This document shows, in pieces, positions 1 through 48,119 of a stretch of 48,119 nucleotides of DNA. This DNA is from Thermodesulfobacteriota bacterium (GTDB lineage: Bacteria; Desulfobacterota_D; UBA1144; Nemesobacterales; JAJCZQ01): NCBI GenBank assembly GCA_965203965.1, contig CBDBDR010000009.1, positions 1 through 48,119 on the forward strand, given 5' to 3'. Each line of letters opens with the position of its first letter. Positions within the stretch are counted from its first letter, which is position 1. Both the position numbers and the translations under genes were made by a program. The notes under the pieces were generated by a model that worked only from the letters and a program-made list of their open reading frames with translations, searched no databases and was not told the DNA's origin.

Positions 1-747
1 GCAACGGGAAAGTTAAACTCAAAGTACAGCATTTTGTATAATCCTAAAGATTATATCCAAATGACAATTGGCGGCCAATTACATTTGATCAAACTTATGG
101 AACTTCTCATGAAAGTTCCAAATACTAAAGTTTGTTCGGCTAATACGGATGGGATCGTAATTACGTATGATCATTCTCAAATTGAAAAGATTAAAAGTAC
201 TATGGGTGAATGGGAAAATCTTTTTAATTTTGAATTAGAATATGACGAATGGAAATGTTTGTATTCTCGCGATGTGAATAATTATTTTGCAATTACGATG
301 GACGGGAAAATTAAAGTAAAAGGCATATTCGCAGACGAGGGAGTTCATTTGCGGTTAGAAAAAAATCCAAGGGGAAAAATCATTTACGATTCCATAATTG
401 CGTTTGTGAGTGATGGAATTCCAATTGAAAGAACTATCCGAGAATGTAAAGATATAACAAAATTTGTATTTTGTCAACGAGTGACATCCGGCGCTATGTG
501 GAAATCTCAATACTTGGGACAAGTCATTAGATTTATTTATACAACGGACGGAGATATTATTACGCGTGCCGGAACAAATCATAAAGTTAGTGAATCTGAA
601 AATGCGTTCGCAGTTCAAAAACTCCCAAATTCTATTCCACAAAATTTATATTTTGAAAAGTATATTGAAAAATCGGAGGAAATTTATGAACAGATTGCGG
701 GTAAACGATATCCGAGAGGAATTCGCGAAAGTATTTTTGGACGATAG
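1..747 (+). CDS. DNA polymerase family B, C-terminal part (continues from 47087-48119 across the circular junction)
   Basis: Frame is open from base 1 (ATGKLNSKYSILYNPK...). Contains the motif C variant SANTDG and YSRDVNNY. Joining to the window end with a 1-nt overlap rebuilds motif B, KLPINSATGK. Confidence 0.9.
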   Translation, partial: ATGKLNSKYSILYNPKDYIQMTIGGQLHLIKLMELLMKVPNTKVCSANTDGIVITYDHSQIEKIKSTMGEWENLFNFELEYDEWKCLYSRDVNNYFAITMDGKIKVKGIFADEGVHLRLEKNPRGKIIYDSIIAFVSDGIPIERTIRECKDITKFVFCQRVTSGAMWKSQYLGQVIRFIYTTDGDIITRAGTNHKVSESENAFAVQKLPNSIPQNLYFEKYIEKSEEIYEQIAGKRYPRGIRESIFGR

Positions 748-1357
748 AAGGTCTACATTTTTAGAACTTCTCAGTGTATCTTTTTTAGCTGACGAAGACA
801 TCATATTCGGAAACCAAAACGATTATTGTCAATTAGAATTACAATGGTACTTATCTAAAAGTATGAACATTAATGATATGTGCGGAAAAATTCCAGAAAT
901 ATGGAAAAAAGTTGCAAATTCTACGGGGATGATCAATAGTAATTATGGAAATTTAATTTTTGGCAATGATCAATTAAACCAATTCCAAAAATGCATGTCT
1001 CAAATTATAACAAATAAAAATACAAAGCGGGGAGTTATGATATACTCTGGATCAGACGTGCATGACATTGCCACTGAAAATGGAAAAAATGATTTCATTT
1101 GTACGTATTCCGCACATTTAATAATTCGTAACAACGTATTAACTTATATTGTCAATATGCGAAGTAATGATGCAGTATACGGTTATAAGAATGATGTATT
1201 TTGGCATAAGTATATCCATAATTTAGGTCATATTGTATTAAAACAACAATATGACGGGTTGATAAAAGGTCCAATGTATTGGAATGTTGGAACTCTCCAC
1301 GTTTATGAAAAGCATATTAAGCTTGTGAAAAATTTTATTGAGGAATCAAGAATATGA
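686..1357 (+). CDS. dCMP hydroxymethylase (thymidylate synthase fold, T4 gp42-like)
   Basis: Motifs ELQWYLSKS, INSNYG, DFICT, MRSNDAVYGYKNDVFW and WNVGTLHVY closely follow T4 gp42, with Asp (KND) at the dCMP-specificity position. Start moved to ATG 686, which has GGAGGA at 675-680. Confidence 0.88.
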   Translation: MNRLRVNDIREEFAKVFLDDRRSTFLELLSVSFLADEDIIFGNQNDYCQLELQWYLSKSMNINDMCGKIPEIWKKVANSTGMINSNYGNLIFGNDQLNQFQKCMSQIITNKNTKRGVMIYSGSDVHDIATENGKNDFICTYSAHLIIRNNVLTYIVNMRSNDAVYGYKNDVFWHKYIHNLGHIVLKQQYDGLIKGPMYWNVGTLHVYEKHIKLVKNFIEESRI

Positions 1358-2532
1358 AAGTTGCGATCATATTTGGAAGAGGTATCGGTGCTTTTGGCGA
1401 ACCGACAATGATCAAAAACTTTATACAATTTTTAACTAAAAATGAACACACTGTGATAAAAATTGATTTGAGAACATCAATTTCAAGACGCGAAAATCAA
1501 GATACATTATTAACCGCTGATTTTTTCGTTGATCCGTTGATGCCGATTGATGGCCAGATTGTTGACGCAATAAATGAATGTGATATTGCATATTTTAGTT
1601 CAATTCCAGAAAAGTCTCAAGGACCCGATGTAGCCAGATTTAGAAAGTTAATAATGTTAATCACAAAACCGATAAAAACAATTATGACACATGAAAATGC
1701 ATTAAATATCATAAAAAAATCTGCAGAATTAAAAGAGATGTATTCGTTGTGCGATATCGGTTTTGCTCACAGCGCGGACGGATATATTGCAAATATTGTT
1801 GGCGGATCAACGCCGGTGTTTTGTCATCCAATGTTGATTGATATTAAAAAATTAAATCGTACAAATAAAAAGCCTAAAAACATATTGTTATATCTCGGCA
1901 GATTTAAGTCAAAAAATGATCCGGCGTTAATATCGCGAATGCGAAGATATTTACCAAATTGGGAATTGATGTATCTTGGTTGCAATTTTGGAATCGGCGC
2001 AATATCTGGGAGTTCGGATTGGAAAACTAATCGTTCGCCGTATTCTAAATTGCACAAACATATGATCGTTCGCGAGATATATTCGGCTAAAACGAAAAAT
2101 TATAGTTCGCAATCTGCCAAACATGGAGGAATTCGCGCGTATGATTATTATGAATATGATTTTGGAATGCAAAAGCTTAAAGAATCTAAGGCATGCTGGA
2201 CGGGTCCAAAATTTATAGAACCACATAATTTCGGCAATAGATTAGAATATACACAAATTGAATCATTCGCATTGTCATTACCAATTATCGCCAAATCGTT
2301 TGCAAATAATTTAAAATCTCCCGAAGATAAATTTTGGGGTGAATATGATGGACCATTAGTATTTGAATCCGAACTACAACTCGCAAAACAACTCATTAAT
2401 ATGTCTGACGATGAATGGACGTATAGAACAAACGAATGTCGTAAGCTCGTAAATAAATTTTATGACTTACAAGCTTGTGGAAAAAAACTTTTAGATATAA
2501 TTTGTAATCATGGAAAAAAAGTGCGCCGATAA
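1354..2532 (+). CDS. DNA alpha-glucosyltransferase-like glycosyltransferase 1 (GT-B, T4 AGT family)
   Basis: N-terminus MKVAIIFGRGIGAFG, plus INECDI, HSADG and LEYTQIE, all resembling T4 AGT. ATGA-coupled to the hydroxymethylase. Confidence 0.75.
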   Translation: MKVAIIFGRGIGAFGEPTMIKNFIQFLTKNEHTVIKIDLRTSISRRENQDTLLTADFFVDPLMPIDGQIVDAINECDIAYFSSIPEKSQGPDVARFRKLIMLITKPIKTIMTHENALNIIKKSAELKEMYSLCDIGFAHSADGYIANIVGGSTPVFCHPMLIDIKKLNRTNKKPKNILLYLGRFKSKNDPALISRMRRYLPNWELMYLGCNFGIGAISGSSDWKTNRSPYSKLHKHMIVREIYSAKTKNYSSQSAKHGGIRAYDYYEYDFGMQKLKESKACWTGPKFIEPHNFGNRLEYTQIESFALSLPIIAKSFANNLKSPEDKFWGEYDGPLVFESELQLAKQLINMSDDEWTYRTNECRKLVNKFYDLQACGKKLLDIICNHGKKVRR

Positions 2533-2600
2533 ATATACATTTACCGACGCACAAAAAGAGGTATTTAATAAAATTATAACACGAATATAATGAATGTAAA

Positions 2601-4799
2601 ATGAATAATAATTTTATTTCAAATTTAGCAAAAGAAAATTGGAAATTCGTATTGTGTTCTGCGAATACAAAAAAACCTATAAGCAAAAAACCGGGGTGCA
2701 TCACGACAGATTTGTCTAAAGTGTTTCGGCATATAAACAACGGTGGAAATATTGCCGGACATTGTCCACCGGGAGTTTGTGTTTTTGATATTGACAAAAA
2801 GCATAATAAAGATGGCGAACAATACTTTAGAAAATATTTTTTTAATACATTTACAGTCAAAACTCCAAATGGGGGATACCATACGTATTGCAGAATTCCG
2901 CACATAGATGACTTAAAAAGCAAAGAACTTTCAGACGGTTTAGAATTTATTTACGGGGATAACCGACACGTTATGCTGCCAGGGTCAATAATTAACGGAC
3001 GGCAATATTCTATAATAAATACCGAATATTGCACAATTTTACCGTCCGACATTCATAAAATTAACTTAATAAAAAATACTAAAAATAAATCATTATTGCA
3101 AATGATTGATGGTAAAAATATTGGTGGGAATAGAAATAATTGGCTATGGTCAAATTTAGTATGTGCATTTTTAAGAAATGCAAATCAAGAAGAGATAGAT
3201 AATTATTTATTTGAAAGTAGAAAAGCAGGACTTGATATTGAAGAGATACAAAGAACGTTACTCTCGGCTAAACACGCGGCCGATGCTCCCCATAAAATTG
3301 CATTAAAATCTCCCGCATTTACGCATAAATTAAGGCAAGAACAATTTGTTTTATACAATAAAAGTTCATTTATTATTATCAAAAACATTAATAAGGATAT
3401 GCGAGACGTATTTGTTTATAACGACAAATATGGCATTTGGAAAAATGACATTTATACTGTAATTGAAAAATTTTGTGAATTTGACATAATAGATCTTGAA
3501 AAAATAACATCGTCTTTAGCGAGTTATTCTGAAATTGACGAAAAAGTTATTTTTCAATTGTCTAGACAAACTACTAAATATACAGAAGAGTTATATCAAA
3601 AACAAACGCATGAAGATATGTTTGCAAAACAAATAAAAATTGGAATTCAAAATGTTAGTAACAATGACGGCGGAATAAGAATTGAAAAGTCTACGTCTGT
3701 ATTTGATACCAACACTGAATATATTTTATGCAAAAACGGTGCAAAAAAATTATTTTCAAATGAATTTATTTCTATCAACGATGAAAGAATTAAGCAAATG
3801 TTATTTACAAAATATATTCCGTTAAATTATATTACTTCAAAGTTTGATCAATCATACATTCAGTTGATCAAAAAACTTTTTGATGGAAAAGAAGATTATA
3901 TTTCAGTAATAATAAATTGTATTACACATTCAAAACCACGCGCGATCTATATCGCTTACGGGGAACCAAATATCGGAAAAACAGTTATCGCTAATGTATT
4001 ATCTAAAGCATTTGAAGGTTATGTTCAAACATTAAATCTTGATTTTCTTAAAGAACAAAAATTTGAAACGTTCTCCTCACACCACGGAGACATAATTGAA
4101 GCGTTATCGCACAAAGTAACTATCGGGAATGACGTATTAAAAAATAGAACAATGAATAAAAATTTAATTCATCAATTAGTAGATGGTGATAACTTAAAAG
4201 TTAGACAAATTGGACAAAAAGTTCAATTTGTTCCGGTTAAAACGTCATTTATTTTGACAGAAAATGAAATACCAAAAACTAACTTATTAAAAGATCATTC
4301 CGAATCACGGAGGATATTAGCTTTTGAAGTATATCCCCCCGATAGCAGTAAAGAATTATCAAAATCAGAGATTAAATTTATTATGGAAAATGATGATCCC
4401 GCGTTTAATCAATGTGTATTATTCACAGCTTTAGAAATTGCAAAAAAAGATATTTTTAACAACCATTTTTTTGAACAATCGCATAAACTATTATTTGAGA
4501 GTAGCATATCCGACAATTATGCGGATATTGAAGTTCTTAAATCATTACAAATTGTTAAATCGCCATGTGGAAAATTAGAATTTAATACTATGAGAAAATA
4601 CTTAAACCAAAACTATGAATTTGAACAAAATACTATTTCTAAAAAAACAATGATTGGACAATTGAATTCAATAATTGAACAATTCTTAAAAAATAAATTT
4701 GGTTCATCGCTACAAATAAAAAGACAAAAAGTATTGATAGACGATAAAATAACAACTGATAAAATTGCATTCGGCATTGAATTAGTTGATTTTTTATGA
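2601..4799 (+). CDS. Primase-polymerase fused to D5/P4-type SF3 helicase
   Basis: Prim-pol motifs VFDIDKKH and TVKTPNGGYHTY; Walker A GEPNIGKT; SF3-like FILTEN and SRRI. Confidence 0.85.
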   Translation: MNNNFISNLAKENWKFVLCSANTKKPISKKPGCITTDLSKVFRHINNGGNIAGHCPPGVCVFDIDKKHNKDGEQYFRKYFFNTFTVKTPNGGYHTYCRIPHIDDLKSKELSDGLEFIYGDNRHVMLPGSIINGRQYSIINTEYCTILPSDIHKINLIKNTKNKSLLQMIDGKNIGGNRNNWLWSNLVCAFLRNANQEEIDNYLFESRKAGLDIEEIQRTLLSAKHAADAPHKIALKSPAFTHKLRQEQFVLYNKSSFIIIKNINKDMRDVFVYNDKYGIWKNDIYTVIEKFCEFDIIDLEKITSSLASYSEIDEKVIFQLSRQTTKYTEELYQKQTHEDMFAKQIKIGIQNVSNNDGGIRIEKSTSVFDTNTEYILCKNGAKKLFSNEFISINDERIKQMLFTKYIPLNYITSKFDQSYIQLIKKLFDGKEDYISVIINCITHSKPRAIYIAYGEPNIGKTVIANVLSKAFEGYVQTLNLDFLKEQKFETFSSHHGDIIEALSHKVTIGNDVLKNRTMNKNLIHQLVDGDNLKVRQIGQKVQFVPVKTSFILTENEIPKTNLLKDHSESRRILAFEVYPPDSSKELSKSEIKFIMENDDPAFNQCVLFTALEIAKKDIFNNHFFEQSHKLLFESSISDNYADIEVLKSLQIVKSPCGKLEFNTMRKYLNQNYEFEQNTISKKTMIGQLNSIIEQFLKNKFGSSLQIKRQKVLIDDKITTDKIAFGIELVDFL

Positions 4800-4960
4800 A
4801 CGGGAGTAAAAGTAATTGAAAAAACTAATGTGCCACGGAAAAGAAATACGTTTAAGATCATTAATCGCTTGGACAAAACCCGAGTGTAAAGCTAAAAATA
4901 GGTATAATACTTCAGACATTGCAGACTCATTAGTGGGGATAATTCATTATTGACAGGAAG

Positions 4961-5773
4961 TTGAGTTTTATTGAATTTGTTATTGAACGTATCCAAATTT
5001 GGGTTAAGCGCCGACAAAATATAGTTCCTTTAACTCAAGATAAAGTATTGCAGAAATACTTTTTTTGTAATATTTTTCGCGAATACGACCGTGGCACAAT
5101 TCACCTTATAAAAAATGTAATAAATAATAAAGATCTTTCTTATAAAGATAAAGTCTTAAATTGTGTCATTTACCGACTTATCAATAATAAATATTTGTAT
5201 GATCAAATCCCAGTGGCAAAAGTAAATTCGTATGACCCGATAGAATATGGCAAAAATTTTGATAATTTCAAAGGTCCATTATGGGGTCCGGCATATAGAA
5301 CTAAAGGTCCTATAGCATACGTTTGTGAATCAGCAAACATTTTAACACAAACTGAATTAAACACCACAAGCTTGCAGACGGATGAAAGGTATTTAACGGA
5401 ATTAAGAAAAATTCGAGGAATTGGAAACTTTATAGCTTATCAAATTTCGTTAGATTTAGCATATTGTACAAGCACTTCATTCACCGTATACGACATTTTA
5501 TACGTTGGTCCAGGGAGCTTTTCAGAACTTAAAGATACTTATGGGAAATTAAAGAATATTCATATAGCCAAAGACATTATTATATATTTAACAAATTTAT
5601 TAAATGACAATTTGTTTTTTTTCCATCGGGAATTTGCAAATTCAGACATTGAACATGCATTATGCGAATATCGTAAGTACAAAAATTTTTATGACGGAAA
5701 AGGTCGTAAACGATTATTTTATAGCAATTTGACTAAAAAGTCAGTCCCTCCGGGTGACATAGAGGGACTTTAA
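4961..5773 (+). CDS. aGPT-Pplase1 / 5-hmdU DNA kinase helical-domain-like DNA hypermodification protein
   Basis: FCNIFREYDRGT, HhH-like LRKIRGIGNFIAYQISLDL, VGPGS and DIEHALCEYRKY. TTG start. Confidence 0.75.
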   Translation: MSFIEFVIERIQIWVKRRQNIVPLTQDKVLQKYFFCNIFREYDRGTIHLIKNVINNKDLSYKDKVLNCVIYRLINNKYLYDQIPVAKVNSYDPIEYGKNFDNFKGPLWGPAYRTKGPIAYVCESANILTQTELNTTSLQTDERYLTELRKIRGIGNFIAYQISLDLAYCTSTSFTVYDILYVGPGSFSELKDTYGKLKNIHIAKDIIIYLTNLLNDNLFFFHREFANSDIEHALCEYRKYKNFYDGKGRKRLFYSNLTKKSVPPGDIEGL

Positions 5774-5895
5774 GACCTATGGACATATATTACTATTAAC
5801 CAAAAAGTTAAAAAAATTTTAAAACTGCTATTTACAAATATGAAAAAACGGTATATAATATAATTAAGAATAAAAAATAATGGAGGTATTTGAAC
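5735..5895 (+). repeat. Dispersed hairpin-promoter-RBS element, copy 1
   Basis: Hairpin AGTCCCTC-N11-GAGGGACT at 5743-5769, TTTACA(5831)-17 bp-TATAAT(5854), GGAGGT before ATG 5896. Confidence 0.92.
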
Positions 5896-6426
5896 ATGAG
5901 ACCAAACACAAAAATCACCGATAGAATTGATCAAAAGTATCGGGAGATTTGGCGGAAAGTTTGGAAGAGTGAATTAGATTTTGTTGTCACTCAACCGGCG
6001 ATTGAATATGAACAATTAGGTCGTACTGGGGGTTTGGCGTATAAAGATAAGATCAAACTTAATTGCATATTGATCAATAATCCCAAATATACCGATGAGG
6101 TAATAGACCAAGTTTTCCCACATGAATTTGCACATGTCGTGGTTAGACAGATGCACGGATGTGGACCAAAATCCCACGGCGTAGAATGGAAAAATGTATG
6201 CAGGGTTATTGGAATTGAACCACGTAGATGTCATACATTTCCACTTGTGGACTGTGGCGTACCAAAACAAAGATTGACAAGATTATTTGAGTATGATTGC
6301 GAAGGTTGTTCGGAAAAATTTGAGTTCGGAGCAAGGGTGTACAATAACATCAAGCGCGGACGTAGATATTCTTGCACGGCGTGTAGAACACAGGTTGATC
6401 CAACCTTGATATCTCAAGTTAGATAA
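5896..6426 (+). CDS. SprT-like zinc metalloprotease with C-terminal Zn ribbon
   Basis: PHEFAH (HEXXH), HGVEWK, CEGC...CTAC. ATG 5896 follows the element RBS. Confidence 0.85.
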   Translation: MRPNTKITDRIDQKYREIWRKVWKSELDFVVTQPAIEYEQLGRTGGLAYKDKIKLNCILINNPKYTDEVIDQVFPHEFAHVVVRQMHGCGPKSHGVEWKNVCRVIGIEPRRCHTFPLVDCGVPKQRLTRLFEYDCEGCSEKFEFGARVYNNIKRGRRYSCTACRTQVDPTLISQVR

Positions 6427-6477
6427 TAATGCCGTTAAAACGGGAGGTATTTAGAATGAAAGTAGGAAAAAGAATTG

Positions 6478-6735
6478 TTCAGACATTGAACATGCATTAT
6501 GCGAATATCGTAAGTACAAAAATTTTTATGACGGAAAAGGTCGTAAACGATTATTTTATAGCAATTTGACTAAAAAGTCAGTCCCTCCGGGTGACATAGA
6601 GGGACTTTAAGACCTATGGACATATATTACTATTAACCAAAAAGTTAAAAAAATTTTAAAACTGCTATTTACAAATATGAAAAAACGGTATATAATATAA
6701 TTAAGAATAAAAAATAATGGAGGTATTTGAACATG
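6478..6735 (+). repeat. 258-bp direct duplicate of 5641-5898 (3' end of the aGPT-like gene plus element copy 2)
   Basis: Identical by eye at offset 837. Hairpin at 6580-6606, promoter at 6668-6696. Confidence 0.92.
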
Positions 6736-6987
6736 GACGACTTAAAGGAATACAACTTAAAGGGCTACTTTATTAACTGGCGAGACAAAGTCCAAGTACG
6801 ATTTGAAGATGGAACAACCGCGGATTTAGAAATGGATTTTTCGGGCAAAATTATTGACGATTGCGACGGGAAACTGACAATAGCGGGATGCCGAGCGTCA
6901 AATAAGACCGCAAAGTTATTTGAAATTAAGGCGGATAAAGACTTATTCGTAGAGAAAATAACTTTTACGAGATGGTCCGCAATCTAA
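6733..6987 (+). CDS. Hypothetical cassette protein (84 aa)
   Basis: ATG directly after the element RBS GGAGGT. Confidence 0.7.
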   Translation: MDDLKEYNLKGYFINWRDKVQVRFEDGTTADLEMDFSGKIIDDCDGKLTIAGCRASNKTAKLFEIKADKDLFVEKITFTRWSAI

Positions 6988-7061
6988 AAGCGGGATATTG
7001 TGACAAATAATTGGCTCAATTCCAATTATCTTGCATACTTGAAATAAATGTAAAAATACTA

Positions 7062-7090
7062 TTTACGTTTATGTAAAAATAGTATATAAT
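7062..7090 (+). promoter_or_regulatory. sigma70-type promoter (element variant)
   Basis: TTTACG-17 bp-TATAAT with AT-rich upstream tract, then AGGAG RBS. Confidence 0.7.
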
Positions 7091-7126
7091 ATAATTAAGA
7101 GATTAAAAAATAGGAGATATCCGAGA

Positions 7127-7657
7127 ATGAGACCAAACACAAAAATCACCGATAGAATTGATCAAAAGTATCGTGAGATTTGTCGGAAAGTTTGGAAGAG
7201 TGAACTAGATTTTATTGTTACTCGTCCAAAAATTGAATGTGTTAGATTGGGTACTTGCGCGGGTGAGGCGGCTGGAAAAGGGGAGATCATCCGTTTGAAT
7301 TGTGAGTTGTTAAATAATCCCAAGTACACGAATAAAATAATTGACGAAACTTTCCCGCATGAATTTGCGCATATTGTTGTCCTTCAACATTGAGGCCGCG
7401 GGCCTAAACCACATGGAAAAGAATGGAAACAAGTATGTAAGATAATTGGAATTGAACCAATTATTTGTCACGATATCCCGCTTTTAGATTGCGGACCATC
7501 TCGTAAACGTATGACTAAATTATTTATCCACGAGTGTAAGTGCGGAATAACTCATGAATTTGGAGCGAATATCCGTGAAAAAGTAGCTATGGAACGCCGG
7601 AAATGTGGAAATTGTAATAAAAGAATAGAAATTAAAAATACGGAGAGAATAAGATGA
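7127..7657 (+). pseudogene. Second SprT-like paralogue interrupted by one in-frame TGA (7391-7393)
   Basis: The same frame continues past the TGA as GRGPKPHGKEWKQVCKIIGIEP...CKCG...CGNC to TGA 7655-7657, collinear with 5896-6426. Confidence 0.8.
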
Positions 7658-8055
7658 AAGTAGGAAAAAGAATTGTATGGAAAGAAGCAGATATGACTTT
7701 TAGTGGTGTGATCCGAGAAGTTATAAACATATCTCCCACATCTGATCCAAGCTATATTTTGAAAATTGAATTAGATCATGGTAAAAAAATAGATCGTGGG
7801 ATCGGAACATTCGATAAGTTTGTAGTGATTTCTAAATTTTATCGTGATGGAAAATTGCATTCCTATAGTGAATCGTCAGTTCAGACTTGTGAACAAGCAG
7901 AACATTTAGTCAATATTCCGCCAAAAGAATTAGAAGGATCTTTAGACATGTGTATAAAAACTTTTAAGCTCGTAAGAATTGACCGTACTGAAAAGCAGTT
8001 GATGGAAAAAAAATTTATTTGCGGAGGTATCAAATATGGAAACAAGAAAGATTAA
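7654..8055 (+). CDS. Hypothetical protein (VGxRIxW family, see 19462 and 36015)
   Basis: 133-aa ORF, ATGA overlap with the preceding frame. Confidence 0.7.
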   Translation: MKVGKRIVWKEADMTFSGVIREVINISPTSDPSYILKIELDHGKKIDRGIGTFDKFVVISKFYRDGKLHSYSESSVQTCEQAEHLVNIPPKELEGSLDMCIKTFKLVRIDRTEKQLMEKKFICGGIKYGNKKD

Positions 8056-8293
8056 CGGGATCAAAATTAAAACCGGTGATCTTATAGAATTTCGGGTTTC
8101 ACCGAGAAATCGGGAATTTGTAAACAAGCAATTTGACGGGTTTAAATTCATAAGCGTTATAGATAACAAAGCAATAATGAATGCCCCTGGGTCTATCGTA
8201 TTTTGTGAAAAACTTTCTTACTTAAGGAAAGTAGGAATAAAACAATTTGGTCCTATTTCTTTTAAAAAGTATAAAGAACTTTCTAAAAGTTAA
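8036..8293 (+). CDS. Hypothetical protein, KINGIK family copy 1
   Basis: GGAGGT RBS. Clear paralogue of 16479-16742 and 42628-42915. Confidence 0.8.
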   Translation: METRKINGIKIKTGDLIEFRVSPRNREFVNKQFDGFKFISVIDNKAIMNAPGSIVFCEKLSYLRKVGIKQFGPISFKKYKELSKS

Positions 8294-8312
8294 AAAAATT
8301 TTAAAAATACTA

Positions 8313-8341
8313 TTTACATTTATGAAAAAACGGTATATAAT
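8313..8341 (+). promoter_or_regulatory. sigma70-type promoter (element promoter half)
   Basis: TTTACA-tttatgaaaaaacggta-TATAAT followed by the shared leader and GGAGGT. Confidence 0.85.
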
Positions 8342-8377
8342 TATATTGAGAACAAAAAATAATGGAGGTATTTAGAC

Positions 8378-8680
8378 ATGAAAAGAACTAAATTAATATC
8401 GGCATTAAATGTAAGTAATTATTCATGCGTAACAGTTTCCGTCAAAACAAAAAATGACCGCGCGTACATTAAGAATTGGAAAGATGTAACTATTTATTTT
8501 GGCTTTGAAAATAACAAAATGATTAAACTAGTTGCATGGAGCCATTTAAAAAAATCTACCGATCTTAAAAATGCCATTCACGCTGAGAGAATAATAAAAA
8601 AGATCATAAAAGATCTTAAGATAATTCCAAAAAGTACTGAGTCATTACTTGATAATACGTATATTGAAGTAGCTTTTTAA
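8378..8680 (+). CDS. Hypothetical cassette protein (100 aa)
   Basis: ATG directly after the element RBS. Confidence 0.75.
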   Translation: MKRTKLISALNVSNYSCVTVSVKTKNDRAYIKNWKDVTIYFGFENNKMIKLVAWSHLKKSTDLKNAIHAERIIKKIIKDLKIIPKSTESLLDNTYIEVAF

Positions 8681-8697
8681 TTAGAGGAGGTGATAAG

Positions 8698-8811
8698 ATG
8701 GAGCATATAATTATAGATAGAATGATTGTAAAGTTGGACAAATTACTCTTAAATTTTAACATCAATAACTTTTTAAGGCAAGAAAGTCCAATAATAGCAG
8801 CTCTTTTATGA
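8698..8811 (+). CDS. 37-aa ORF running into the first unit of the 113-bp array
   Basis: Strong RBS GGAGGTGA; MEHIIIDRMIVKLDKLLLNFNINNFLRQESPIIAALL. Confidence 0.5.
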   Translation: MEHIIIDRMIVKLDKLLLNFNINNFLRQESPIIAALL

Positions 8812-9775
8812 CCTTACTTCATAACGATTCTCAAATTTGAACCTTGTAACATGTATCGCTCTTAAATTTTAACATCAATAACTTTTTAAGGCAAGAAAGT
8901 CCAATAATAGCAGCTCTTTTATGACCTTACTTCATAACGATTCTCAAATTTGAACCTTGTAACATGTATCGCTCTTAAATTTTAACATCAATAACTTTTT
9001 AAGGCAAGAAAGTCCAATAATAGCAGCTCTTTTATGACCTTACTTCATAACGATTCTCAAATTTGAACCTTGTAACATGTATCGCTCTTAAATTTTAACA
9101 TCAATAACTTTTTAAGGCAAGAAAGTCCAATAATAGCAGCTCTTTTATGACCTTACTTCATAACGATTCTCAAATTTGAACCTTGTAACATGTATCGCTC
9201 TTAAATTTTAACATCAATAACTTTTTAAGGCAAGAAAGTCCAATAATAGCAGCTCTTTTATGACCTTACTTCATAACGATTCTCAAATTTGAACCTTGTA
9301 ACATGTATCGCTCTTAAATTTTAACATCAATAACTTTTTAAGGCAAGAAAGTCCAATAATAGCAGCTCTTTTATGACCTTACTTCATAACGATTCTCAAA
9401 TTTGAACCTTGTAACATGTATCGCTCTTAAATTTTAACATCAATAACTTTTTAAGGCAAGAAAGTCCAATAATAGCAGCTCTTTTATGACCTTACTTCAT
9501 AACGATTCTCAAATTTGAACCTTGTAACATGTATCGCTCTTAAATTTTAACATCAATAACTTTTTAAGGCAAGAAAGTCCAATAATAGCAGCTCTTTTAT
9601 GACCTTACTTCATAACGATTCTCAAATTTGAACCTTGTAACATGTATCGCTCTTAAATTTTAACATCAATAACTTTTTAAGGCAAGAAAGTCCAATAATA
9701 GCAGCTCTTTTATGACCTTACTTCATAACGATTCTCAAATTTGAACCTTGTAACATGTATCGCTCTTAAATTTTA
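8746..9775. repeat. Perfect tandem array, 9 x 113 bp plus a 13-bp partial unit
   Basis: Units start at 8746, 8859, 8972, 9085, 9198, 9311, 9424, 9537 and 9650; final CTCTTAAATTTTA at 9763-9775. Confidence 0.95.
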
Positions 9776-9790
9776 TGTTATAATATATAC

Positions 9791-10597
9791 ATGTTATTCA
9801 TACATCCCGTTAGAAATTCTCCACGTGATCAAATTGTTTCAAAAGAATTCCCCGTTGAAATTGAAAATAACATTGTAACGGTTCAAAACGATTTTGAAAA
9901 TATAAATATTTTATGGATGTGGAGAAGCGCGGGATTAGTCGATGTAAGTTCTCCGAATATTTCTTTCTTTTGGGATACCGATCAATTATACTATAATTCT
10001 TATGGCGCATTTGTCACTCAAGAAAAATCAATTGAATTTGCAAGCAACCCGGATTTTGATTGGATAATAGCATCTCCCGTAATCGGAGAAGTAAATCCTA
10101 TTCGTGCTTTCAAAGCTACGTTAGCTCCGTCAAGGAGAATAAAAAGAAGTGAAATCGGATTTTATCAAGTGTCTATCCGAAACGAAAAGATATTTGAATT
10201 TACAATCCCACTTAACAATGAGCCGGATAAAGACTTTGTAGAATTACTTGAACGTTTATCTGGACTTAACAATTTCGCCGTTTTACCATCTGGGCGTATT
10301 ACTAAGTTTGTAGATACGGAATACCCATATTTACAACCGGCGTTTATCCGAAATATGGCGGTGACACGATTTAGAGGATTTGAAGCTTTTCAAGGCGTGT
10401 ATGCACACGGTGTTAGTGGACAAATAACATTTGGAGAAGTTTCATTCGTGCACGACATAACAGTAGAACAAACAATATGTAATACCCCGCCGCCAGTACA
10501 AATAAATAGTATTTGGACAATAAACGGGAACGTTGTATTAATAGATAATAAAGTTATAATTGCTCCGGAGAATATAAATGAAGGAATCACAGCTTGA
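9791..10597 (+). CDS. Probable virion/tail protein
   Basis: 268-aa ORF upstream of the tail-fibre-like gene; function from context only. Confidence 0.45.
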   Translation: MLFIHPVRNSPRDQIVSKEFPVEIENNIVTVQNDFENINILWMWRSAGLVDVSSPNISFFWDTDQLYYNSYGAFVTQEKSIEFASNPDFDWIIASPVIGEVNPIRAFKATLAPSRRIKRSEIGFYQVSIRNEKIFEFTIPLNNEPDKDFVELLERLSGLNNFAVLPSGRITKFVDTEYPYLQPAFIRNMAVTRFRGFEAFQGVYAHGVSGQITFGEVSFVHDITVEQTICNTPPPVQINSIWTINGNVVLIDNKVIIAPENINEGITA

Positions 10598-10850
10598 AAA
10601 AAAATGTTGTTTGATCGCGAAACAATATCAATGGTGGCAAACTAAAATAAATCCATCGTCTAAAAATGGAATCCCTGATAGATTGTTTGTCAAAAATGGA
10701 AAATATGTTTGGGTTGAATTTAAGAAAAAAAATGGTAAACGATCAAAAATTCAAATGTTCCGTCAAACGGAAATGAAAAAATACGGGATGGAGATATTTA
10801 CAATTGACAACTTTTTAGATTTTTGCAATTTACTTTCAATTCAAATATAA
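10578..10850 (+). CDS. VRR-NUC domain nuclease
   Basis: MKESQLE...GIPDRL...WVEFK...SKIQ, a PD-(D/E)XK pattern typical of stand-alone phage VRR-NUC. Confidence 0.88.
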   Translation: MKESQLEKKCCLIAKQYQWWQTKINPSSKNGIPDRLFVKNGKYVWVEFKKKNGKRSKIQMFRQTEMKKYGMEIFTIDNFLDFCNLLSIQI

Positions 10851-10863
10851 TTATAATTATATT

Positions 10864-13800
10864 ATGTCTATTGATATTACACCGACGGTTCGGGGAGTTT
10901 CATTATCTGAATTACCAGAAGGTGTATTAGAGCTTATAAGTCTTTTTGGAATAGATACGGGAAAAATAACCGCTCAACAATTGCTGGACTTTTTATCAAC
11001 ACACCGAGAATTATTTATAGGTGATAGATTTAACATTGGCGATAGATTAGAAATTCCAGATGGTAAGACATTAGTAGACGTAACGCAAGTTACAATTAAT
11101 AGCAATTATTATACGATTTTAACAGACGGAAGTTTGGAATCACTCGGAATTTTTGATTTTAATGGAAAATTCCTTGAACAAATATCAATTCCAGAATTTA
11201 CTTCTAATTTCCAGAGTCGTACGCCACCGTGGCGAATTATTAGTTATAATCCGCAAATAAATCTTATATTCATTACTTCTAGAGAATGGAGCCATACTAC
11301 GAACAGTCATGACGTTTATGCGACTTTTAGTTTAGATACAAAAAACATTCAGCAATATGACTCGTCAATGATTGACCATGGACAGTTTACTACTCCCCAC
11401 GGACCAAGTTATATCAAAGTCATTGATAATATTTCAGGAGATAGTTTTTATAACGTGTTGGGTATTTCTTATCGTCAAGATTCCGCATCATCAAATTATG
11501 TACAAATTCAATTGGGAGAATTTACGGGTAGTGGAATTACTTGGGGCGGTGATAATATCCCGGGAAACGGGATTTCAAATCAAGAATCAAGTCATTTTAC
11601 CAGAGCTGAAAATTCAGACGTTAGTTCAAATTTTGAAAGTCTTATTACATTGGGGAGAGACCAAGATACTGGTCATAGAGCAATTAACGTTTATGATTTA
11701 GATCTTACTGGAAGTTCGGTTGTTCTTACTTTTAATCGCCAATCTTTTAACGTTGTAAGTGACGCGATAAGTATTGATTTTATTTCAGACAATACGTTTG
11801 TAGTATTCAATTCGAATGGAACATTAACCAAATATGATTTTCAAACTTTAGAACCACTTGCGGACGATTCTACTTTACTTCTTTCTCATTCAGAGGAAAT
11901 TAAAAGATTATATGAACTAAATCCAGACACAAATGCCTTTACAGACGCAGAAAAAGCAAGACTTGCTAATTTTTCAGGAAATTACAAGGGAGAATGGAGC
12001 ATTGATTCAGATTATTCTCAAGGAGACATCACATATTATTCAATTACGACCACTCCTGAAACAAACTTCTTTTTTATTGCACAACAAGATATTGATCACA
12101 CAACATTACACGATGTTAGCAATAGCAATCCGCATGTCGATAGTGCTAACTGGAGACGTTTTGGAATTAACGTTCGTAATTTATGGAACATTCATACAGA
12201 TTTTTATCCCGGAGATTTAGTAATTGATGATACGCGTAGACAAGTGGCATTATCCTCGGGTATCCACCGTGCAAATGCTTCAAATCCAGACCCATTTTCA
12301 TCACCAACTCCAACGGGGTGGATTATTCTGCCACGGATTGAAAATTTAAGATATAGAGGGGCATGGGTTAGTGGGTCAACCTACACTCGTGGAGATATAG
12401 TTTATCAAATTCCAACGGGAGAAACATTCCCTCATTTTTTCATTGAAACGGAACAATCTAATATTGGCGACAGCGTATCTCCGATAGATACATTAAAAAA
12501 CGCTTCTTTACGTCAAGATTGGCTCCCGTTAACATATCAAAACTTTAGAGGGAATTATGATCAGATCAATCAAACTGATTATCCGTTTGAACCCGGTCAA
12601 TCAGTAATTCATAATAATGGACTTTGGTTCCACGGCCCGGGATCCGCGGCTTCGGACCCACCAGGAGAAGATCAATCGTGGATTGAATTGATCCAAGGCC
12701 AATTAGAAGCGCGTGTAGCATTTGACTCACGAACTTTAACCATCACAAGCTCTCATACAAATATACAAGAAATTTATGATGATGTAGCAAAAGTTACAAG
12801 ACATGAATTTGATGACGGTGATACGAATAAAGTTATTGTAGAATTTAATGCTCCACGTTCGGGTTCCGGCAATTCATTATATGTATTCATGCCGAGTGAA
12901 GTTGCAGATATTTCTAACATTCAATTATCCACTTTTTCTAATGGTAGTTTTGGTGCATGGGCAAGTGAACCGTATACTAGTTCTACCCCAACAATGCCGT
13001 TATTGCGATTTTATCATCGCGGGGTCGTGTTTAATGTGTTTAAGTTTGGAAATGCAAACATTGGAATTGGAGCTGGGAAATACAGAATACGATTTGATGC
13101 GACATTTAATTCCAGTCAAAGAACTTCAGAGGCTAATAGTTCCGATCTCATTGATGGATTTAATGAGCCAATTCAACTAACGGAAATTGATGATTTTTCT
13201 GGAGAGACGGTTGGTTCATCCGCCGGGGCTCACTTATTCAGAGTTAAAATTCCACCACACGTGACAAATGATTTTGAAGTCCGATTTGATATTTCTGTTT
13301 TAACAAATCAAGCGGCAAATCATATAGTAGAATTTATGTACGAGGACCTCGCACAAAATAACGTGTATCGCTCTTTTTCTCCTCCGGTATATGCCGAAAG
13401 CGAAAATAACGATGTGATCACTATTAATAATTTAATAGCTACACAGGCAGAAGCACGGGACGAGGTAGCAGGTAAATTTATACAATTCGCTATTAGGCGA
13501 GAAAGTCCAACCTCTTTTACAACTCTCGCTACTCAAGTTACGGCATTATTATACGAAAGAAACTCTTCAACACTATTTCCAAATGGATGGATTTCTACCA
13601 ACTTAAGAGATCCGATTTGGTATTCTGACACGGAATCTTCAAGATTTGGAGAATTAATATACTTTGAAAAACCATTTGACATCAACAGAATCCAATCTTT
13701 GTTAATAGACGCTCGGTGGATATTTGGAAATAATTCTACGAATAAATCTTATGAAATTCCAGCTCCTATTTTGCAAGAACGTTTACGATCAGCTTCAATT

Positions 13801-14061
13801 TCTTATACCGGAATTTATGAAAACGATCAACCGATTGGAAATGGCGAAGCTCCATATACATTATGGATGAAGAGTTCAAACGGTATTATTTACTGGCAAT
13901 GGGAAAATATAACGGGCAGTGCAAATCATGAAAGACGATTTGGACTTCAGTTTATTCATGATGCAAGCAATCCAAACATCGGTGTAGGGTATTCTCAAAT
14001 ACAAACATTTAACTTTTTTTCACAATACGCAAGAAGATATTTTAATTTTCACTACAGGTAA
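10864..14061 (+). CDS. Tail fibre / receptor-binding-like protein with CBM5/12-like repeats
   Basis: 1065 aa; fibre-type motif IKRLYELNPDTNAFTDAEK; four G-x-W/Y...Y-x-x-G-D/Q-x-V repeats. Confidence 0.65.
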   Translation: MSIDITPTVRGVSLSELPEGVLELISLFGIDTGKITAQQLLDFLSTHRELFIGDRFNIGDRLEIPDGKTLVDVTQVTINSNYYTILTDGSLESLGIFDFNGKFLEQISIPEFTSNFQSRTPPWRIISYNPQINLIFITSREWSHTTNSHDVYATFSLDTKNIQQYDSSMIDHGQFTTPHGPSYIKVIDNISGDSFYNVLGISYRQDSASSNYVQIQLGEFTGSGITWGGDNIPGNGISNQESSHFTRAENSDVSSNFESLITLGRDQDTGHRAINVYDLDLTGSSVVLTFNRQSFNVVSDAISIDFISDNTFVVFNSNGTLTKYDFQTLEPLADDSTLLLSHSEEIKRLYELNPDTNAFTDAEKARLANFSGNYKGEWSIDSDYSQGDITYYSITTTPETNFFFIAQQDIDHTTLHDVSNSNPHVDSANWRRFGINVRNLWNIHTDFYPGDLVIDDTRRQVALSSGIHRANASNPDPFSSPTPTGWIILPRIENLRYRGAWVSGSTYTRGDIVYQIPTGETFPHFFIETEQSNIGDSVSPIDTLKNASLRQDWLPLTYQNFRGNYDQINQTDYPFEPGQSVIHNNGLWFHGPGSAASDPPGEDQSWIELIQGQLEARVAFDSRTLTITSSHTNIQEIYDDVAKVTRHEFDDGDTNKVIVEFNAPRSGSGNSLYVFMPSEVADISNIQLSTFSNGSFGAWASEPYTSSTPTMPLLRFYHRGVVFNVFKFGNANIGIGAGKYRIRFDATFNSSQRTSEANSSDLIDGFNEPIQLTEIDDFSGETVGSSAGAHLFRVKIPPHVTNDFEVRFDISVLTNQAANHIVEFMYEDLAQNNVYRSFSPPVYAESENNDVITINNLIATQAEARDEVAGKFIQFAIRRESPTSFTTLATQVTALLYERNSSTLFPNGWISTNLRDPIWYSDTESSRFGELIYFEKPFDINRIQSLLIDARWIFGNNSTNKSYEIPAPILQERLRSASISYTGIYENDQPIGNGEAPYTLWMKSSNGIIYWQWENITGSANHERRFGLQFIHDASNPNIGVGYSQIQTFNFFSQYARRYFNFHYR

Positions 14062-14066
14062 ACGAT

Positions 14067-15002
14067 ATGAGTAAGGTATACGTAAATTCAAATAATCAAA
14101 TCACGTTAGCAGTTGGAAATACCGATAGGTTTCCAAGACCATTGTCGCGTGGAGAAAGTCTTATCACGGGTGTCACGTTGCCAACTAATTGGATTCGTGG
14201 AATTTCAACTGTAAATTCTAGTAGTAAAGCAGTAACTACCCCGGGTGATACAACAGATCCGTTAATAGATATATTTGACGCTTGGTATGATCAACAAATA
14301 AGTTGGAGAGATCATTTATCACGATTCGGTAGGGAAATTAAAGACAAAGGTGACGTGTTCTTAGATCTTGCTTATGGCGCTTCAAAATTAGTTTATGAAG
14401 GTTTGCCAAATTATGTTTCCAATATAGGAACAATAAATCCGCCTAATGTATTAGTACATACAGCACCGTCAGACGTGGATTTTATTCAACGAATAAGAAT
14501 TGACCCCGGGGAAGATGAATTAGATATTTTTGTCAAAGAAGATATTGATTCTTTAGCAGAAATTCAAATCAACAATAATAAATATACCCCAATAAATTCG
14601 GGTAACTTTTCCGCAAATGAAACTATTAATTCGGTAGAAACTTACAAATATACGATAGACTTTTCTGACTTTTCAGACATTTCGGATGAAGTTTTATGGG
14701 TGCGGTTCAAAAAAACCGATGGAACGTATTATGATCACATCCGCGGCAATATAACTCTAAAAAGTAAAATTATACAAAATGCTTCTGCCGGGGCATTAGA
14801 TATTCATTCTGTGGAAGCATTCGCTGAAAATATAGATTTATTTGATCCGAGCGCCTTTCCATTTTATGACTCTGGAACTAATTCTTTTTCGCGTGTGATT
14901 CTTTGGGTAGAAAAAGTTAGCGGCAACAGAACAAATTTAGCCGATGCTCAAATTTACGGGAATAATGACGGAACCAAATTTTACGATATTTTTTGGAAAT
15001 AA
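14067..15002 (+). CDS. Hypothetical protein, probably fibre-associated
   Basis: 311-aa ORF directly after the fibre gene. Confidence 0.5.
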   Translation: MSKVYVNSNNQITLAVGNTDRFPRPLSRGESLITGVTLPTNWIRGISTVNSSSKAVTTPGDTTDPLIDIFDAWYDQQISWRDHLSRFGREIKDKGDVFLDLAYGASKLVYEGLPNYVSNIGTINPPNVLVHTAPSDVDFIQRIRIDPGEDELDIFVKEDIDSLAEIQINNNKYTPINSGNFSANETINSVETYKYTIDFSDFSDISDEVLWVRFKKTDGTYYDHIRGNITLKSKIIQNASAGALDIHSVEAFAENIDLFDPSAFPFYDSGTNSFSRVILWVEKVSGNRTNLADAQIYGNNDGTKFYDIFWK

Positions 15003-15004
15003 AA

Positions 15005-15088
15005 ATGGATATATACTGGCAAATAGCAATGGGTCTTATAGGTTTCATGATTGTTTTTAGTATGATCTTAATTGTTGGAGGAGGATGA
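15005..15088 (+). CDS. 27-aa hydrophobic membrane peptide
   Basis: MDIYWQIAMGLIGFMIVFSMILIVGGG; starts 2 nt after the previous stop. Confidence 0.5.
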   Translation: MDIYWQIAMGLIGFMIVFSMILIVGGG

Positions 15089-15093
15089 TCAAC

Positions 15094-15204
15094 ATGCGTC
15101 AAAAATTAGGTTATGGACTTATGTTCGTTGGATTTGCAATAAAGAGATTTTCTCAATTTATATTCGGAGTTATCGTCGGATTAGTTGTGATGGCGATAAG
15201 TTAA
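15094..15204 (+). CDS. 36-aa hydrophobic membrane peptide
   Basis: GGAGGAGG RBS; MRQKLGYGLMFVGFAIKRFSQFIFGVIVGLVVMAIS. Confidence 0.55.
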   Translation: MRQKLGYGLMFVGFAIKRFSQFIFGVIVGLVVMAIS

Positions 15205-15210
15205 CAGATC

Positions 15211-15672
15211 ATGTTCGGTTTAATCGGAAGATTGTTTGGATCAGATAATTCAATCAATAAATCTATAGACCTTGTCGCAACGGGATTAGATAAAATATTT
15301 TATACCAAAGAAGAGAAAGCCGAAGATGAAAGACAGGCTCGTGCTGAAGGAGCAAAACAATTTCTAAAATGGATGGAAGCTACATCCGGTCAAAACCTTA
15401 CGCGACGATTTATAGCTTTAACGATATTATTTAGTTGGATCGCGTGGTATACGTCAGGGGTAGTGTTGCGGATAACGGCTATATGGGTTAAAGACCCGGT
15501 AGTTCATGCCAAAATGGCAGAAGCCAGTCAAATAGCCATTGATATGGGAATGAACTTCAACACGGAAATATCATTAATCATTGGTTTTTATTTTGCCGCA
15601 CCGTATATGGATAAGATGATAAGCCCAGTAATGAAAAATTTGAGTAGACGAGCAGACAAAAATGATAAGTGA
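15211..15672 (+). CDS. Holin-like membrane protein
   Basis: YTKEEKAE, RRFIAL followed by a TM segment, IIGFYF; lies in the lysis cluster. Confidence 0.65.
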   Translation: MFGLIGRLFGSDNSINKSIDLVATGLDKIFYTKEEKAEDERQARAEGAKQFLKWMEATSGQNLTRRFIALTILFSWIAWYTSGVVLRITAIWVKDPVVHAKMAEASQIAIDMGMNFNTEISLIIGFYFAAPYMDKMISPVMKNLSRRADKNDK

Positions 15673-15970
15673 AGTGATAATCGGATTAGCAATATTGTTG
15701 CCAGTATTTATTTTTTATATTCGGTATGTTCATCCATTAATTCAAACAAACAAAAAGAACATCATTACGTCACGCGACGAACACCACTCACTTGTAACGA
15801 ATATTTCAAACAACGAAAAAAGAATCACGTCAGTAGAAAAAAACTATGAAGTGATATTATCTCAAATGAAAAAACACGAAAGTGATTGTTTGAAATACCA
15901 CAAAGAATATATGGAATTATTGCATAAAATTGACAAACAAGTTGCTGTGTTGGAGGAAAAAATAAAATGA
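15662..15970 (+). CDS. Lysis-cluster protein with N-terminal TM and coiled coil
   Basis: Hydrophobic N-terminus and heptad-rich C-terminus; sits between holin and endolysin. Confidence 0.55.
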   Translation: MISEVIIGLAILLPVFIFYIRYVHPLIQTNKKNIITSRDEHHSLVTNISNNEKRITSVEKNYEVILSQMKKHESDCLKYHKEYMELLHKIDKQVAVLEEKIK

Positions 15971-16383
15971 AATACAAATTCTCAGAAGGTTCATTGAAGG
16001 AATTAAATTCGTGTCACCATGACTTACAAGTTATAATGCACCAGCTTATAGAAATTATGGACGTTAAAGTATTGAGAGGATACAGAAATGAAGAGGATCA
16101 AAACCGAGCATACGATGCTGGATTTTCCAAACTTAAATATCCTAAAAGTAAACATAATCAAAATCCGTCCATAGCCGTAGACGTTGTGCCATATCCAATT
16201 GAATGGCAAAACAAAAAAAGATTTTACTTCATGGCCGGGATAGTTAAAGCAATCGCCGAGTCAAAAGGAATACAAATCCGTTGGGGCGGTGATTGGAATA
16301 TGAACAATAATTTTGACGATCAAAACTTTTTAGATCTCCCACACTTTGAATTAGCATTTCTTAATGGAAAATTAGGAATATAA
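15967..16383 (+). CDS. Endolysin, M15 family peptidase (L-Ala-D-Glu type)
   Basis: GYRNEEDQ, SKHNQNPSIAVD, IRWGGDW, DLPHFEL. Confidence 0.92.
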   Translation: MKYKFSEGSLKELNSCHHDLQVIMHQLIEIMDVKVLRGYRNEEDQNRAYDAGFSKLKYPKSKHNQNPSIAVDVVPYPIEWQNKKRFYFMAGIVKAIAESKGIQIRWGGDWNMNNNFDDQNFLDLPHFELAFLNGKLGI

Positions 16384-16450
16384 CTAAAAAGTCAGTCCCT
16401 CCGGGTGACATAGAGGGACTTTAAGACCTATGGACATATATTACTATTAA
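16384..16450 (+). repeat. Element copy 3 (hairpin half only; probable terminator)
   Basis: Hairpin at 16394-16420 directly after the endolysin stop; no promoter half follows. Confidence 0.88.
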
Positions 16451-16478
16451 CTATTTGATCATTTTTGATCATTTTTGA

Positions 16479-16742
16479 TCAACTATTTCTTTTAGAAAGT
16501 TCTTTATACTTTCTAAAAGAAATAGGACCAAATTGTTTTATTCCTACTTTCCTTAAGTATGAAAGTTTTTCATAAAATATTATAGCTCCAGGGGCGTCCA
16601 GTATTGCTTTGTTATTTATGACATTTCCAAATTTAAATCCGTCAAATTGCTTGTTTACAAATTCCCGATTTCCCGGTGAAACTTGGAATTCTATAAGATC
16701 ACCGGTTTTAATCTTGATTCCATTAATTTTTATTGTTGTCAT
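16479..16742 (-). CDS. Hypothetical protein, KINGIK family copy 2
   Basis: Start moved to ATG 16742 (MTTIKINGIK), after the element RBS. Confidence 0.8.
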   Translation of the reverse strand: MTTIKINGIKIKTGDLIEFQVSPGNREFVNKQFDGFKFGNVINNKAILDAPGAIIFYEKLSYLRKVGIKQFGPISFRKYKELSKRNS

Positions 16743-16953
16743 TCTAAATACCTCCATTATTTTTTGTTCTCAATATAATTATATACCGTTTTTTCATATT
16801 TGTAAATAGCAGTTTTAAAATTTTTTTAACTTTTTGGTTAATAGTAATACACATCTGTAAGTCTTAAAGTGCCTCTATGTCACCCGGAGGGACTGACTTT
16901 TTAGTCAAATTGCCATAAAATAATCGCTTACGGCCTTTTCCGTCATAAAAATT
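16743..16953 (-). repeat. Element copy 4 (full, minus strand) carrying about 55 bp of the aGPT-like gene 3' end
   Basis: Promoter 16778-16806, hairpin 16868-16894. 16900-16953 reverse-complements to a diverged copy of about 5684-5737. Confidence 0.88.
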
Positions 16954-17050
16954 CGTAAAATTACTTTCTAATTAACTTTCATATGACCAACTGAGATATT
17001 TTTATCTTGGTTGGTTCTTTTTTTTTAGTTTCGTGTTATAATATTTATTT

Positions 17051-19330
17051 ATGAGCGATAGAACTATTCGCAGAGTCGTTGATGGTCAAGATAAAGTTTC
17101 GGCAGAAACAGTTAATCAGTATTTTGAAGCATTAGGCGGAGCAATTGTTCCACGAAAAGAAGGAGAAGGCCATCCGTCGGCGAGTGGCGGAGATTTAGGT
17201 TCTGCCATTTATCCGTGGAGAAGATTATATGTAAATGAGATAATCGGAAACATTGGAGATGGAACAAATCCTATCGTAAACGTTATATCGGGTGTTGAGG
17301 TAGGTTCAACTGAGTCTGAAGGTGAACCGACATGGATAGTTCCAAACGGACCCGATGGCGTTATGTTATTGGCAACTCCTGAACGACCCGTCGTAATAAA
17401 AAGACCAAATGATGACGACGTCATACTAACTTCAAATGTTACATCTTCTGGTGGGACATTGCCGAATTTTCCAAATGTGACAAAGCGGTTTAATACGTCT
17501 AAACAAACTGAAACCGATATTCCATTTTTTAGTCCCGAACGTTCCCCTTATTACTATCAAAGTTCTAGTCAAATTCGTGGAGAAACTTTATATTTAACAA
17601 AAGGGCGTTTTTGGTTAAATATAGAGTCAGCCGGCGATAATCCTGCGCGCGGCAATACGATTTTTGGAAAAGAAGGAAATGATTATTTTTATTTTCATGT
17701 TGCAAATGAGACGATATTGATTGTAACTGAAGAGAACGATTTGCCGGACGCCGATACAGTATCGAGAGATTTAATTGCTTATGTGATAGATGAAGGTTCG
17801 TATTATCAGATTAATAGCTCTGCCTGGTCTGCCGTGACAAACCTTGATTTATTGAACATCCCTTCACAACGAGAATATTTTTCAATATCTACGGGGGATT
17901 TAAATATTGGAACAGAAGATAATCCAAATCAGTTTTCTACTTTAGATATTCCAAGATTTTTATCCACATCGTCTTTTACTCAAATTACTACCGGATATGT
18001 GTTTTATAATACGTCATTAAACGTAAATCCCGTCATTATCGTTCCAAGAATTTTACCGAATTTATCAGAGGTTATTCAAGACAGCACGGAGACATTTGGA
18101 ATTATAGGATTGAAAAATGGAGATATTGCTTTTAGTCTTTCGGATAGTATTTGGTATCAATGGAACGGATCTGTTTGGCAATCAACAAATTTAGTACTAA
18201 TCGGCATTTGCGGGATTGACGGATCTAATGGAGTCGTATGTGTCAAACCGTTACGGATAGATTTTAATAAACTCTTAACCATCCACAATCGTATTTTTAG
18301 CAATTCAGAATATCCCGTGTTAAATATCATATCTTCTAAAGTATCAGACGGTGTGAATTTGACGTTTGTTCCATTTGAAAATTCAGTTCAAAATACAACG
18401 CTATCTTTAGGGTGTCAAGATTTTAGTGTTGAACTGATCGGTTTGAAAACGCATATTGATGAAGCCGACATCATTAATGATGAATTTTATTTTTATTATT
18501 TTGACGGCGTTAAAGTTATTCCTTCTAATTTACGACCAAATCCACTATTGTGTGGTAAGAAAATGATTTTTGTTCATCCACGTAAATCACAAATATGTAT
18601 CGGATCGGGTGTTGGCCGTGTTGAAAGTAGCGAAAAGTATTTAGATACAAATTTAAAAAATATCTCTTCAAACGATCGTAACTATCCATATTTAATTCCC
18701 TCAACGATATCCATGACACCGGAAGATACGTTCGTCAATCAACACGCGCTCCGTGCCACCGTCACCGTGAGTGAAACAATCAATGATACCGTAAGTGGTT
18801 TAGGCGGCACCATATTTAATGTTATAAGTTTATCCCAAGTTCTCCCCAGTGACGATGATGTACGTCCCACAACGGTTGTAGATTTTAGAATTCTTATAAA
18901 CAATTTAGAACTTTTTGATTTTAAGTTTGATTACGACAATATTGAATTTACAGATAAACGATTGATTCAATTTGTCGCTGGTGGAACTACATATACACCT
19001 TCGGATTTTCCAATTACTAATACCGGTGATTCATTGTTTACTTCGGGTGTTTCAACGTATTCAGTCACAATGAAATTGCGGCCGTTAGAATCTCCGGTTT
19101 TAATCAATCCATTAACACGATTTGCGGTTTTGAATAGAACTCCAAAAAAAATAAATTTTTCAGTTGAAAGTAGGGATACAACATATTCAATGCATATCAC
19201 TAATTCTTTTTTTTCTGGATTTGAAATTACGCAAATAGGTATCGGACATAGCAGTACTGGGTTTTTTCCAATATACACGTTTAATGCATCATATAACATT
19301 TTACCATTAAAGACTTTGACTCTTATTTGA
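17051..19330 (+). CDS. Probable tail / baseplate-associated virion protein
   Basis: 759 aa, S/T/G/N-rich; DLGSAIYPWRRLYV and WYQWNGSVW are motifs common in tail proteins. Confidence 0.55.
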   Translation: MSDRTIRRVVDGQDKVSAETVNQYFEALGGAIVPRKEGEGHPSASGGDLGSAIYPWRRLYVNEIIGNIGDGTNPIVNVISGVEVGSTESEGEPTWIVPNGPDGVMLLATPERPVVIKRPNDDDVILTSNVTSSGGTLPNFPNVTKRFNTSKQTETDIPFFSPERSPYYYQSSSQIRGETLYLTKGRFWLNIESAGDNPARGNTIFGKEGNDYFYFHVANETILIVTEENDLPDADTVSRDLIAYVIDEGSYYQINSSAWSAVTNLDLLNIPSQREYFSISTGDLNIGTEDNPNQFSTLDIPRFLSTSSFTQITTGYVFYNTSLNVNPVIIVPRILPNLSEVIQDSTETFGIIGLKNGDIAFSLSDSIWYQWNGSVWQSTNLVLIGICGIDGSNGVVCVKPLRIDFNKLLTIHNRIFSNSEYPVLNIISSKVSDGVNLTFVPFENSVQNTTLSLGCQDFSVELIGLKTHIDEADIINDEFYFYYFDGVKVIPSNLRPNPLLCGKKMIFVHPRKSQICIGSGVGRVESSEKYLDTNLKNISSNDRNYPYLIPSTISMTPEDTFVNQHALRATVTVSETINDTVSGLGGTIFNVISLSQVLPSDDDVRPTTVVDFRILINNLELFDFKFDYDNIEFTDKRLIQFVAGGTTYTPSDFPITNTGDSLFTSGVSTYSVTMKLRPLESPVLINPLTRFAVLNRTPKKINFSVESRDTTYSMHITNSFFSGFEITQIGIGHSSTGFFPIYTFNASYNILPLKTLTLI

Positions 19331-19356
19331 ATCTTGTAACATATTATCACTCTTAC

Positions 19357-19420
19357 GGTAATATACATACATCCATAGATCTCAAAGTCCCTCTATGTCA
19401 CCCGGAGGGATTGACTTTTT
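19357..19420 (-). repeat. Element copy 5 (hairpin half, minus orientation; probable bidirectional terminator)
   Basis: Hairpin 19386-19412 followed by GACTTTTT on the + strand, between convergent genes. Confidence 0.82.
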
Positions 19421-19461
19421 GATTATACTTGCTTCCGGATTGCAATTTCAAAAAGAATTAT

Positions 19462-19686
19462 TTAACCAATACATCTGATTTCAAAAATATCATTTTTATG
19501 CTCAAACGTAAATAATAATAAATTACATTTTAAGAATGAAAGGTCACGTTTTATTATTCCACGACCAATTGTTTCTATAATTGCCATTTCGTCAATTATT
19601 TCTACTATTTTACCAGAAATTCTTACATCTCCATCGTCCCATGCTATACGCGATCCGACATTAACTCTTGCATTATATTGTATCAT
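19462..19686 (-). CDS. Hypothetical cassette protein (VGxRIxW family)
   Basis: ATG 19686 after the element RBS; VGSRIAW...ISGKIVEII resembles 7654-8055. Confidence 0.7.
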   Translation of the reverse strand: MIQYNARVNVGSRIAWDDGDVRISGKIVEIIDEMAIIETIGRGIIKRDLSFLKCNLLLFTFEHKNDIFEIRCIG

Positions 19687-19838
19687 AGTGTTAAATACCT
19701 CCATTATTTTTTATTCTTAATTATAATTATATACCATTTTTTCATATTTGTAAATAGTATTTTTACATTTATTTTAACTTTTTAATAGTAATATATGTCC
19801 ATAGGTCTTAAAGTCCCTCTATGTCACCCGGAGGGACT
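19687..19838 (-). repeat. Element copy 6 (full, minus strand)
   Basis: Promoter 19726-19754; hairpin 19812-19838 lies inside the 3' end of the glycosyltransferase gene. Confidence 0.88.
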
Positions 19839-21166
19839 ATGGTTACTTGTTTCTTATTCTTAAGAATGCGTAATAATTTAGAATTAATAACTGACGGAGT
19901 TGTTATTACAACTTCTCCCCGCGATCTGTAATCTAATGCTTCCGGAAAGTAAATGCTTAAGTGGTTTGATTTTTTTCTTTTTCCAGTTTTAAGAACATCG
20001 TCCAAAAAAACTTTACACAAATGGTTATAATCAAATAGCCGTGTTACGATATTTATGCATTCGTTTGTTCTATACGTCCATTCATCATCAGACATATTAA
20101 TGAGTTGTTTTGCGAGTTGTAGTTCGGATTCAAATACTAACGGCCCATCATATTCGCTCCAAAATTTATCTTCTGGCGACATGGCGTTGTTTGCGAAATG
20201 TTTAGAAATAATTGGAAGAGTCAATAGAAATGACTCAATTTGTGTATACTCCATGCGTGTTCCGTATTCGCGGGCGTCACTTAACATATACCCACACCAC
20301 GAAAATTTGGATTTGCCAAGTATTTCCATCCCAACATTATAATCATACGCGTCAAGTGCCGAAATCTTAGTACCCTTTGAAGTATTAAGTATATGTATTT
20401 GACCGTTTACACGACGTCGCGTGCGAATGATCAAATTGTTATACCAATGAGAATATGGTGCCGTGTTTGTCTTCCATTTGCCGGTGTAGTCGCATACGCT
20501 TGAAATGGAATATTCGCATCCCGTAAGTGTAAGTTCCCATCCCGGGATGTACCGGTACATTCTTGGAATGAGCGCCGGGTCTTTGAGTGGTGACATTCTA
20601 CCCATATACACTAACTCACGTTTGCGTTGATTTACTGGATTTCGCCAGTGATTAAACTTTTTACAATCAATCCATATTTTATTTTCTACTAATTTCAAAT
20701 TCGGAACGAACTTTTTAAAAGCTTTGTATGATTGTCCGGATAATGATTGAACTATTCCGTAATCACTCATTGCAAAGATTTCGCCCATCTGCAATGAAGA
20801 GTTGATAGTAACAGTAGAAATACCGTGGTCGTAAGCGACGATTATTGGTTTTGTAATTTTTTCAATACATTCGCGAAATCGGTCTATATGACCAAATTTT
20901 GCGATGGGATAGCTATGAATAATGATAATGTCTTGGAGATTGAGTAAGTCAATTATATCGTCCGCAACATTTACATCTTCATCGCCAACCGTTATAACTT
21001 TAGACTGCCATTTAATTAATGTTGATCTTAAATAAAGATTGCCGTTATTAAAGTCTATAATGACGACAGTATGTCCATTTTCATAAAGATATTGTTCAAA
21101 TATCTTCGCACCTCGTGACACCCCGCACCCGTCAATTCCTTTTCCAAATACAAAAGCAATGTTCAT
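19808..21166 (-). CDS. DNA alpha-glucosyltransferase-like glycosyltransferase 2 (T4 AGT family)
   Basis: MNIAFVFGKGIDGCGVS (compare the T4 AGT RGLEGCGVT motif), DIIIIHSYP, MEYTQIE; GGAGGT RBS. Confidence 0.8.
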   Translation of the reverse strand: MNIAFVFGKGIDGCGVSRGAKIFEQYLYENGHTVVIIDFNNGNLYLRSTLIKWQSKVITVGDEDVNVADDIIDLLNLQDIIIIHSYPIAKFGHIDRFRECIEKITKPIIVAYDHGISTVTINSSLQMGEIFAMSDYGIVQSLSGQSYKAFKKFVPNLKLVENKIWIDCKKFNHWRNPVNQRKRELVYMGRMSPLKDPALIPRMYRYIPGWELTLTGCEYSISSVCDYTGKWKTNTAPYSHWYNNLIIRTRRRVNGQIHILNTSKGTKISALDAYDYNVGMEILGKSKFSWCGYMLSDAREYGTRMEYTQIESFLLTLPIISKHFANNAMSPEDKFWSEYDGPLVFESELQLAKQLINMSDDEWTYRTNECINIVTRLFDYNHLCKVFLDDVLKTGKRKKSNHLSIYFPEALDYRSRGEVVITTPSVINSKLLRILKNKKQVTIVPPGDIEGL

Positions 21167-21186
21167 TTAATACCTCCAAAATTATT

Positions 21187-21441
21187 TTATGCCATGAAAA
21201 CAAAGTCACAAGGATTGCTTTTTCCGACGTGTATAGTATTGGAAGGTTTAAGTATGGGGTAGTGGTATTTGTTTCGAAGAAATATATACGAGTCGATGTT
21301 GTCTTTCACCCGTTTTTCAACGCAATAATAATCACTGCCAACCGCTACACATTTAGGCATGTCTACCGGGGTGGCTACCCAAACACACTTGTTGTCCCTT
21401 ATCTCACAATTAATTATTACGAGATACTTTGGTCTTTTCAT
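21187..21441 (-). CDS. HicB-like protein (N-terminal domain only)
   Basis: KYLVII...WVATPVDMPKCVAVG...KDNIDSYI...PILKP follows the HicB pattern; recognised by eye. Confidence 0.5.
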   Translation of the reverse strand: MKRPKYLVIINCEIRDNKCVWVATPVDMPKCVAVGSDYYCVEKRVKDNIDSYIFLRNKYHYPILKPSNTIHVGKSNPCDFVFMA

Positions 21442-21447
21442 GTTGTT

Positions 21448-21476
21448 ATTATATACTGCTTTTACAGATGTGTAAA
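21448..21476 (-). promoter_or_regulatory. sigma70-type promoter (element variant), apparently leaderless
   Basis: TTTACA-catctgtaaaagcagta-TATAAT, nearly identical to 42564-42592; ATG lies 6 nt downstream. Confidence 0.75.
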
Positions 21477-21521
21477 CGGCAATTTTAATTTTTTTGACGA
21501 AAGCAGAATTTGCCCATTTGC

Positions 21522-21998
21522 TTAGTTCCTTAGTTCTTGAAGGTACTTAACATTCACAATGTCCAACACTGTCTTATAAATTATAACCACGTTTGTGAGA
21601 ACTAACCGAGAACTAAGCAAAAATACGGTTAGTTCCTTAGTTCTCGGCAAATACATACTTTTAACGTACTTTTACCTCTTTTCAACATGCTTCTACCCCT
21701 TTTCCATCATTTTTACGATTATTTAAAAATGTCACAATTTATAAGACAGTGTTGGACATTGTGACATTTTAGGTGTAAAACATAAGAACTAACCGTGAGG
21801 GAGAACTAAGCGAAAATCACGGTTAGTTCCCGGTTAGTTCTCAGATTGAAAGTCACGATGACTAATGCAGTATTGGAAATAATCACTTGGATATTTGTTA
21901 AGAACTAAAGAACTAACTATATATATATATAGTTAGTTAGTAGTTAGTATATATAATTGTATATATATATATAGTATATATAGCTTAGTTCTTAGTTT
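21522..21998. other. Iteron and inverted-repeat region: candidate replication origin or packaging (cos) region
   Basis: Seven pairs of GAACTAA/TTAGTTC heptamers in alternating orientation, a perfect 29-bp inverted repeat (21554-21582 / 21736-21764) and (TA)n tracts; non-coding, upstream of terS. Confidence 0.65.
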
Positions 21999-22066
21999 TA
22001 CCTTTTCTTTGGAAATCGTGCACGGTATAATTTTACATTCATCAGTACGATGGATATAATTACATT

Positions 22067-22759
22067 ATGCAAATAACAAATAGCATCGCTAAGACGTGTG
22101 GTTTCAAAAGTGCTAATGTCGTGATGGAAAAAGTAATACGTGGAGAAATAGACGGCGATATTGAAAATCAAACAGTAGACCCAAATTCATTTTTTGAATT
22201 CTTAAAGTCTGATAAACACTATTATGCCTGTTCGGAACGACAAAAACAATCAATAACCACTTTCATAAACGATATGACAAATGACCCCACAATTGAAAAT
22301 AATATATACTCTGCATCTATGCTTAAAGTTTTAAAAAACTTTTCAGTGACACCAGACATGATTGATCAATCCGATGCATTAGTTAAAACATCGCGTGCAC
22401 TAGTATCAATTGCCGAAATGAATACAAAAGCGCTGCGGAACGAAATGGACGCCGGAAAATTTGTAGACATTCAAGAAGCAGGTAGTTATTTCCGCCACGT
22501 GTTTACACTTTGGCTCACGGCGATAAAAGACATCCACCAGCTTGATACTCGTGTATCGCAAGATTTTGGGATCCCGATAACAAAATCTAAAAAAGTACTA
22601 AAGTTTATATCAAACGAACTTATAAATTATCATGAGTCTGTATGTAATGAAGTTGAAAAGTATTCGGAAGAGTTTATACATAACATTTTACAGGATAGAA
22701 CTGCATCTAAACACAAAATTTCTCCCCACTTAAAACGTAGAGCACATACCAAGTCATGA
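22067..22759 (+). CDS. terS: Terminase small subunit (probable)
   Basis: Directly upstream of and ATGA-coupled to terL; Nu1-like segment EMDAGKFVDIQEA. Confidence 0.65.
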   Translation: MQITNSIAKTCGFKSANVVMEKVIRGEIDGDIENQTVDPNSFFEFLKSDKHYYACSERQKQSITTFINDMTNDPTIENNIYSASMLKVLKNFSVTPDMIDQSDALVKTSRALVSIAEMNTKALRNEMDAGKFVDIQEAGSYFRHVFTLWLTAIKDIHQLDTRVSQDFGIPITKSKKVLKFISNELINYHESVCNEVEKYSEEFIHNILQDRTASKHKISPHLKRRAHTKS

Positions 22760-24582
22760 AAGACCATGCAAGCATATTTGGATCACGACCGTTCTCAATC
22801 CCCATTAACATTAAGCATACTGAATCTATGTCCAACTTATTTGTTCAAACTTGTCGTGATATATTTAGCAGCGCAAAAACACTTAGCGGTTCACAATGGG
22901 CCGATAAATACCGACTTATGGGTCGGTCTTCGCGATACCGGAATTGGGACACATTGCGAACTCCATATCTTCGTGAAATTGCAGATACAATTTCTGATAC
23001 TTCTAGAAATTCGCGAGTTGTCGTCATTGCAAAATGCGCTCAGGCTGGCGGATCTGAAGTTGCTTTGAATGAAATACTCAGGCGAATGCACCAAGACCCA
23101 TGTGTGATAATGTATTTTGCCGAAACTGGTGAAAAAGTTCGCATGTGGAAACAAGACCGACTAAATCCCGCGCTTATGAACAAACCGTTTGAACGTCGCG
23201 ACACTACAACCAATAAACCAAACGTTGATTTCGTTGGCGGCACGTTACTTATGTCGGGATCTCATTCGCCGGCGGGATTATCATCTACGACGGCAAAGTT
23301 GGTGATTGGAGATGAAGTTGCAAGATACCCCGTATCAATTGGTGATGAGGGGGATTTTTTGTCATTGGCGCGGGGCAGAATAAAAACACACGGTGATCAA
23401 GGGAAGATCGTGTTAATATCAACGTTCACACAAGACGTCGCCGGTGAAGGCACGTTTTATACGTACTGGGATATTGGAGACCGTAAAGAATACTATGTCC
23501 CATGTCCCAAATGTGGGGAATACTGGCTATGGGATTTAGATAGTTTAACTTTAGAAGGGATGAAACACACATGTGAATATGTGACTCGAGATGGAGACGA
23601 GCGATATAATTGTGTGTTACACGGGAAGTGGATATCAACCGCCGAACGTAAAATGTCTGATGTGACTTCGTATCGCATCAATGGATTTATCATTCATCCT
23701 GAGTGGAAAAAATGGTCTGAGTTTTTAGAATTACACGCTATGTGTCACGCTGGACGTACTGCATTTTCAACATTTTATAATGTTGAACTCGGACAACCAT
23801 TTTCGGTTGAAAAAGCGATGGTGCCACAAGTTGACGCTGTTAAAATTAAAACGACATCTCTTAACTACAAGTCGGAATCACTTCCATCCAGCAAAGTGAT
23901 TTGTATAACTGCGGCAATAGATGTTCAAAAACAATACATGCGATACGAAGTACGAGCTTGGTGTTCAAATTTAGACTCATTCGGACTAGAGTACGGCACA
24001 ATGGAAACTGACATTTTGAATATACGAATGGCGATTAGTGATATTCGCGATTTATTAGTAAAAGACTATTCGGGGATGAAGATATGGTTATGTGGAATAG
24101 ATTGTGCATATAAGCCATCGGCAGTATATGAAGTATTAAGATATTTTCCTTCACACAGACATGCAATCCGTGGAACACGCGGGTCTTTACTTGCGGTTCG
24201 TGGATCTTCAAAATCCGTGAATGATCGGTTAGTATTATCATTGCCACACGGAATTCAAAAGGGACTGCGACGCATGTATCGTCGTCATGCCGTATTGGGG
24301 ACCGATGTTGCGAAGCATGAATTATATTCTATGTTATCTTCAAATTACACGGAAGACGACGGTACTTCAAAATTTTATTGTCCGTCTGATTATCCCGATG
24401 CGTATTTTGACGAATTGGTGTCAGAAACGTTAGTTGAGAAGATGGATAAAAAAACAAATTCTAAAACATATGTGTTCCAAAAAACTCAAAAACGCAACGA
24501 AGCGTTAGATTTAGCAGTATATAATCGCGCGATGTTTGAAGTTTTACGCTCATCAATGAAAGCAAGTGTGTTTGAATCATAA
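22756..24582 (+). CDS. terL: Terminase large subunit, lambda GpA family
   Basis: SQWADKYR, TPYLREI, KCAQAGGSE, GDEVARYP, VPCPKCG, AIDVQ, RNEALDLAVY. Confidence 0.93.
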   Translation: MKDHASIFGSRPFSIPINIKHTESMSNLFVQTCRDIFSSAKTLSGSQWADKYRLMGRSSRYRNWDTLRTPYLREIADTISDTSRNSRVVVIAKCAQAGGSEVALNEILRRMHQDPCVIMYFAETGEKVRMWKQDRLNPALMNKPFERRDTTTNKPNVDFVGGTLLMSGSHSPAGLSSTTAKLVIGDEVARYPVSIGDEGDFLSLARGRIKTHGDQGKIVLISTFTQDVAGEGTFYTYWDIGDRKEYYVPCPKCGEYWLWDLDSLTLEGMKHTCEYVTRDGDERYNCVLHGKWISTAERKMSDVTSYRINGFIIHPEWKKWSEFLELHAMCHAGRTAFSTFYNVELGQPFSVEKAMVPQVDAVKIKTTSLNYKSESLPSSKVICITAAIDVQKQYMRYEVRAWCSNLDSFGLEYGTMETDILNIRMAISDIRDLLVKDYSGMKIWLCGIDCAYKPSAVYEVLRYFPSHRHAIRGTRGSLLAVRGSSKSVNDRLVLSLPHGIQKGLRRMYRRHAVLGTDVAKHELYSMLSSNYTEDDGTSKFYCPSDYPDAYFDELVSETLVEKMDKKTNSKTYVFQKTQKRNEALDLAVYNRAMFEVLRSSMKASVFES

Positions 24583-24585
24583 TTC

Positions 24586-24740
24586 TCAGTCTCTCCGAGC
24601 GGGATAGAGGCGCTTTAAGACTTACAGATGTGTATTACTATTATCCAAAAACTTTAAAATAAATGTAAAAATACTATTTACATTTATGAAAAAACGGTAT
24701 ATAATTATATTGAGAACAAAAAATAATGGAGGTATTTAGA
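24586..24740 (+). repeat. Element copy 7 (degenerate hairpin, intact promoter)
   Basis: AGTCTCTC...GAGGCGCT at 24588-24614; the downstream part matches 34923-35048. Confidence 0.85.
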
Positions 24741-26990
24741 ATGAAAGAATTAACAAAAAAAGAACTTGGAAAACCAGTCGCAATTGAGCAGCTCCCGTTT
24801 GTTTCTTATGACCATCCAATTTCTCGCGGTGTTTGTCATGGATGTTATGGAGAAACTGAAAACTATTCGGTTTCCAGATGTGACAAATGTACTGGAAAAT
24901 AATTTCAAAAAATTTTAAAAATACTATTTACATTTATGAAAAAACGGTATATAATTATATTGAGAACAAAAAATAATGGAGGTATTTAGAATGAAAGAAT
25001 TAACAAAAAAAGAACTTGGAAAACCAGTCGCAATTGAGCAGCTCCCGTTTGTTTCTTATGACCATCCAATTTCTCGCGGTGTTTGTCATGGATGTTATGG
25101 AGAAACTGAAAACTATTCGGTTTCCAGATGTGACAAATGTACTGGAAAATAATTTCAAAAAATTTTAAAAATACTATTTACATTTATGAAAAAACGGTAT
25201 ATAATTATATTGAGAACAAAAAATAATGGAGGTATTTAGAATGAAAGAATTAACAAAAAAAGAACTTGGAAAACCAGTCGCAATTGAGCAGCTCCCGTTT
25301 GTTTCTTATGACCATCCAATTTCTCGCGGTGTTTGTCATGGATGTTATGGAGAAACTGAAAACTATTCGGTTTCCAGATGTGACAAATGTACTGGAAAAT
25401 AATTTCAAAAAATTTTAAAAATACTATTTACATTTATGAAAAAACGGTATATAATTATATTGAGAACAAAAAATAATGGAGGTATTTAGAATGAAAGAAT
25501 TAACAAAAAAAGAACTTGGAAAACCAGTCGCAATTGAGCAGCTCCCGTTTGTTTCTTATGACCATCCAATTTCTCGCGGTGTTTGTCATGGATGTTATGG
25601 AGAAACTGAAAACTATTCGGTTTCCAGATGTGACAAATGTACTGGAAAATAATTTCAAAAAATTTTAAAAATACTATTTACATTTATGAAAAAACGGTAT
25701 ATAATTATATTGAGAACAAAAAATAATGGAGGTATTTAGAATGAAAGAATTAACAAAAAAAGAACTTGGAAAACCAGTCGCAATTGAGCAGCTCCCGTTT
25801 GTTTCTTATGACCATCCAATTTCTCGCGGTGTTTGTCATGGATGTTATGGAGAAACTGAAAACTATTCGGTTTCCAGATGTGACAAATGTACTGGAAAAT
25901 AATTTCAAAAAATTTTAAAAATACTATTTACATTTATGAAAAAACGGTATATAATTATATTGAGAACAAAAAATAATGGAGGTATTTAGAATGAAAGAAT
26001 TAACAAAAAAAGAACTTGGAAAACCAGTCGCAATTGAGCAGCTCCCGTTTGTTTCTTATGACCATCCAATTTCTCGCGGTGTTTGTCATGGATGTTATGG
26101 AGAAACTGAAAACTATTCGGTTTCCAGATGTGACAAATGTACTGGAAAATAATTTCAAAAAATTTTAAAAATACTATTTACATTTATGAAAAAACGGTAT
26201 ATAATTATATTGAGAACAAAAAATAATGGAGGTATTTAGAATGAAAGAATTAACAAAAAAAGAACTTGGAAAACCAGTCGCAATTGAGCAGCTCCCGTTT
26301 GTTTCTTATGACCATCCAATTTCTCGCGGTGTTTGTCATGGATGTTATGGAGAAACTGAAAACTATTCGGTTTCCAGATGTGACAAATGTACTGGAAAAT
26401 AATTTCAAAAAATTTTAAAAATACTATTTACATTTATGAAAAAACGGTATATAATTATATTGAGAACAAAAAATAATGGAGGTATTTAGAATGAAAGAAT
26501 TAACAAAAAAAGAACTTGGAAAACCAGTCGCAATTGAGCAGCTCCCGTTTGTTTCTTATGACCATCCAATTTCTCGCGGTGTTTGTCATGGATGTTATGG
26601 AGAAACTGAAAACTATTCGGTTTCCAGATGTGACAAATGTACTGGAAAATAATTTCAAAAAATTTTAAAAATACTATTTACATTTATGAAAAAACGGTAT
26701 ATAATTATATTGAGAACAAAAAATAATGGAGGTATTTAGAATGAAAGAATTAACAAAAAAAGAACTTGGAAAACCAGTCGCAATTGAGCAGCTCCCGTTT
26801 GTTTCTTATGACCATCCAATTTCTCGCGGTGTTTGTCATGGATGTTATGGAGAAACTGAAAACTATTCGGTTTCCAGATGTGACAAATGTACTGGAAAAT
26901 AATTTCAAAAAATTTTAAAAATACTATTTACATTTATGAAAAAACGGTATATAATTATATTGAGAACAAAAAATAATGGAGGTATTTAGA
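24666..26990 (+). repeat. Perfect tandem array, 9 x 250 bp (promoter + RBS + zinc-finger ORF) plus a 10th promoter
   Basis: ATGs at 24741, 24991, 25241, 25491, 25741, 25991, 26241, 26491 and 26741; units identical by eye. Confidence 0.95.
24741..24902 (+). CDS. 53-aa CxxC-x11-CxxC zinc-finger protein (first of 9 identical copies; last at 26741-26902)
   Basis: MKELTKKELGKPVAIEQLPFVSYDHPISRGVCHGCYGETENYSVSRCDKCTGK; own promoter and GGAGGT RBS; absent from the ORF track. Confidence 0.85.
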   Translation: MKELTKKELGKPVAIEQLPFVSYDHPISRGVCHGCYGETENYSVSRCDKCTGK

Positions 26991-26991
26991 T

Positions 26992-27482
26992 ATGAGCAGA
27001 ATTGATTAAAAATAAGAACTTGGAAAACCAGTGAGTATGTTCAAGATTTATTGGACGGAATTGAATGGGAAAAAAGCATCGCGATAAGTTCATGATTAAC
27101 ATGAGAACATTTGGATCAGTAGAACTGAAAACGGAATTCGGTGTCCGGTTGCTGTGCAACTGCAGCATTACAAGCAATAAATGATCGCCCATTTAGTAGC
27201 AATGAAATTGGAGTTAGAAAAGACAGGGCTGCAGCACTAAATGAAGATACAGGAGACGTAGATAAATTTGAAGAGGTTATAAATTTACTACGAATTGGTG
27301 ATCTTAATAACTTCTTTATAGAGGCAGATGAAAAATTGTGCGGCGAGAACTACGAAATGATAAACACAATTGTTGACGATTGGGACGATTTGTGGAGGCT
27401 TAACCGGAGCAATTGGGAAAGTGAATCTGAACTGAATACAATACGAAAGTTTCAAAAAGTTCTGATTTCAAAAGGTCTTTAA
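26992..27482 (+). pseudogene. Copy of the 158-aa gene at 35050-35526 with a garbled 5' part (probable consensus artefact)
   Basis: Identical to the 35050 gene from about 27146 on; the first 155 bp carry indels matching the zinc-finger repeat unit. Confidence 0.7.
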
Positions 27483-27581
27483 TGATTAAATAATTTCAAA
27501 AAATTTTAAAAATACTATTTACATTTATGAAAAAACGGTATATAATTATATTGAGAACAAAAAATAATGGAGGTATTTAGA

Positions 27582-27743
27582 ATGAAAGAATTAACAAAAA
27601 AAGAACTTGGAAAACCAGTCGCAATTGAGCAGCTCCCGTTTGTTTCTTATGACCATCCAATTTCTCGTGGTGTTTGTCATAGATGTTATGGAGAAACTGA
27701 AAACCATTCGGTTTCCAGATGTGACAAATGTACTGGAAAATAA
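27582..27743 (+). CDS. Variant 10th copy of the 53-aa zinc-finger gene
   Basis: Three substitutions: one synonymous, G34R and Y42H. Promoters at 27518 and 27768 flank it. Confidence 0.85.
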   Translation: MKELTKKELGKPVAIEQLPFVSYDHPISRGVCHRCYGETENHSVSRCDKCTGK

Positions 27744-27831
27744 TTTCAAAAAATTTTAAAAATACTATTTACATTTATGAAAAAACGGTATATAATTATA
27801 TTGAGAACAAAAAATAATGGAGGTATTTAGA

Positions 27832-28185
27832 ATGGGATATTGGGAAAGAAAATCGGGTACGGAATTACCATCTCCGAGTTTGAGATTTTCCGCTAAGTTG
27901 AACGCGGTTCAAGCGGCAACAGTTCTCGCTGGGGGAATTGGAAAAAAATATACTGCAATATTTCTACAAGTTGCAGAAGATGAGGGATTTACAAAATACG
28001 TTTTGGAGAATTCCATTTTGATAGATGATGGAAATGGGGGAGATAAAATAGTTCTTGAATGTACGGAAGATCATACGAGATATTCCATATCTCGTTCGGA
28101 ATGTTTAAACAATAATGGACGCCCAACACTCAAAGGAGTACGCGCCGCATTTAAAAGTTATTTTAACAGCCGACGAGGATTATAA
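27832..28185 (+). CDS. Hypothetical cassette protein (117 aa)
   Basis: ATG 27832 (MGYWERK) after the element RBS. Confidence 0.75.
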   Translation: MGYWERKSGTELPSPSLRFSAKLNAVQAATVLAGGIGKKYTAIFLQVAEDEGFTKYVLENSILIDDGNGGDKIVLECTEDHTRYSISRSECLNNNGRPTLKGVRAAFKSYFNSRRGL

Positions 28186-28243
28186 CAAAAATGCTTAAAT
28201 TTATATTTGAATTGTTTGTTATTTTAGTATTATTAAGTCTTTT

Positions 28244-29500
28244 ATGGTCACGTTAGACGTTGTAGAACGACTGATCAAAACTCCGCGAGTTGCTTTATTT
28301 GCGAAACCGGGAATGGGGAAAACTCGCTGGGTTGTTGAAATGTTAACACGCGTAAGACCAAAAAAGACATTAATTATTGGTCCGCCACTAGTTTTATCAA
28401 CTACTTGGGTTCAAGAACTTAAAATGAAAGATCTTGATTTCGTTTTGTGTGATGGAAGTCCTCAAAAGAGAAAAGAAAAATTAATATCGCCACATGATAT
28501 TTATATGATTAGCGCGAATTTAATTCCGTGGATTGTGCCGGAATTAAAAGATTTTGATTGTGTGATCATTGACGAATCTACTATGTTTAAGTCTTCAAAA
28601 TCAAATCGTTTTAAGAAACTTAAAAAACCAATTCAGTCTATTCCCCGCCGGGTGTTGATGACTGGGACACCTATTTCTAACGGCATTCAAAACATTTGGA
28701 GTCAAATGTTTTTGTTAGACGGGGGAGAAAGATTGGGTAAAAGGCATGGAGAATTTATGTTTCGTTGGTTTGTTCGGGTGAGTGAATGGAAATGGATCCC
28801 CCGAGTCGGCGCGATGGATGAGATTGTAAAGATAATTTCGGACATTGTCATAAACGTAGATGATGTTGAATTTGCAGAATCGGAGTATAAAATATTCAAT
28901 ACGTGGTTAAATGATCAAAGTAAAAAATTTTATATGGAAATTCAAAATGATCTTGTAAGTAGCTGGGGAGAAAGTGATGTTGGGATTGATAATGCAACGG
29001 TTGCTTTGAATAAGTTGTGTCAAATTGCTAATGGCGCCATGTATTATGAAGACGATGTAATTCACATTCATGAGCAAAAGTATTCGGCATTAAGACTTAT
29101 AGAACTTCAAAGTCAATCGCTTATCGTTGTATATAACTATAAGTTTCAGCTTGATCAACTTCTACAAATGGGATATACTCACTTACAAACACCATCTGAC
29201 ATTGACGATTGGAATAACGGGAAAATAAAGAAATTAACATTACATCCACGTTCGGCGGGATATGGATTAAATTTACAATTCGGTGGATCTTCACTTGTAT
29301 GGTTGGGATTAACTTGGGATTTTGAATTATATGCACAGACAAACGCCAGATTAATTCGCCGGGGGCAAACTTCTAAAGTTACAATATGGCACATTCTCGC
29401 TCAAAAAACGGTAGACTTTATAATTTACTCTTCTTTATGCAATAAAGATATGACACAGCGAGATTTTCTAAATAGTATTCCGTTAATTTTACGTAGTTGA
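28244..29500 (+). CDS. SNF2-like superfamily 2 helicase
   Basis: PGMGKT, IIDEST, MTGTP, SAGYGLNLQ, QTNARLIRRGQ. Confidence 0.92.
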   Translation: MVTLDVVERLIKTPRVALFAKPGMGKTRWVVEMLTRVRPKKTLIIGPPLVLSTTWVQELKMKDLDFVLCDGSPQKRKEKLISPHDIYMISANLIPWIVPELKDFDCVIIDESTMFKSSKSNRFKKLKKPIQSIPRRVLMTGTPISNGIQNIWSQMFLLDGGERLGKRHGEFMFRWFVRVSEWKWIPRVGAMDEIVKIISDIVINVDDVEFAESEYKIFNTWLNDQSKKFYMEIQNDLVSSWGESDVGIDNATVALNKLCQIANGAMYYEDDVIHIHEQKYSALRLIELQSQSLIVVYNYKFQLDQLLQMGYTHLQTPSDIDDWNNGKIKKLTLHPRSAGYGLNLQFGGSSLVWLGLTWDFELYAQTNARLIRRGQTSKVTIWHILAQKTVDFIIYSSLCNKDMTQRDFLNSIPLILRS

Positions 29501-29523
29501 ATCAATGTGTTATAATATTGATC

Positions 29524-30207
29524 ATGCTTCCAAACTCATTATTTACTGGCGAAACATTCGCTTGTTCGGAAAATGTGCCGCATTTATCTCCCGATTTATT
29601 TATTGCCGAAAATTCGTCGGACCAACTTTCTAATGATGAGATAACAAATTTATTATTGGGATTATCTCCGGCAATATTGAATTATACTTCACAATATACT
29701 TTAACTTTTATTCATCTCGGAGTTCCTTCAAAATTTAATCACACAGTCGATCCCGCGGTAATATCAACAATAGTTGGCACAGTTGTCGGAGAAAAAATTG
29801 TTTTTAGAGTTCATCCATTATCCCCGGATGTTTATCCTGTTGGACCATATTCTCTTTTCTTTACATTTACCGTTTTATTTGATGGGGATGTGTTTATGAA
29901 AAAAAATTATACAACGGGATCATTTATTTTACAAGAACCCGGTGGAGAGCAATCTGATATATATTATAATTCAAACATTATTGCAATCCTCAGATCTGTG
30001 ATTGAATCAAAACTCACAGACCGTAAAGACATAACTTCTTATTCTTTGGGCGGTCGTAGTATTTCAACTATGACTTTAGAGGAATTACAAAAACAGTTAC
30101 GAATATATGAAGTTCGGTTGTCTAGACTTATACGACCTAGAACTTTTTGGGAAATAAATCGCCCAACACGGTTGTTTCGTTCTTGGTATGGTGAGGAATA
30201 CCCATGA
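29524..30207 (+). CDS. Head-tail joining protein (gpW-like C-terminus) with long N-terminal extension
   Basis: SYSLGGRSISTMTLEELQKQL directly before the portal; ATG 29524 lies 7 nt after TGTTATAAT. Confidence 0.6.
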   Translation: MLPNSLFTGETFACSENVPHLSPDLFIAENSSDQLSNDEITNLLLGLSPAILNYTSQYTLTFIHLGVPSKFNHTVDPAVISTIVGTVVGEKIVFRVHPLSPDVYPVGPYSLFFTFTVLFDGDVFMKKNYTTGSFILQEPGGEQSDIYYNSNIIAILRSVIESKLTDRKDITSYSLGGRSISTMTLEELQKQLRIYEVRLSRLIRPRTFWEINRPTRLFRSWYGEEYP

Positions 30208-31619
30208 AAATATGGCCGTTGATTAAAAGTTTTTTTTCTAAAAGTTCTCCAAGCGTGTATGTTAAATCTAATCATGGCAATAATCCATATTCTAGTTCGT
30301 ATTCTCGGTATTCGCCTTCAAATTATTTAAGATACTTTTCTCAATTTCCTCAAATAATTGCATTCAAAAAGGTAATGGATAATAATGTTATTGGGAATGA
30401 CCCACCAATTCCAACGTTTACAAACGTTAAAAGTCAGCGAGATATGGAAATGCTAATAGAATTTTGGAATTCTTGGAGTGAAAGAGTTTCAGTTTCAGGC
30501 GATGAATCTTGGGGAATTTATTTGCGCCAACTTGTCCAGACGTATGTTATTTCTGGAAAAGTATTTACACTTATTCGTTACCACGAAGATTATAATTACG
30601 GTGTTGGTCTTCAAGTTTTAACTCGCGATTGTTTAGATACAACTTTTGGTACAATTCCCACGCCGTATAAAATGGTTGATGGAGAAAAATTAGTCGCATA
30701 TCGCGGAGAAGTATTTGCTAACTCTGGTAGAAAAGTTGGATATTTATTTCGTTCAAATTCTTTTTTTAGTAATTCTCCATTTAGTTCAACATTTCCGTCT
30801 CAGGCGTATATGCCAACATTAGACGTATTATACTTAAAAAACATTTCTGACTATGGAAATGTTGATCATTTTCCGGAAGATCTTATTAGCATTCAAGAAG
30901 TTATTGATAATATTAATAAAATTGAAAAGTCGTATACTAATGCATTAATGATCGCTGCGTCAAAAATGGGATTTATAGTTTCTAAAAATGAGTCTGATGT
31001 TTTTATTGATCCAGTTTTACCGGATGGAGATATTCAAGAACAAGGCGGATCTTTACCATCTCAATTTACAGGGAGTGCGATTGAGACATTGCCCCCAGGA
31101 TTTGAATTTCAATCATTTGATGCGTCAGGACCAACGGGTGATGTCGTTGGTTTCCGAAAAGACATGCAAAAATTGATCAGTGCAACTTTGGGGATTGATT
31201 ATGCTACAAACACGGGTGATTTATCTTCTACAAATTATTCATCTACAAAATATGGCGCTGCGGTTACTCGCGATGCGTACCGATCGTATCAAAAAATTAT
31301 TGAAGAGCAAATATGTCGGCCGTTAATAAAGCGACTTATCTTAAAGGGTGTTGAAGGCGGGTACTTAAAATTCAAATCGCCTAAAAGCATTGATCAATGC
31401 TTAATGACGCCGTGGAAGTTTAGAGCTTGGAGTAGTATTGATGCAATTAAAGAATCAGTTGCGGCAAAACATAATTTAAGCAGTGGCGTTACAAGTCCTC
31501 AAAGGGTCGCGTCTTCTCTCGGTGTGGACATTGAAAACATATTGACGGAAGTTAAGCAGTTCAAAAATTTGTTAGAAAAAAATGGACTTACCATGGAAGA
31601 TCTTTCAAAATTCAAATAA
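30204..31619 (+). CDS. Portal protein, lambda family
   Basis: LPPGFEF, ISATLGIDY...TGDLSSTNYSS, WSSIDAIKE. Confidence 0.9.
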   Translation: MKIWPLIKSFFSKSSPSVYVKSNHGNNPYSSSYSRYSPSNYLRYFSQFPQIIAFKKVMDNNVIGNDPPIPTFTNVKSQRDMEMLIEFWNSWSERVSVSGDESWGIYLRQLVQTYVISGKVFTLIRYHEDYNYGVGLQVLTRDCLDTTFGTIPTPYKMVDGEKLVAYRGEVFANSGRKVGYLFRSNSFFSNSPFSSTFPSQAYMPTLDVLYLKNISDYGNVDHFPEDLISIQEVIDNINKIEKSYTNALMIAASKMGFIVSKNESDVFIDPVLPDGDIQEQGGSLPSQFTGSAIETLPPGFEFQSFDASGPTGDVVGFRKDMQKLISATLGIDYATNTGDLSSTNYSSTKYGAAVTRDAYRSYQKIIEEQICRPLIKRLILKGVEGGYLKFKSPKSIDQCLMTPWKFRAWSSIDAIKESVAAKHNLSSGVTSPQRVASSLGVDIENILTEVKQFKNLLEKNGLTMEDLSKFK

Positions 31620-31658
31620 CTATTTACTTTTGAATTTAGAGTGTTAAAATTTATTATT

Positions 31659-33734
31659 ATGATTGAACAAAAAATAATAACAGACGAATTAAAGAAATCT
31701 CCGTCGATCCGTACGAATAAAAAAACAATAACAGATGAATTGAAAAAGAAATCTCAGCATATTCGTGAAAATAAAATTGCTACTTTTATGAACGAAAGTG
31801 TTGTATACAATTCTAAAAAGAATAGTGTTTCTTTTGAATTATCTGTTGCTTCGGGAACGACCCGTTTAGTTCAAAGCTTTTGGTGGGCATATTATGAAAC
31901 GTTGGACGTTATGGGGGTAGATACTAAATATCTTGATGATGGTTACGGCGTTGTTTTACGATACCATGACCGAAAAGACCATGTTGGTAATATAACGAAT
32001 GTTAGAGTTGATCCTAAAAATGAAAAGATTTATGCAACTTTAGAATTTTATTTGGACGTAGCGGAAAGTAGATCTGTTTTTGAACGAGTGCGTAACGGAT
32101 TATACCGGAATGTATCTATTGGCTATTATGCAAAAGATGGAGCGGATGCATTAGAAGTTAAAGAATTAGAAGATGATGATAACGATAATGACGTTAATTA
32201 TGAAGTTATTTTTAGAGACTGGGTATTGGCAGAAGTTTCATTTGTGCCGGTCCCCGCTGATGCGACGGTCGGAGTAGGCCGGAGTAAAAATTCAAGTATG
32301 GAGGAAAAACAAATGTCAAATCCGGTTGAACAAGAAGTCATTGAGACTTCTCAAGAAAAAGAGGGTCTTTCGGAAAAAATAGAAGTATCTCCGGAAAAGG
32401 TTAAAGATAATGAAAGGAATTTAGATACTATTCTGGATGGATTTAGAGGATTAATAGACTCTTCACGACTTTCATTTGACGAATTTAGAGAAAGATTGAT
32501 CACCGTCCATAACGGATCGCGGATTACAGAGCGAGATGTCGCAAAAGAACTTGTAACATTAGAACGTTCTAAGTCTGGTTCTGATGTTGAAAAACTTTCA
32601 ACCGTCAATGTTGTAAGAAATGAAACTGAATTTTCTTGCGGTAAAATATTACAGAATTACATCCGTGGCGTCCCCCAAGACGGGGAAGAGCGTGAACTCT
32701 TAGATGAATTTACTCGTAAGACTGAATCGTACGCTCCGTTAACTTCTAGCATGGGTGGAATTATAATTCCTCACGCCGCTTTCGCACGCGATAGGTCTAT
32801 GTCAAAATTGTTGGATATGCGTGCAGTAGATGTAGCAGCAACGCCGGCGGGGTATCATCATGAGATGTTTGACGAAACGAATTTTGTAGATGCTCTTGTT
32901 TCTAAAGCATATTTACTTCCAGAGATTACGATATTGCCCGACAATTTAGTTCAAGACCTAGTTGGCGTCGTTGAAAGTGGTGCTTGGACTGTTAGTCATA
33001 CCGATCAAGACGATGCAATTACGGAAAGTACTGGCGTAACATTTGGAAATAGAACTTTCAAATGGCACCAAATAAACGCCAGAGTTAAAGTTAGGAAAAG
33101 ATCCTTAGACCAATCTACTTTGCTGATGGGGAGAATTATGCAGCAAGCCCAAAGAGATATTGCTCGTGGCGTAGATAATGTAATATTAAACGGGACCGGG
33201 AGTTCTGCGCAGCCGACTGGCATATTTGCTCTTGCGGGATTAGACTCTGTTGATGGCGGAGCTGCTGCAAATGCAAATATCAAACCATCGTATAAGTTGA
33301 TGGTAGATTTGAGGACGGAACTTTATAAGAACAATGCTGAACACATGGAAGCATGCTATGTTTTAACTCCCGAGACGTATGGGACTTTGCAGGTGAGTTC
33401 AAGATTGACCGGTGCGACCGGTAGTGCTGCGGATGCAATTGTTCAGGTTGGTCCCGATAAAACAAAGATGATTGATGGATATAAACTTATTGTGACGAAT
33501 CATCTTAGAAAAAATGCAAATCGTGGAACAACGACTGGCAAAAGTCATTATGGATTGTTCGGGAATTTGAAAGAAATGGAGATGGGTATGTTCCAGGGAG
33601 TTGAATTTTTTATGGATCCATATAGTGAATCGGCAAATTCTTTAATTAATTTGTATGTGCGTCAAGCGTATGATATTTTACCAAGACACGTGGCGTCTTT
33701 CGCCGCAATATTAAATTTAGATCCAGCACTATAA
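31659..33734 (+). CDS. Prohead protease fused to HK97-fold major capsid protein
   Basis: Protease motifs LRYHD, NVSIGY, EVSFVPVPAD; capsid motifs GGIIIP, ILNGTGSSAQPTGI, LFGNL. ATG 31659 preferred to GTG 31641. Confidence 0.9.
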   Translation: MIEQKIITDELKKSPSIRTNKKTITDELKKKSQHIRENKIATFMNESVVYNSKKNSVSFELSVASGTTRLVQSFWWAYYETLDVMGVDTKYLDDGYGVVLRYHDRKDHVGNITNVRVDPKNEKIYATLEFYLDVAESRSVFERVRNGLYRNVSIGYYAKDGADALEVKELEDDDNDNDVNYEVIFRDWVLAEVSFVPVPADATVGVGRSKNSSMEEKQMSNPVEQEVIETSQEKEGLSEKIEVSPEKVKDNERNLDTILDGFRGLIDSSRLSFDEFRERLITVHNGSRITERDVAKELVTLERSKSGSDVEKLSTVNVVRNETEFSCGKILQNYIRGVPQDGEERELLDEFTRKTESYAPLTSSMGGIIIPHAAFARDRSMSKLLDMRAVDVAATPAGYHHEMFDETNFVDALVSKAYLLPEITILPDNLVQDLVGVVESGAWTVSHTDQDDAITESTGVTFGNRTFKWHQINARVKVRKRSLDQSTLLMGRIMQQAQRDIARGVDNVILNGTGSSAQPTGIFALAGLDSVDGGAAANANIKPSYKLMVDLRTELYKNNAEHMEACYVLTPETYGTLQVSSRLTGATGSAADAIVQVGPDKTKMIDGYKLIVTNHLRKNANRGTTTGKSHYGLFGNLKEMEMGMFQGVEFFMDPYSESANSLINLYVRQAYDILPRHVASFAAILNLDPAL

Positions 33735-33748
33735 TTTAGGAGGCGAGT

Positions 33749-34075
33749 ATGAATTTAAATGATGTTTCAAAAGTTGTTTTAGTGACCAGGAGGTCAAAGG
33801 TTTTTCGGCAAGAAGGAGAAATAGCGTCTTATCCTCCGGGGAGTGAAATTACCATCAATGACAGCCAAGATATAAATACTCTCGGGATGGGTGTGACGCC
33901 ACAAGATTATTCTTATTTCCAGCCTACGATTAATAATAAAGTACGTTATTTTGCAAGTGACGGAGAAAGTTTTCGCGAATTTGATACTTCTAAAGCGGCG
34001 AAGGATTTTGCTAAAGTTATTCAGAATACCGATAAAAAAGACAAGAAAGACAAGAAAGAAGATCCCGTGTTATGA
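33749..34075 (+). CDS. Hypothetical head-associated protein
   Basis: AGGAGG RBS; follows the capsid gene. Confidence 0.6.
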   Translation: MNLNDVSKVVLVTRRSKVFRQEGEIASYPPGSEITINDSQDINTLGMGVTPQDYSYFQPTINNKVRYFASDGESFREFDTSKAAKDFAKVIQNTDKKDKKDKKEDPVL

Positions 34076-34353
34076 GTTATTTGAATGAAGATTTATCCCG
34101 ATGTTACGGGGATTTTAATCCCGTAAAAAATTCTAATGGTGTCACAGTTTCTGGGTGGATAGAAACTGTGACATCAGAAGATTATTCGGACACGGATGGA
34201 GTTTGGGTCCGGTCTGACCAAAAAATTTTGCATACGGGTATGACTACCAAAGTTGGGGATATTTATATAGACGAACATGATATTTCATACTCCGTGACCG
34301 GATTATTAACTGACAATGAGGGTCATAAAACGTATGCTTTGCGTAAGCAATGA
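34072..34353 (+). CDS. Probable head-closure protein (FII-like)
   Basis: Position and size; VGD...Y-x-V...D..G...L pattern. Confidence 0.5.
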   Translation: MSYLNEDLSRCYGDFNPVKNSNGVTVSGWIETVTSEDYSDTDGVWVRSDQKILHTGMTTKVGDIYIDEHDISYSVTGLLTDNEGHKTYALRKQ

Positions 34354-34889
34354 TACGTACGACAAATAATTTTGCGGAAATTGGAAAAGTAGTTTTAAAA
34401 AACTACAACCGAAAGTTATCTCCTGCAAAAATTCGTAAAGTGATCCTTCCTGATTTTAGAGATTCTAAAAATCGCTTAGTGGATTTGATCCGCAATACTA
34501 CTAAATTATCTAAGGCACAATCTAAACGGCGTGTCCGTGATAATTCTCGCGGTAAGGCCAGATTTGGAAAAGTTTTAGATTTAGCTCTATGGACATCGGG
34601 TCGTGCAACAATTGTTCATCTTGGAAGGTTCAAACCGCGGAAAAGGACCGCTGGATCATCTCTTCGTATTAAAGGGCGGCGATATCCACATGCGTTTTTA
34701 TATCGCGCCAACAAGTTTACCGGCGAAAAATCCCGAGTATATTCTCGTGAATTTGGTGATTTCAAAGCTTTGAACATTAAACAACGCGATGTTCAGTTTG
34801 TATATCGCCGATATGGAAGAGCCATTGCTTCTAGATATGGAAATCGTATGGCAAAAAAGTTAGTTAAATTTTTAAGTACTTTTGACTAA
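34350..34889 (+). CDS. Probable neck / tail-completion protein (gpZ-like)
   Basis: Very basic 179 aa with YPHAF; position after head closure. Confidence 0.55.
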   Translation: MIRTTNNFAEIGKVVLKNYNRKLSPAKIRKVILPDFRDSKNRLVDLIRNTTKLSKAQSKRRVRDNSRGKARFGKVLDLALWTSGRATIVHLGRFKPRKRTAGSSLRIKGRRYPHAFLYRANKFTGEKSRVYSREFGDFKALNIKQRDVQFVYRRYGRAIASRYGNRMAKKLVKFLSTFD

Positions 34890-35049
34890 AAAGTCAGTCC
34901 CTCCGGGTGACATAGAGGCACTTTAAGACTTACAGATGTGTATTACTATTATCCAAAAACTTTAAAATAAATGTAAAAATACTATTTACATTTATGAAAA
35001 AACGGTATATAATTATATTGAGAACAAAAAATAATGGAGGTATTTAGAT
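34881..35049 (+). repeat. Element copy 8
   Basis: Hairpin 34896-34922, promoter 34985-35013, GGAGGT. Confidence 0.9.
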
Positions 35050-35526
35050 ATGAGCAAATTGATTAAAAATAAACCAAGTGAGTATGTTCAAGATTTATTG
35101 GACGGAATTGAATGGGCAAAAAAGCATCGCGATAAGTTCATGATTAACATGAGAACATTTGGATCAGTAGAAGAAAACGGAATTTGTGTCGGTTGCTGTG
35201 CAACTGCAGCATTACAAGCAATAAATGATCGCCCATTTAGTAGCAATGAAATTGGAGTTAGAAAAGACAGGGCTGCAGCACTAAATGAAGATACAGGAGA
35301 CGTAGATAAATTTGAAGAGGTTATAAATTTACTACGAATTGGTGATCTTAATAACTTCTTTATAGAGGCAGATGAAAAATTGTGCGGCGAGAACTACGAA
35401 ATGATAAACACAATTGTTGACGATTGGGACGATTTGTGGAGGCTTAACCGGAGCAATTGGGAAAGTGAATCTGAACTGAATACAATACGAAAGTTTCAAA
35501 AAGTTCTGATTTCAAAAGGTCTTTAA
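35050..35526 (+). CDS. Hypothetical cassette protein (158 aa, CVGCC motif)
   Basis: Flanked by element promoters at 34985 and 35562; duplicated at 26992-27482. Confidence 0.8.
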   Translation: MSKLIKNKPSEYVQDLLDGIEWAKKHRDKFMINMRTFGSVEENGICVGCCATAALQAINDRPFSSNEIGVRKDRAAALNEDTGDVDKFEEVINLLRIGDLNNFFIEADEKLCGENYEMINTIVDDWDDLWRLNRSNWESESELNTIRKFQKVLISKGL

Positions 35527-35625
35527 TGATTAAATAATTTCAAAAAATTTTAAAAATACTATTTACATTTATGAAAAAACGGTATATAATTATATTGAGA
35601 ACAAAAAATAATGGAGGTATTTAGA

Positions 35626-35922
35626 ATGTATAGAGATCCAATACTTTTAATTCATGCAACCGCACAGTATCTGAAAGTTGCAAAAAAGAAAAAAGAAAAG
35701 TTAAGTCTCAAATAAAAGACTTATTAAACCGGGGAGCTGATCCTAATAAAACTCAAGGGTGTTATCTGACACCCTTGAAAATGGCAATTGATTCCGGCGA
35801 CGAAAACTTAATTGCATTATTTCAATCTAAATAGATTGAAATATCATAACGGGTATAATCCTAACAAACGCCGCGGTTGTCTTAATACAGCGGTAGAAAT
35901 TGCCATAAACAATAAACAATAA
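35626..35922 (+). pseudogene. Frameshifted ankyrin-repeat gene
   Basis: ATG 35626 after the element RBS stops after 29 aa. The -1 frame reads LLNRGADPNKTQGCYLTPLKMAIDSGDENLIALF. A second degenerate repeat, NGYNPNKRRGCLNTAVEIAI, follows in another frame. Confidence 0.65.
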
Positions 35923-36014
35923 AGAGTATAAGTTAGTTAGATTTTTGATTTTATCTGAGAAGTTAAATAAATCTGAAATCTTAAAAGAATTTGAAAAAAT
36001 ATAAGGAGATAAAA

Positions 36015-36266
36015 ATGAATATTAAAGAAATTGGAACCGCGGTGCGGTGGGAAGATTATCACGCACCAACAAACGATACGGTTGTGGTAACGGGCATTGT
36101 TGCTGACATAAAAGATAACTGCTATATTATTTCGGTGCAAGAGATAAAAACAAAAAAGTCAAATAAAAAAATGAACCGACGCGAGCTCTTAAAGTTTCCA
36201 AGTCTTACGGCTTGCAAGATTGATTTTTCAGAATTAAATGAAAAAGAAGTTATGATTGAAAAATAA
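36015..36266 (+). CDS. Hypothetical protein (distant VGxRIxW-like)
   Basis: AAGGAG RBS; IGTAVRW...VTGIVADI. Confidence 0.65.
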   Translation: MNIKEIGTAVRWEDYHAPTNDTVVVTGIVADIKDNCYIISVQEIKTKKSNKKMNRRELLKFPSLTACKIDFSELNEKEVMIEK

Positions 36267-36282
36267 TTTTAAGGAGGTGTTT

Positions 36283-36693
36283 ATGATTAAATTAGAGTTA
36301 ATAGATATGGGAAAAAGTTATTCATTTGGCGTGTATGTACCAAGTTTATTGTATGAGCGGTATTTCGACAAAACATGCAAAAAAGTTAAGTGCCGACTGC
36401 ATTGGGTGAAAGATATCCCGGTGACGGCAATAAAGGAATATAATGACACAATAACTGATGTTGAAATTCCTAAATTATCTTTATTTCATGCCGCGACTCC
36501 AAATTTTTCGTGGTCGGGTTATCTTTATACGGACATAACTAGCCGATTAAGTTCATGGAGTGAATTTTTGGATGTGAGAATGAACATGAGCATATTAAAA
36601 ATGTTGCTCCATCCTCAAGATCAAGCGTGGTTTAAGGATATTCTTTATTTACGGAGATTTTCTACATCTCGTGTAAGAACTGACATTCAGTAA
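36283..36693 (+). CDS. Hypothetical protein
   Basis: AAGGAGGTG RBS before ATG 36283. Confidence 0.7.
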   Translation: MIKLELIDMGKSYSFGVYVPSLLYERYFDKTCKKVKCRLHWVKDIPVTAIKEYNDTITDVEIPKLSLFHAATPNFSWSGYLYTDITSRLSSWSEFLDVRMNMSILKMLLHPQDQAWFKDILYLRRFSTSRVRTDIQ

Positions 36694-36761
36694 AATAAAT
36701 ACATAATACACAAATTTTCATTTTGTGTATTATGTATTATAATATTTATAGGAGGTTTAAC

Positions 36762-36968
36762 ATGACAACAATAAAATTAAATGTACGCAATAAAGATTAT
36801 AAGGTTATCGGTGTAGATGGAGTTGAAGTAAAAGTTCCTAATTTTCAAGGGCGTATCCATTCCGCCATCAAGCAAGTAGTGACAAATGAGTATACGTGGC
36901 TTAATGTAAGAAATAAATACTGGAAAGGAATTAAAAATGATAAACCAAATAAGAAATCAAATTCTTGA
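36762..36968 (+). CDS. Hypothetical protein (68 aa)
   Basis: AGGAGGT RBS before ATG 36762. Confidence 0.65.
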   Translation: MTTIKLNVRNKDYKVIGVDGVEVKVPNFQGRIHSAIKQVVTNEYTWLNVRNKYWKGIKNDKPNKKSNS

Positions 36969-37332
36969 TGAATTTACTACTTCGGGATTGGACGCTATTA
37001 GCGCTGAAAGAATTGAGTTGCGCGATTTTCCTAAAGTGGCACTTGAATTTGACGGGGCGTCTATTCAACAAATTTACCACGCTGAAGATCCATCTAAACA
37101 AGTCGTTGGATTACGTAAGTGGAGATTAGATTATAAGGCGATAATATATTACATGGACAAAACGAGTATAGATATGCACGTAGGGGTGATTTTAGTGTCG
37201 TTGGATAAATTAACATCTAATACGGGTCATCGTTTTACATGCCCGGCTATTAGTGAAGAGAGGTACAATGCTCAAAGTAGTGATGAGCCTAAAAGTTTAG
37301 AATTATCAATTGAAGTTTTAACAAACGCTTAG
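36937..37332 (+). CDS. Probable tail terminator protein
   Basis: 131 aa directly before the tail tube gene; position-based call. Confidence 0.5.
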   Translation: MINQIRNQILDEFTTSGLDAISAERIELRDFPKVALEFDGASIQQIYHAEDPSKQVVGLRKWRLDYKAIIYYMDKTSIDMHVGVILVSLDKLTSNTGHRFTCPAISEERYNAQSSDEPKSLELSIEVLTNA

Positions 37333-37343
37333 GAGGTTTTATT

Positions 37344-38135
37344 ATGGGACAATTTTATTTTGGATTGGGGGCCATTGGAGTATATGAAGATAATGCTTTA
37401 CTCGGTTTTTCCGAGGTTCCGGGAGAAATAAAAGCTACAATTATGGGTGGGATTTCCAGGTCTATGGGGGGAGCCTCTTTGTATCCCGTTGCGGCAAGAA
37501 AAACACGGTCTGAAGGCGGTGTTACAATATCGTTAAACGAACGACCGGAATGGGTAGACGAACTTGCAAACGCTGGGAGTAAAGAGGATACGGCAGCAGC
37601 TGCCGCTGCAACAATTACATCTGTAAATTCTACGGGGACATCTGTCGCTTCGTTAACTGTTACTGCTGATGCTGATGCATATTACGGAACATATTCAGTG
37701 AAAGTTACTGGCGCGTCTGCGGTTGAAGTGACTTATACCGGTGCGGGCGGCGTGATAAAAGATGATATGACATTAACAGTCGCCGCCGCCGAGTTTAAGA
37801 CGACGGGCGTAAAAATCTTAAAACCAAGTTCGGCTACTTTGGTGACCGATGATGTTACGGTTTATACTATCACTCCCGCACATGACGGGATATCAGTCAT
37901 TTCCGTCCCGCAAATCAAAGCAAGCAAAGAATACTCACTTAAAGCTTGGAGTGCAGTTGGAGGAGCGAGTGACTCTATTGAGGAATTAGAAATTCCAAGA
38001 TTGATATTTGATGGTGCGGATTATGGATTTACGGACAATGAACCTGTCACCGGGGTAGAAATTACTGGGAGTTTGTTGTCACCGACAAACGGAGAGTCCG
38101 TGCTGAAAAGAAAAATAATTAAAATAACGGCATGA
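37344..38135 (+). CDS. Major tail (tube) protein
   Basis: A/T/G/S-rich 263 aa, AGGAGG RBS, upstream of the chaperone and tape measure genes. Confidence 0.7.
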   Translation: MGQFYFGLGAIGVYEDNALLGFSEVPGEIKATIMGGISRSMGGASLYPVAARKTRSEGGVTISLNERPEWVDELANAGSKEDTAAAAAATITSVNSTGTSVASLTVTADADAYYGTYSVKVTGASAVEVTYTGAGGVIKDDMTLTVAAAEFKTTGVKILKPSSATLVTDDVTVYTITPAHDGISVISVPQIKASKEYSLKAWSAVGGASDSIEELEIPRLIFDGADYGFTDNEPVTGVEITGSLLSPTNGESVLKRKIIKITA

Positions 38136-38811
38136 GTAAAATTCCAATTATTGAAATTTCAGAGCCCGATTTTGTTCCGGTCGAAGTGTGTGTCAACGAT
38201 ACATATCGTAAAGTTTTACATCTCCGACCATTCAGCCTGAGGGATGAGGCATGGATGCGGGAGATATTTGAAGATAATGAGAACATCTTTACGGATATTG
38301 AAAAAAATAAAGATATGACGCGGATTATGCAAGTATTTGTTCATCAATTAGTTGATGATGACCGAGTAGACTTAGCGAACGAATTAAACACAACTCCTGA
38401 AACATTAGCGGACAAATTAATGAGTGTATTGACTATTGAGGCGCACGATAGTACTGGGTATGGATCGTGCGCTGCAATTATTTACGCTTTGGGGAATGCA
38501 TATAAAGTTAGTTGGCCTGAAATTCCAGAATGGAAACATGTAAAAAAAAATCTACGCCGTCGTGGGGTGAGGTGGTCATTTATATTTTGCGCAACCGCGG
38601 GGGTGGCAATTGTTCTTTGCACGACTTATTTGATTATACTCCGCGATGTCTTTTGTTTATTTATGAAGAGTTGTTAGCACAAAATTTTGAGGAAATAGCA
38701 ATGAAATCTGGTTCTATGAGTTATTCGGATATTCGTAAAAGAACTCGCGGGAGTGACTTAAAGTTATTAAACGATGATCAGAAAGATTTTATCCGAAACA
38801 ACTTGAGATGA
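38132..38811 (+). CDS. Tail assembly chaperone pair (G, 38132-38677; GT by -1 frameshift to 38811)
   Basis: Slippery A AAA AAA at 38542-38548 in the G frame; the -1 frame is open to 38811; lies between tail tube and tape measure. Confidence 0.75.
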
Positions 38812-38815
38812 GAAT

Positions 38816-41341
38816 ATGGCAGAAGTTAGAGAACGTGTTACAATTAAATTTGCGGGAGATGATAAAGAACTCCGTAAGTCTATTCGCGATGTTGATAAAC
38901 AGATGTCTGACTCTCAACGTAAAGCCGGAGATGCTTATAAAAAATCGGGTCAAACTCATTCGCGAGTCGTATCTAAAAAGAAAAGAGAAGTTGGAGCATT
39001 AGAACGTTCTTGGAGTGCATTAATAAAAACAATTGGCGGATTAACAATTGGTTTTTCAGCAGCTTCTGTCGGGTTTATAAAATTATATAGAACACAAGAA
39101 CAAGCCGAGCGTCAATTAAACGCCGCGTTAAAAGCAGTAGGATTCCGTGTTGACAAAAATGTTTCTAAAATTCAAGCATACGCCGATAAGTTACAATCAG
39201 TTTCGGGGATTGGAGATGAAGCGTCTTTGCGTGTATCGTCATGGTTAGTACGGTATGCTCAATTGAATGAAGATCAAATAGTCCCGATGTTGGATACGAT
39301 AGCAAATGTATCGGCCTCTTCTCGTCGTGGACTAGAAGGATTTGAACGAATCGGGGAACGACTGGCCAGATCTTTGGCCGATCCATTAACGGCAATGGCT
39401 CAATTTGAAAGATACGGTGTATCAATTACAAAGCAAGAAGAGGAATACATACGCCAGCTTGTTGAAGGAAATAAAACTCAACAAGCGCGAGAAATTTTAA
39501 TTAATAAATTGGCGAAAGCGAATAAGGGAGCATTGGACGCGGCTATTGGGGGGACGACCCGATTTCGTACTATTACTGCGGACATCGGGGATATTGGAGA
39601 AAAAATAGGGAAAATTTTAACTAATGTATTTGAGCCTGCTACGATACGTGTTCAAAAGTTTGTGGGCAGTCTTAAAAATGATAAAGAGCTTTTTGATAGA
39701 GTTCGTGAAGACATTGAAGCTATTTCAAAGGCGGTTGGCGGATTAATTAGAATAACGTTTTCAGCATTTGCCGGGCCTATTGGGAAAATTTTAACAATAT
39801 TTAAAGGTCAAATTAATGATGTACTAAAATCTGTTAGATCTAACATTGATAAGACAATTAATATTTTAGAAAAATTCGCACGCGTCGCAGCTGGAATTTT
39901 TATTGTTACAAAAGTAAAGGCTTGGGGAACTGCTTTAGTGTTAGCGCTTAAAGGAGTTCGCGCGGGGTTTACCCTCGCACGTATTGCGGCATCGGCTTTT
40001 TGGGGGAGTGTAACTTTGGGATTAGGATTAGTTTTAGCATATTTGCCGGAAATTATTAATTTGGTCAAAAATAATTTTACGGCTATGAGCGAGTTGTTAT
40101 CTGGTGTTTTTCGTGCTATCGGATTTGGAGTTCAATACAACTTGGCAGTAGTTAAAAAAACGTTTTTTTCAGTGTTGGCAGAAATTGTTGAAAAAATTGC
40201 GAGTCTTCAAGATATTAAAGGTGTGCCGGATATTATTTCACAAGAGACGGTTGATAAATTTAGTGGGTTGTCAAAAAAGTATACGGATGATCTTTCTAAC
40301 TTAAGAGATAAAATACAAGATAACGCCAAAGGAATACGTCAAGCCGCGTCAAAATTGTCTCTTGATTTTTCATCCCCCAAGGTTGTAGATATTTTAGATG
40401 ATAAAGATACGGGAGATGGAACTGACACGGGAGATGGAACTGACACGGGAGATGGAACTGACACGGGAGATGGAGAAATTTCTCCACGAACAGATCTTTT
40501 TTCATTAACCCCTGAGCAAGTGAACCGTCAAATTGACTTGCTCAAATTAGCATTAGAAGGAAAAGAACAAGCCGAGATTGAATTTTGGAATAGAGAACAA
40601 GAGCTTAAAAAGTTACAACGGGAAATAGAAATTGCTGAAGAGTTATCCCATAAGGGAAAATTAAATGACGCTGAAACTCAACATTTGGCGCAAATGAAAA
40701 AATTGCACGATTTAAACCATAAACAATTAGAAAAAGATAAACGTGCTTATTATAATAGAACTTTGAAAGACAAACAAAAATTTGGACTTTCAGAATTGCA
40801 ATCAACTTTTGGAACATTAAGTTCTATTATTGGTTTAGAGGGTCGCGCCGCAAAACTTTCATCCAGTATTGGAAAAGCGCGAGCAATCCAGGGGTTAATA
40901 ACACAATTAAGAACCGCCGTTCCGAGCGTATTCACAAAAACATTAGACGCTATGTCGTGGATTCCAATTCCCGGCGCCGCACATGCGATAGCTGCTGCCG
41001 CCGCGGGAATTACTTCAGCGACAGCGACACGCGGTGTTGCGTCGGCAAAGTCTGTTCCGGAGTTGAATAGAACAGTAGCTTTAGCGAAAGGTGGAATGAT
41101 TGACGGAAATCCGGCGTTTGGGGATAATTATCGCACAATATTGCAAGCTGGGGAAGTCGTAGTTCCAAGAGAAAATTTTAACGAATTGAAAGAAAAGATA
41201 ATTAGAGATAATTTAGCAAATCCCCCAGTATTATCCGAGTCAGATGCTCCACGAGAGATTGATTTGTTAGTTGAGTTCAAAAGTGATGCTGCTAAATTAC
41301 TTCAAGAAATTCGCGAGGAAAGAGAGGTATTGGACTATTGA
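38816..41341 (+). CDS. Tail tape measure protein
   Basis: 841 aa, helical, QEQAERQLNAALK, LADPL..M..FERYGV, C-terminal LAKGG...GEVVVP. Confidence 0.9.
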   Translation: MAEVRERVTIKFAGDDKELRKSIRDVDKQMSDSQRKAGDAYKKSGQTHSRVVSKKKREVGALERSWSALIKTIGGLTIGFSAASVGFIKLYRTQEQAERQLNAALKAVGFRVDKNVSKIQAYADKLQSVSGIGDEASLRVSSWLVRYAQLNEDQIVPMLDTIANVSASSRRGLEGFERIGERLARSLADPLTAMAQFERYGVSITKQEEEYIRQLVEGNKTQQAREILINKLAKANKGALDAAIGGTTRFRTITADIGDIGEKIGKILTNVFEPATIRVQKFVGSLKNDKELFDRVREDIEAISKAVGGLIRITFSAFAGPIGKILTIFKGQINDVLKSVRSNIDKTINILEKFARVAAGIFIVTKVKAWGTALVLALKGVRAGFTLARIAASAFWGSVTLGLGLVLAYLPEIINLVKNNFTAMSELLSGVFRAIGFGVQYNLAVVKKTFFSVLAEIVEKIASLQDIKGVPDIISQETVDKFSGLSKKYTDDLSNLRDKIQDNAKGIRQAASKLSLDFSSPKVVDILDDKDTGDGTDTGDGTDTGDGTDTGDGEISPRTDLFSLTPEQVNRQIDLLKLALEGKEQAEIEFWNREQELKKLQREIEIAEELSHKGKLNDAETQHLAQMKKLHDLNHKQLEKDKRAYYNRTLKDKQKFGLSELQSTFGTLSSIIGLEGRAAKLSSSIGKARAIQGLITQLRTAVPSVFTKTLDAMSWIPIPGAAHAIAAAAAGITSATATRGVASAKSVPELNRTVALAKGGMIDGNPAFGDNYRTILQAGEVVVPRENFNELKEKIIRDNLANPPVLSESDAPREIDLLVEFKSDAAKLLQEIREEREVLDY
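40406..40474 (+). repeat. In-frame 18-bp tandem repeat (DTGDGT, about 4 copies) in the tape measure gene
   Basis: GACACGGGAGATGGAACT repeated. Confidence 0.9.
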
Positions 41342-42465
41342 GATGTGAATTTTTTCTTATTCCCAAATATCGTTCGGATGTCTTTGGTGAAAAACAAAAT
41401 ATTACACGAGATGTTTTAACACCACCTAAGATTTCTTTACGTAGAGAGTCATCTCAGTGGTCCTTTGGATTTTTTGTATCTGACATTTTGAAATTAGAAT
41501 TACAAAATGTTAATAACGTGTATTCGGATGATCATCCGGATTCCGTTTTCAAAGGCGGGATAAACGGCGCAAGGTTAGAAATATCTTTAGACGGTGTTGT
41601 TTTTTGGCACGGAATTGCTACGGAAAAAGGATATAACAATGATTTTCAAAAACAAAAAGTAATAATACCGTTTCGGTCCCCTGATGCTATTTTAAATGAA
41701 ATTTCAACTAATTTTACAATTATCCGGAATGGACAAACAATATCTCAAGCGATTGCTTCTATTTTATCGTTTGAAGACTTAAGTGACTTCCCGTTAATAG
41801 ATAGCATTAACTCTTCAATTGTTATTTCTGACGTGAGTTCTTTAATACGAAATAACAATTCGAGTAAGGGGGTAATTCAAGAATTACTGAGGGCGATTGA
41901 TGGAATACTAACGTTTCGGCATGTGCAGCAAGATTTTCTTTTATTCGATAGAAGTTTAGGATATGATGACGGGGTAGAATTATCAAAAATATCTAAGTGT
42001 TTTGAAATACGTTCAAAAGATTCTGGCCATAATCAAATATTTAACCGCATTGTAATAAATGAAGTTAATTCTTGGGAAATTGCAAGATCAATTTTAGCAT
42101 TTGGATTGCGTCCGATTAATTTAGAGATTGCGTGGGTTTCATCGGTGCCAATACTCCGACTTTTGGCTTTGAATATTATTGAGAAATTGTCTTTTCCAAG
42201 AGAAAGAATTGTTGTGGTGATCCCCGCAGTAATTGATGAAGGTGAGATCATTCCGCCTTTGAAAGATATTTTCATCGGAAAAATTTTACAATGTCATTTT
42301 TCTGACGAAATTGCGAATCAAAATGTATATGGCAATACGACATTCGGAAGTTTATTTTTTGAGCGAGCAAACCGTCCCGCAGTATCGGGAGTTTATTATA
42401 TAGATCAAATTTCTTATGATTTAGCTTATGACTTAATTGAAATTGCAATCCGGAAGCGAATATAG
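41338..42465 (+). CDS. Probable tail tip / hub protein
   Basis: 375 aa coupled to the tape measure gene; position-based call. Confidence 0.55.
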   Translation: MRCEFFLIPKYRSDVFGEKQNITRDVLTPPKISLRRESSQWSFGFFVSDILKLELQNVNNVYSDDHPDSVFKGGINGARLEISLDGVVFWHGIATEKGYNNDFQKQKVIIPFRSPDAILNEISTNFTIIRNGQTISQAIASILSFEDLSDFPLIDSINSSIVISDVSSLIRNNNSSKGVIQELLRAIDGILTFRHVQQDFLLFDRSLGYDDGVELSKISKCFEIRSKDSGHNQIFNRIVINEVNSWEIARSILAFGLRPINLEIAWVSSVPILRLLALNIIEKLSFPRERIVVVIPAVIDEGEIIPPLKDIFIGKILQCHFSDEIANQNVYGNTTFGSLFFERANRPAVSGVYYIDQISYDLAYDLIEIAIRKRI

Positions 42466-42468
42466 CAT

Positions 42469-42627
42469 AAAAGTCAGTCCCTCCGGGTGACATAGAGGGA
42501 CTTTAAGACCTATGGACGTATATTACTATTAACCAAAAAGTTAAAATAAATGTAAAAATACTATTTACATATCTGTAAAAGCAGTATATAATATAATTGA
42601 GAACAAAAAATAATGGAGGTATTTAGA
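42469..42627 (+). repeat. Element copy 9
   Basis: Hairpin 42476-42502, promoter 42564-42592, GGAGGT. Confidence 0.9.
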
Positions 42628-42915
42628 ATGGAAACAAGAAAGATTAATGGAATTAAGGTTAACAGAGGAGACCTTATAGAATTTCGGGTTTCGCCGGAAA
42701 ATGAGGAGTTTGTATATAAACAATTTGACGGGTTCAAAGTTGGAGGACCCATTAAAGATAAGTTAGTTTTACACGCCACTGAGTCTATCGCATTTTGTGA
42801 AAAACTTTCCCACTTAAGGAAAGTAGGAATAAAACAATTTGGTCCTATTTCTTTTAGAAAGTATAAAGAACTTTCTAAACAACAGACTTATCGAGAGGAT
42901 ACAATTAATGACTAG
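42628..42915 (+). CDS. Hypothetical protein, KINGIK family copy 3
   Basis: ATG 42628 after the element RBS; paralogue of the genes at 8036 and 16742. Confidence 0.8.
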   Translation: METRKINGIKVNRGDLIEFRVSPENEEFVYKQFDGFKVGGPIKDKLVLHATESIAFCEKLSHLRKVGIKQFGPISFRKYKELSKQQTYREDTIND

Positions 42916-43093
42916 ATCCCGGATTGTAGACAGAGTATATACGGAGATTTATGGAAAAGGCGGGTGGAAAGGTACTACGGAAAATGAAATGAAAAAAGAA
43001 AATGGATTTATAACTTTCCGGTCAGCGATGAATAGATGGAATAAATTTACAAATCGTGCTGGGTTGGAAATAATATCCAAAACATACACGTAA
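42908..43093 (+). CDS. Hypothetical protein (61 aa)
   Basis: GAGGA RBS before ATG 42908. Confidence 0.55.
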   Translation: MTRSRIVDRVYTEIYGKGGWKGTTENEMKKENGFITFRSAMNRWNKFTNRAGLEIISKTYT

Positions 43094-43106
43094 AAAGAGG
43101 TGAAAT

Positions 43107-44120
43107 ATGAAAAAAATAGTTGTAGACTTTGATGGAACAATTGCGTTAACTACTTCCACTGGATGGACTCCAAATATCCCCGTAATTCAAAAGATTAATG
43201 CTTTATTTGATCTTGAGTATGAAGTTACGATTCAAACGGCGCGTGGAAGTATTTCATGCAAAACACGCGAAGATGCTGAAAAAAAGTATAGAGCGATAAT
43301 TGAGTTGTGGCTTAAAGAACATGAAGTTAACTTTACACGGCTATCTTTTGAAAAGCGATTAGCTTTATTTTATGTAGATGATAAAGCTTTAACGCCGGAT
43401 GAATTTAAAAATTTACAAATTAAAAAGATAACTTCTGGGTGGAGCGGAAGTAAAATATTTTCAGACGGCAACAAAATCTACAAAGAAGAGCCGTCAGTTG
43501 AAAGGGCTCGGTTGGTGATGCAATGGTATGAAAGTGTTGATGGAGTTTTGGATATTCCAAAGTTTTATCACTATGTGGGAAATACTATAGAACTAGAGTT
43601 CATCCCAAATACGTGGGGATTAATTTCGGTACTTCCAAAGCACTTTAACTTAATCCAAAGCACTTTGGACAAAATGAAAGATTTAGAACCAAACGGTCAA
43701 ATGACATGTTGGCAATACTGGAAAAATATCATTCAGTACATTAAAGACTCTAATGTCCCGGAGTTTGTAAAGCACATGCCGATGCCGGATTTAATTCCGC
43801 GTACTTTTGGTCATGGAGATTTTGGAATAAAAAATATGCTTTTTAAGGGAGATAAATTATACCTAATTGATCCACTTCCGCATGCATTTATGTCAATATA
43901 CATTGATGTTGCCAAACTTCTCGGCAGTATGTTCATTCATTCTTATTACGGACCAACTATTAAATCATATTTTGACAAATTGACAACTCAAAATGAATTA
44001 GATAAAAGACTCATAAAAAAGTTAACGATTTGCGAAATTATTAGAACTTATAAGTACGCGACAAAAGATAGAAAGCCGGGATTAATACAAGCAGTTGAAA
44101 CGGCAGAAAAAACATTTTAA
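43107..44120 (+). CDS. HAD-family phosphatase fused to an APH/choline-kinase-like phosphotransferase
   Basis: HAD motifs VVDFDGT, TAR, YVDDKA; kinase motifs GWSGS, HGDFGIKN, LIDP. Confidence 0.82.
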   Translation: MKKIVVDFDGTIALTTSTGWTPNIPVIQKINALFDLEYEVTIQTARGSISCKTREDAEKKYRAIIELWLKEHEVNFTRLSFEKRLALFYVDDKALTPDEFKNLQIKKITSGWSGSKIFSDGNKIYKEEPSVERARLVMQWYESVDGVLDIPKFYHYVGNTIELEFIPNTWGLISVLPKHFNLIQSTLDKMKDLEPNGQMTCWQYWKNIIQYIKDSNVPEFVKHMPMPDLIPRTFGHGDFGIKNMLFKGDKLYLIDPLPHAFMSIYIDVAKLLGSMFIHSYYGPTIKSYFDKLTTQNELDKRLIKKLTICEIIRTYKYATKDRKPGLIQAVETAEKTF

Positions 44121-44176
44121 AAAACTATTTACATTTTAGAAAAGTTATAATATAGTATAATTAAGAGGTATTTTAT

Positions 44177-44584
44177 ATGACAAAACATTACGATGTTGGT
44201 TTTACATGTTCAACTTTTGATTTATTACATGCCGGCCATTTAGTGATGTTAGAAGAGGCAAAGTCTTTATGTAATACGTTAATTGTGGGTTTGTTAATTG
44301 ATCCCACAATTGATAGACCTCAAGAAAAACAAAAACCTATTCAAACCGTATTTGAACGGTATGTTCAACTTTCCGCGTGCCGTTATGTTGATAAAATCAT
44401 CCCGTTTGGAACTGAGCAAGAAATTATTGACATTTTATTGACAATCAATCCGGACATTCGGATTGTCGGAGAAGAGTATAAAGATATAGAATTCATCGGG
44501 AAGTCTTTATGCGAAATTTATTATAACAAAAGGAACCATTCTTTTTCATCGTCAGACTTACGCATGCGGTGTAAAGAAAATTAA
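44177..44584 (+). CDS. Cytidylyltransferase, glycerol-3-phosphate CT (TagD)-like
   Basis: STFDLLHAGH (HXGH), ERYVQL..CRYVD, RNHSFSSSDLR. Confidence 0.88.
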   Translation: MTKHYDVGFTCSTFDLLHAGHLVMLEEAKSLCNTLIVGLLIDPTIDRPQEKQKPIQTVFERYVQLSACRYVDKIIPFGTEQEIIDILLTINPDIRIVGEEYKDIEFIGKSLCEIYYNKRNHSFSSSDLRMRCKEN

Positions 44585-44604
44585 ATACCTTTGGAGGTAA
44601 ATGT

Positions 44605-45318
44605 ATGAATAACGAAGCAGAAATTTTGGATATACAAGCCGCAGTATTAGAGGAGCTAAAAGCGATGCGAAGTTTGTTAAATATTATTGCAAAGCAAGAC
44701 GCGGTATTGGACGCAAATGTCGGTGAGTCTAAAAAGACTTCACCTACTACACTCACGATGGTTCGTACTGCAATTAAGCAGTCTAAATTTGGACCAAATG
44801 AAGTGAAGTTCATTTTGAATAATGAATATAATTGTTCAAATAGCTCACAATTGGCGAAAGATCGTTATGACGAAGTGATAGATAGATTTGAGAAAGGCGA
44901 TTGGACTTTAGATCTAATCAGCGAAACGATCACAAAGATTAACAAAAAAAAGCGCATATCGCTTAAAGACATCCGCGATATGATGGATAGAAAGTATAAC
45001 GTATCAAAGTTGGTTGACATGAAACCGGAAGATTATTCTGAGTTTATGGATGAATTACTTCAACTGGATGCCGAATCACAATCGCATTCGCAAAATGTGA
45101 AGGAAAAAATGACTTTGACAAAAGACGACGTTTTATCTGCAGCCAAAGAAGCGTTGGCCGAGGGTATGAGTTCTCAAAGACTTAAAGATTTTCTTATCAC
45201 ATTTGGAGTTACTAAAGTTAGTGAATTGCCAGAAGAGCGATACGGAGAATTTGTTGAAAGTCTTAAAGAAATTAAACAGCTCCCCGAAGAGGAGTTGCCG
45301 GGAGAATCTTTGCTATAA
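44605..45318 (+). CDS. Protein with three copies of a small helical module, typical upstream partner of DUF2800
   Basis: Repeats EYNCSNSSQLAKDRYDEV, KYNVSKLVDMKPEDYSEF and TFGVTKVSELPEERYGEF. Confidence 0.6.
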   Translation: MNNEAEILDIQAAVLEELKAMRSLLNIIAKQDAVLDANVGESKKTSPTTLTMVRTAIKQSKFGPNEVKFILNNEYNCSNSSQLAKDRYDEVIDRFEKGDWTLDLISETITKINKKKRISLKDIRDMMDRKYNVSKLVDMKPEDYSEFMDELLQLDAESQSHSQNVKEKMTLTKDDVLSAAKEALAEGMSSQRLKDFLITFGVTKVSELPEERYGEFVESLKEIKQLPEEELPGESLL

Positions 45319-46361
45319 TGCAACATTCTTTGTACGGCGGTTCAAATTCACATCGGTGGTTAAATTGTCCTGGGTCAATTAAGTTGACCCAGGAGATAAT
45401 TGGCACAGAATCACATTTTGAAACTTCTATGTATGCAACTGAGGGATCGGTTGCACATTATGTCGCATCGTGGATGTTGAAAAATTCAGGTCTTTCATTT
45501 CCCGAATCTGAAATGAAAGACTATGTTTTAGAATATGTAAATTATGTAAAAATGTACGTATTGGATTCTAAAAAATTACATATCGAAAAGACAATTTCTT
45601 GGGATCATGTCATACCTCATTCTTTTGGAACTCCCGACGCCGTGTATGAGGGGAATAGTACTGTTCATATTTTTGACTTTAAGTACGGGATGGGAATAAA
45701 AATTCCGGCAATTGAAAATCATCAGCTTATTACGTACGCAGTTCCATATTTACAATCAAATATGACATATTATTTACACATTATCCAACCGCGACTTAAT
45801 CATTATGACATTTGGGAAGTATCATCTGACGATATTGAAAATCATGCCGCAAGAATGAAAAGTGCATATTCAAAAAGTATTTCAAAAGATCCACCGTTAT
45901 CGGCTAATCCAAAATGGTGTAAATTTTGTCCGGCAATTCATAGATGTTCTGCTGTCAAAGAGTATGCTTTTGAAAATATTCCCGATGTGTCATTAAGCAT
46001 TACTAAAAAAGAAATGACAATTCTTAAAAATAAAGATTTGATTTTTGAATATCTTCGCAGATTAGAGGAAAAGATAATCACTCACATGCAGCTGGGCGGT
46101 AGAATTGACGGCGTGCATTTGGGGAAAAAAAGAAGCTTTATGAAGTACACCGGAGACGCAGAAATGGTTCTTAAAAAAGAACTTGGCGAAAATGCTTATG
46201 CGAAAAAGTTAAAACCTATCGGGAAAATTAAAGACTTAGTCCCGAAAGAACTTTTAGATAAGATTACTTTCAAACACTCCGGCGGCCATAAAATCAATTT
46301 TACTCCGGGTGAAATTGATGTTAATCCAGAATACGTTCTGGAGGGAGGAATAAATGAGTAA
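45318..46361 (+). CDS. Cas4-like PD-(D/E)XK exonuclease (DUF2800 family)
   Basis: RWLNCPGS, ATEGSVAH, FGTPD, DFKYGMG, IIQPR, WCKFCPA. Confidence 0.88.
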   Translation: MQHSLYGGSNSHRWLNCPGSIKLTQEIIGTESHFETSMYATEGSVAHYVASWMLKNSGLSFPESEMKDYVLEYVNYVKMYVLDSKKLHIEKTISWDHVIPHSFGTPDAVYEGNSTVHIFDFKYGMGIKIPAIENHQLITYAVPYLQSNMTYYLHIIQPRLNHYDIWEVSSDDIENHAARMKSAYSKSISKDPPLSANPKWCKFCPAIHRCSAVKEYAFENIPDVSLSITKKEMTILKNKDLIFEYLRRLEEKIITHMQLGGRIDGVHLGKKRSFMKYTGDAEMVLKKELGENAYAKKLKPIGKIKDLVPKELLDKITFKHSGGHKINFTPGEIDVNPEYVLEGGINE

Positions 46362-46881
46362 TACAATAGTAATCCAGGAAGCGAGATTAAGTTACCCGTC
46401 ATTGTTTGAAAAAGAAGTCTTTGAAGGAGTGCCGAATAAATATAAATGCACTTTAATTGTAAATAAAAAAAATAAAGATTTGATGGGGATGATCAATGAT
46501 CAAATCGTGAACGCTTTACAATCTAAAAATGTAAAAATCGGAAAAGAATTTTGGCCGATACGAGATGGAGAAGATAATGAATTTCCGGGGCATTGGTTAA
46601 TAACAGTTGGTTCACATTCACGTCCATTCGTATTTGATGAAGAGGGAGAATTAGTATCAAAAGAAGACAATGAAGTAAATCAAACAATTTATCCTGGGTG
46701 CTGGGTGAAAGCTTCTATAAGTTTTTGGGTAAATTTAAAGCATACAAAAAGAGTAGTTGGTGAATTGCACGGAGTTAGAAAATTAAAAGATGATGAATCT
46801 TTTAGTGGAAAACATTCTAAAGCGGAGATAATGTCTGATTTGGGCGTCGCTGAAAACTCGGGAGGGATAGACTTATTATGA
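46354..46881 (+). CDS. Single-stranded DNA-binding protein (DUF2815 / gp2.5-like)
   Basis: ARLSYPSLFE, IRDGE, IYPGCWV, VRKLKDDESF. Confidence 0.85.
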   Translation: MSNTIVIQEARLSYPSLFEKEVFEGVPNKYKCTLIVNKKNKDLMGMINDQIVNALQSKNVKIGKEFWPIRDGEDNEFPGHWLITVGSHSRPFVFDEEGELVSKEDNEVNQTIYPGCWVKASISFWVNLKHTKRVVGELHGVRKLKDDESFSGKHSKAEIMSDLGVAENSGGIDLL

Positions 46882-47087
46882 TAGGGACACGTTTGAAGTT
46901 AACCGAACTATGCGAAAAGCATAAAATAACTCCGACCAATTTAGCTAAACAGATTGGCGTTAGTTATGTTTCATTGTATAGATACAATAAAGACGCACGG
47001 TCAATTAGACAAACGACCGTGCGCGAATTAGCAAAATACTTTAAGCTAAACGCGGAAGAGCTATTTGAAAAAAAACATACGCCATAA
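46878..47087 (+). CDS. XRE/Cro-family helix-turn-helix protein
   Basis: LAKQIGVSYVSLYRY...LAKYFKLNAEELF. Confidence 0.85.
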   Translation: MIGTRLKLTELCEKHKITPTNLAKQIGVSYVSLYRYNKDARSIRQTTVRELAKYFKLNAEELFEKKHTP

Positions 47088-48119
47088 TGACTTTGTGGGC
47101 GTGGGACATTGAGTGCTTGTCAAATTATTTTTTAGTTATGGCAAAATCAACTGCCGGCGAAATTAAAACTTGGGAGTCTGATTCAATTATTGACTGGGGT
47201 GATAGTTTTGATGATTGGTTACGGTCAACATCCACGGTTGCCTTTAATTCTATTCATTATGATTTGCCGATGATTATGAGTACATTTGGAAATTTTGCAG
47301 ACGTGGGTGAATTAAAACAATTGTCTGATTCTATAATCGGAAGTCATAAAACACAAATGGAAGTTTATGGATATGCTAAGCAGATTGATCATATTGACTT
47401 ATTACTTTTGACGGGTGGTTTTTCAGGGCTTAAAGTTTATGGTTCTAGAATGCATTCTAAGAACTTAAAAGAAATGCCACAAATTCAAACCCGTGAGGAA
47501 GTAAAAAAGTATTGCTTGAACGATTTAGATATTACTTTAGATCTTTATAATACTTTCAAATCCCATATTGAAATACGAAAGACATTGTCTAAATTATACA
47601 ACATTCCAACATTACAGTATAAAGAGCCCGGGGTGTGCGAAAAAATAATGTCTAAATTATCTGGTGTTTCTAAATTTGATTCATTGCCAGCAAATCAAAA
47701 ATTTAAGTATGAAATCCCGGATAAATTAAAATTTGACAATATCTTTCTTAAAGGCTATACCAAGTTTATTTCGCAATTAGAATTTGAAGTTGTGAATTAC
47801 CGCATTGTAGTACCGCCGGAATTAAAAAATAAAACGCTAAGATTTGGCGGAAGCGTATTTAATTGTGGAATTGGGGGAATGCATTCACGGGAAAAAAATA
47901 TGGTTGTTGAGTCCACTAATAACATTCGTATCTTAAATATTGATGTAAGTTCGTACTACCCAATGTTAATGTTAAATTATAACCTTGGCGGAAATTTAGA
48001 AAAAAATAAAATCTTAGATACTTATCGGAGTATTTTGAAATTTCGGATGAAATCAAAAAAATCAGACCTTCCATCTGACAAAAAAATTGCTCAAGCCTTA
48101 AAACTGCCGATCAATTCAG
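47087..48119 (+). CDS. DNA polymerase family B, N-terminal part (3'-5' exonuclease and motif A); not in the ORF track
   Basis: MTLWAWDIE (ExoI), FNSIHYD (ExoII), YCLNDL (ExoIII), IDVSSYYP (motif A); ends KLPINS. TAATG coupling to the HTH gene. Confidence 0.9.
   Translation, partial: MTLWAWDIECLSNYFLVMAKSTAGEIKTWESDSIIDWGDSFDDWLRSTSTVAFNSIHYDLPMIMSTFGNFADVGELKQLSDSIIGSHKTQMEVYGYAKQIDHIDLLLLTGGFSGLKVYGSRMHSKNLKEMPQIQTREEVKKYCLNDLDITLDLYNTFKSHIEIRKTLSKLYNIPTLQYKEPGVCEKIMSKLSGVSKFDSLPANQKFKYEIPDKLKFDNIFLKGYTKFISQLEFEVVNYRIVVPPELKNKTLRFGGSVFNCGIGGMHSREKNMVVESTNNIRILNIDVSSYYPMLMLNYNLGGNLEKNKILDTYRSILKFRMKSKKSDLPSDKKIAQALKLPINS

Follow-up and report, generated by a model that had tools for sequence, protein, structure and literature searches.

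The closest described counterparts of the element analysed here are the PeSL (promoter-early stem-loop) elements of T4-like phages, in which an AT-rich tract and a sigma70-like promoter (consensus TTTACW-N17-TAYWAT in PST and T4) end in a Shine-Dalgarno sequence and ATG, with an upstream stem-loop in PST and nt-1 (PMC2839356, PMC4122927). According to the portions of these reports used here, PeSL circles form by crossover at different points (PMC2839356); circles and a dimer were shown by experiment, and re-insertion was inferred from genome pairs (PMC2839356, PMC4122927). Gene accordions, in which a small gene is present in tandem identical copies through recombination between flanking homologies, are described for T4, where segmental amplification of dmd-tifA starts from 6-10-bp microhomologies (PMC9391042), and for T6, where amplification is driven by SegB (PMC13096335). 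Repeated start-of-gene modules with inverted repeats also occur in non-T4 tailed viruses, as the PeSL-like motif of halovirus HGTV-1 (PMC3950731) and the SAS/ESAS of cluster K mycobacteriophages (PMC3203893), for which recombination was suggested; SAS measure 13 bp and ESAS arms 17 bp, and the cited part of that report describes no sigma70 promoter and suggests movement at most (PMC3203893). Further parallels, as cited in one PeSL report, are lambdoid morons, each a lone gene that lies among late genes and has a promoter of its own, and the conserved Botstein linkers between modules of lambdoid phages (PMC2839356).

The window, that is the whole 48,119-nucleotide stretch analysed, is one circular 48-kb genome of an uncultured phage. 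It encodes a gpA terminase and a lambda-type portal and is a small lambda-type genome, not a T4-like myovirus. Repeated DNA makes up 16.6% of it. No tyrosine or serine recombinase match (PF00589 or PF00239) was obtained on the contig, and none of the 55 ORFs of the window matched a tyrosine integrase; several phage ORFs carry no family assignment. The phage has no DNA match at E 1e-3 to the other 16 contigs of its bin and hence no spacer or prophage link to that bin, whose main contig encodes two tyrosine recombinases and is a candidate host only. Late units start with their own TATAAT-N6-8-ATG sites. Some junctions of an odd kind have no element, a point against the element as vehicle of gene movement: one leads from the helicase into the head module, and at another VRR-NUC lies between the 268-aa and tail-fibre genes.

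The element, a sigma70-type promoter with an AT-rich upstream tract as judged by sequence, is present in 22 promoter copies, composed of seven full hairpin-promoter-RBS elements and 15 promoter-only copies, plus two hairpin-only copies (Table 1). The sequence-only reading had described a 150-160 bp element, which holds for the seven full copies and not for the other 17. All nine hairpins that it named (5743, 6580, 16394, 16868(-), 19386(-), 19812(-), 24588, 34896 and 42476) exist, as do all 22 promoter halves. TTTACA-N17-TATAAT occurs 22 times in the window, against a mean of 0.055 (maximum 2) in 200 dinucleotide shuffles; one of these matches, at 22032, does not belong to the element copies, and at 7062 the copy has TTTACG in place of TTTACA. 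The promoter-plus-GGAG pattern was observed 21 times versus 0.005 in shuffles. The proposed GGAGGT-ATG ending stands for 21 of the 22 copies, which carry a Shine-Dalgarno sequence and start codon at the 3' end, and fails at 21476(-), where GGAGG is missing. The full elements comprise six distinct sequences with unique flanks and 79-95% pairwise identity. The 3' border of the element is constant at the ATG, where identity had been said to stop, whereas the 5' border is ragged, with 15, 39, 59 or 102 bp of upstream core-gene ends common to copies. Each cassette unit has its own promoter, and most cassettes lack a flanking hairpin because 15 copies are promoter-only and two hairpin-only.

Islands of cassettes lie between terminase and portal, neck and tail, and lysis and a 759-aa gene, matching the three interrupted regions reported earlier. 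The recurring genes were likewise borne out: the 158-aa gene stands at two sites, the 53-aa gene occurs ten times, and an 85-95-aa orphan family and an SprT-like gene are represented by three and two alleles. The orphan alleles occupy three loci, two directly behind full elements, with 70-74% amino-acid identity to the first allele; the SprT-like alleles share 74% DNA identity. SprT-like and ankyrin-like domains occur in three cassette genes (Ank_4 match at E 7e-4, below cut-off), and the element otherwise precedes orphan genes. The clusters of all seven island proteins looked up hold this contig alone, and neither the 53-aa nor the 158-aa protein received a named family from the ESM Atlas. 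The element at 5743..5898 gives the HMUDK-family gene (4961-5773) its last codons and stop, and the element at 19838-19684 does the same for the alpha-glucosyltransferase gene (21166-19808). Homologues of this glycosyltransferase have another ending, an acidic-FF tail; the element therefore replaced the end of the gene, and an origin of the hairpin as leftover glycosyltransferase coding sequence was rejected on this ground. Ahead of the copy at 6478..6735 stand the 22 opening bases of the gene at 7654. An inverted 81-bp SprT piece lies at 6961-7041, and a 194-bp patch is common to both glucosyltransferase genes.

Table 1. Element copies, cassettes and associated features of the phage genome.
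Position	Strand	Feature
5743..5898	+	Full element: hairpin, AT tract, -35/-10, GGAGGT, ATG
5896..6426	+	Cassette gene for 176-aa protein with SprT-like zinc metalloprotease domain
6478..6735	+	Full element with 102 captured bp of HMUDK 3' end, together an exact 258-bp copy of 5641-5898
6733..6987	+	84-aa cassette gene, no family above cut-off
7039..7393	+	Promoter-only copy (TTTACG) and second SprT-like allele, stopped prematurely
8036..8293	+	85-aa allele of three-allele orphan family
8285..8680	+	Promoter-only copy and 100-aa orphan gene
8746..9775		113-bp unit repeated identically in tandem (9.1 copies), element absent
16394..16451	+	Hairpin-only copy, 11 bp past endolysin stop
16479..16953	-	Full element (16894-16740) with 87-aa allele and 59 captured bp of HMUDK 3' end
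19350..19451	-	Decayed hairpin-only copy (19412-19386) with 39 captured bp from the 3' end of tail gene 41338-42465
19462..19838	-	Full element (19838-19684) and 74-aa gene
21187..21476	-	84-aa gene with diverged promoter copy lacking GGAGG
24588..24743	+	Full element, diverged hairpin, 6 bp past terminase large subunit stop
24677..26926	+	Nine identical 250-bp units, each with promoter, RBS and gene for 53-aa four-cysteine protein
26897..27584	+	Second copy of promoter and 158-aa cassette, flanked by two promoter copies
27518..28185	+	Variant 53-aa unit (3 changes), promoter-only copy, 117-aa orphan gene; SNF2 helicase gene next
34896..35628	+	Full element 7 bp past last neck gene, followed by intact 158-aa gene (35050-35526) and promoter-only copy
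35626..35833	+	Ankyrin-like cassette gene, broken by frame changes in A-rich run
42476..42915	+	Full element 11 bp past last tail-module gene, with 95-aa allele
44108..44179	+	Weak, diverged promoter copy before cytidylyltransferase gene; absent from the sequence-only reading
45318..46881	+	DUF2800 nuclease and DUF2815 (Gp2.5-like) genes

The 53-aa gene forms nine identical units and one variant unit. The amplified 250-bp unit is bounded by about 94 bp of promoter homology, has both ends inside promoter copies and contains no hairpin; it is present as tandem identical copies bounded by homology, as in a viral gene accordion. The 577-bp cassette of promoter and 158-aa gene stands at two sites 8 kb apart, again with both ends of the relocated cassette inside promoter copies and no hairpin at the second site. 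Its two copies are identical over 577 bp except for a blend matching the 53-aa unit, and ATG spacing includes an extra T at both sites, unlike the 53-aa units. Recombination between promoter copies likely put one cassette at a second site and multiplied another about tenfold. Exchange is also recorded within the element: across 147 core columns of the six distinct elements, 78 of 190 pairs among 20 informative sites are incompatible, adjacent incompatible pairs number one versus 7.8 in permutations (p about 1e-4), and the minimal crossover intervals at 45-73, 96-119 and 121-126 lie in the AT-rich tract and promoter. Within these six sequences the element copies are recombinant mosaics, by crossover or gene conversion alike. 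Core-gene ends of 102, 59 and 39 bp were captured at three hairpins, which fits circles or duplications joined illegitimately. The repeated promoter/RBS module probably drives early genes, and we favour the view that it also acts as a portable homology arm for general recombination.

Alternatively, the element would be a shared regulatory signal, spread once illegitimately and kept alike by gene conversion, with cassette moves as rare by-products in a recombination-prone genome and no special part for the element as a vehicle. The mosaic patterns are compatible with gene conversion too, and exchange took place outside the element, in the inverted SprT piece and the glucosyltransferase patch. 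The 113-bp array reached the same ninefold level with only a 13-bp direct repeat as its boundary; having arisen without the element, it counts against the element as a special vehicle. T4 likewise amplifies genes from microhomologies (PMC9391042). Against a mere signal, the 250-bp unit and the relocated 577-bp cassette each begin and end inside promoter copies, and three alleles of one orphan gene occupy three loci, two of them directly behind full elements. On this balance we regard the shared-signal explanation as improbable, though it deserves some weight.

The arrays and the duplicate cassette could instead be assembly products, either several variants collapsed into one sequence or free circles of high copy number incorporated in the contig. 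Both arrays consist of about nine perfect units and neither is spanned by a contig piece, contigs break at repeats, and region 26992-27150 is a consensus blend of the 158-aa cassette with the 53-aa unit to which no contig was matched. The possibility of misassembly was checked by contig depth in 24400-36400, with all runs from one study. The 53-aa unit reached 14.5, 13.8, 12.0 and 8.3 times single-copy depth in four of four runs, figures that overlap within noise and do not distinguish an array from free circles, and the 158-aa gene 2.2, 2.3 and 2.0 times in all three runs giving a figure; depth is noisy, with single-copy records of 3.7-10.2 in run X1. Contigs agree with the assembled order on both sides of the 53-aa array, a 7,106-nt contig in two of four runs spans 27805-34910 in the same order, and differences of 5-21%, together with unique flanks, separate the six distinct elements. 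We regard an assembly origin as very unlikely. Neither a different gene order nor a circle nor a copy-number change from sample to sample appeared in these contigs. Contig ends found loose behind the 53-aa stop and at 35721 (4/4 runs), at first sight variant orders, were rejected as such, being absent from the bin; their depths in X1:X2:X3, about 8:6:5 and 9.5:7:6.5 by hand arithmetic, do not track the phage (7.3:2.2:9.7), and they are therefore probably short matches from other abundant DNA. Two further joints, single low-depth contigs away from elements, were also rejected as alternative orders.

The hairpin is an 8-11-8 inverted repeat with a nearly invariant loop. The form proposed earlier, AGTCCCTC-N11-GAGGGACT, is exact in five of the nine hairpins and imperfect in the other four, a stem pair being broken in three (16894-, 34896 and 24588) and an outer mismatch present in one (19412-); no compensatory stem change was found among copies. 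A same-strand hairpin lies 0-11 bp from the end of six of seven core units, as delimited by us. This position is suggestive of a terminator, a role that is weakly supported: against it, the hairpin has z = -1.1, an 11-nt loop and a short U run, and was not called by terminator prediction. An Rfam search gave no real match, and stops in all three hairpin frames, lost in the 24588 copy, were taken as chance. A site-specific, integron-like system with the hairpin as recombination site, served by an unrecognised phage or host recombinase, would suit the almost invariant loop, the phage ORFs without family and the two tyrosine recombinases on the bin's main contig, but is highly unlikely given that the amplified unit and the second site of the relocated cassette have no hairpin, the stem is broken in three of nine, no recombinase matched on the contig, and no crossover interval mapped inside the hairpin (positions 1-27, with few variable sites).

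Integron cassettes are single genes that change place, probably via circles, and are mostly promoterless under one promoter. Here each cassette has its own promoter, crossovers are spread across the promoter half with no fixed point, and no integrase match was found; the integron-like label of the sequence-only reading is thus unsupported. Its broader proposal, integrase-free shuffling and amplification by homologous recombination, agrees with the mosaics, the depth-backed array and duplicate, and the lack of a recombinase match. Nothing observed here links DUF2800/DUF2815, the suggested driver, to the element: the module is widespread, the DUF2800 protein matching 1040 of 50,697 phage records, and four control phages with a DUF2800 match hold 0-2.3% repeated DNA versus 16.6% here. 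The two proteins are candidate general recombination helpers.

The comparison with PeSL proved apt, since the system works like PeSL, by homologous recombination at repeated predicted early promoters with mosaic copies. Beyond the shared tract, promoter and 3' end, the likeness to PeSL as reported extends to orphan genes behind the element, degraded half copies, no dedicated integrase and crossovers at several points, and less clearly to an upstream stem-loop, which 7/22 promoter copies have here. It differs in its gpA terminase and lambda-type portal and in lacking a DNA match to any of the 50,697 phage records, and is therefore PeSL-like, not a PeSL member. Copies lie between all core modules here and mainly in hyperplastic regions in the PeSL descriptions cited, and here one cassette shows ninefold amplification and another has two locations. 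The T4 and T6 accordions, as reported, were selected in the laboratory in the face of a known defence and go back to microhomologies or to a homing nuclease (PMC9391042, PMC13096335), whereas the unit here is one promoter and one gene, with about 94 bp of homology, in a natural sample. Searches for a close relative, in databases that may lack records very near the window, came back negative: no exact hairpin match was found in viral, genome or metagenome contigs, and the terminase, the capsid alignment, the 158-aa protein and the three-allele family as queries returned no locus. The closest capsids are 30-34% identical, the terminase matches in none of 60 genomes related to the bin, and the 158-aa protein has no homologue except its own second copy. 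The literature searched, mostly without subscription papers, held no siphovirus report of a PeSL-like element whose cassette was amplified or relocated.

In the homology-arm reading that we prefer, host RNA polymerase would start at each copy, and the hairpin would mark the 3' end of the upstream core transcription unit, so that slots between modules would tolerate insertions. A circle of promoter and gene would be excised when two direct copies cross over at any point of their 94-150 bp of homology, unequal exchange would duplicate the unit, and crossover with a third copy would insert the cassette at another slot. Rare illegitimate joins would found new copies and take core-gene ends along. 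Exchange would probably be catalysed by the ordinary DUF2800/Gp2.5-like module of the phage or by RecA of the host, with no dedicated recombinase. For the amplified 53-aa protein, counter-defence is a candidate function. In lambda genetics, stuffer DNA provides size compensation in a unit-length packager; by analogy the arrays may be such DNA, alongside a dosage reading.

The design is known from T4-like phages; here a small lambda-type genome has it between its core modules. A bolder and doubtful extension takes a single linker family as the basis of the entire genome: each core module would be a self-contained transcription unit ending in the same hairpin-promoter linker, early-gene cassettes would travel between these slots as circles, and the slots would also serve as natural accordions, at present with about ten gene copies for a counter-defence zinc-binding protein; if true, PeSL re-insertion would be caught in the act and the Botstein linker model realised inside one small phage. 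The predicted PeSL products, namely mosaic linkers, a two-site cassette, a ninefold array and captured ends, stand together in one genome, which extends the PeSL-type design to a small lambda-type phage and suggests gene accordions in wild phage populations.

Joining the ends of contig C9 with a one-base overlap reopens the DNA polymerase frame (592 codons), and the contig is thus a complete circular phage genome. Its GC content is 34.7%, against 39.1% for the main contig of the bin, and it has no DNA matches with the bin's other 16 contigs. The genome encodes a gpA-type terminase, a lambda-type portal, a protease-capsid fusion, a tape measure, and an endolysin; a primase, an SNF2 helicase, and DUF2800 and DUF2815 proteins; and DNA-modification enzymes (thymidylate synthase, HMUDK, and two alpha-glucosyltransferases, 40% identical to each other), with zero matches to tyrosine or serine recombinases.

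All hairpin and promoter positions named in the sequence-only reading are present. The promoter pattern occurs 22 times, versus 0.055 in shuffles, and all 24 element matches in the bin lie on this contig. The proposed 150-160-bp form, comprising hairpin, promoter, and RBS, holds for seven copies; 15 others are promoter-only and two hairpin-only. Pairwise identity among the six distinct full copies is 79-95%. Repeats of at least 50 nt make up 16.6% of the genome, or 11.0% once the arrays are collapsed, and the same measure gives 0-2.3% in five control phages, four of them selected because they match DUF2800 and the fifth because it matches the gpA terminase. One of these controls, Bacteroides phage SJC25, carries a 61-78-bp repeat in three copies (23740-23800, 29138-29214, and 32966-33043), in or close to intergenic gaps.

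Features of contig C9 by position
Position	Feature	Detail
566-5773, 19808-21166, 43107-44584	DNA hypermodification set	Thymidylate synthase, two alpha-glucosyltransferases, HMUDK, kinase-like and cytidylyltransferase-like genes
2245-2438 / 20058-20251	194-bp patch, 84.5% identical	Common to the two glucosyltransferase genes; long identical peptide
6443-6735	Junction	HMUDK end joined straight to first 22 bases of gene at 7654
6961-7041 / 7430-7510	81-bp inverted repeat, 95%	84-aa gene end is an inverted piece of second SprT allele
8746-9775	113-bp unit, 9.1 identical copies	No element; 13-bp bounding repeat only
9779, 10852, 17037, 22055, 29511	TATAAT, then ATG 6-8 bases on, opening structural modules	TGT precedes TATAAT at three sites; candidate leaderless late promoters
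10578-10850, 28244-29500	VRR-NUC, SNF2 helicase	Among structural genes, away from replication module; nuclease and helicase genes are neighbours in comparison phages L002 and L004
16985-17028	Strong canonical terminator, z -4.9	Ahead of 759-aa gene; unrelated to element hairpin
21500-21900	Few genes, many GAACTAA repeats in both orientations	Terminase genes follow; possible origin or packaging region
24660-24700 and others	TGTAAA-N7-TTTACA and TTTACA-N4-TG(T/A)AAA inverted repeats across -35 box of promoter copies	Possible operators for Cro-like protein (46878-47087)
26927, 34985	577-bp promoter+158-aa cassette	Promoter copy on either side at both
26992-27150	Frameshifts of second 158-aa copy	Equal to 53-aa unit at matching offsets; covered by no contig of the four runs
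35626-35960	Broken ankyrin-like gene behind promoter copy	Followed by second decayed ankyrin-like piece

A mosaic test over 147 core columns with 20 informative sites revealed all four combinations in 78 of 190 site pairs, including just one adjacent pair versus 7.8 in permutations (p about 1e-4). Minimal crossover intervals fall at 45-73, 96-119, and 121-126; on this scale the hairpin occupies 1-27 and the -35 box begins its mark at 90. Exchange is therefore spread across the AT tract as well as the promoter. No interval lies in the hairpin, where variable sites are few, and exchange could also occur there.

The 250-bp promoter+53-aa unit is present in nine identical copies and one variant with three changes. 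Contigs of four runs (one study, at most two samples) were aligned over 24400-36400. Relative to the mean of the single-copy records shown, depth reached 14.5, 13.8, 12.0, and 8.3 times for the 53-aa unit and 2.2, 2.3, and 2.0 times for the 158-aa gene in the three runs giving a figure, ratios that are rough, since within one run single-copy depth can differ as much as threefold, and that do not equal copy number. Depth excludes a single copy of either. Run contigs end at element copies, so they would not reveal alternative gene orders or circles. The frameshifted stretch of the second 158-aa copy is read as a consensus blend, which may stem from reads with differing unit counts or from misplaced reads. 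Because the amplified unit has no hairpin, the promoter half is enough for amplification. The arrays could be neutral, serve capsid filling, an idea from lambda genetics, or raise dosage; dosage is the favoured reading of the 250-bp unit, since in every copy the gene is intact and has its own promoter and RBS.

The genome holds further products. The 85-95-aa gene has three alleles at three loci, and gene ends are captured 5' of hairpins (HMUDK, 102 bp and 59 bp; a tail gene, 39 bp). The HMUDK junction has the form expected of an illegitimately closed circle or duplication. Two core genes take their last codons and stop from the element, and in a glucosyltransferase it replaces the acidic tail ending FF of homologues. 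Ankyrin genes are reportedly found in sponge phages (10.1101/608950).

For six of the seven core units, as delimited here, a hairpin on the same strand lies 0-11 bp from the unit's end, which suggests that the hairpin is a 3'-end signal; the seventh (759 aa) faces a hairpin at 55 bp. A strong-terminator role is countered by weak folding on the gene strand (z = -1.1), an 11-nt loop, a short U run, a terminator scan that did not call the element hairpin, and broken stems in three of nine copies. Also against it, compensatory stem changes were absent among hairpin copies, in which two changes preserved G-U pairs.

Exchange also occurs away from the element, as the inverted SprT piece and the glucosyltransferase patch indicate, the latter suggesting conversion between paralogues. 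Some displaced genes have one or both borders without the element. The 113-bp array, as assembled, follows a 37-codon ORF, folds weakly, has a minus-strand promoter-like site in its units, and has no Rfam match; it may be an array of small RNAs or serve as stuffer DNA. The genome is recombination-prone overall, and of all its homologies the element is the longest and the one repeated most often.

DUF2815 is a T7 gp2.5-type ssDNA-binding protein (PMC5686142), grouped with single-strand annealing proteins and part of a widespread duf2800-gp2.5-polA module (PMC8093625). It is a fair candidate recombination enzyme, but no tie to the element emerges, because the DUF2800 protein matches 1040 phage records and the controls lack repeats of this kind.

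The earlier comparison with PeSLs (promoter-early stem-loop cassettes of T4-like phages) stands: parts are shared, copies recombined at differing points, and the genome lacks a tyrosine or serine recombinase match. PeSLs have the same parts, lack a dedicated integrase, and yield circles and a dimer with crossovers at different points (PMC2839356); those of phage PST share the TTTACW-N17-TAYWAT consensus and upstream stem-loop, with groupings among structural genes being rarer (PMC4122927). Similar motifs occur in halovirus HGTV-1 (PMC3950731) and cluster K mycobacteriophages (PMC3203893), and small genes are amplified in tandem in T4 (PMC9391042) and T6 (PMC13096335). The element is PeSL-like in its working but is neither a sequence relative of PeSLs nor a T4-type member, and three integron tests came out negative, which leaves the label integron-like unsupported. 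The contig, a small orphan phage, carries a genuine PeSL-like system of unusual density, one that holds genomic products of relocation and amplification.

Follow-up and report, generated by a model that had tools for sequence, protein, structure and literature searches.

Why should a phage that encodes a gp42-like dCMP hydroxymethylase and two AGT-like glycosyltransferases also carry, side by side, a phosphatase-kinase fusion and a nucleotidyltransferase? The question is raised by two adjacent genes in a 48,119-nt stretch of DNA (here called the window). We think it probable that the pair makes a nucleotide-activated sugar, in all likelihood an NDP-heptose, which the two AGT-like enzymes move onto 5hmC in the phage DNA. 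The features from which the argument starts are these:

43107-44120, + strand: HAD-phosphatase/APH-choline-kinase-fold fusion, 337 aa
43107..43433, + strand: HAD-superfamily phosphatase domain of the fusion (residues 1-109), AfhF / 1xpj / EcbF-BcbF type, predicted sugar-bisphosphate phosphatase
43434..44120, + strand: APH/choline-kinase-fold small-molecule kinase domain of the fusion (residues about 110-337), predicted anomeric sugar-phosphate kinase
44125..44156, + strand: promoter-like site in the 56-nt gap ahead of the nucleotidyltransferase (NTase) gene, TTTACA-17-TATAGT, 10/12 matches
44177-44584, + strand: HXGH (PF01467, cytidylyltransferase-like) NTase, 135 aa, predicted sugar-1-phosphate nucleotidylyltransferase

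A sequence-only reading of this DNA had described adjacent genes with intact catalytic motifs at the head of a replication and modification run, and the open reading frame coordinates, the invariant motifs, and the gene order all bear this out. The two genes lie 56 nt apart, each behind an AGGAGG-like ribosome site (GAGGTG ahead of 43107 and AAGAGGT ahead of 44177). The site in the gap is promoter-like by consensus match only; it contains the recurrent CTATTTACATTT motif of this phage, which occurs 19 times, on the + strand only, against 1.36 expected. Gene order runs rightward from the tail genes through the HAD-kinase fusion, the NTase, a DUF2800 nuclease, a gp2.5-like SSB, an HTH protein, the DNA polymerase (its gene split across both window ends), the dCMP hydroxymethylase, and an AGT-like enzyme to the primase. 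The pair is placed among the replication genes of a lytic-looking phage with a 48-kb genome of siphovirus type. Homologues were found with E values down to 1e-60 to 1e-70, far beyond chance, and the family matches among PHROG profiles include phrog_7878 (3.6e-30). A search of phages at the DNA level gave nothing beyond one 62-nt match.

The HAD domain offers a link to a characterized enzyme. Its motifs (D7-x-D9-G-T, T44, K83, and D91-D92) do not vary across a family alignment of 38 members, and homology connects the domain to AfhF from phage HY126, whose solved structure (9iqw) is titled D-arabinose 1,5-diphosphate phosphatase in the PDB. Profile searches against the PDB returned 1xpj (4.9e-19) and AfhF 9iqw (2.1e-17), and structure comparison likewise gave 1xpj (Z 12.9) and 9iqw (Z 12.3, rmsd 2.6 over 103 residues). 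The domain also aligns with the HAD protein of the arabinosylating phage LC53 (hhalign probability 99, E 6e-18), and it matches phrog_1238 (1.1e-16) and TIGR01689 (3.9e-12, under the equivalog cut-off). A polynucleotide kinase/phosphatase reading (phrog_415, 5.9e-5) was dropped as generic HAD likeness. AfhE and AfhF are described in PMC13326640 as the UDP-D-arabinofuranose pathway of the arabinosyl-5-hydroxycytosine phages HY126, RB69, DLP3, and LC53; in the literature, we found the two names used in this arabinose-pathway sense nowhere beyond that source.

Equally invariant in the 38-member alignment are the kinase motifs K126, H236-G-D238-x4-N243, and I254-D255-P256. In a confident AF2 model (pLDDT 92.6), the kinase domain shares its fold with NahK, MTR kinase, and maltokinase, all of them anomeric sugar kinases: VIA-align scored LicA at Z 17.3, N-acetylhexosamine 1-kinase (NahK, 4ocj) at Z 15.6, MTR kinase (2pyw) at Z 15.4, and maltokinase at Z 12.8. 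Its nearest folds include choline and ethanolamine kinases. Foldseek matches were 2qg7 (1.1e-7) and RB69ORF052c (1.2e-4), and alignment with the C-terminal domain of the AfhE-like protein of LC53 was weak (hhalign probability 63, E 6.9e-5).

The HXGH motif of the NTase (H18-A-G-H21) and its scores over cut-off against PF01467 (7.4e-15, 55.8 bits, cut-off 21) and TIGR00125 (51 bits, cut-off 27.7) assign it, at the level of sequence, to the cytidylyltransferase-like superfamily; it also carries RYVD and S-S-S motifs like those of TagD. The best NCBIfam match is rfaE_dom_II (TIGR02199; 7.3e-21), yet the protein is not an HldE domain II equivalog because it reaches 74.5 bits against an equivalog cut-off of 181.5. 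Against TagD (TIGR01518) it scores 5.3e-14 and 52.4 bits versus an equivalog cut-off of 165.4. Among PDB sequences, its nearest solved relatives are phospho-alcohol cytidylyltransferases (ECT 3elb, 3.7e-17; TagD 1coz, 1.4e-13; CCT, 1.8e-6), the resemblance to TagD 1coz showing likeness at family level only. The JGI name for many relatives of the NTase is glycerol-3-phosphate cytidylyltransferase. Phage Ab1-TPeters has an NTase homologue (56% identity) flanked by a cupin GPI-like gene on one side and a PMM-like gene on the other, a setting that fits a sugar-1-phosphate substrate. In this isolate and in phiKT1024, no HAD-kinase gene stands beside the homologue. A search for longer fused forms found none, which is weak evidence.

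What the putative donor would be used on, and by which enzymes, is indicated by three further genes in the window:

686..1357, + strand: gp42-like dCMP hydroxymethylase, predicted source of the acceptor 5hmC (T4 dCMP hydroxymethylase 1b49, 5.5e-48)
1354..2532, + strand: AGT-like GT-B glycosyltransferase, paralogue A, predicted donor user (T4 DNA alpha-glucosyltransferase 1xv5, 3.9e-6; phrog_2888, 1.3e-19)
19808..21166, - strand: AGT-like GT-B glycosyltransferase, paralogue B (1xv5, 7.5e-8; phrog_2888, 4.9e-29)

The first of these, a thymidylate-synthase homologue that starts at 686 after GGAGG, is by its residues of the dCMP-hydroxymethylase type. It retains the Cys of DFxCT, the Asp of KND (D179 in T4), and the Asp of MRSND, the residue that 5hoC synthases change to Asn (residue criteria from section 28 of PMC13326640). 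The acceptor base is accordingly predicted to be 5hmC, not 5hmU, and 5-hydroxycytosine was rejected because the Asp169 equivalent is kept. Paralogues A and B are 40% identical, and their GT-B class is assigned by likeness to T4 AGT. Within the window, no glycosyltransferase adjoins the gene pair: paralogue A lies about 4.9 kb downstream of it, across the permuted ends, and paralogue B is on the opposite strand, about 22 kb away. Tet_JBP and DNA_methylase profiles had no match in the window. The match of the gene at 4961-5773 to PF18723 HMUDK_hel raised the question of thymidine hypermodification (5hmU kinase plus aGPT-Pplase), which was rejected as the donor context because the protein encoded there has no P-loop, no aGPT-Pplase was detected in the window, and the thymidylate-synthase homologue has dCMP-type residues.

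The distance between donor genes and transferases in the window is closed in many related viruses. Across 72 related viral loci, the NTase gene follows the fusion gene in 68, and the other 4 are truncated, with at most 192 nt left past the fusion. An AGT-like gene, homologous to paralogue B at an E value of about 1e-110 and matching PF11440 AGT, immediately precedes the HAD-kinase gene in 38 of the 72, and a GT1-like gene stands directly downstream of the pair in 28. Where both flanks are present (38 loci), the neighbour is AGT-like or GT1-like in 37, and in the remaining locus a Tet_JBP gene and a TAGT gene are directly upstream, such that the pair has a glycosyltransferase gene as its neighbour in 38/38, with three families represented. 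Likewise, a gp42-like gene occurs upstream in 33 of the 34 loci that have at least 4.5 kb on that side; in the 34th, a TET/JBP oxygenase replaces the gp42-like enzyme. Co-occurrence with gp42 and AGT homologues, which the sequence-only reading had proposed as a check, is what the survey found. In 14 loci, an open reading frame of 305-308 aa lies between the two genes; it had no Pfam, PHROG, or PDB match. A 287-aa phrog_1574 protein of the relatives, examined as a possible TET enzyme, had no PDB sequence match.

The fusion is a large and almost wholly viral family, with 210 clusters (50% identity) at E<=1e-30. Cellular genomes, one each of 185,579 species, yielded 4 full-length matches, all on short MAG contigs: 2 with the whole cassette, 1 with the NTase and an HMUDK_hel-like gene only, and 1 with a methylase-like gene only. 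Other cassette genes accompany the fusion in 3 of the 4.

We propose the following route. The kinase domain would phosphorylate the anomeric hydroxyl of a sugar phosphate taken from the host, for which D-glycero-D-manno-heptose 7-phosphate is the likeliest candidate; the fused HAD domain would then strip the distal phosphate from the sugar bisphosphate to leave a sugar-1-phosphate, which the NTase would join to an NTP (CTP or ATP) to give an NDP-sugar. The AGT-like GT-B enzymes would finally move the sugar onto 5hmC that had entered the DNA via the gp42-like dCMP hydroxymethylase. No phage isomerase is present. A three-enzyme kit for heptosyl-5hmC is already known, and the pair in the window is likely a further case. 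In their preprint on contig 53 (subclass III), Pyle, Lund, O'Toole, and Saleh report that a HAD-APH bifunctional enzyme, a cytidylyltransferase, and a GT-B are all essential in E. coli for heptosyl-5hmC (mono- and di-heptosyl-5mC), the heptose being assigned from masses of 449 and 641 u (bioRxiv 10.1101/2023.12.21.572611; journal version, according to PMC13326640, Cell Rep 2024;43:114631). Because all three phage enzymes were needed, E. coli's own ADP-heptose is evidently of no use to the contig 53 transferase. The pair had earlier been suggested to make a donor for AGT-like or aGPT-like enzymes. The AGT-like half of this suggestion is strengthened by the viral gene linkage, the homology of the HAD domain to AfhF, the contig 53 reconstitution, and the near absence of the fusion from cells; the aGPT-like half finds no support, as no aGPT-Pplase family was detected in the window and the predicted acceptor is 5hmC rather than 5hmU.

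A wider reading may be entertained, although we hold it tentatively and are more inclined to doubt it than to accept it. The pair could be a donor cassette, portable and confined to viruses, whose product is a nucleotide sugar not known from cellular metabolism (CDP- or ADP-heptose, or another sugar, as a non-host anomer) via a 1,n-bisphosphate from an APH-fold anomeric kinase. It might then represent a third independent kinase-phosphatase-nucleotidyltransferase assembly, serving three or more DNA-glycosyltransferase families unrelated to one another and both 5-hydroxymethylpyrimidine routes, and in this siphovirus from a sponge metagenome the two AGT-like paralogues might build an undescribed di-glycosylated 5hmC.

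Other explanations keep the acceptor and change the sugar or the order of steps. It is possible, but unlikely, that host arabinose-5-phosphate (or ribose-5-phosphate) is taken through a 1,5-bisphosphate to NDP-arabinofuranose and thence to 5hmC, as with AfhE and AfhF. The nearest characterized relative of the HAD domain is, after all, an arabinose-1,5-bisphosphate phosphatase, the kinase domain aligns (weakly) with the C-terminal domain of AfhE-like proteins, and Gram-negative hosts make arabinose-5-phosphate for Kdo synthesis. Yet neither the window nor the 72 loci yielded a homologue of arabinose-5-phosphate isomerase, which arabinosylating phages encode; the fold of the NTase differs from that of the AfhE N-terminal domain; and the contig 53 kit, identical in architecture, produced masses of heptose in E. 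coli, a cell that also has arabinose-5-phosphate. Rather improbable, too, is a reversed order in which the HAD domain frees the sugar from its phosphate and the kinase then phosphorylates the anomeric hydroxyl, with no bisphosphate formed. Table 1 of PMC13326640 gives such an order for the RB69 and DLP3 homologues (Araf5p dephosphorylated to Ara, and Ara phosphorylated to Araf1p), and NahK and MTR kinase, both fold matches, work on unphosphorylated hydroxyls. The text of the same source on HY126 (section 27), however, sets out a kinase, phosphatase, NTase route, with AfhE taking Araf5P to the 1,5-bisphosphate first and AfhF then removing a phosphate; 9iqw is entered in the PDB as a 1,5-diphosphate phosphatase; and a two-domain fusion fits the handing over of a bisphosphate.

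The remaining alternatives would take the pair away from sugar donors or away from phage DNA. In a Kennedy-type pathway, the kinase would phosphorylate an alcohol (ethanolamine, choline, glycerol, or similar), the cytidylyltransferase would make a CDP-alcohol, and a GT-B/TagF-like enzyme would attach the phospho-alcohol either to the DNA itself or to a sugar bound to it. The ECT, TagD, and CCT sequence matches and JGI naming of the NTase relatives speak for it, as do ethanolamine and choline kinases as the best fold matches of the kinase domain. We nevertheless regard it as very improbable, for it leaves the fused, invariant HAD domain, of a sugar-bisphosphate phosphatase family, without a role; the NTase reaches 52 bits with TagD, where the cut-off is 165; the transferases found as its partners belong to the AGT-like, TAGT, or GT1-like families; and the equivalent contig 53 kit yielded heptose masses. 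The analogy with TagD and CDP-glycerol drawn in the sequence-only reading is not favoured. We give still less credence to an effect on the host surface, whereby the genes would change the supply of LPS or capsule sugars, for instance to block superinfection. HXGH NTases do serve LPS heptose synthesis in bacteria, the best NCBIfam match of the HAD domain is a "capsule biosynthesis phosphatase" family, and PHROG classes phrog_1238 under morons and host takeover. Against this, no membrane or LPS transferase is visible in the window, in agreement with the earlier remark that no membrane-bound transferase is seen; the pair sits between DNA-modification genes in all 38 fully flanked loci, and among replication genes in a lytic-looking phage; and the near absence of the fusion from cellular genomes also argues against it.

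If the pair does supply a sugar donor, the phage would be freed from the nucleotide-sugar pool of its host, and self-supplied donors could give DNA sugars unseen by host restriction systems and by defences that target glucosyl-hmC. In the window, a donor kit of the contig 53 type is combined, within a small siphovirus-like genome, with AGT-like transferases and a gp42 route that acts before replication, and the neighbourhood survey shows such a kit traveling in the company of glycosyltransferases from three families. Homology to AfhF supplies a concrete, testable reaction order, one not given in the contig 53 passages of the preprint. The enzymes could also be put to use in the synthesis of unusual NDP-sugars and in 5hmC labelling.

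Compared with known systems, the pair resembles contig 53 in architecture, from which homology to the tested enzymes is inferred: both have HAD-like and APH-like domains in one polypeptide and a PF01467-type cytidylyltransferase. Contig 53 has a GT-B DNA glycosyltransferase that acts on 5hmC, described in the preprint as resembling T4 beta-GT, whereas the window has a pair of paralogues that are alpha-GT (AGT)-like; these lie about 4.9 kb and 22 kb from the donor genes, although in relatives such genes adjoin them (38/72). The 5hmC of contig 53 is reported to arise post-replicatively, through a C5-methyltransferase and 5mYOX/TET, in place of which the window has the gp42-like dCMP hydroxymethylase; and, unlike in contig 53, the genome here, 48 kb long and of siphovirus type, has its donor genes apart from those of the transferases. 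With regard to the arabinosylating phages, PMC13326640 describes an arabinose-5-phosphate isomerase, which the window lacks, and a 5hoC synthase with D169N, where the window enzyme keeps the Asp of the hydroxymethylase type. On the proposed route, the two pathways would share a logic of three activities: a kinase with a protein-kinase/APH fold that acts at the anomeric position, a small HAD phosphatase for the bisphosphate (the HAD domains being clearly homologous), and a nucleotidyltransferase; both would feed DNA glycosyltransferases. The domains are joined differently, however: AfhE unites its kinase with a GlmU/LicC-type NTase and leaves the HAD protein on its own, whereas in the window the HAD domain shares a polypeptide with the kinase and the separate NTase has an HXGH fold not homologous to the AfhE N-terminal domain.

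The bacterial ADP-heptose pathway comprises GmhA, HldE, and GmhB. It shares with the window the succession of kinase, HAD phosphatase, and HXGH nucleotidyltransferase, but the HldE kinase is ribokinase-like where that of the window has an APH fold, and the fusion pattern also differs. The glucosyl-hydroxymethylcytosine system of T4, finally, comprises gp42 and the alpha- and beta-glucosyltransferases, and the window matches it in its gp42-type enzyme (1b49, 5.5e-48) and its AGT-like transferases (1xv5, 7.5e-8 and 3.9e-6). No dCTPase or dNMP kinase was recognized in the window. T4 draws on host UDP-glucose and encodes no donor synthesis, whereas the phage of the window would bring its own donor pathway.

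Both genes of the cassette lie exactly where the sequence-only reading had placed them, each behind a Shine-Dalgarno-like site, in what is apparently a whole, circularly permuted phage genome of 48,119 bp. The DNA polymerase gene is split across the window ends, running off the right end (47087-48118) and resuming at 1-747. Tail genes precede the pair, and a DUF2800 nuclease, a gp2.5-like SSB, an HTH protein, the polymerase, a thymidylate-synthase homologue, an AGT-like gene, a primase and a PF18723 (HMUDK_hel) protein follow it in that order. The early region also holds two SprT-like ORFs, at 5890-6426 (178 aa) and, shorter, at 7127-7393 (88 aa).

Features of the window
1354-2532: AGT-like paralogue, matches T4 alpha-glucosyltransferase
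19808-21166: AGT-like paralogue, matches T4 alpha-glucosyltransferase
38816-41341: tape measure gene, among the tail genes
43107-44120, + strand: HAD-kinase fusion ORF, 337 aa
44177-44584, + strand: nucleotidyltransferase (NTase) ORF, 135 aa
8310, 34982, 35559, 42561 and 44125, + strand: example sites of CTATTTACATTT

The 56-nt gap between the two genes contains a promoter-like site with CTATTTACATTT. With at most one mismatch this motif occurs at 19 window sites, on the + strand only, against 1.36 expected, and probably marks the -35 region in a class of phage promoters. It also recurs, together with a GGAGG site and a 53-58-aa ORF with CxxC...CxxC, in every unit of a tandem array at 24666-27032 (250-bp unit, 9.5 copies, 99% identity), with extra copies of the motif beyond the array at 27515 and 27765. 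A Pfam search gave no match, and the repeat reflects either tandem amplification of a small gene or an error of assembly.

The fusion protein joins a HAD phosphatase domain (residues 1-109) to a C-terminal APH/choline-kinase fold, and its AlphaFold model is confident (pLDDT 92.6, pTM 0.83). Across a 38-member family alignment, D7, D9, T44, K83, D91 and D92 are invariant in the HAD domain, as are K126, H236-G-D238, N243 and I254-D-P256 in the kinase. The HAD domain matches phrog_1238 (1.1e-16) and, under the model cut-off, TIGR01689 "capsule biosynthesis phosphatase" (3.9e-12). Sequence profiles relate it to 1xpj (4.9e-19) and to 9iqw (2.1e-17), titled in the PDB [quoted passage not shown]; the modeled domain aligns with these structures at Z 12.9 and at Z 12.3 (rmsd 2.6, 103 residues), respectively. 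For the modeled kinase domain, Foldseek returned 2qg7 (1.1e-7) as well as APH(3')-Ia, MTR kinase and LicA, and VIA-align scored LicA at Z 17.3, N-acetylhexosamine 1-kinase (4ocj) at Z 15.6, MTR kinase (2pyw) at Z 15.4 and maltokinase (5jy7) at Z 12.8. APH-fold kinases that act on an anomeric hydroxyl are thus known.

The NTase carries its HXGH motif as HAGH (residues 18-21) and matches PF01467 (7.4e-15). In the NCBIfam search it clears the cut-off for the general TIGR00125 model only, the top models being rfaE domain II (74.5 bits, cut-off 181.5) and TagD (52.4 bits, cut-off 165.4); among solved proteins, those closest in sequence are ethanolamine-phosphate cytidylyltransferase (3.7e-17), TagD (1.4e-13) and CCT. 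With such mixed sub-cut-off and phospho-alcohol matches, homology points to neither the substrate nor the nucleotide. NTases of this family are very abundant and well conserved (4416 clusters at E<=1e-5 among 4427 candidates; top 120 clusters 67-78% identical), the HAD-kinase relatives being less similar (31-41%). In Acinetobacter phage Ab1-TPeters (6637-8201), an NTase homologue (56% identity) sits between cupin GPI-like and phosphomannomutase-like HAD proteins, an arrangement that looks like another way of supplying this family of NTases with a sugar-1-phosphate.

The thymidylate-synthase homologue, which starts at 686 downstream of GGAGG, is closest to T4 dCMP hydroxymethylase (5.5e-48) and 37% identical to T2 gp42. 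Under three residue criteria for base enzyme type taken from passages of PMC13326640, it retains the catalytic Cys and the Asp169 equivalent ("MRSND"; Asn in the LC53 5hoC-synthase homologue), and its specificity position is Asp ("KND", like T4 D179) rather than the Asn of dUMP enzymes. Its predicted product is 5-hydroxymethyl-dCMP. No dCTPase or dNMP kinase was recognized in the window. The AGT-like paralogues (to the T4 enzyme, 3.9e-6 for 1354-2532 and 7.5e-8 for 19808-21166) share a near-identical stretch of at least about 35 residues near the C-terminus despite 40% mutual identity, which suggests recent gene conversion. The PF18723 protein (4961-5773, 270 aa) resembles 5-hmdU DNA kinases in their helical domain alone (8.3e-39) and lacks a P-loop; on a Clostridia MAG contig the HAD-kinase/NTase pair is immediately followed by a homologue of this protein (6.8e-15; L081, 3587-4414), so it may belong to the sugar-5hmC pathway.

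The fusion protein was used to scan IMG/VR, and the six-frame ORFs of the 72 resulting loci were searched with the window's proteins. The NTase gene lies 3' of the fusion in 68; the other four have at most 192 nt of sequence past the fusion gene. Among these 68, the ORFs are contiguous or overlapping in 51 and separated by 869-898 nt in 17. In two of these loci a 305-308-aa ORF, with homologues in 14 loci, fills the gap; it found no match in Pfam, PHROG or PDB sequence searches and may be a sugar-tailoring enzyme.

Features of related viral loci
L065 11019-11945: 305-308-aa ORF between HAD-kinase and NTase genes
L042 10998-11915: the same
L042 12345-13547: PF00145 methylase-fold gene
L013 11426-12622: the same
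L065 13632-14858: the same
L015 (145-kb viral contig) 7763-9978: donor pair with Tet_JBP and PF20691 genes ahead

The co-occurrence with gp42 and AGT homologues that the sequence-only reading had offered as a check is borne out. In 38 of the 72 loci the gene that abuts the fusion gene on its 5' side encodes a relative of the 452-aa AGT-like protein in the window (E about 1e-110) and matches Pfam PF11440 (DNA alpha-glucosyltransferase). In 28 others a 413-aa protein abuts the 3' side of the NTase gene; we only infer that it is a glycosyltransferase, because its Glyco_trans_1_2 match is weak (0.0028, below cut-off). Both neighbors are absent in six loci. In five of these the sequence does not cover the flank concerned; in the other, L015, the pair is immediately preceded by a Tet_JBP oxygenase (6.3e-23) and a TET-associated glycosyltransferase (PF20691, 7.9e-12), which by its family match brings the glycosyltransferase families found beside the pair to three. 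Wherever a locus extends 1.5 kb or more upstream and 2.5 kb or more downstream (38 loci), a glycosyltransferase-type gene touches the pair. Of the 34 loci whose upstream flank reaches 4.5 kb or more, 33 have a gp42-like gene in it, and in L015 the TET enzyme takes its place. Just 3' of the cassette, 61 of the 72 loci carry a PF00145 C5-cytosine DNA-methylase-fold gene, in phages that also have a gp42-like enzyme.

The HMUDK_hel protein, polymerase, primase and SSB of the window have no homologue in any of the 72 loci, so the cassette travels between unrelated phages, many of them T4-like (gp45, UvsX and dCMP deaminase present). Full-length fusions make up a large family, with 3655 representatives at E<=1e-3 and 210 at E<=1e-30. 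A pattern scan of limited sensitivity, covering one genome each of 185,579 cellular species, confirmed six stretches, all on short MAG contigs; of the four full-length ones, two carry the whole cassette, one only the NTase and an HMUDK_hel-like gene after the fusion, and one only a methylase-like gene. Three of 30 matching records hold the fusion (Agathobaculum phages AB434P2 and AB434P3, its only cultured carriers, and one unannotated faecal contig), and 27 match the HAD part alone.

Passages of PMC13326640 describe how, in arabinosylating phages, the C-terminal kinase of AfhE converts Araf5P to the 1,5-bisphosphate, the HAD enzyme AfhF takes off one phosphate, and the GlmU-like N-terminal domain of AfhE yields the UDP-sugar. 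The HAD domain of the window's fusion is clearly homologous to AfhF, and the kinase domain shows a weak alignment to the C-terminal domains of AfhE-like proteins (probability 63%, E 6.9e-5; RB69ORF052c 1.2e-4), from which we infer the same reaction order. The kinase domain would make a sugar bisphosphate first and hand it within the fusion to the HAD domain, which would remove one phosphate; the final activation would fall to the HXGH NTase, unrelated to the GlmU-like domain. An order in which the phosphatase acts first seems distinctly unlikely. No sugar-phosphate isomerase homologue was found in the window or the 72 loci, so the starting sugar phosphate should be host-derived, heptose-7-phosphate being the likely precursor.

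A pentose donor built from host arabinose-5-phosphate would agree with the AfhF homology but is unlikely, given the missing isomerase and the heptose masses obtained with an equivalent kit. A Kennedy-type CDP-alcohol route would fit the solved structures closest to the NTase and the kinase; we consider it very improbable, as it leaves the invariant HAD domain without a job. Host-surface modification, the alternative kept by the sequence-only reading, is contradicted by the gene neighborhoods and by the almost wholly viral distribution of the family, and we give it hardly any weight. That reading's main proposal, that the fusion and the NTase make the activated donor for the AGT-like enzymes, is supported by the viral-locus linkage and the AfhF homology.

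Heptose is our best guess for the sugar, on the basis of architecture shared with the contig 53 kit (HAD-APH bifunctional enzyme, cytidylyltransferase and GT-B; Pyle et al., bioRxiv 10.1101/2023.12.21.572611) rather than of orthology, the kits being compared by description rather than by sequence alignment. In that work, mono- and di-heptosyl-5mC arose in E. coli only with all three contig 53 enzymes, heptose being assigned there by mass (449 and 641 u). The preprint's main text contains no word beginning "kinase" and no "ADP-heptose," and the passages used here set out no order of reactions; PMC13326640 lists the work as Cell Rep 2024;43:114631. In its predicted function, the module is a further example of an experimentally demonstrated type of donor kit. 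The present analysis adds the homology of the HAD domain to AfhF with a testable reaction order, the association of the donor pair with glycosyltransferases of three families and with two ways of making the hydroxymethyl base, and its presence in a small siphovirus-type genome, apart from its transferases.
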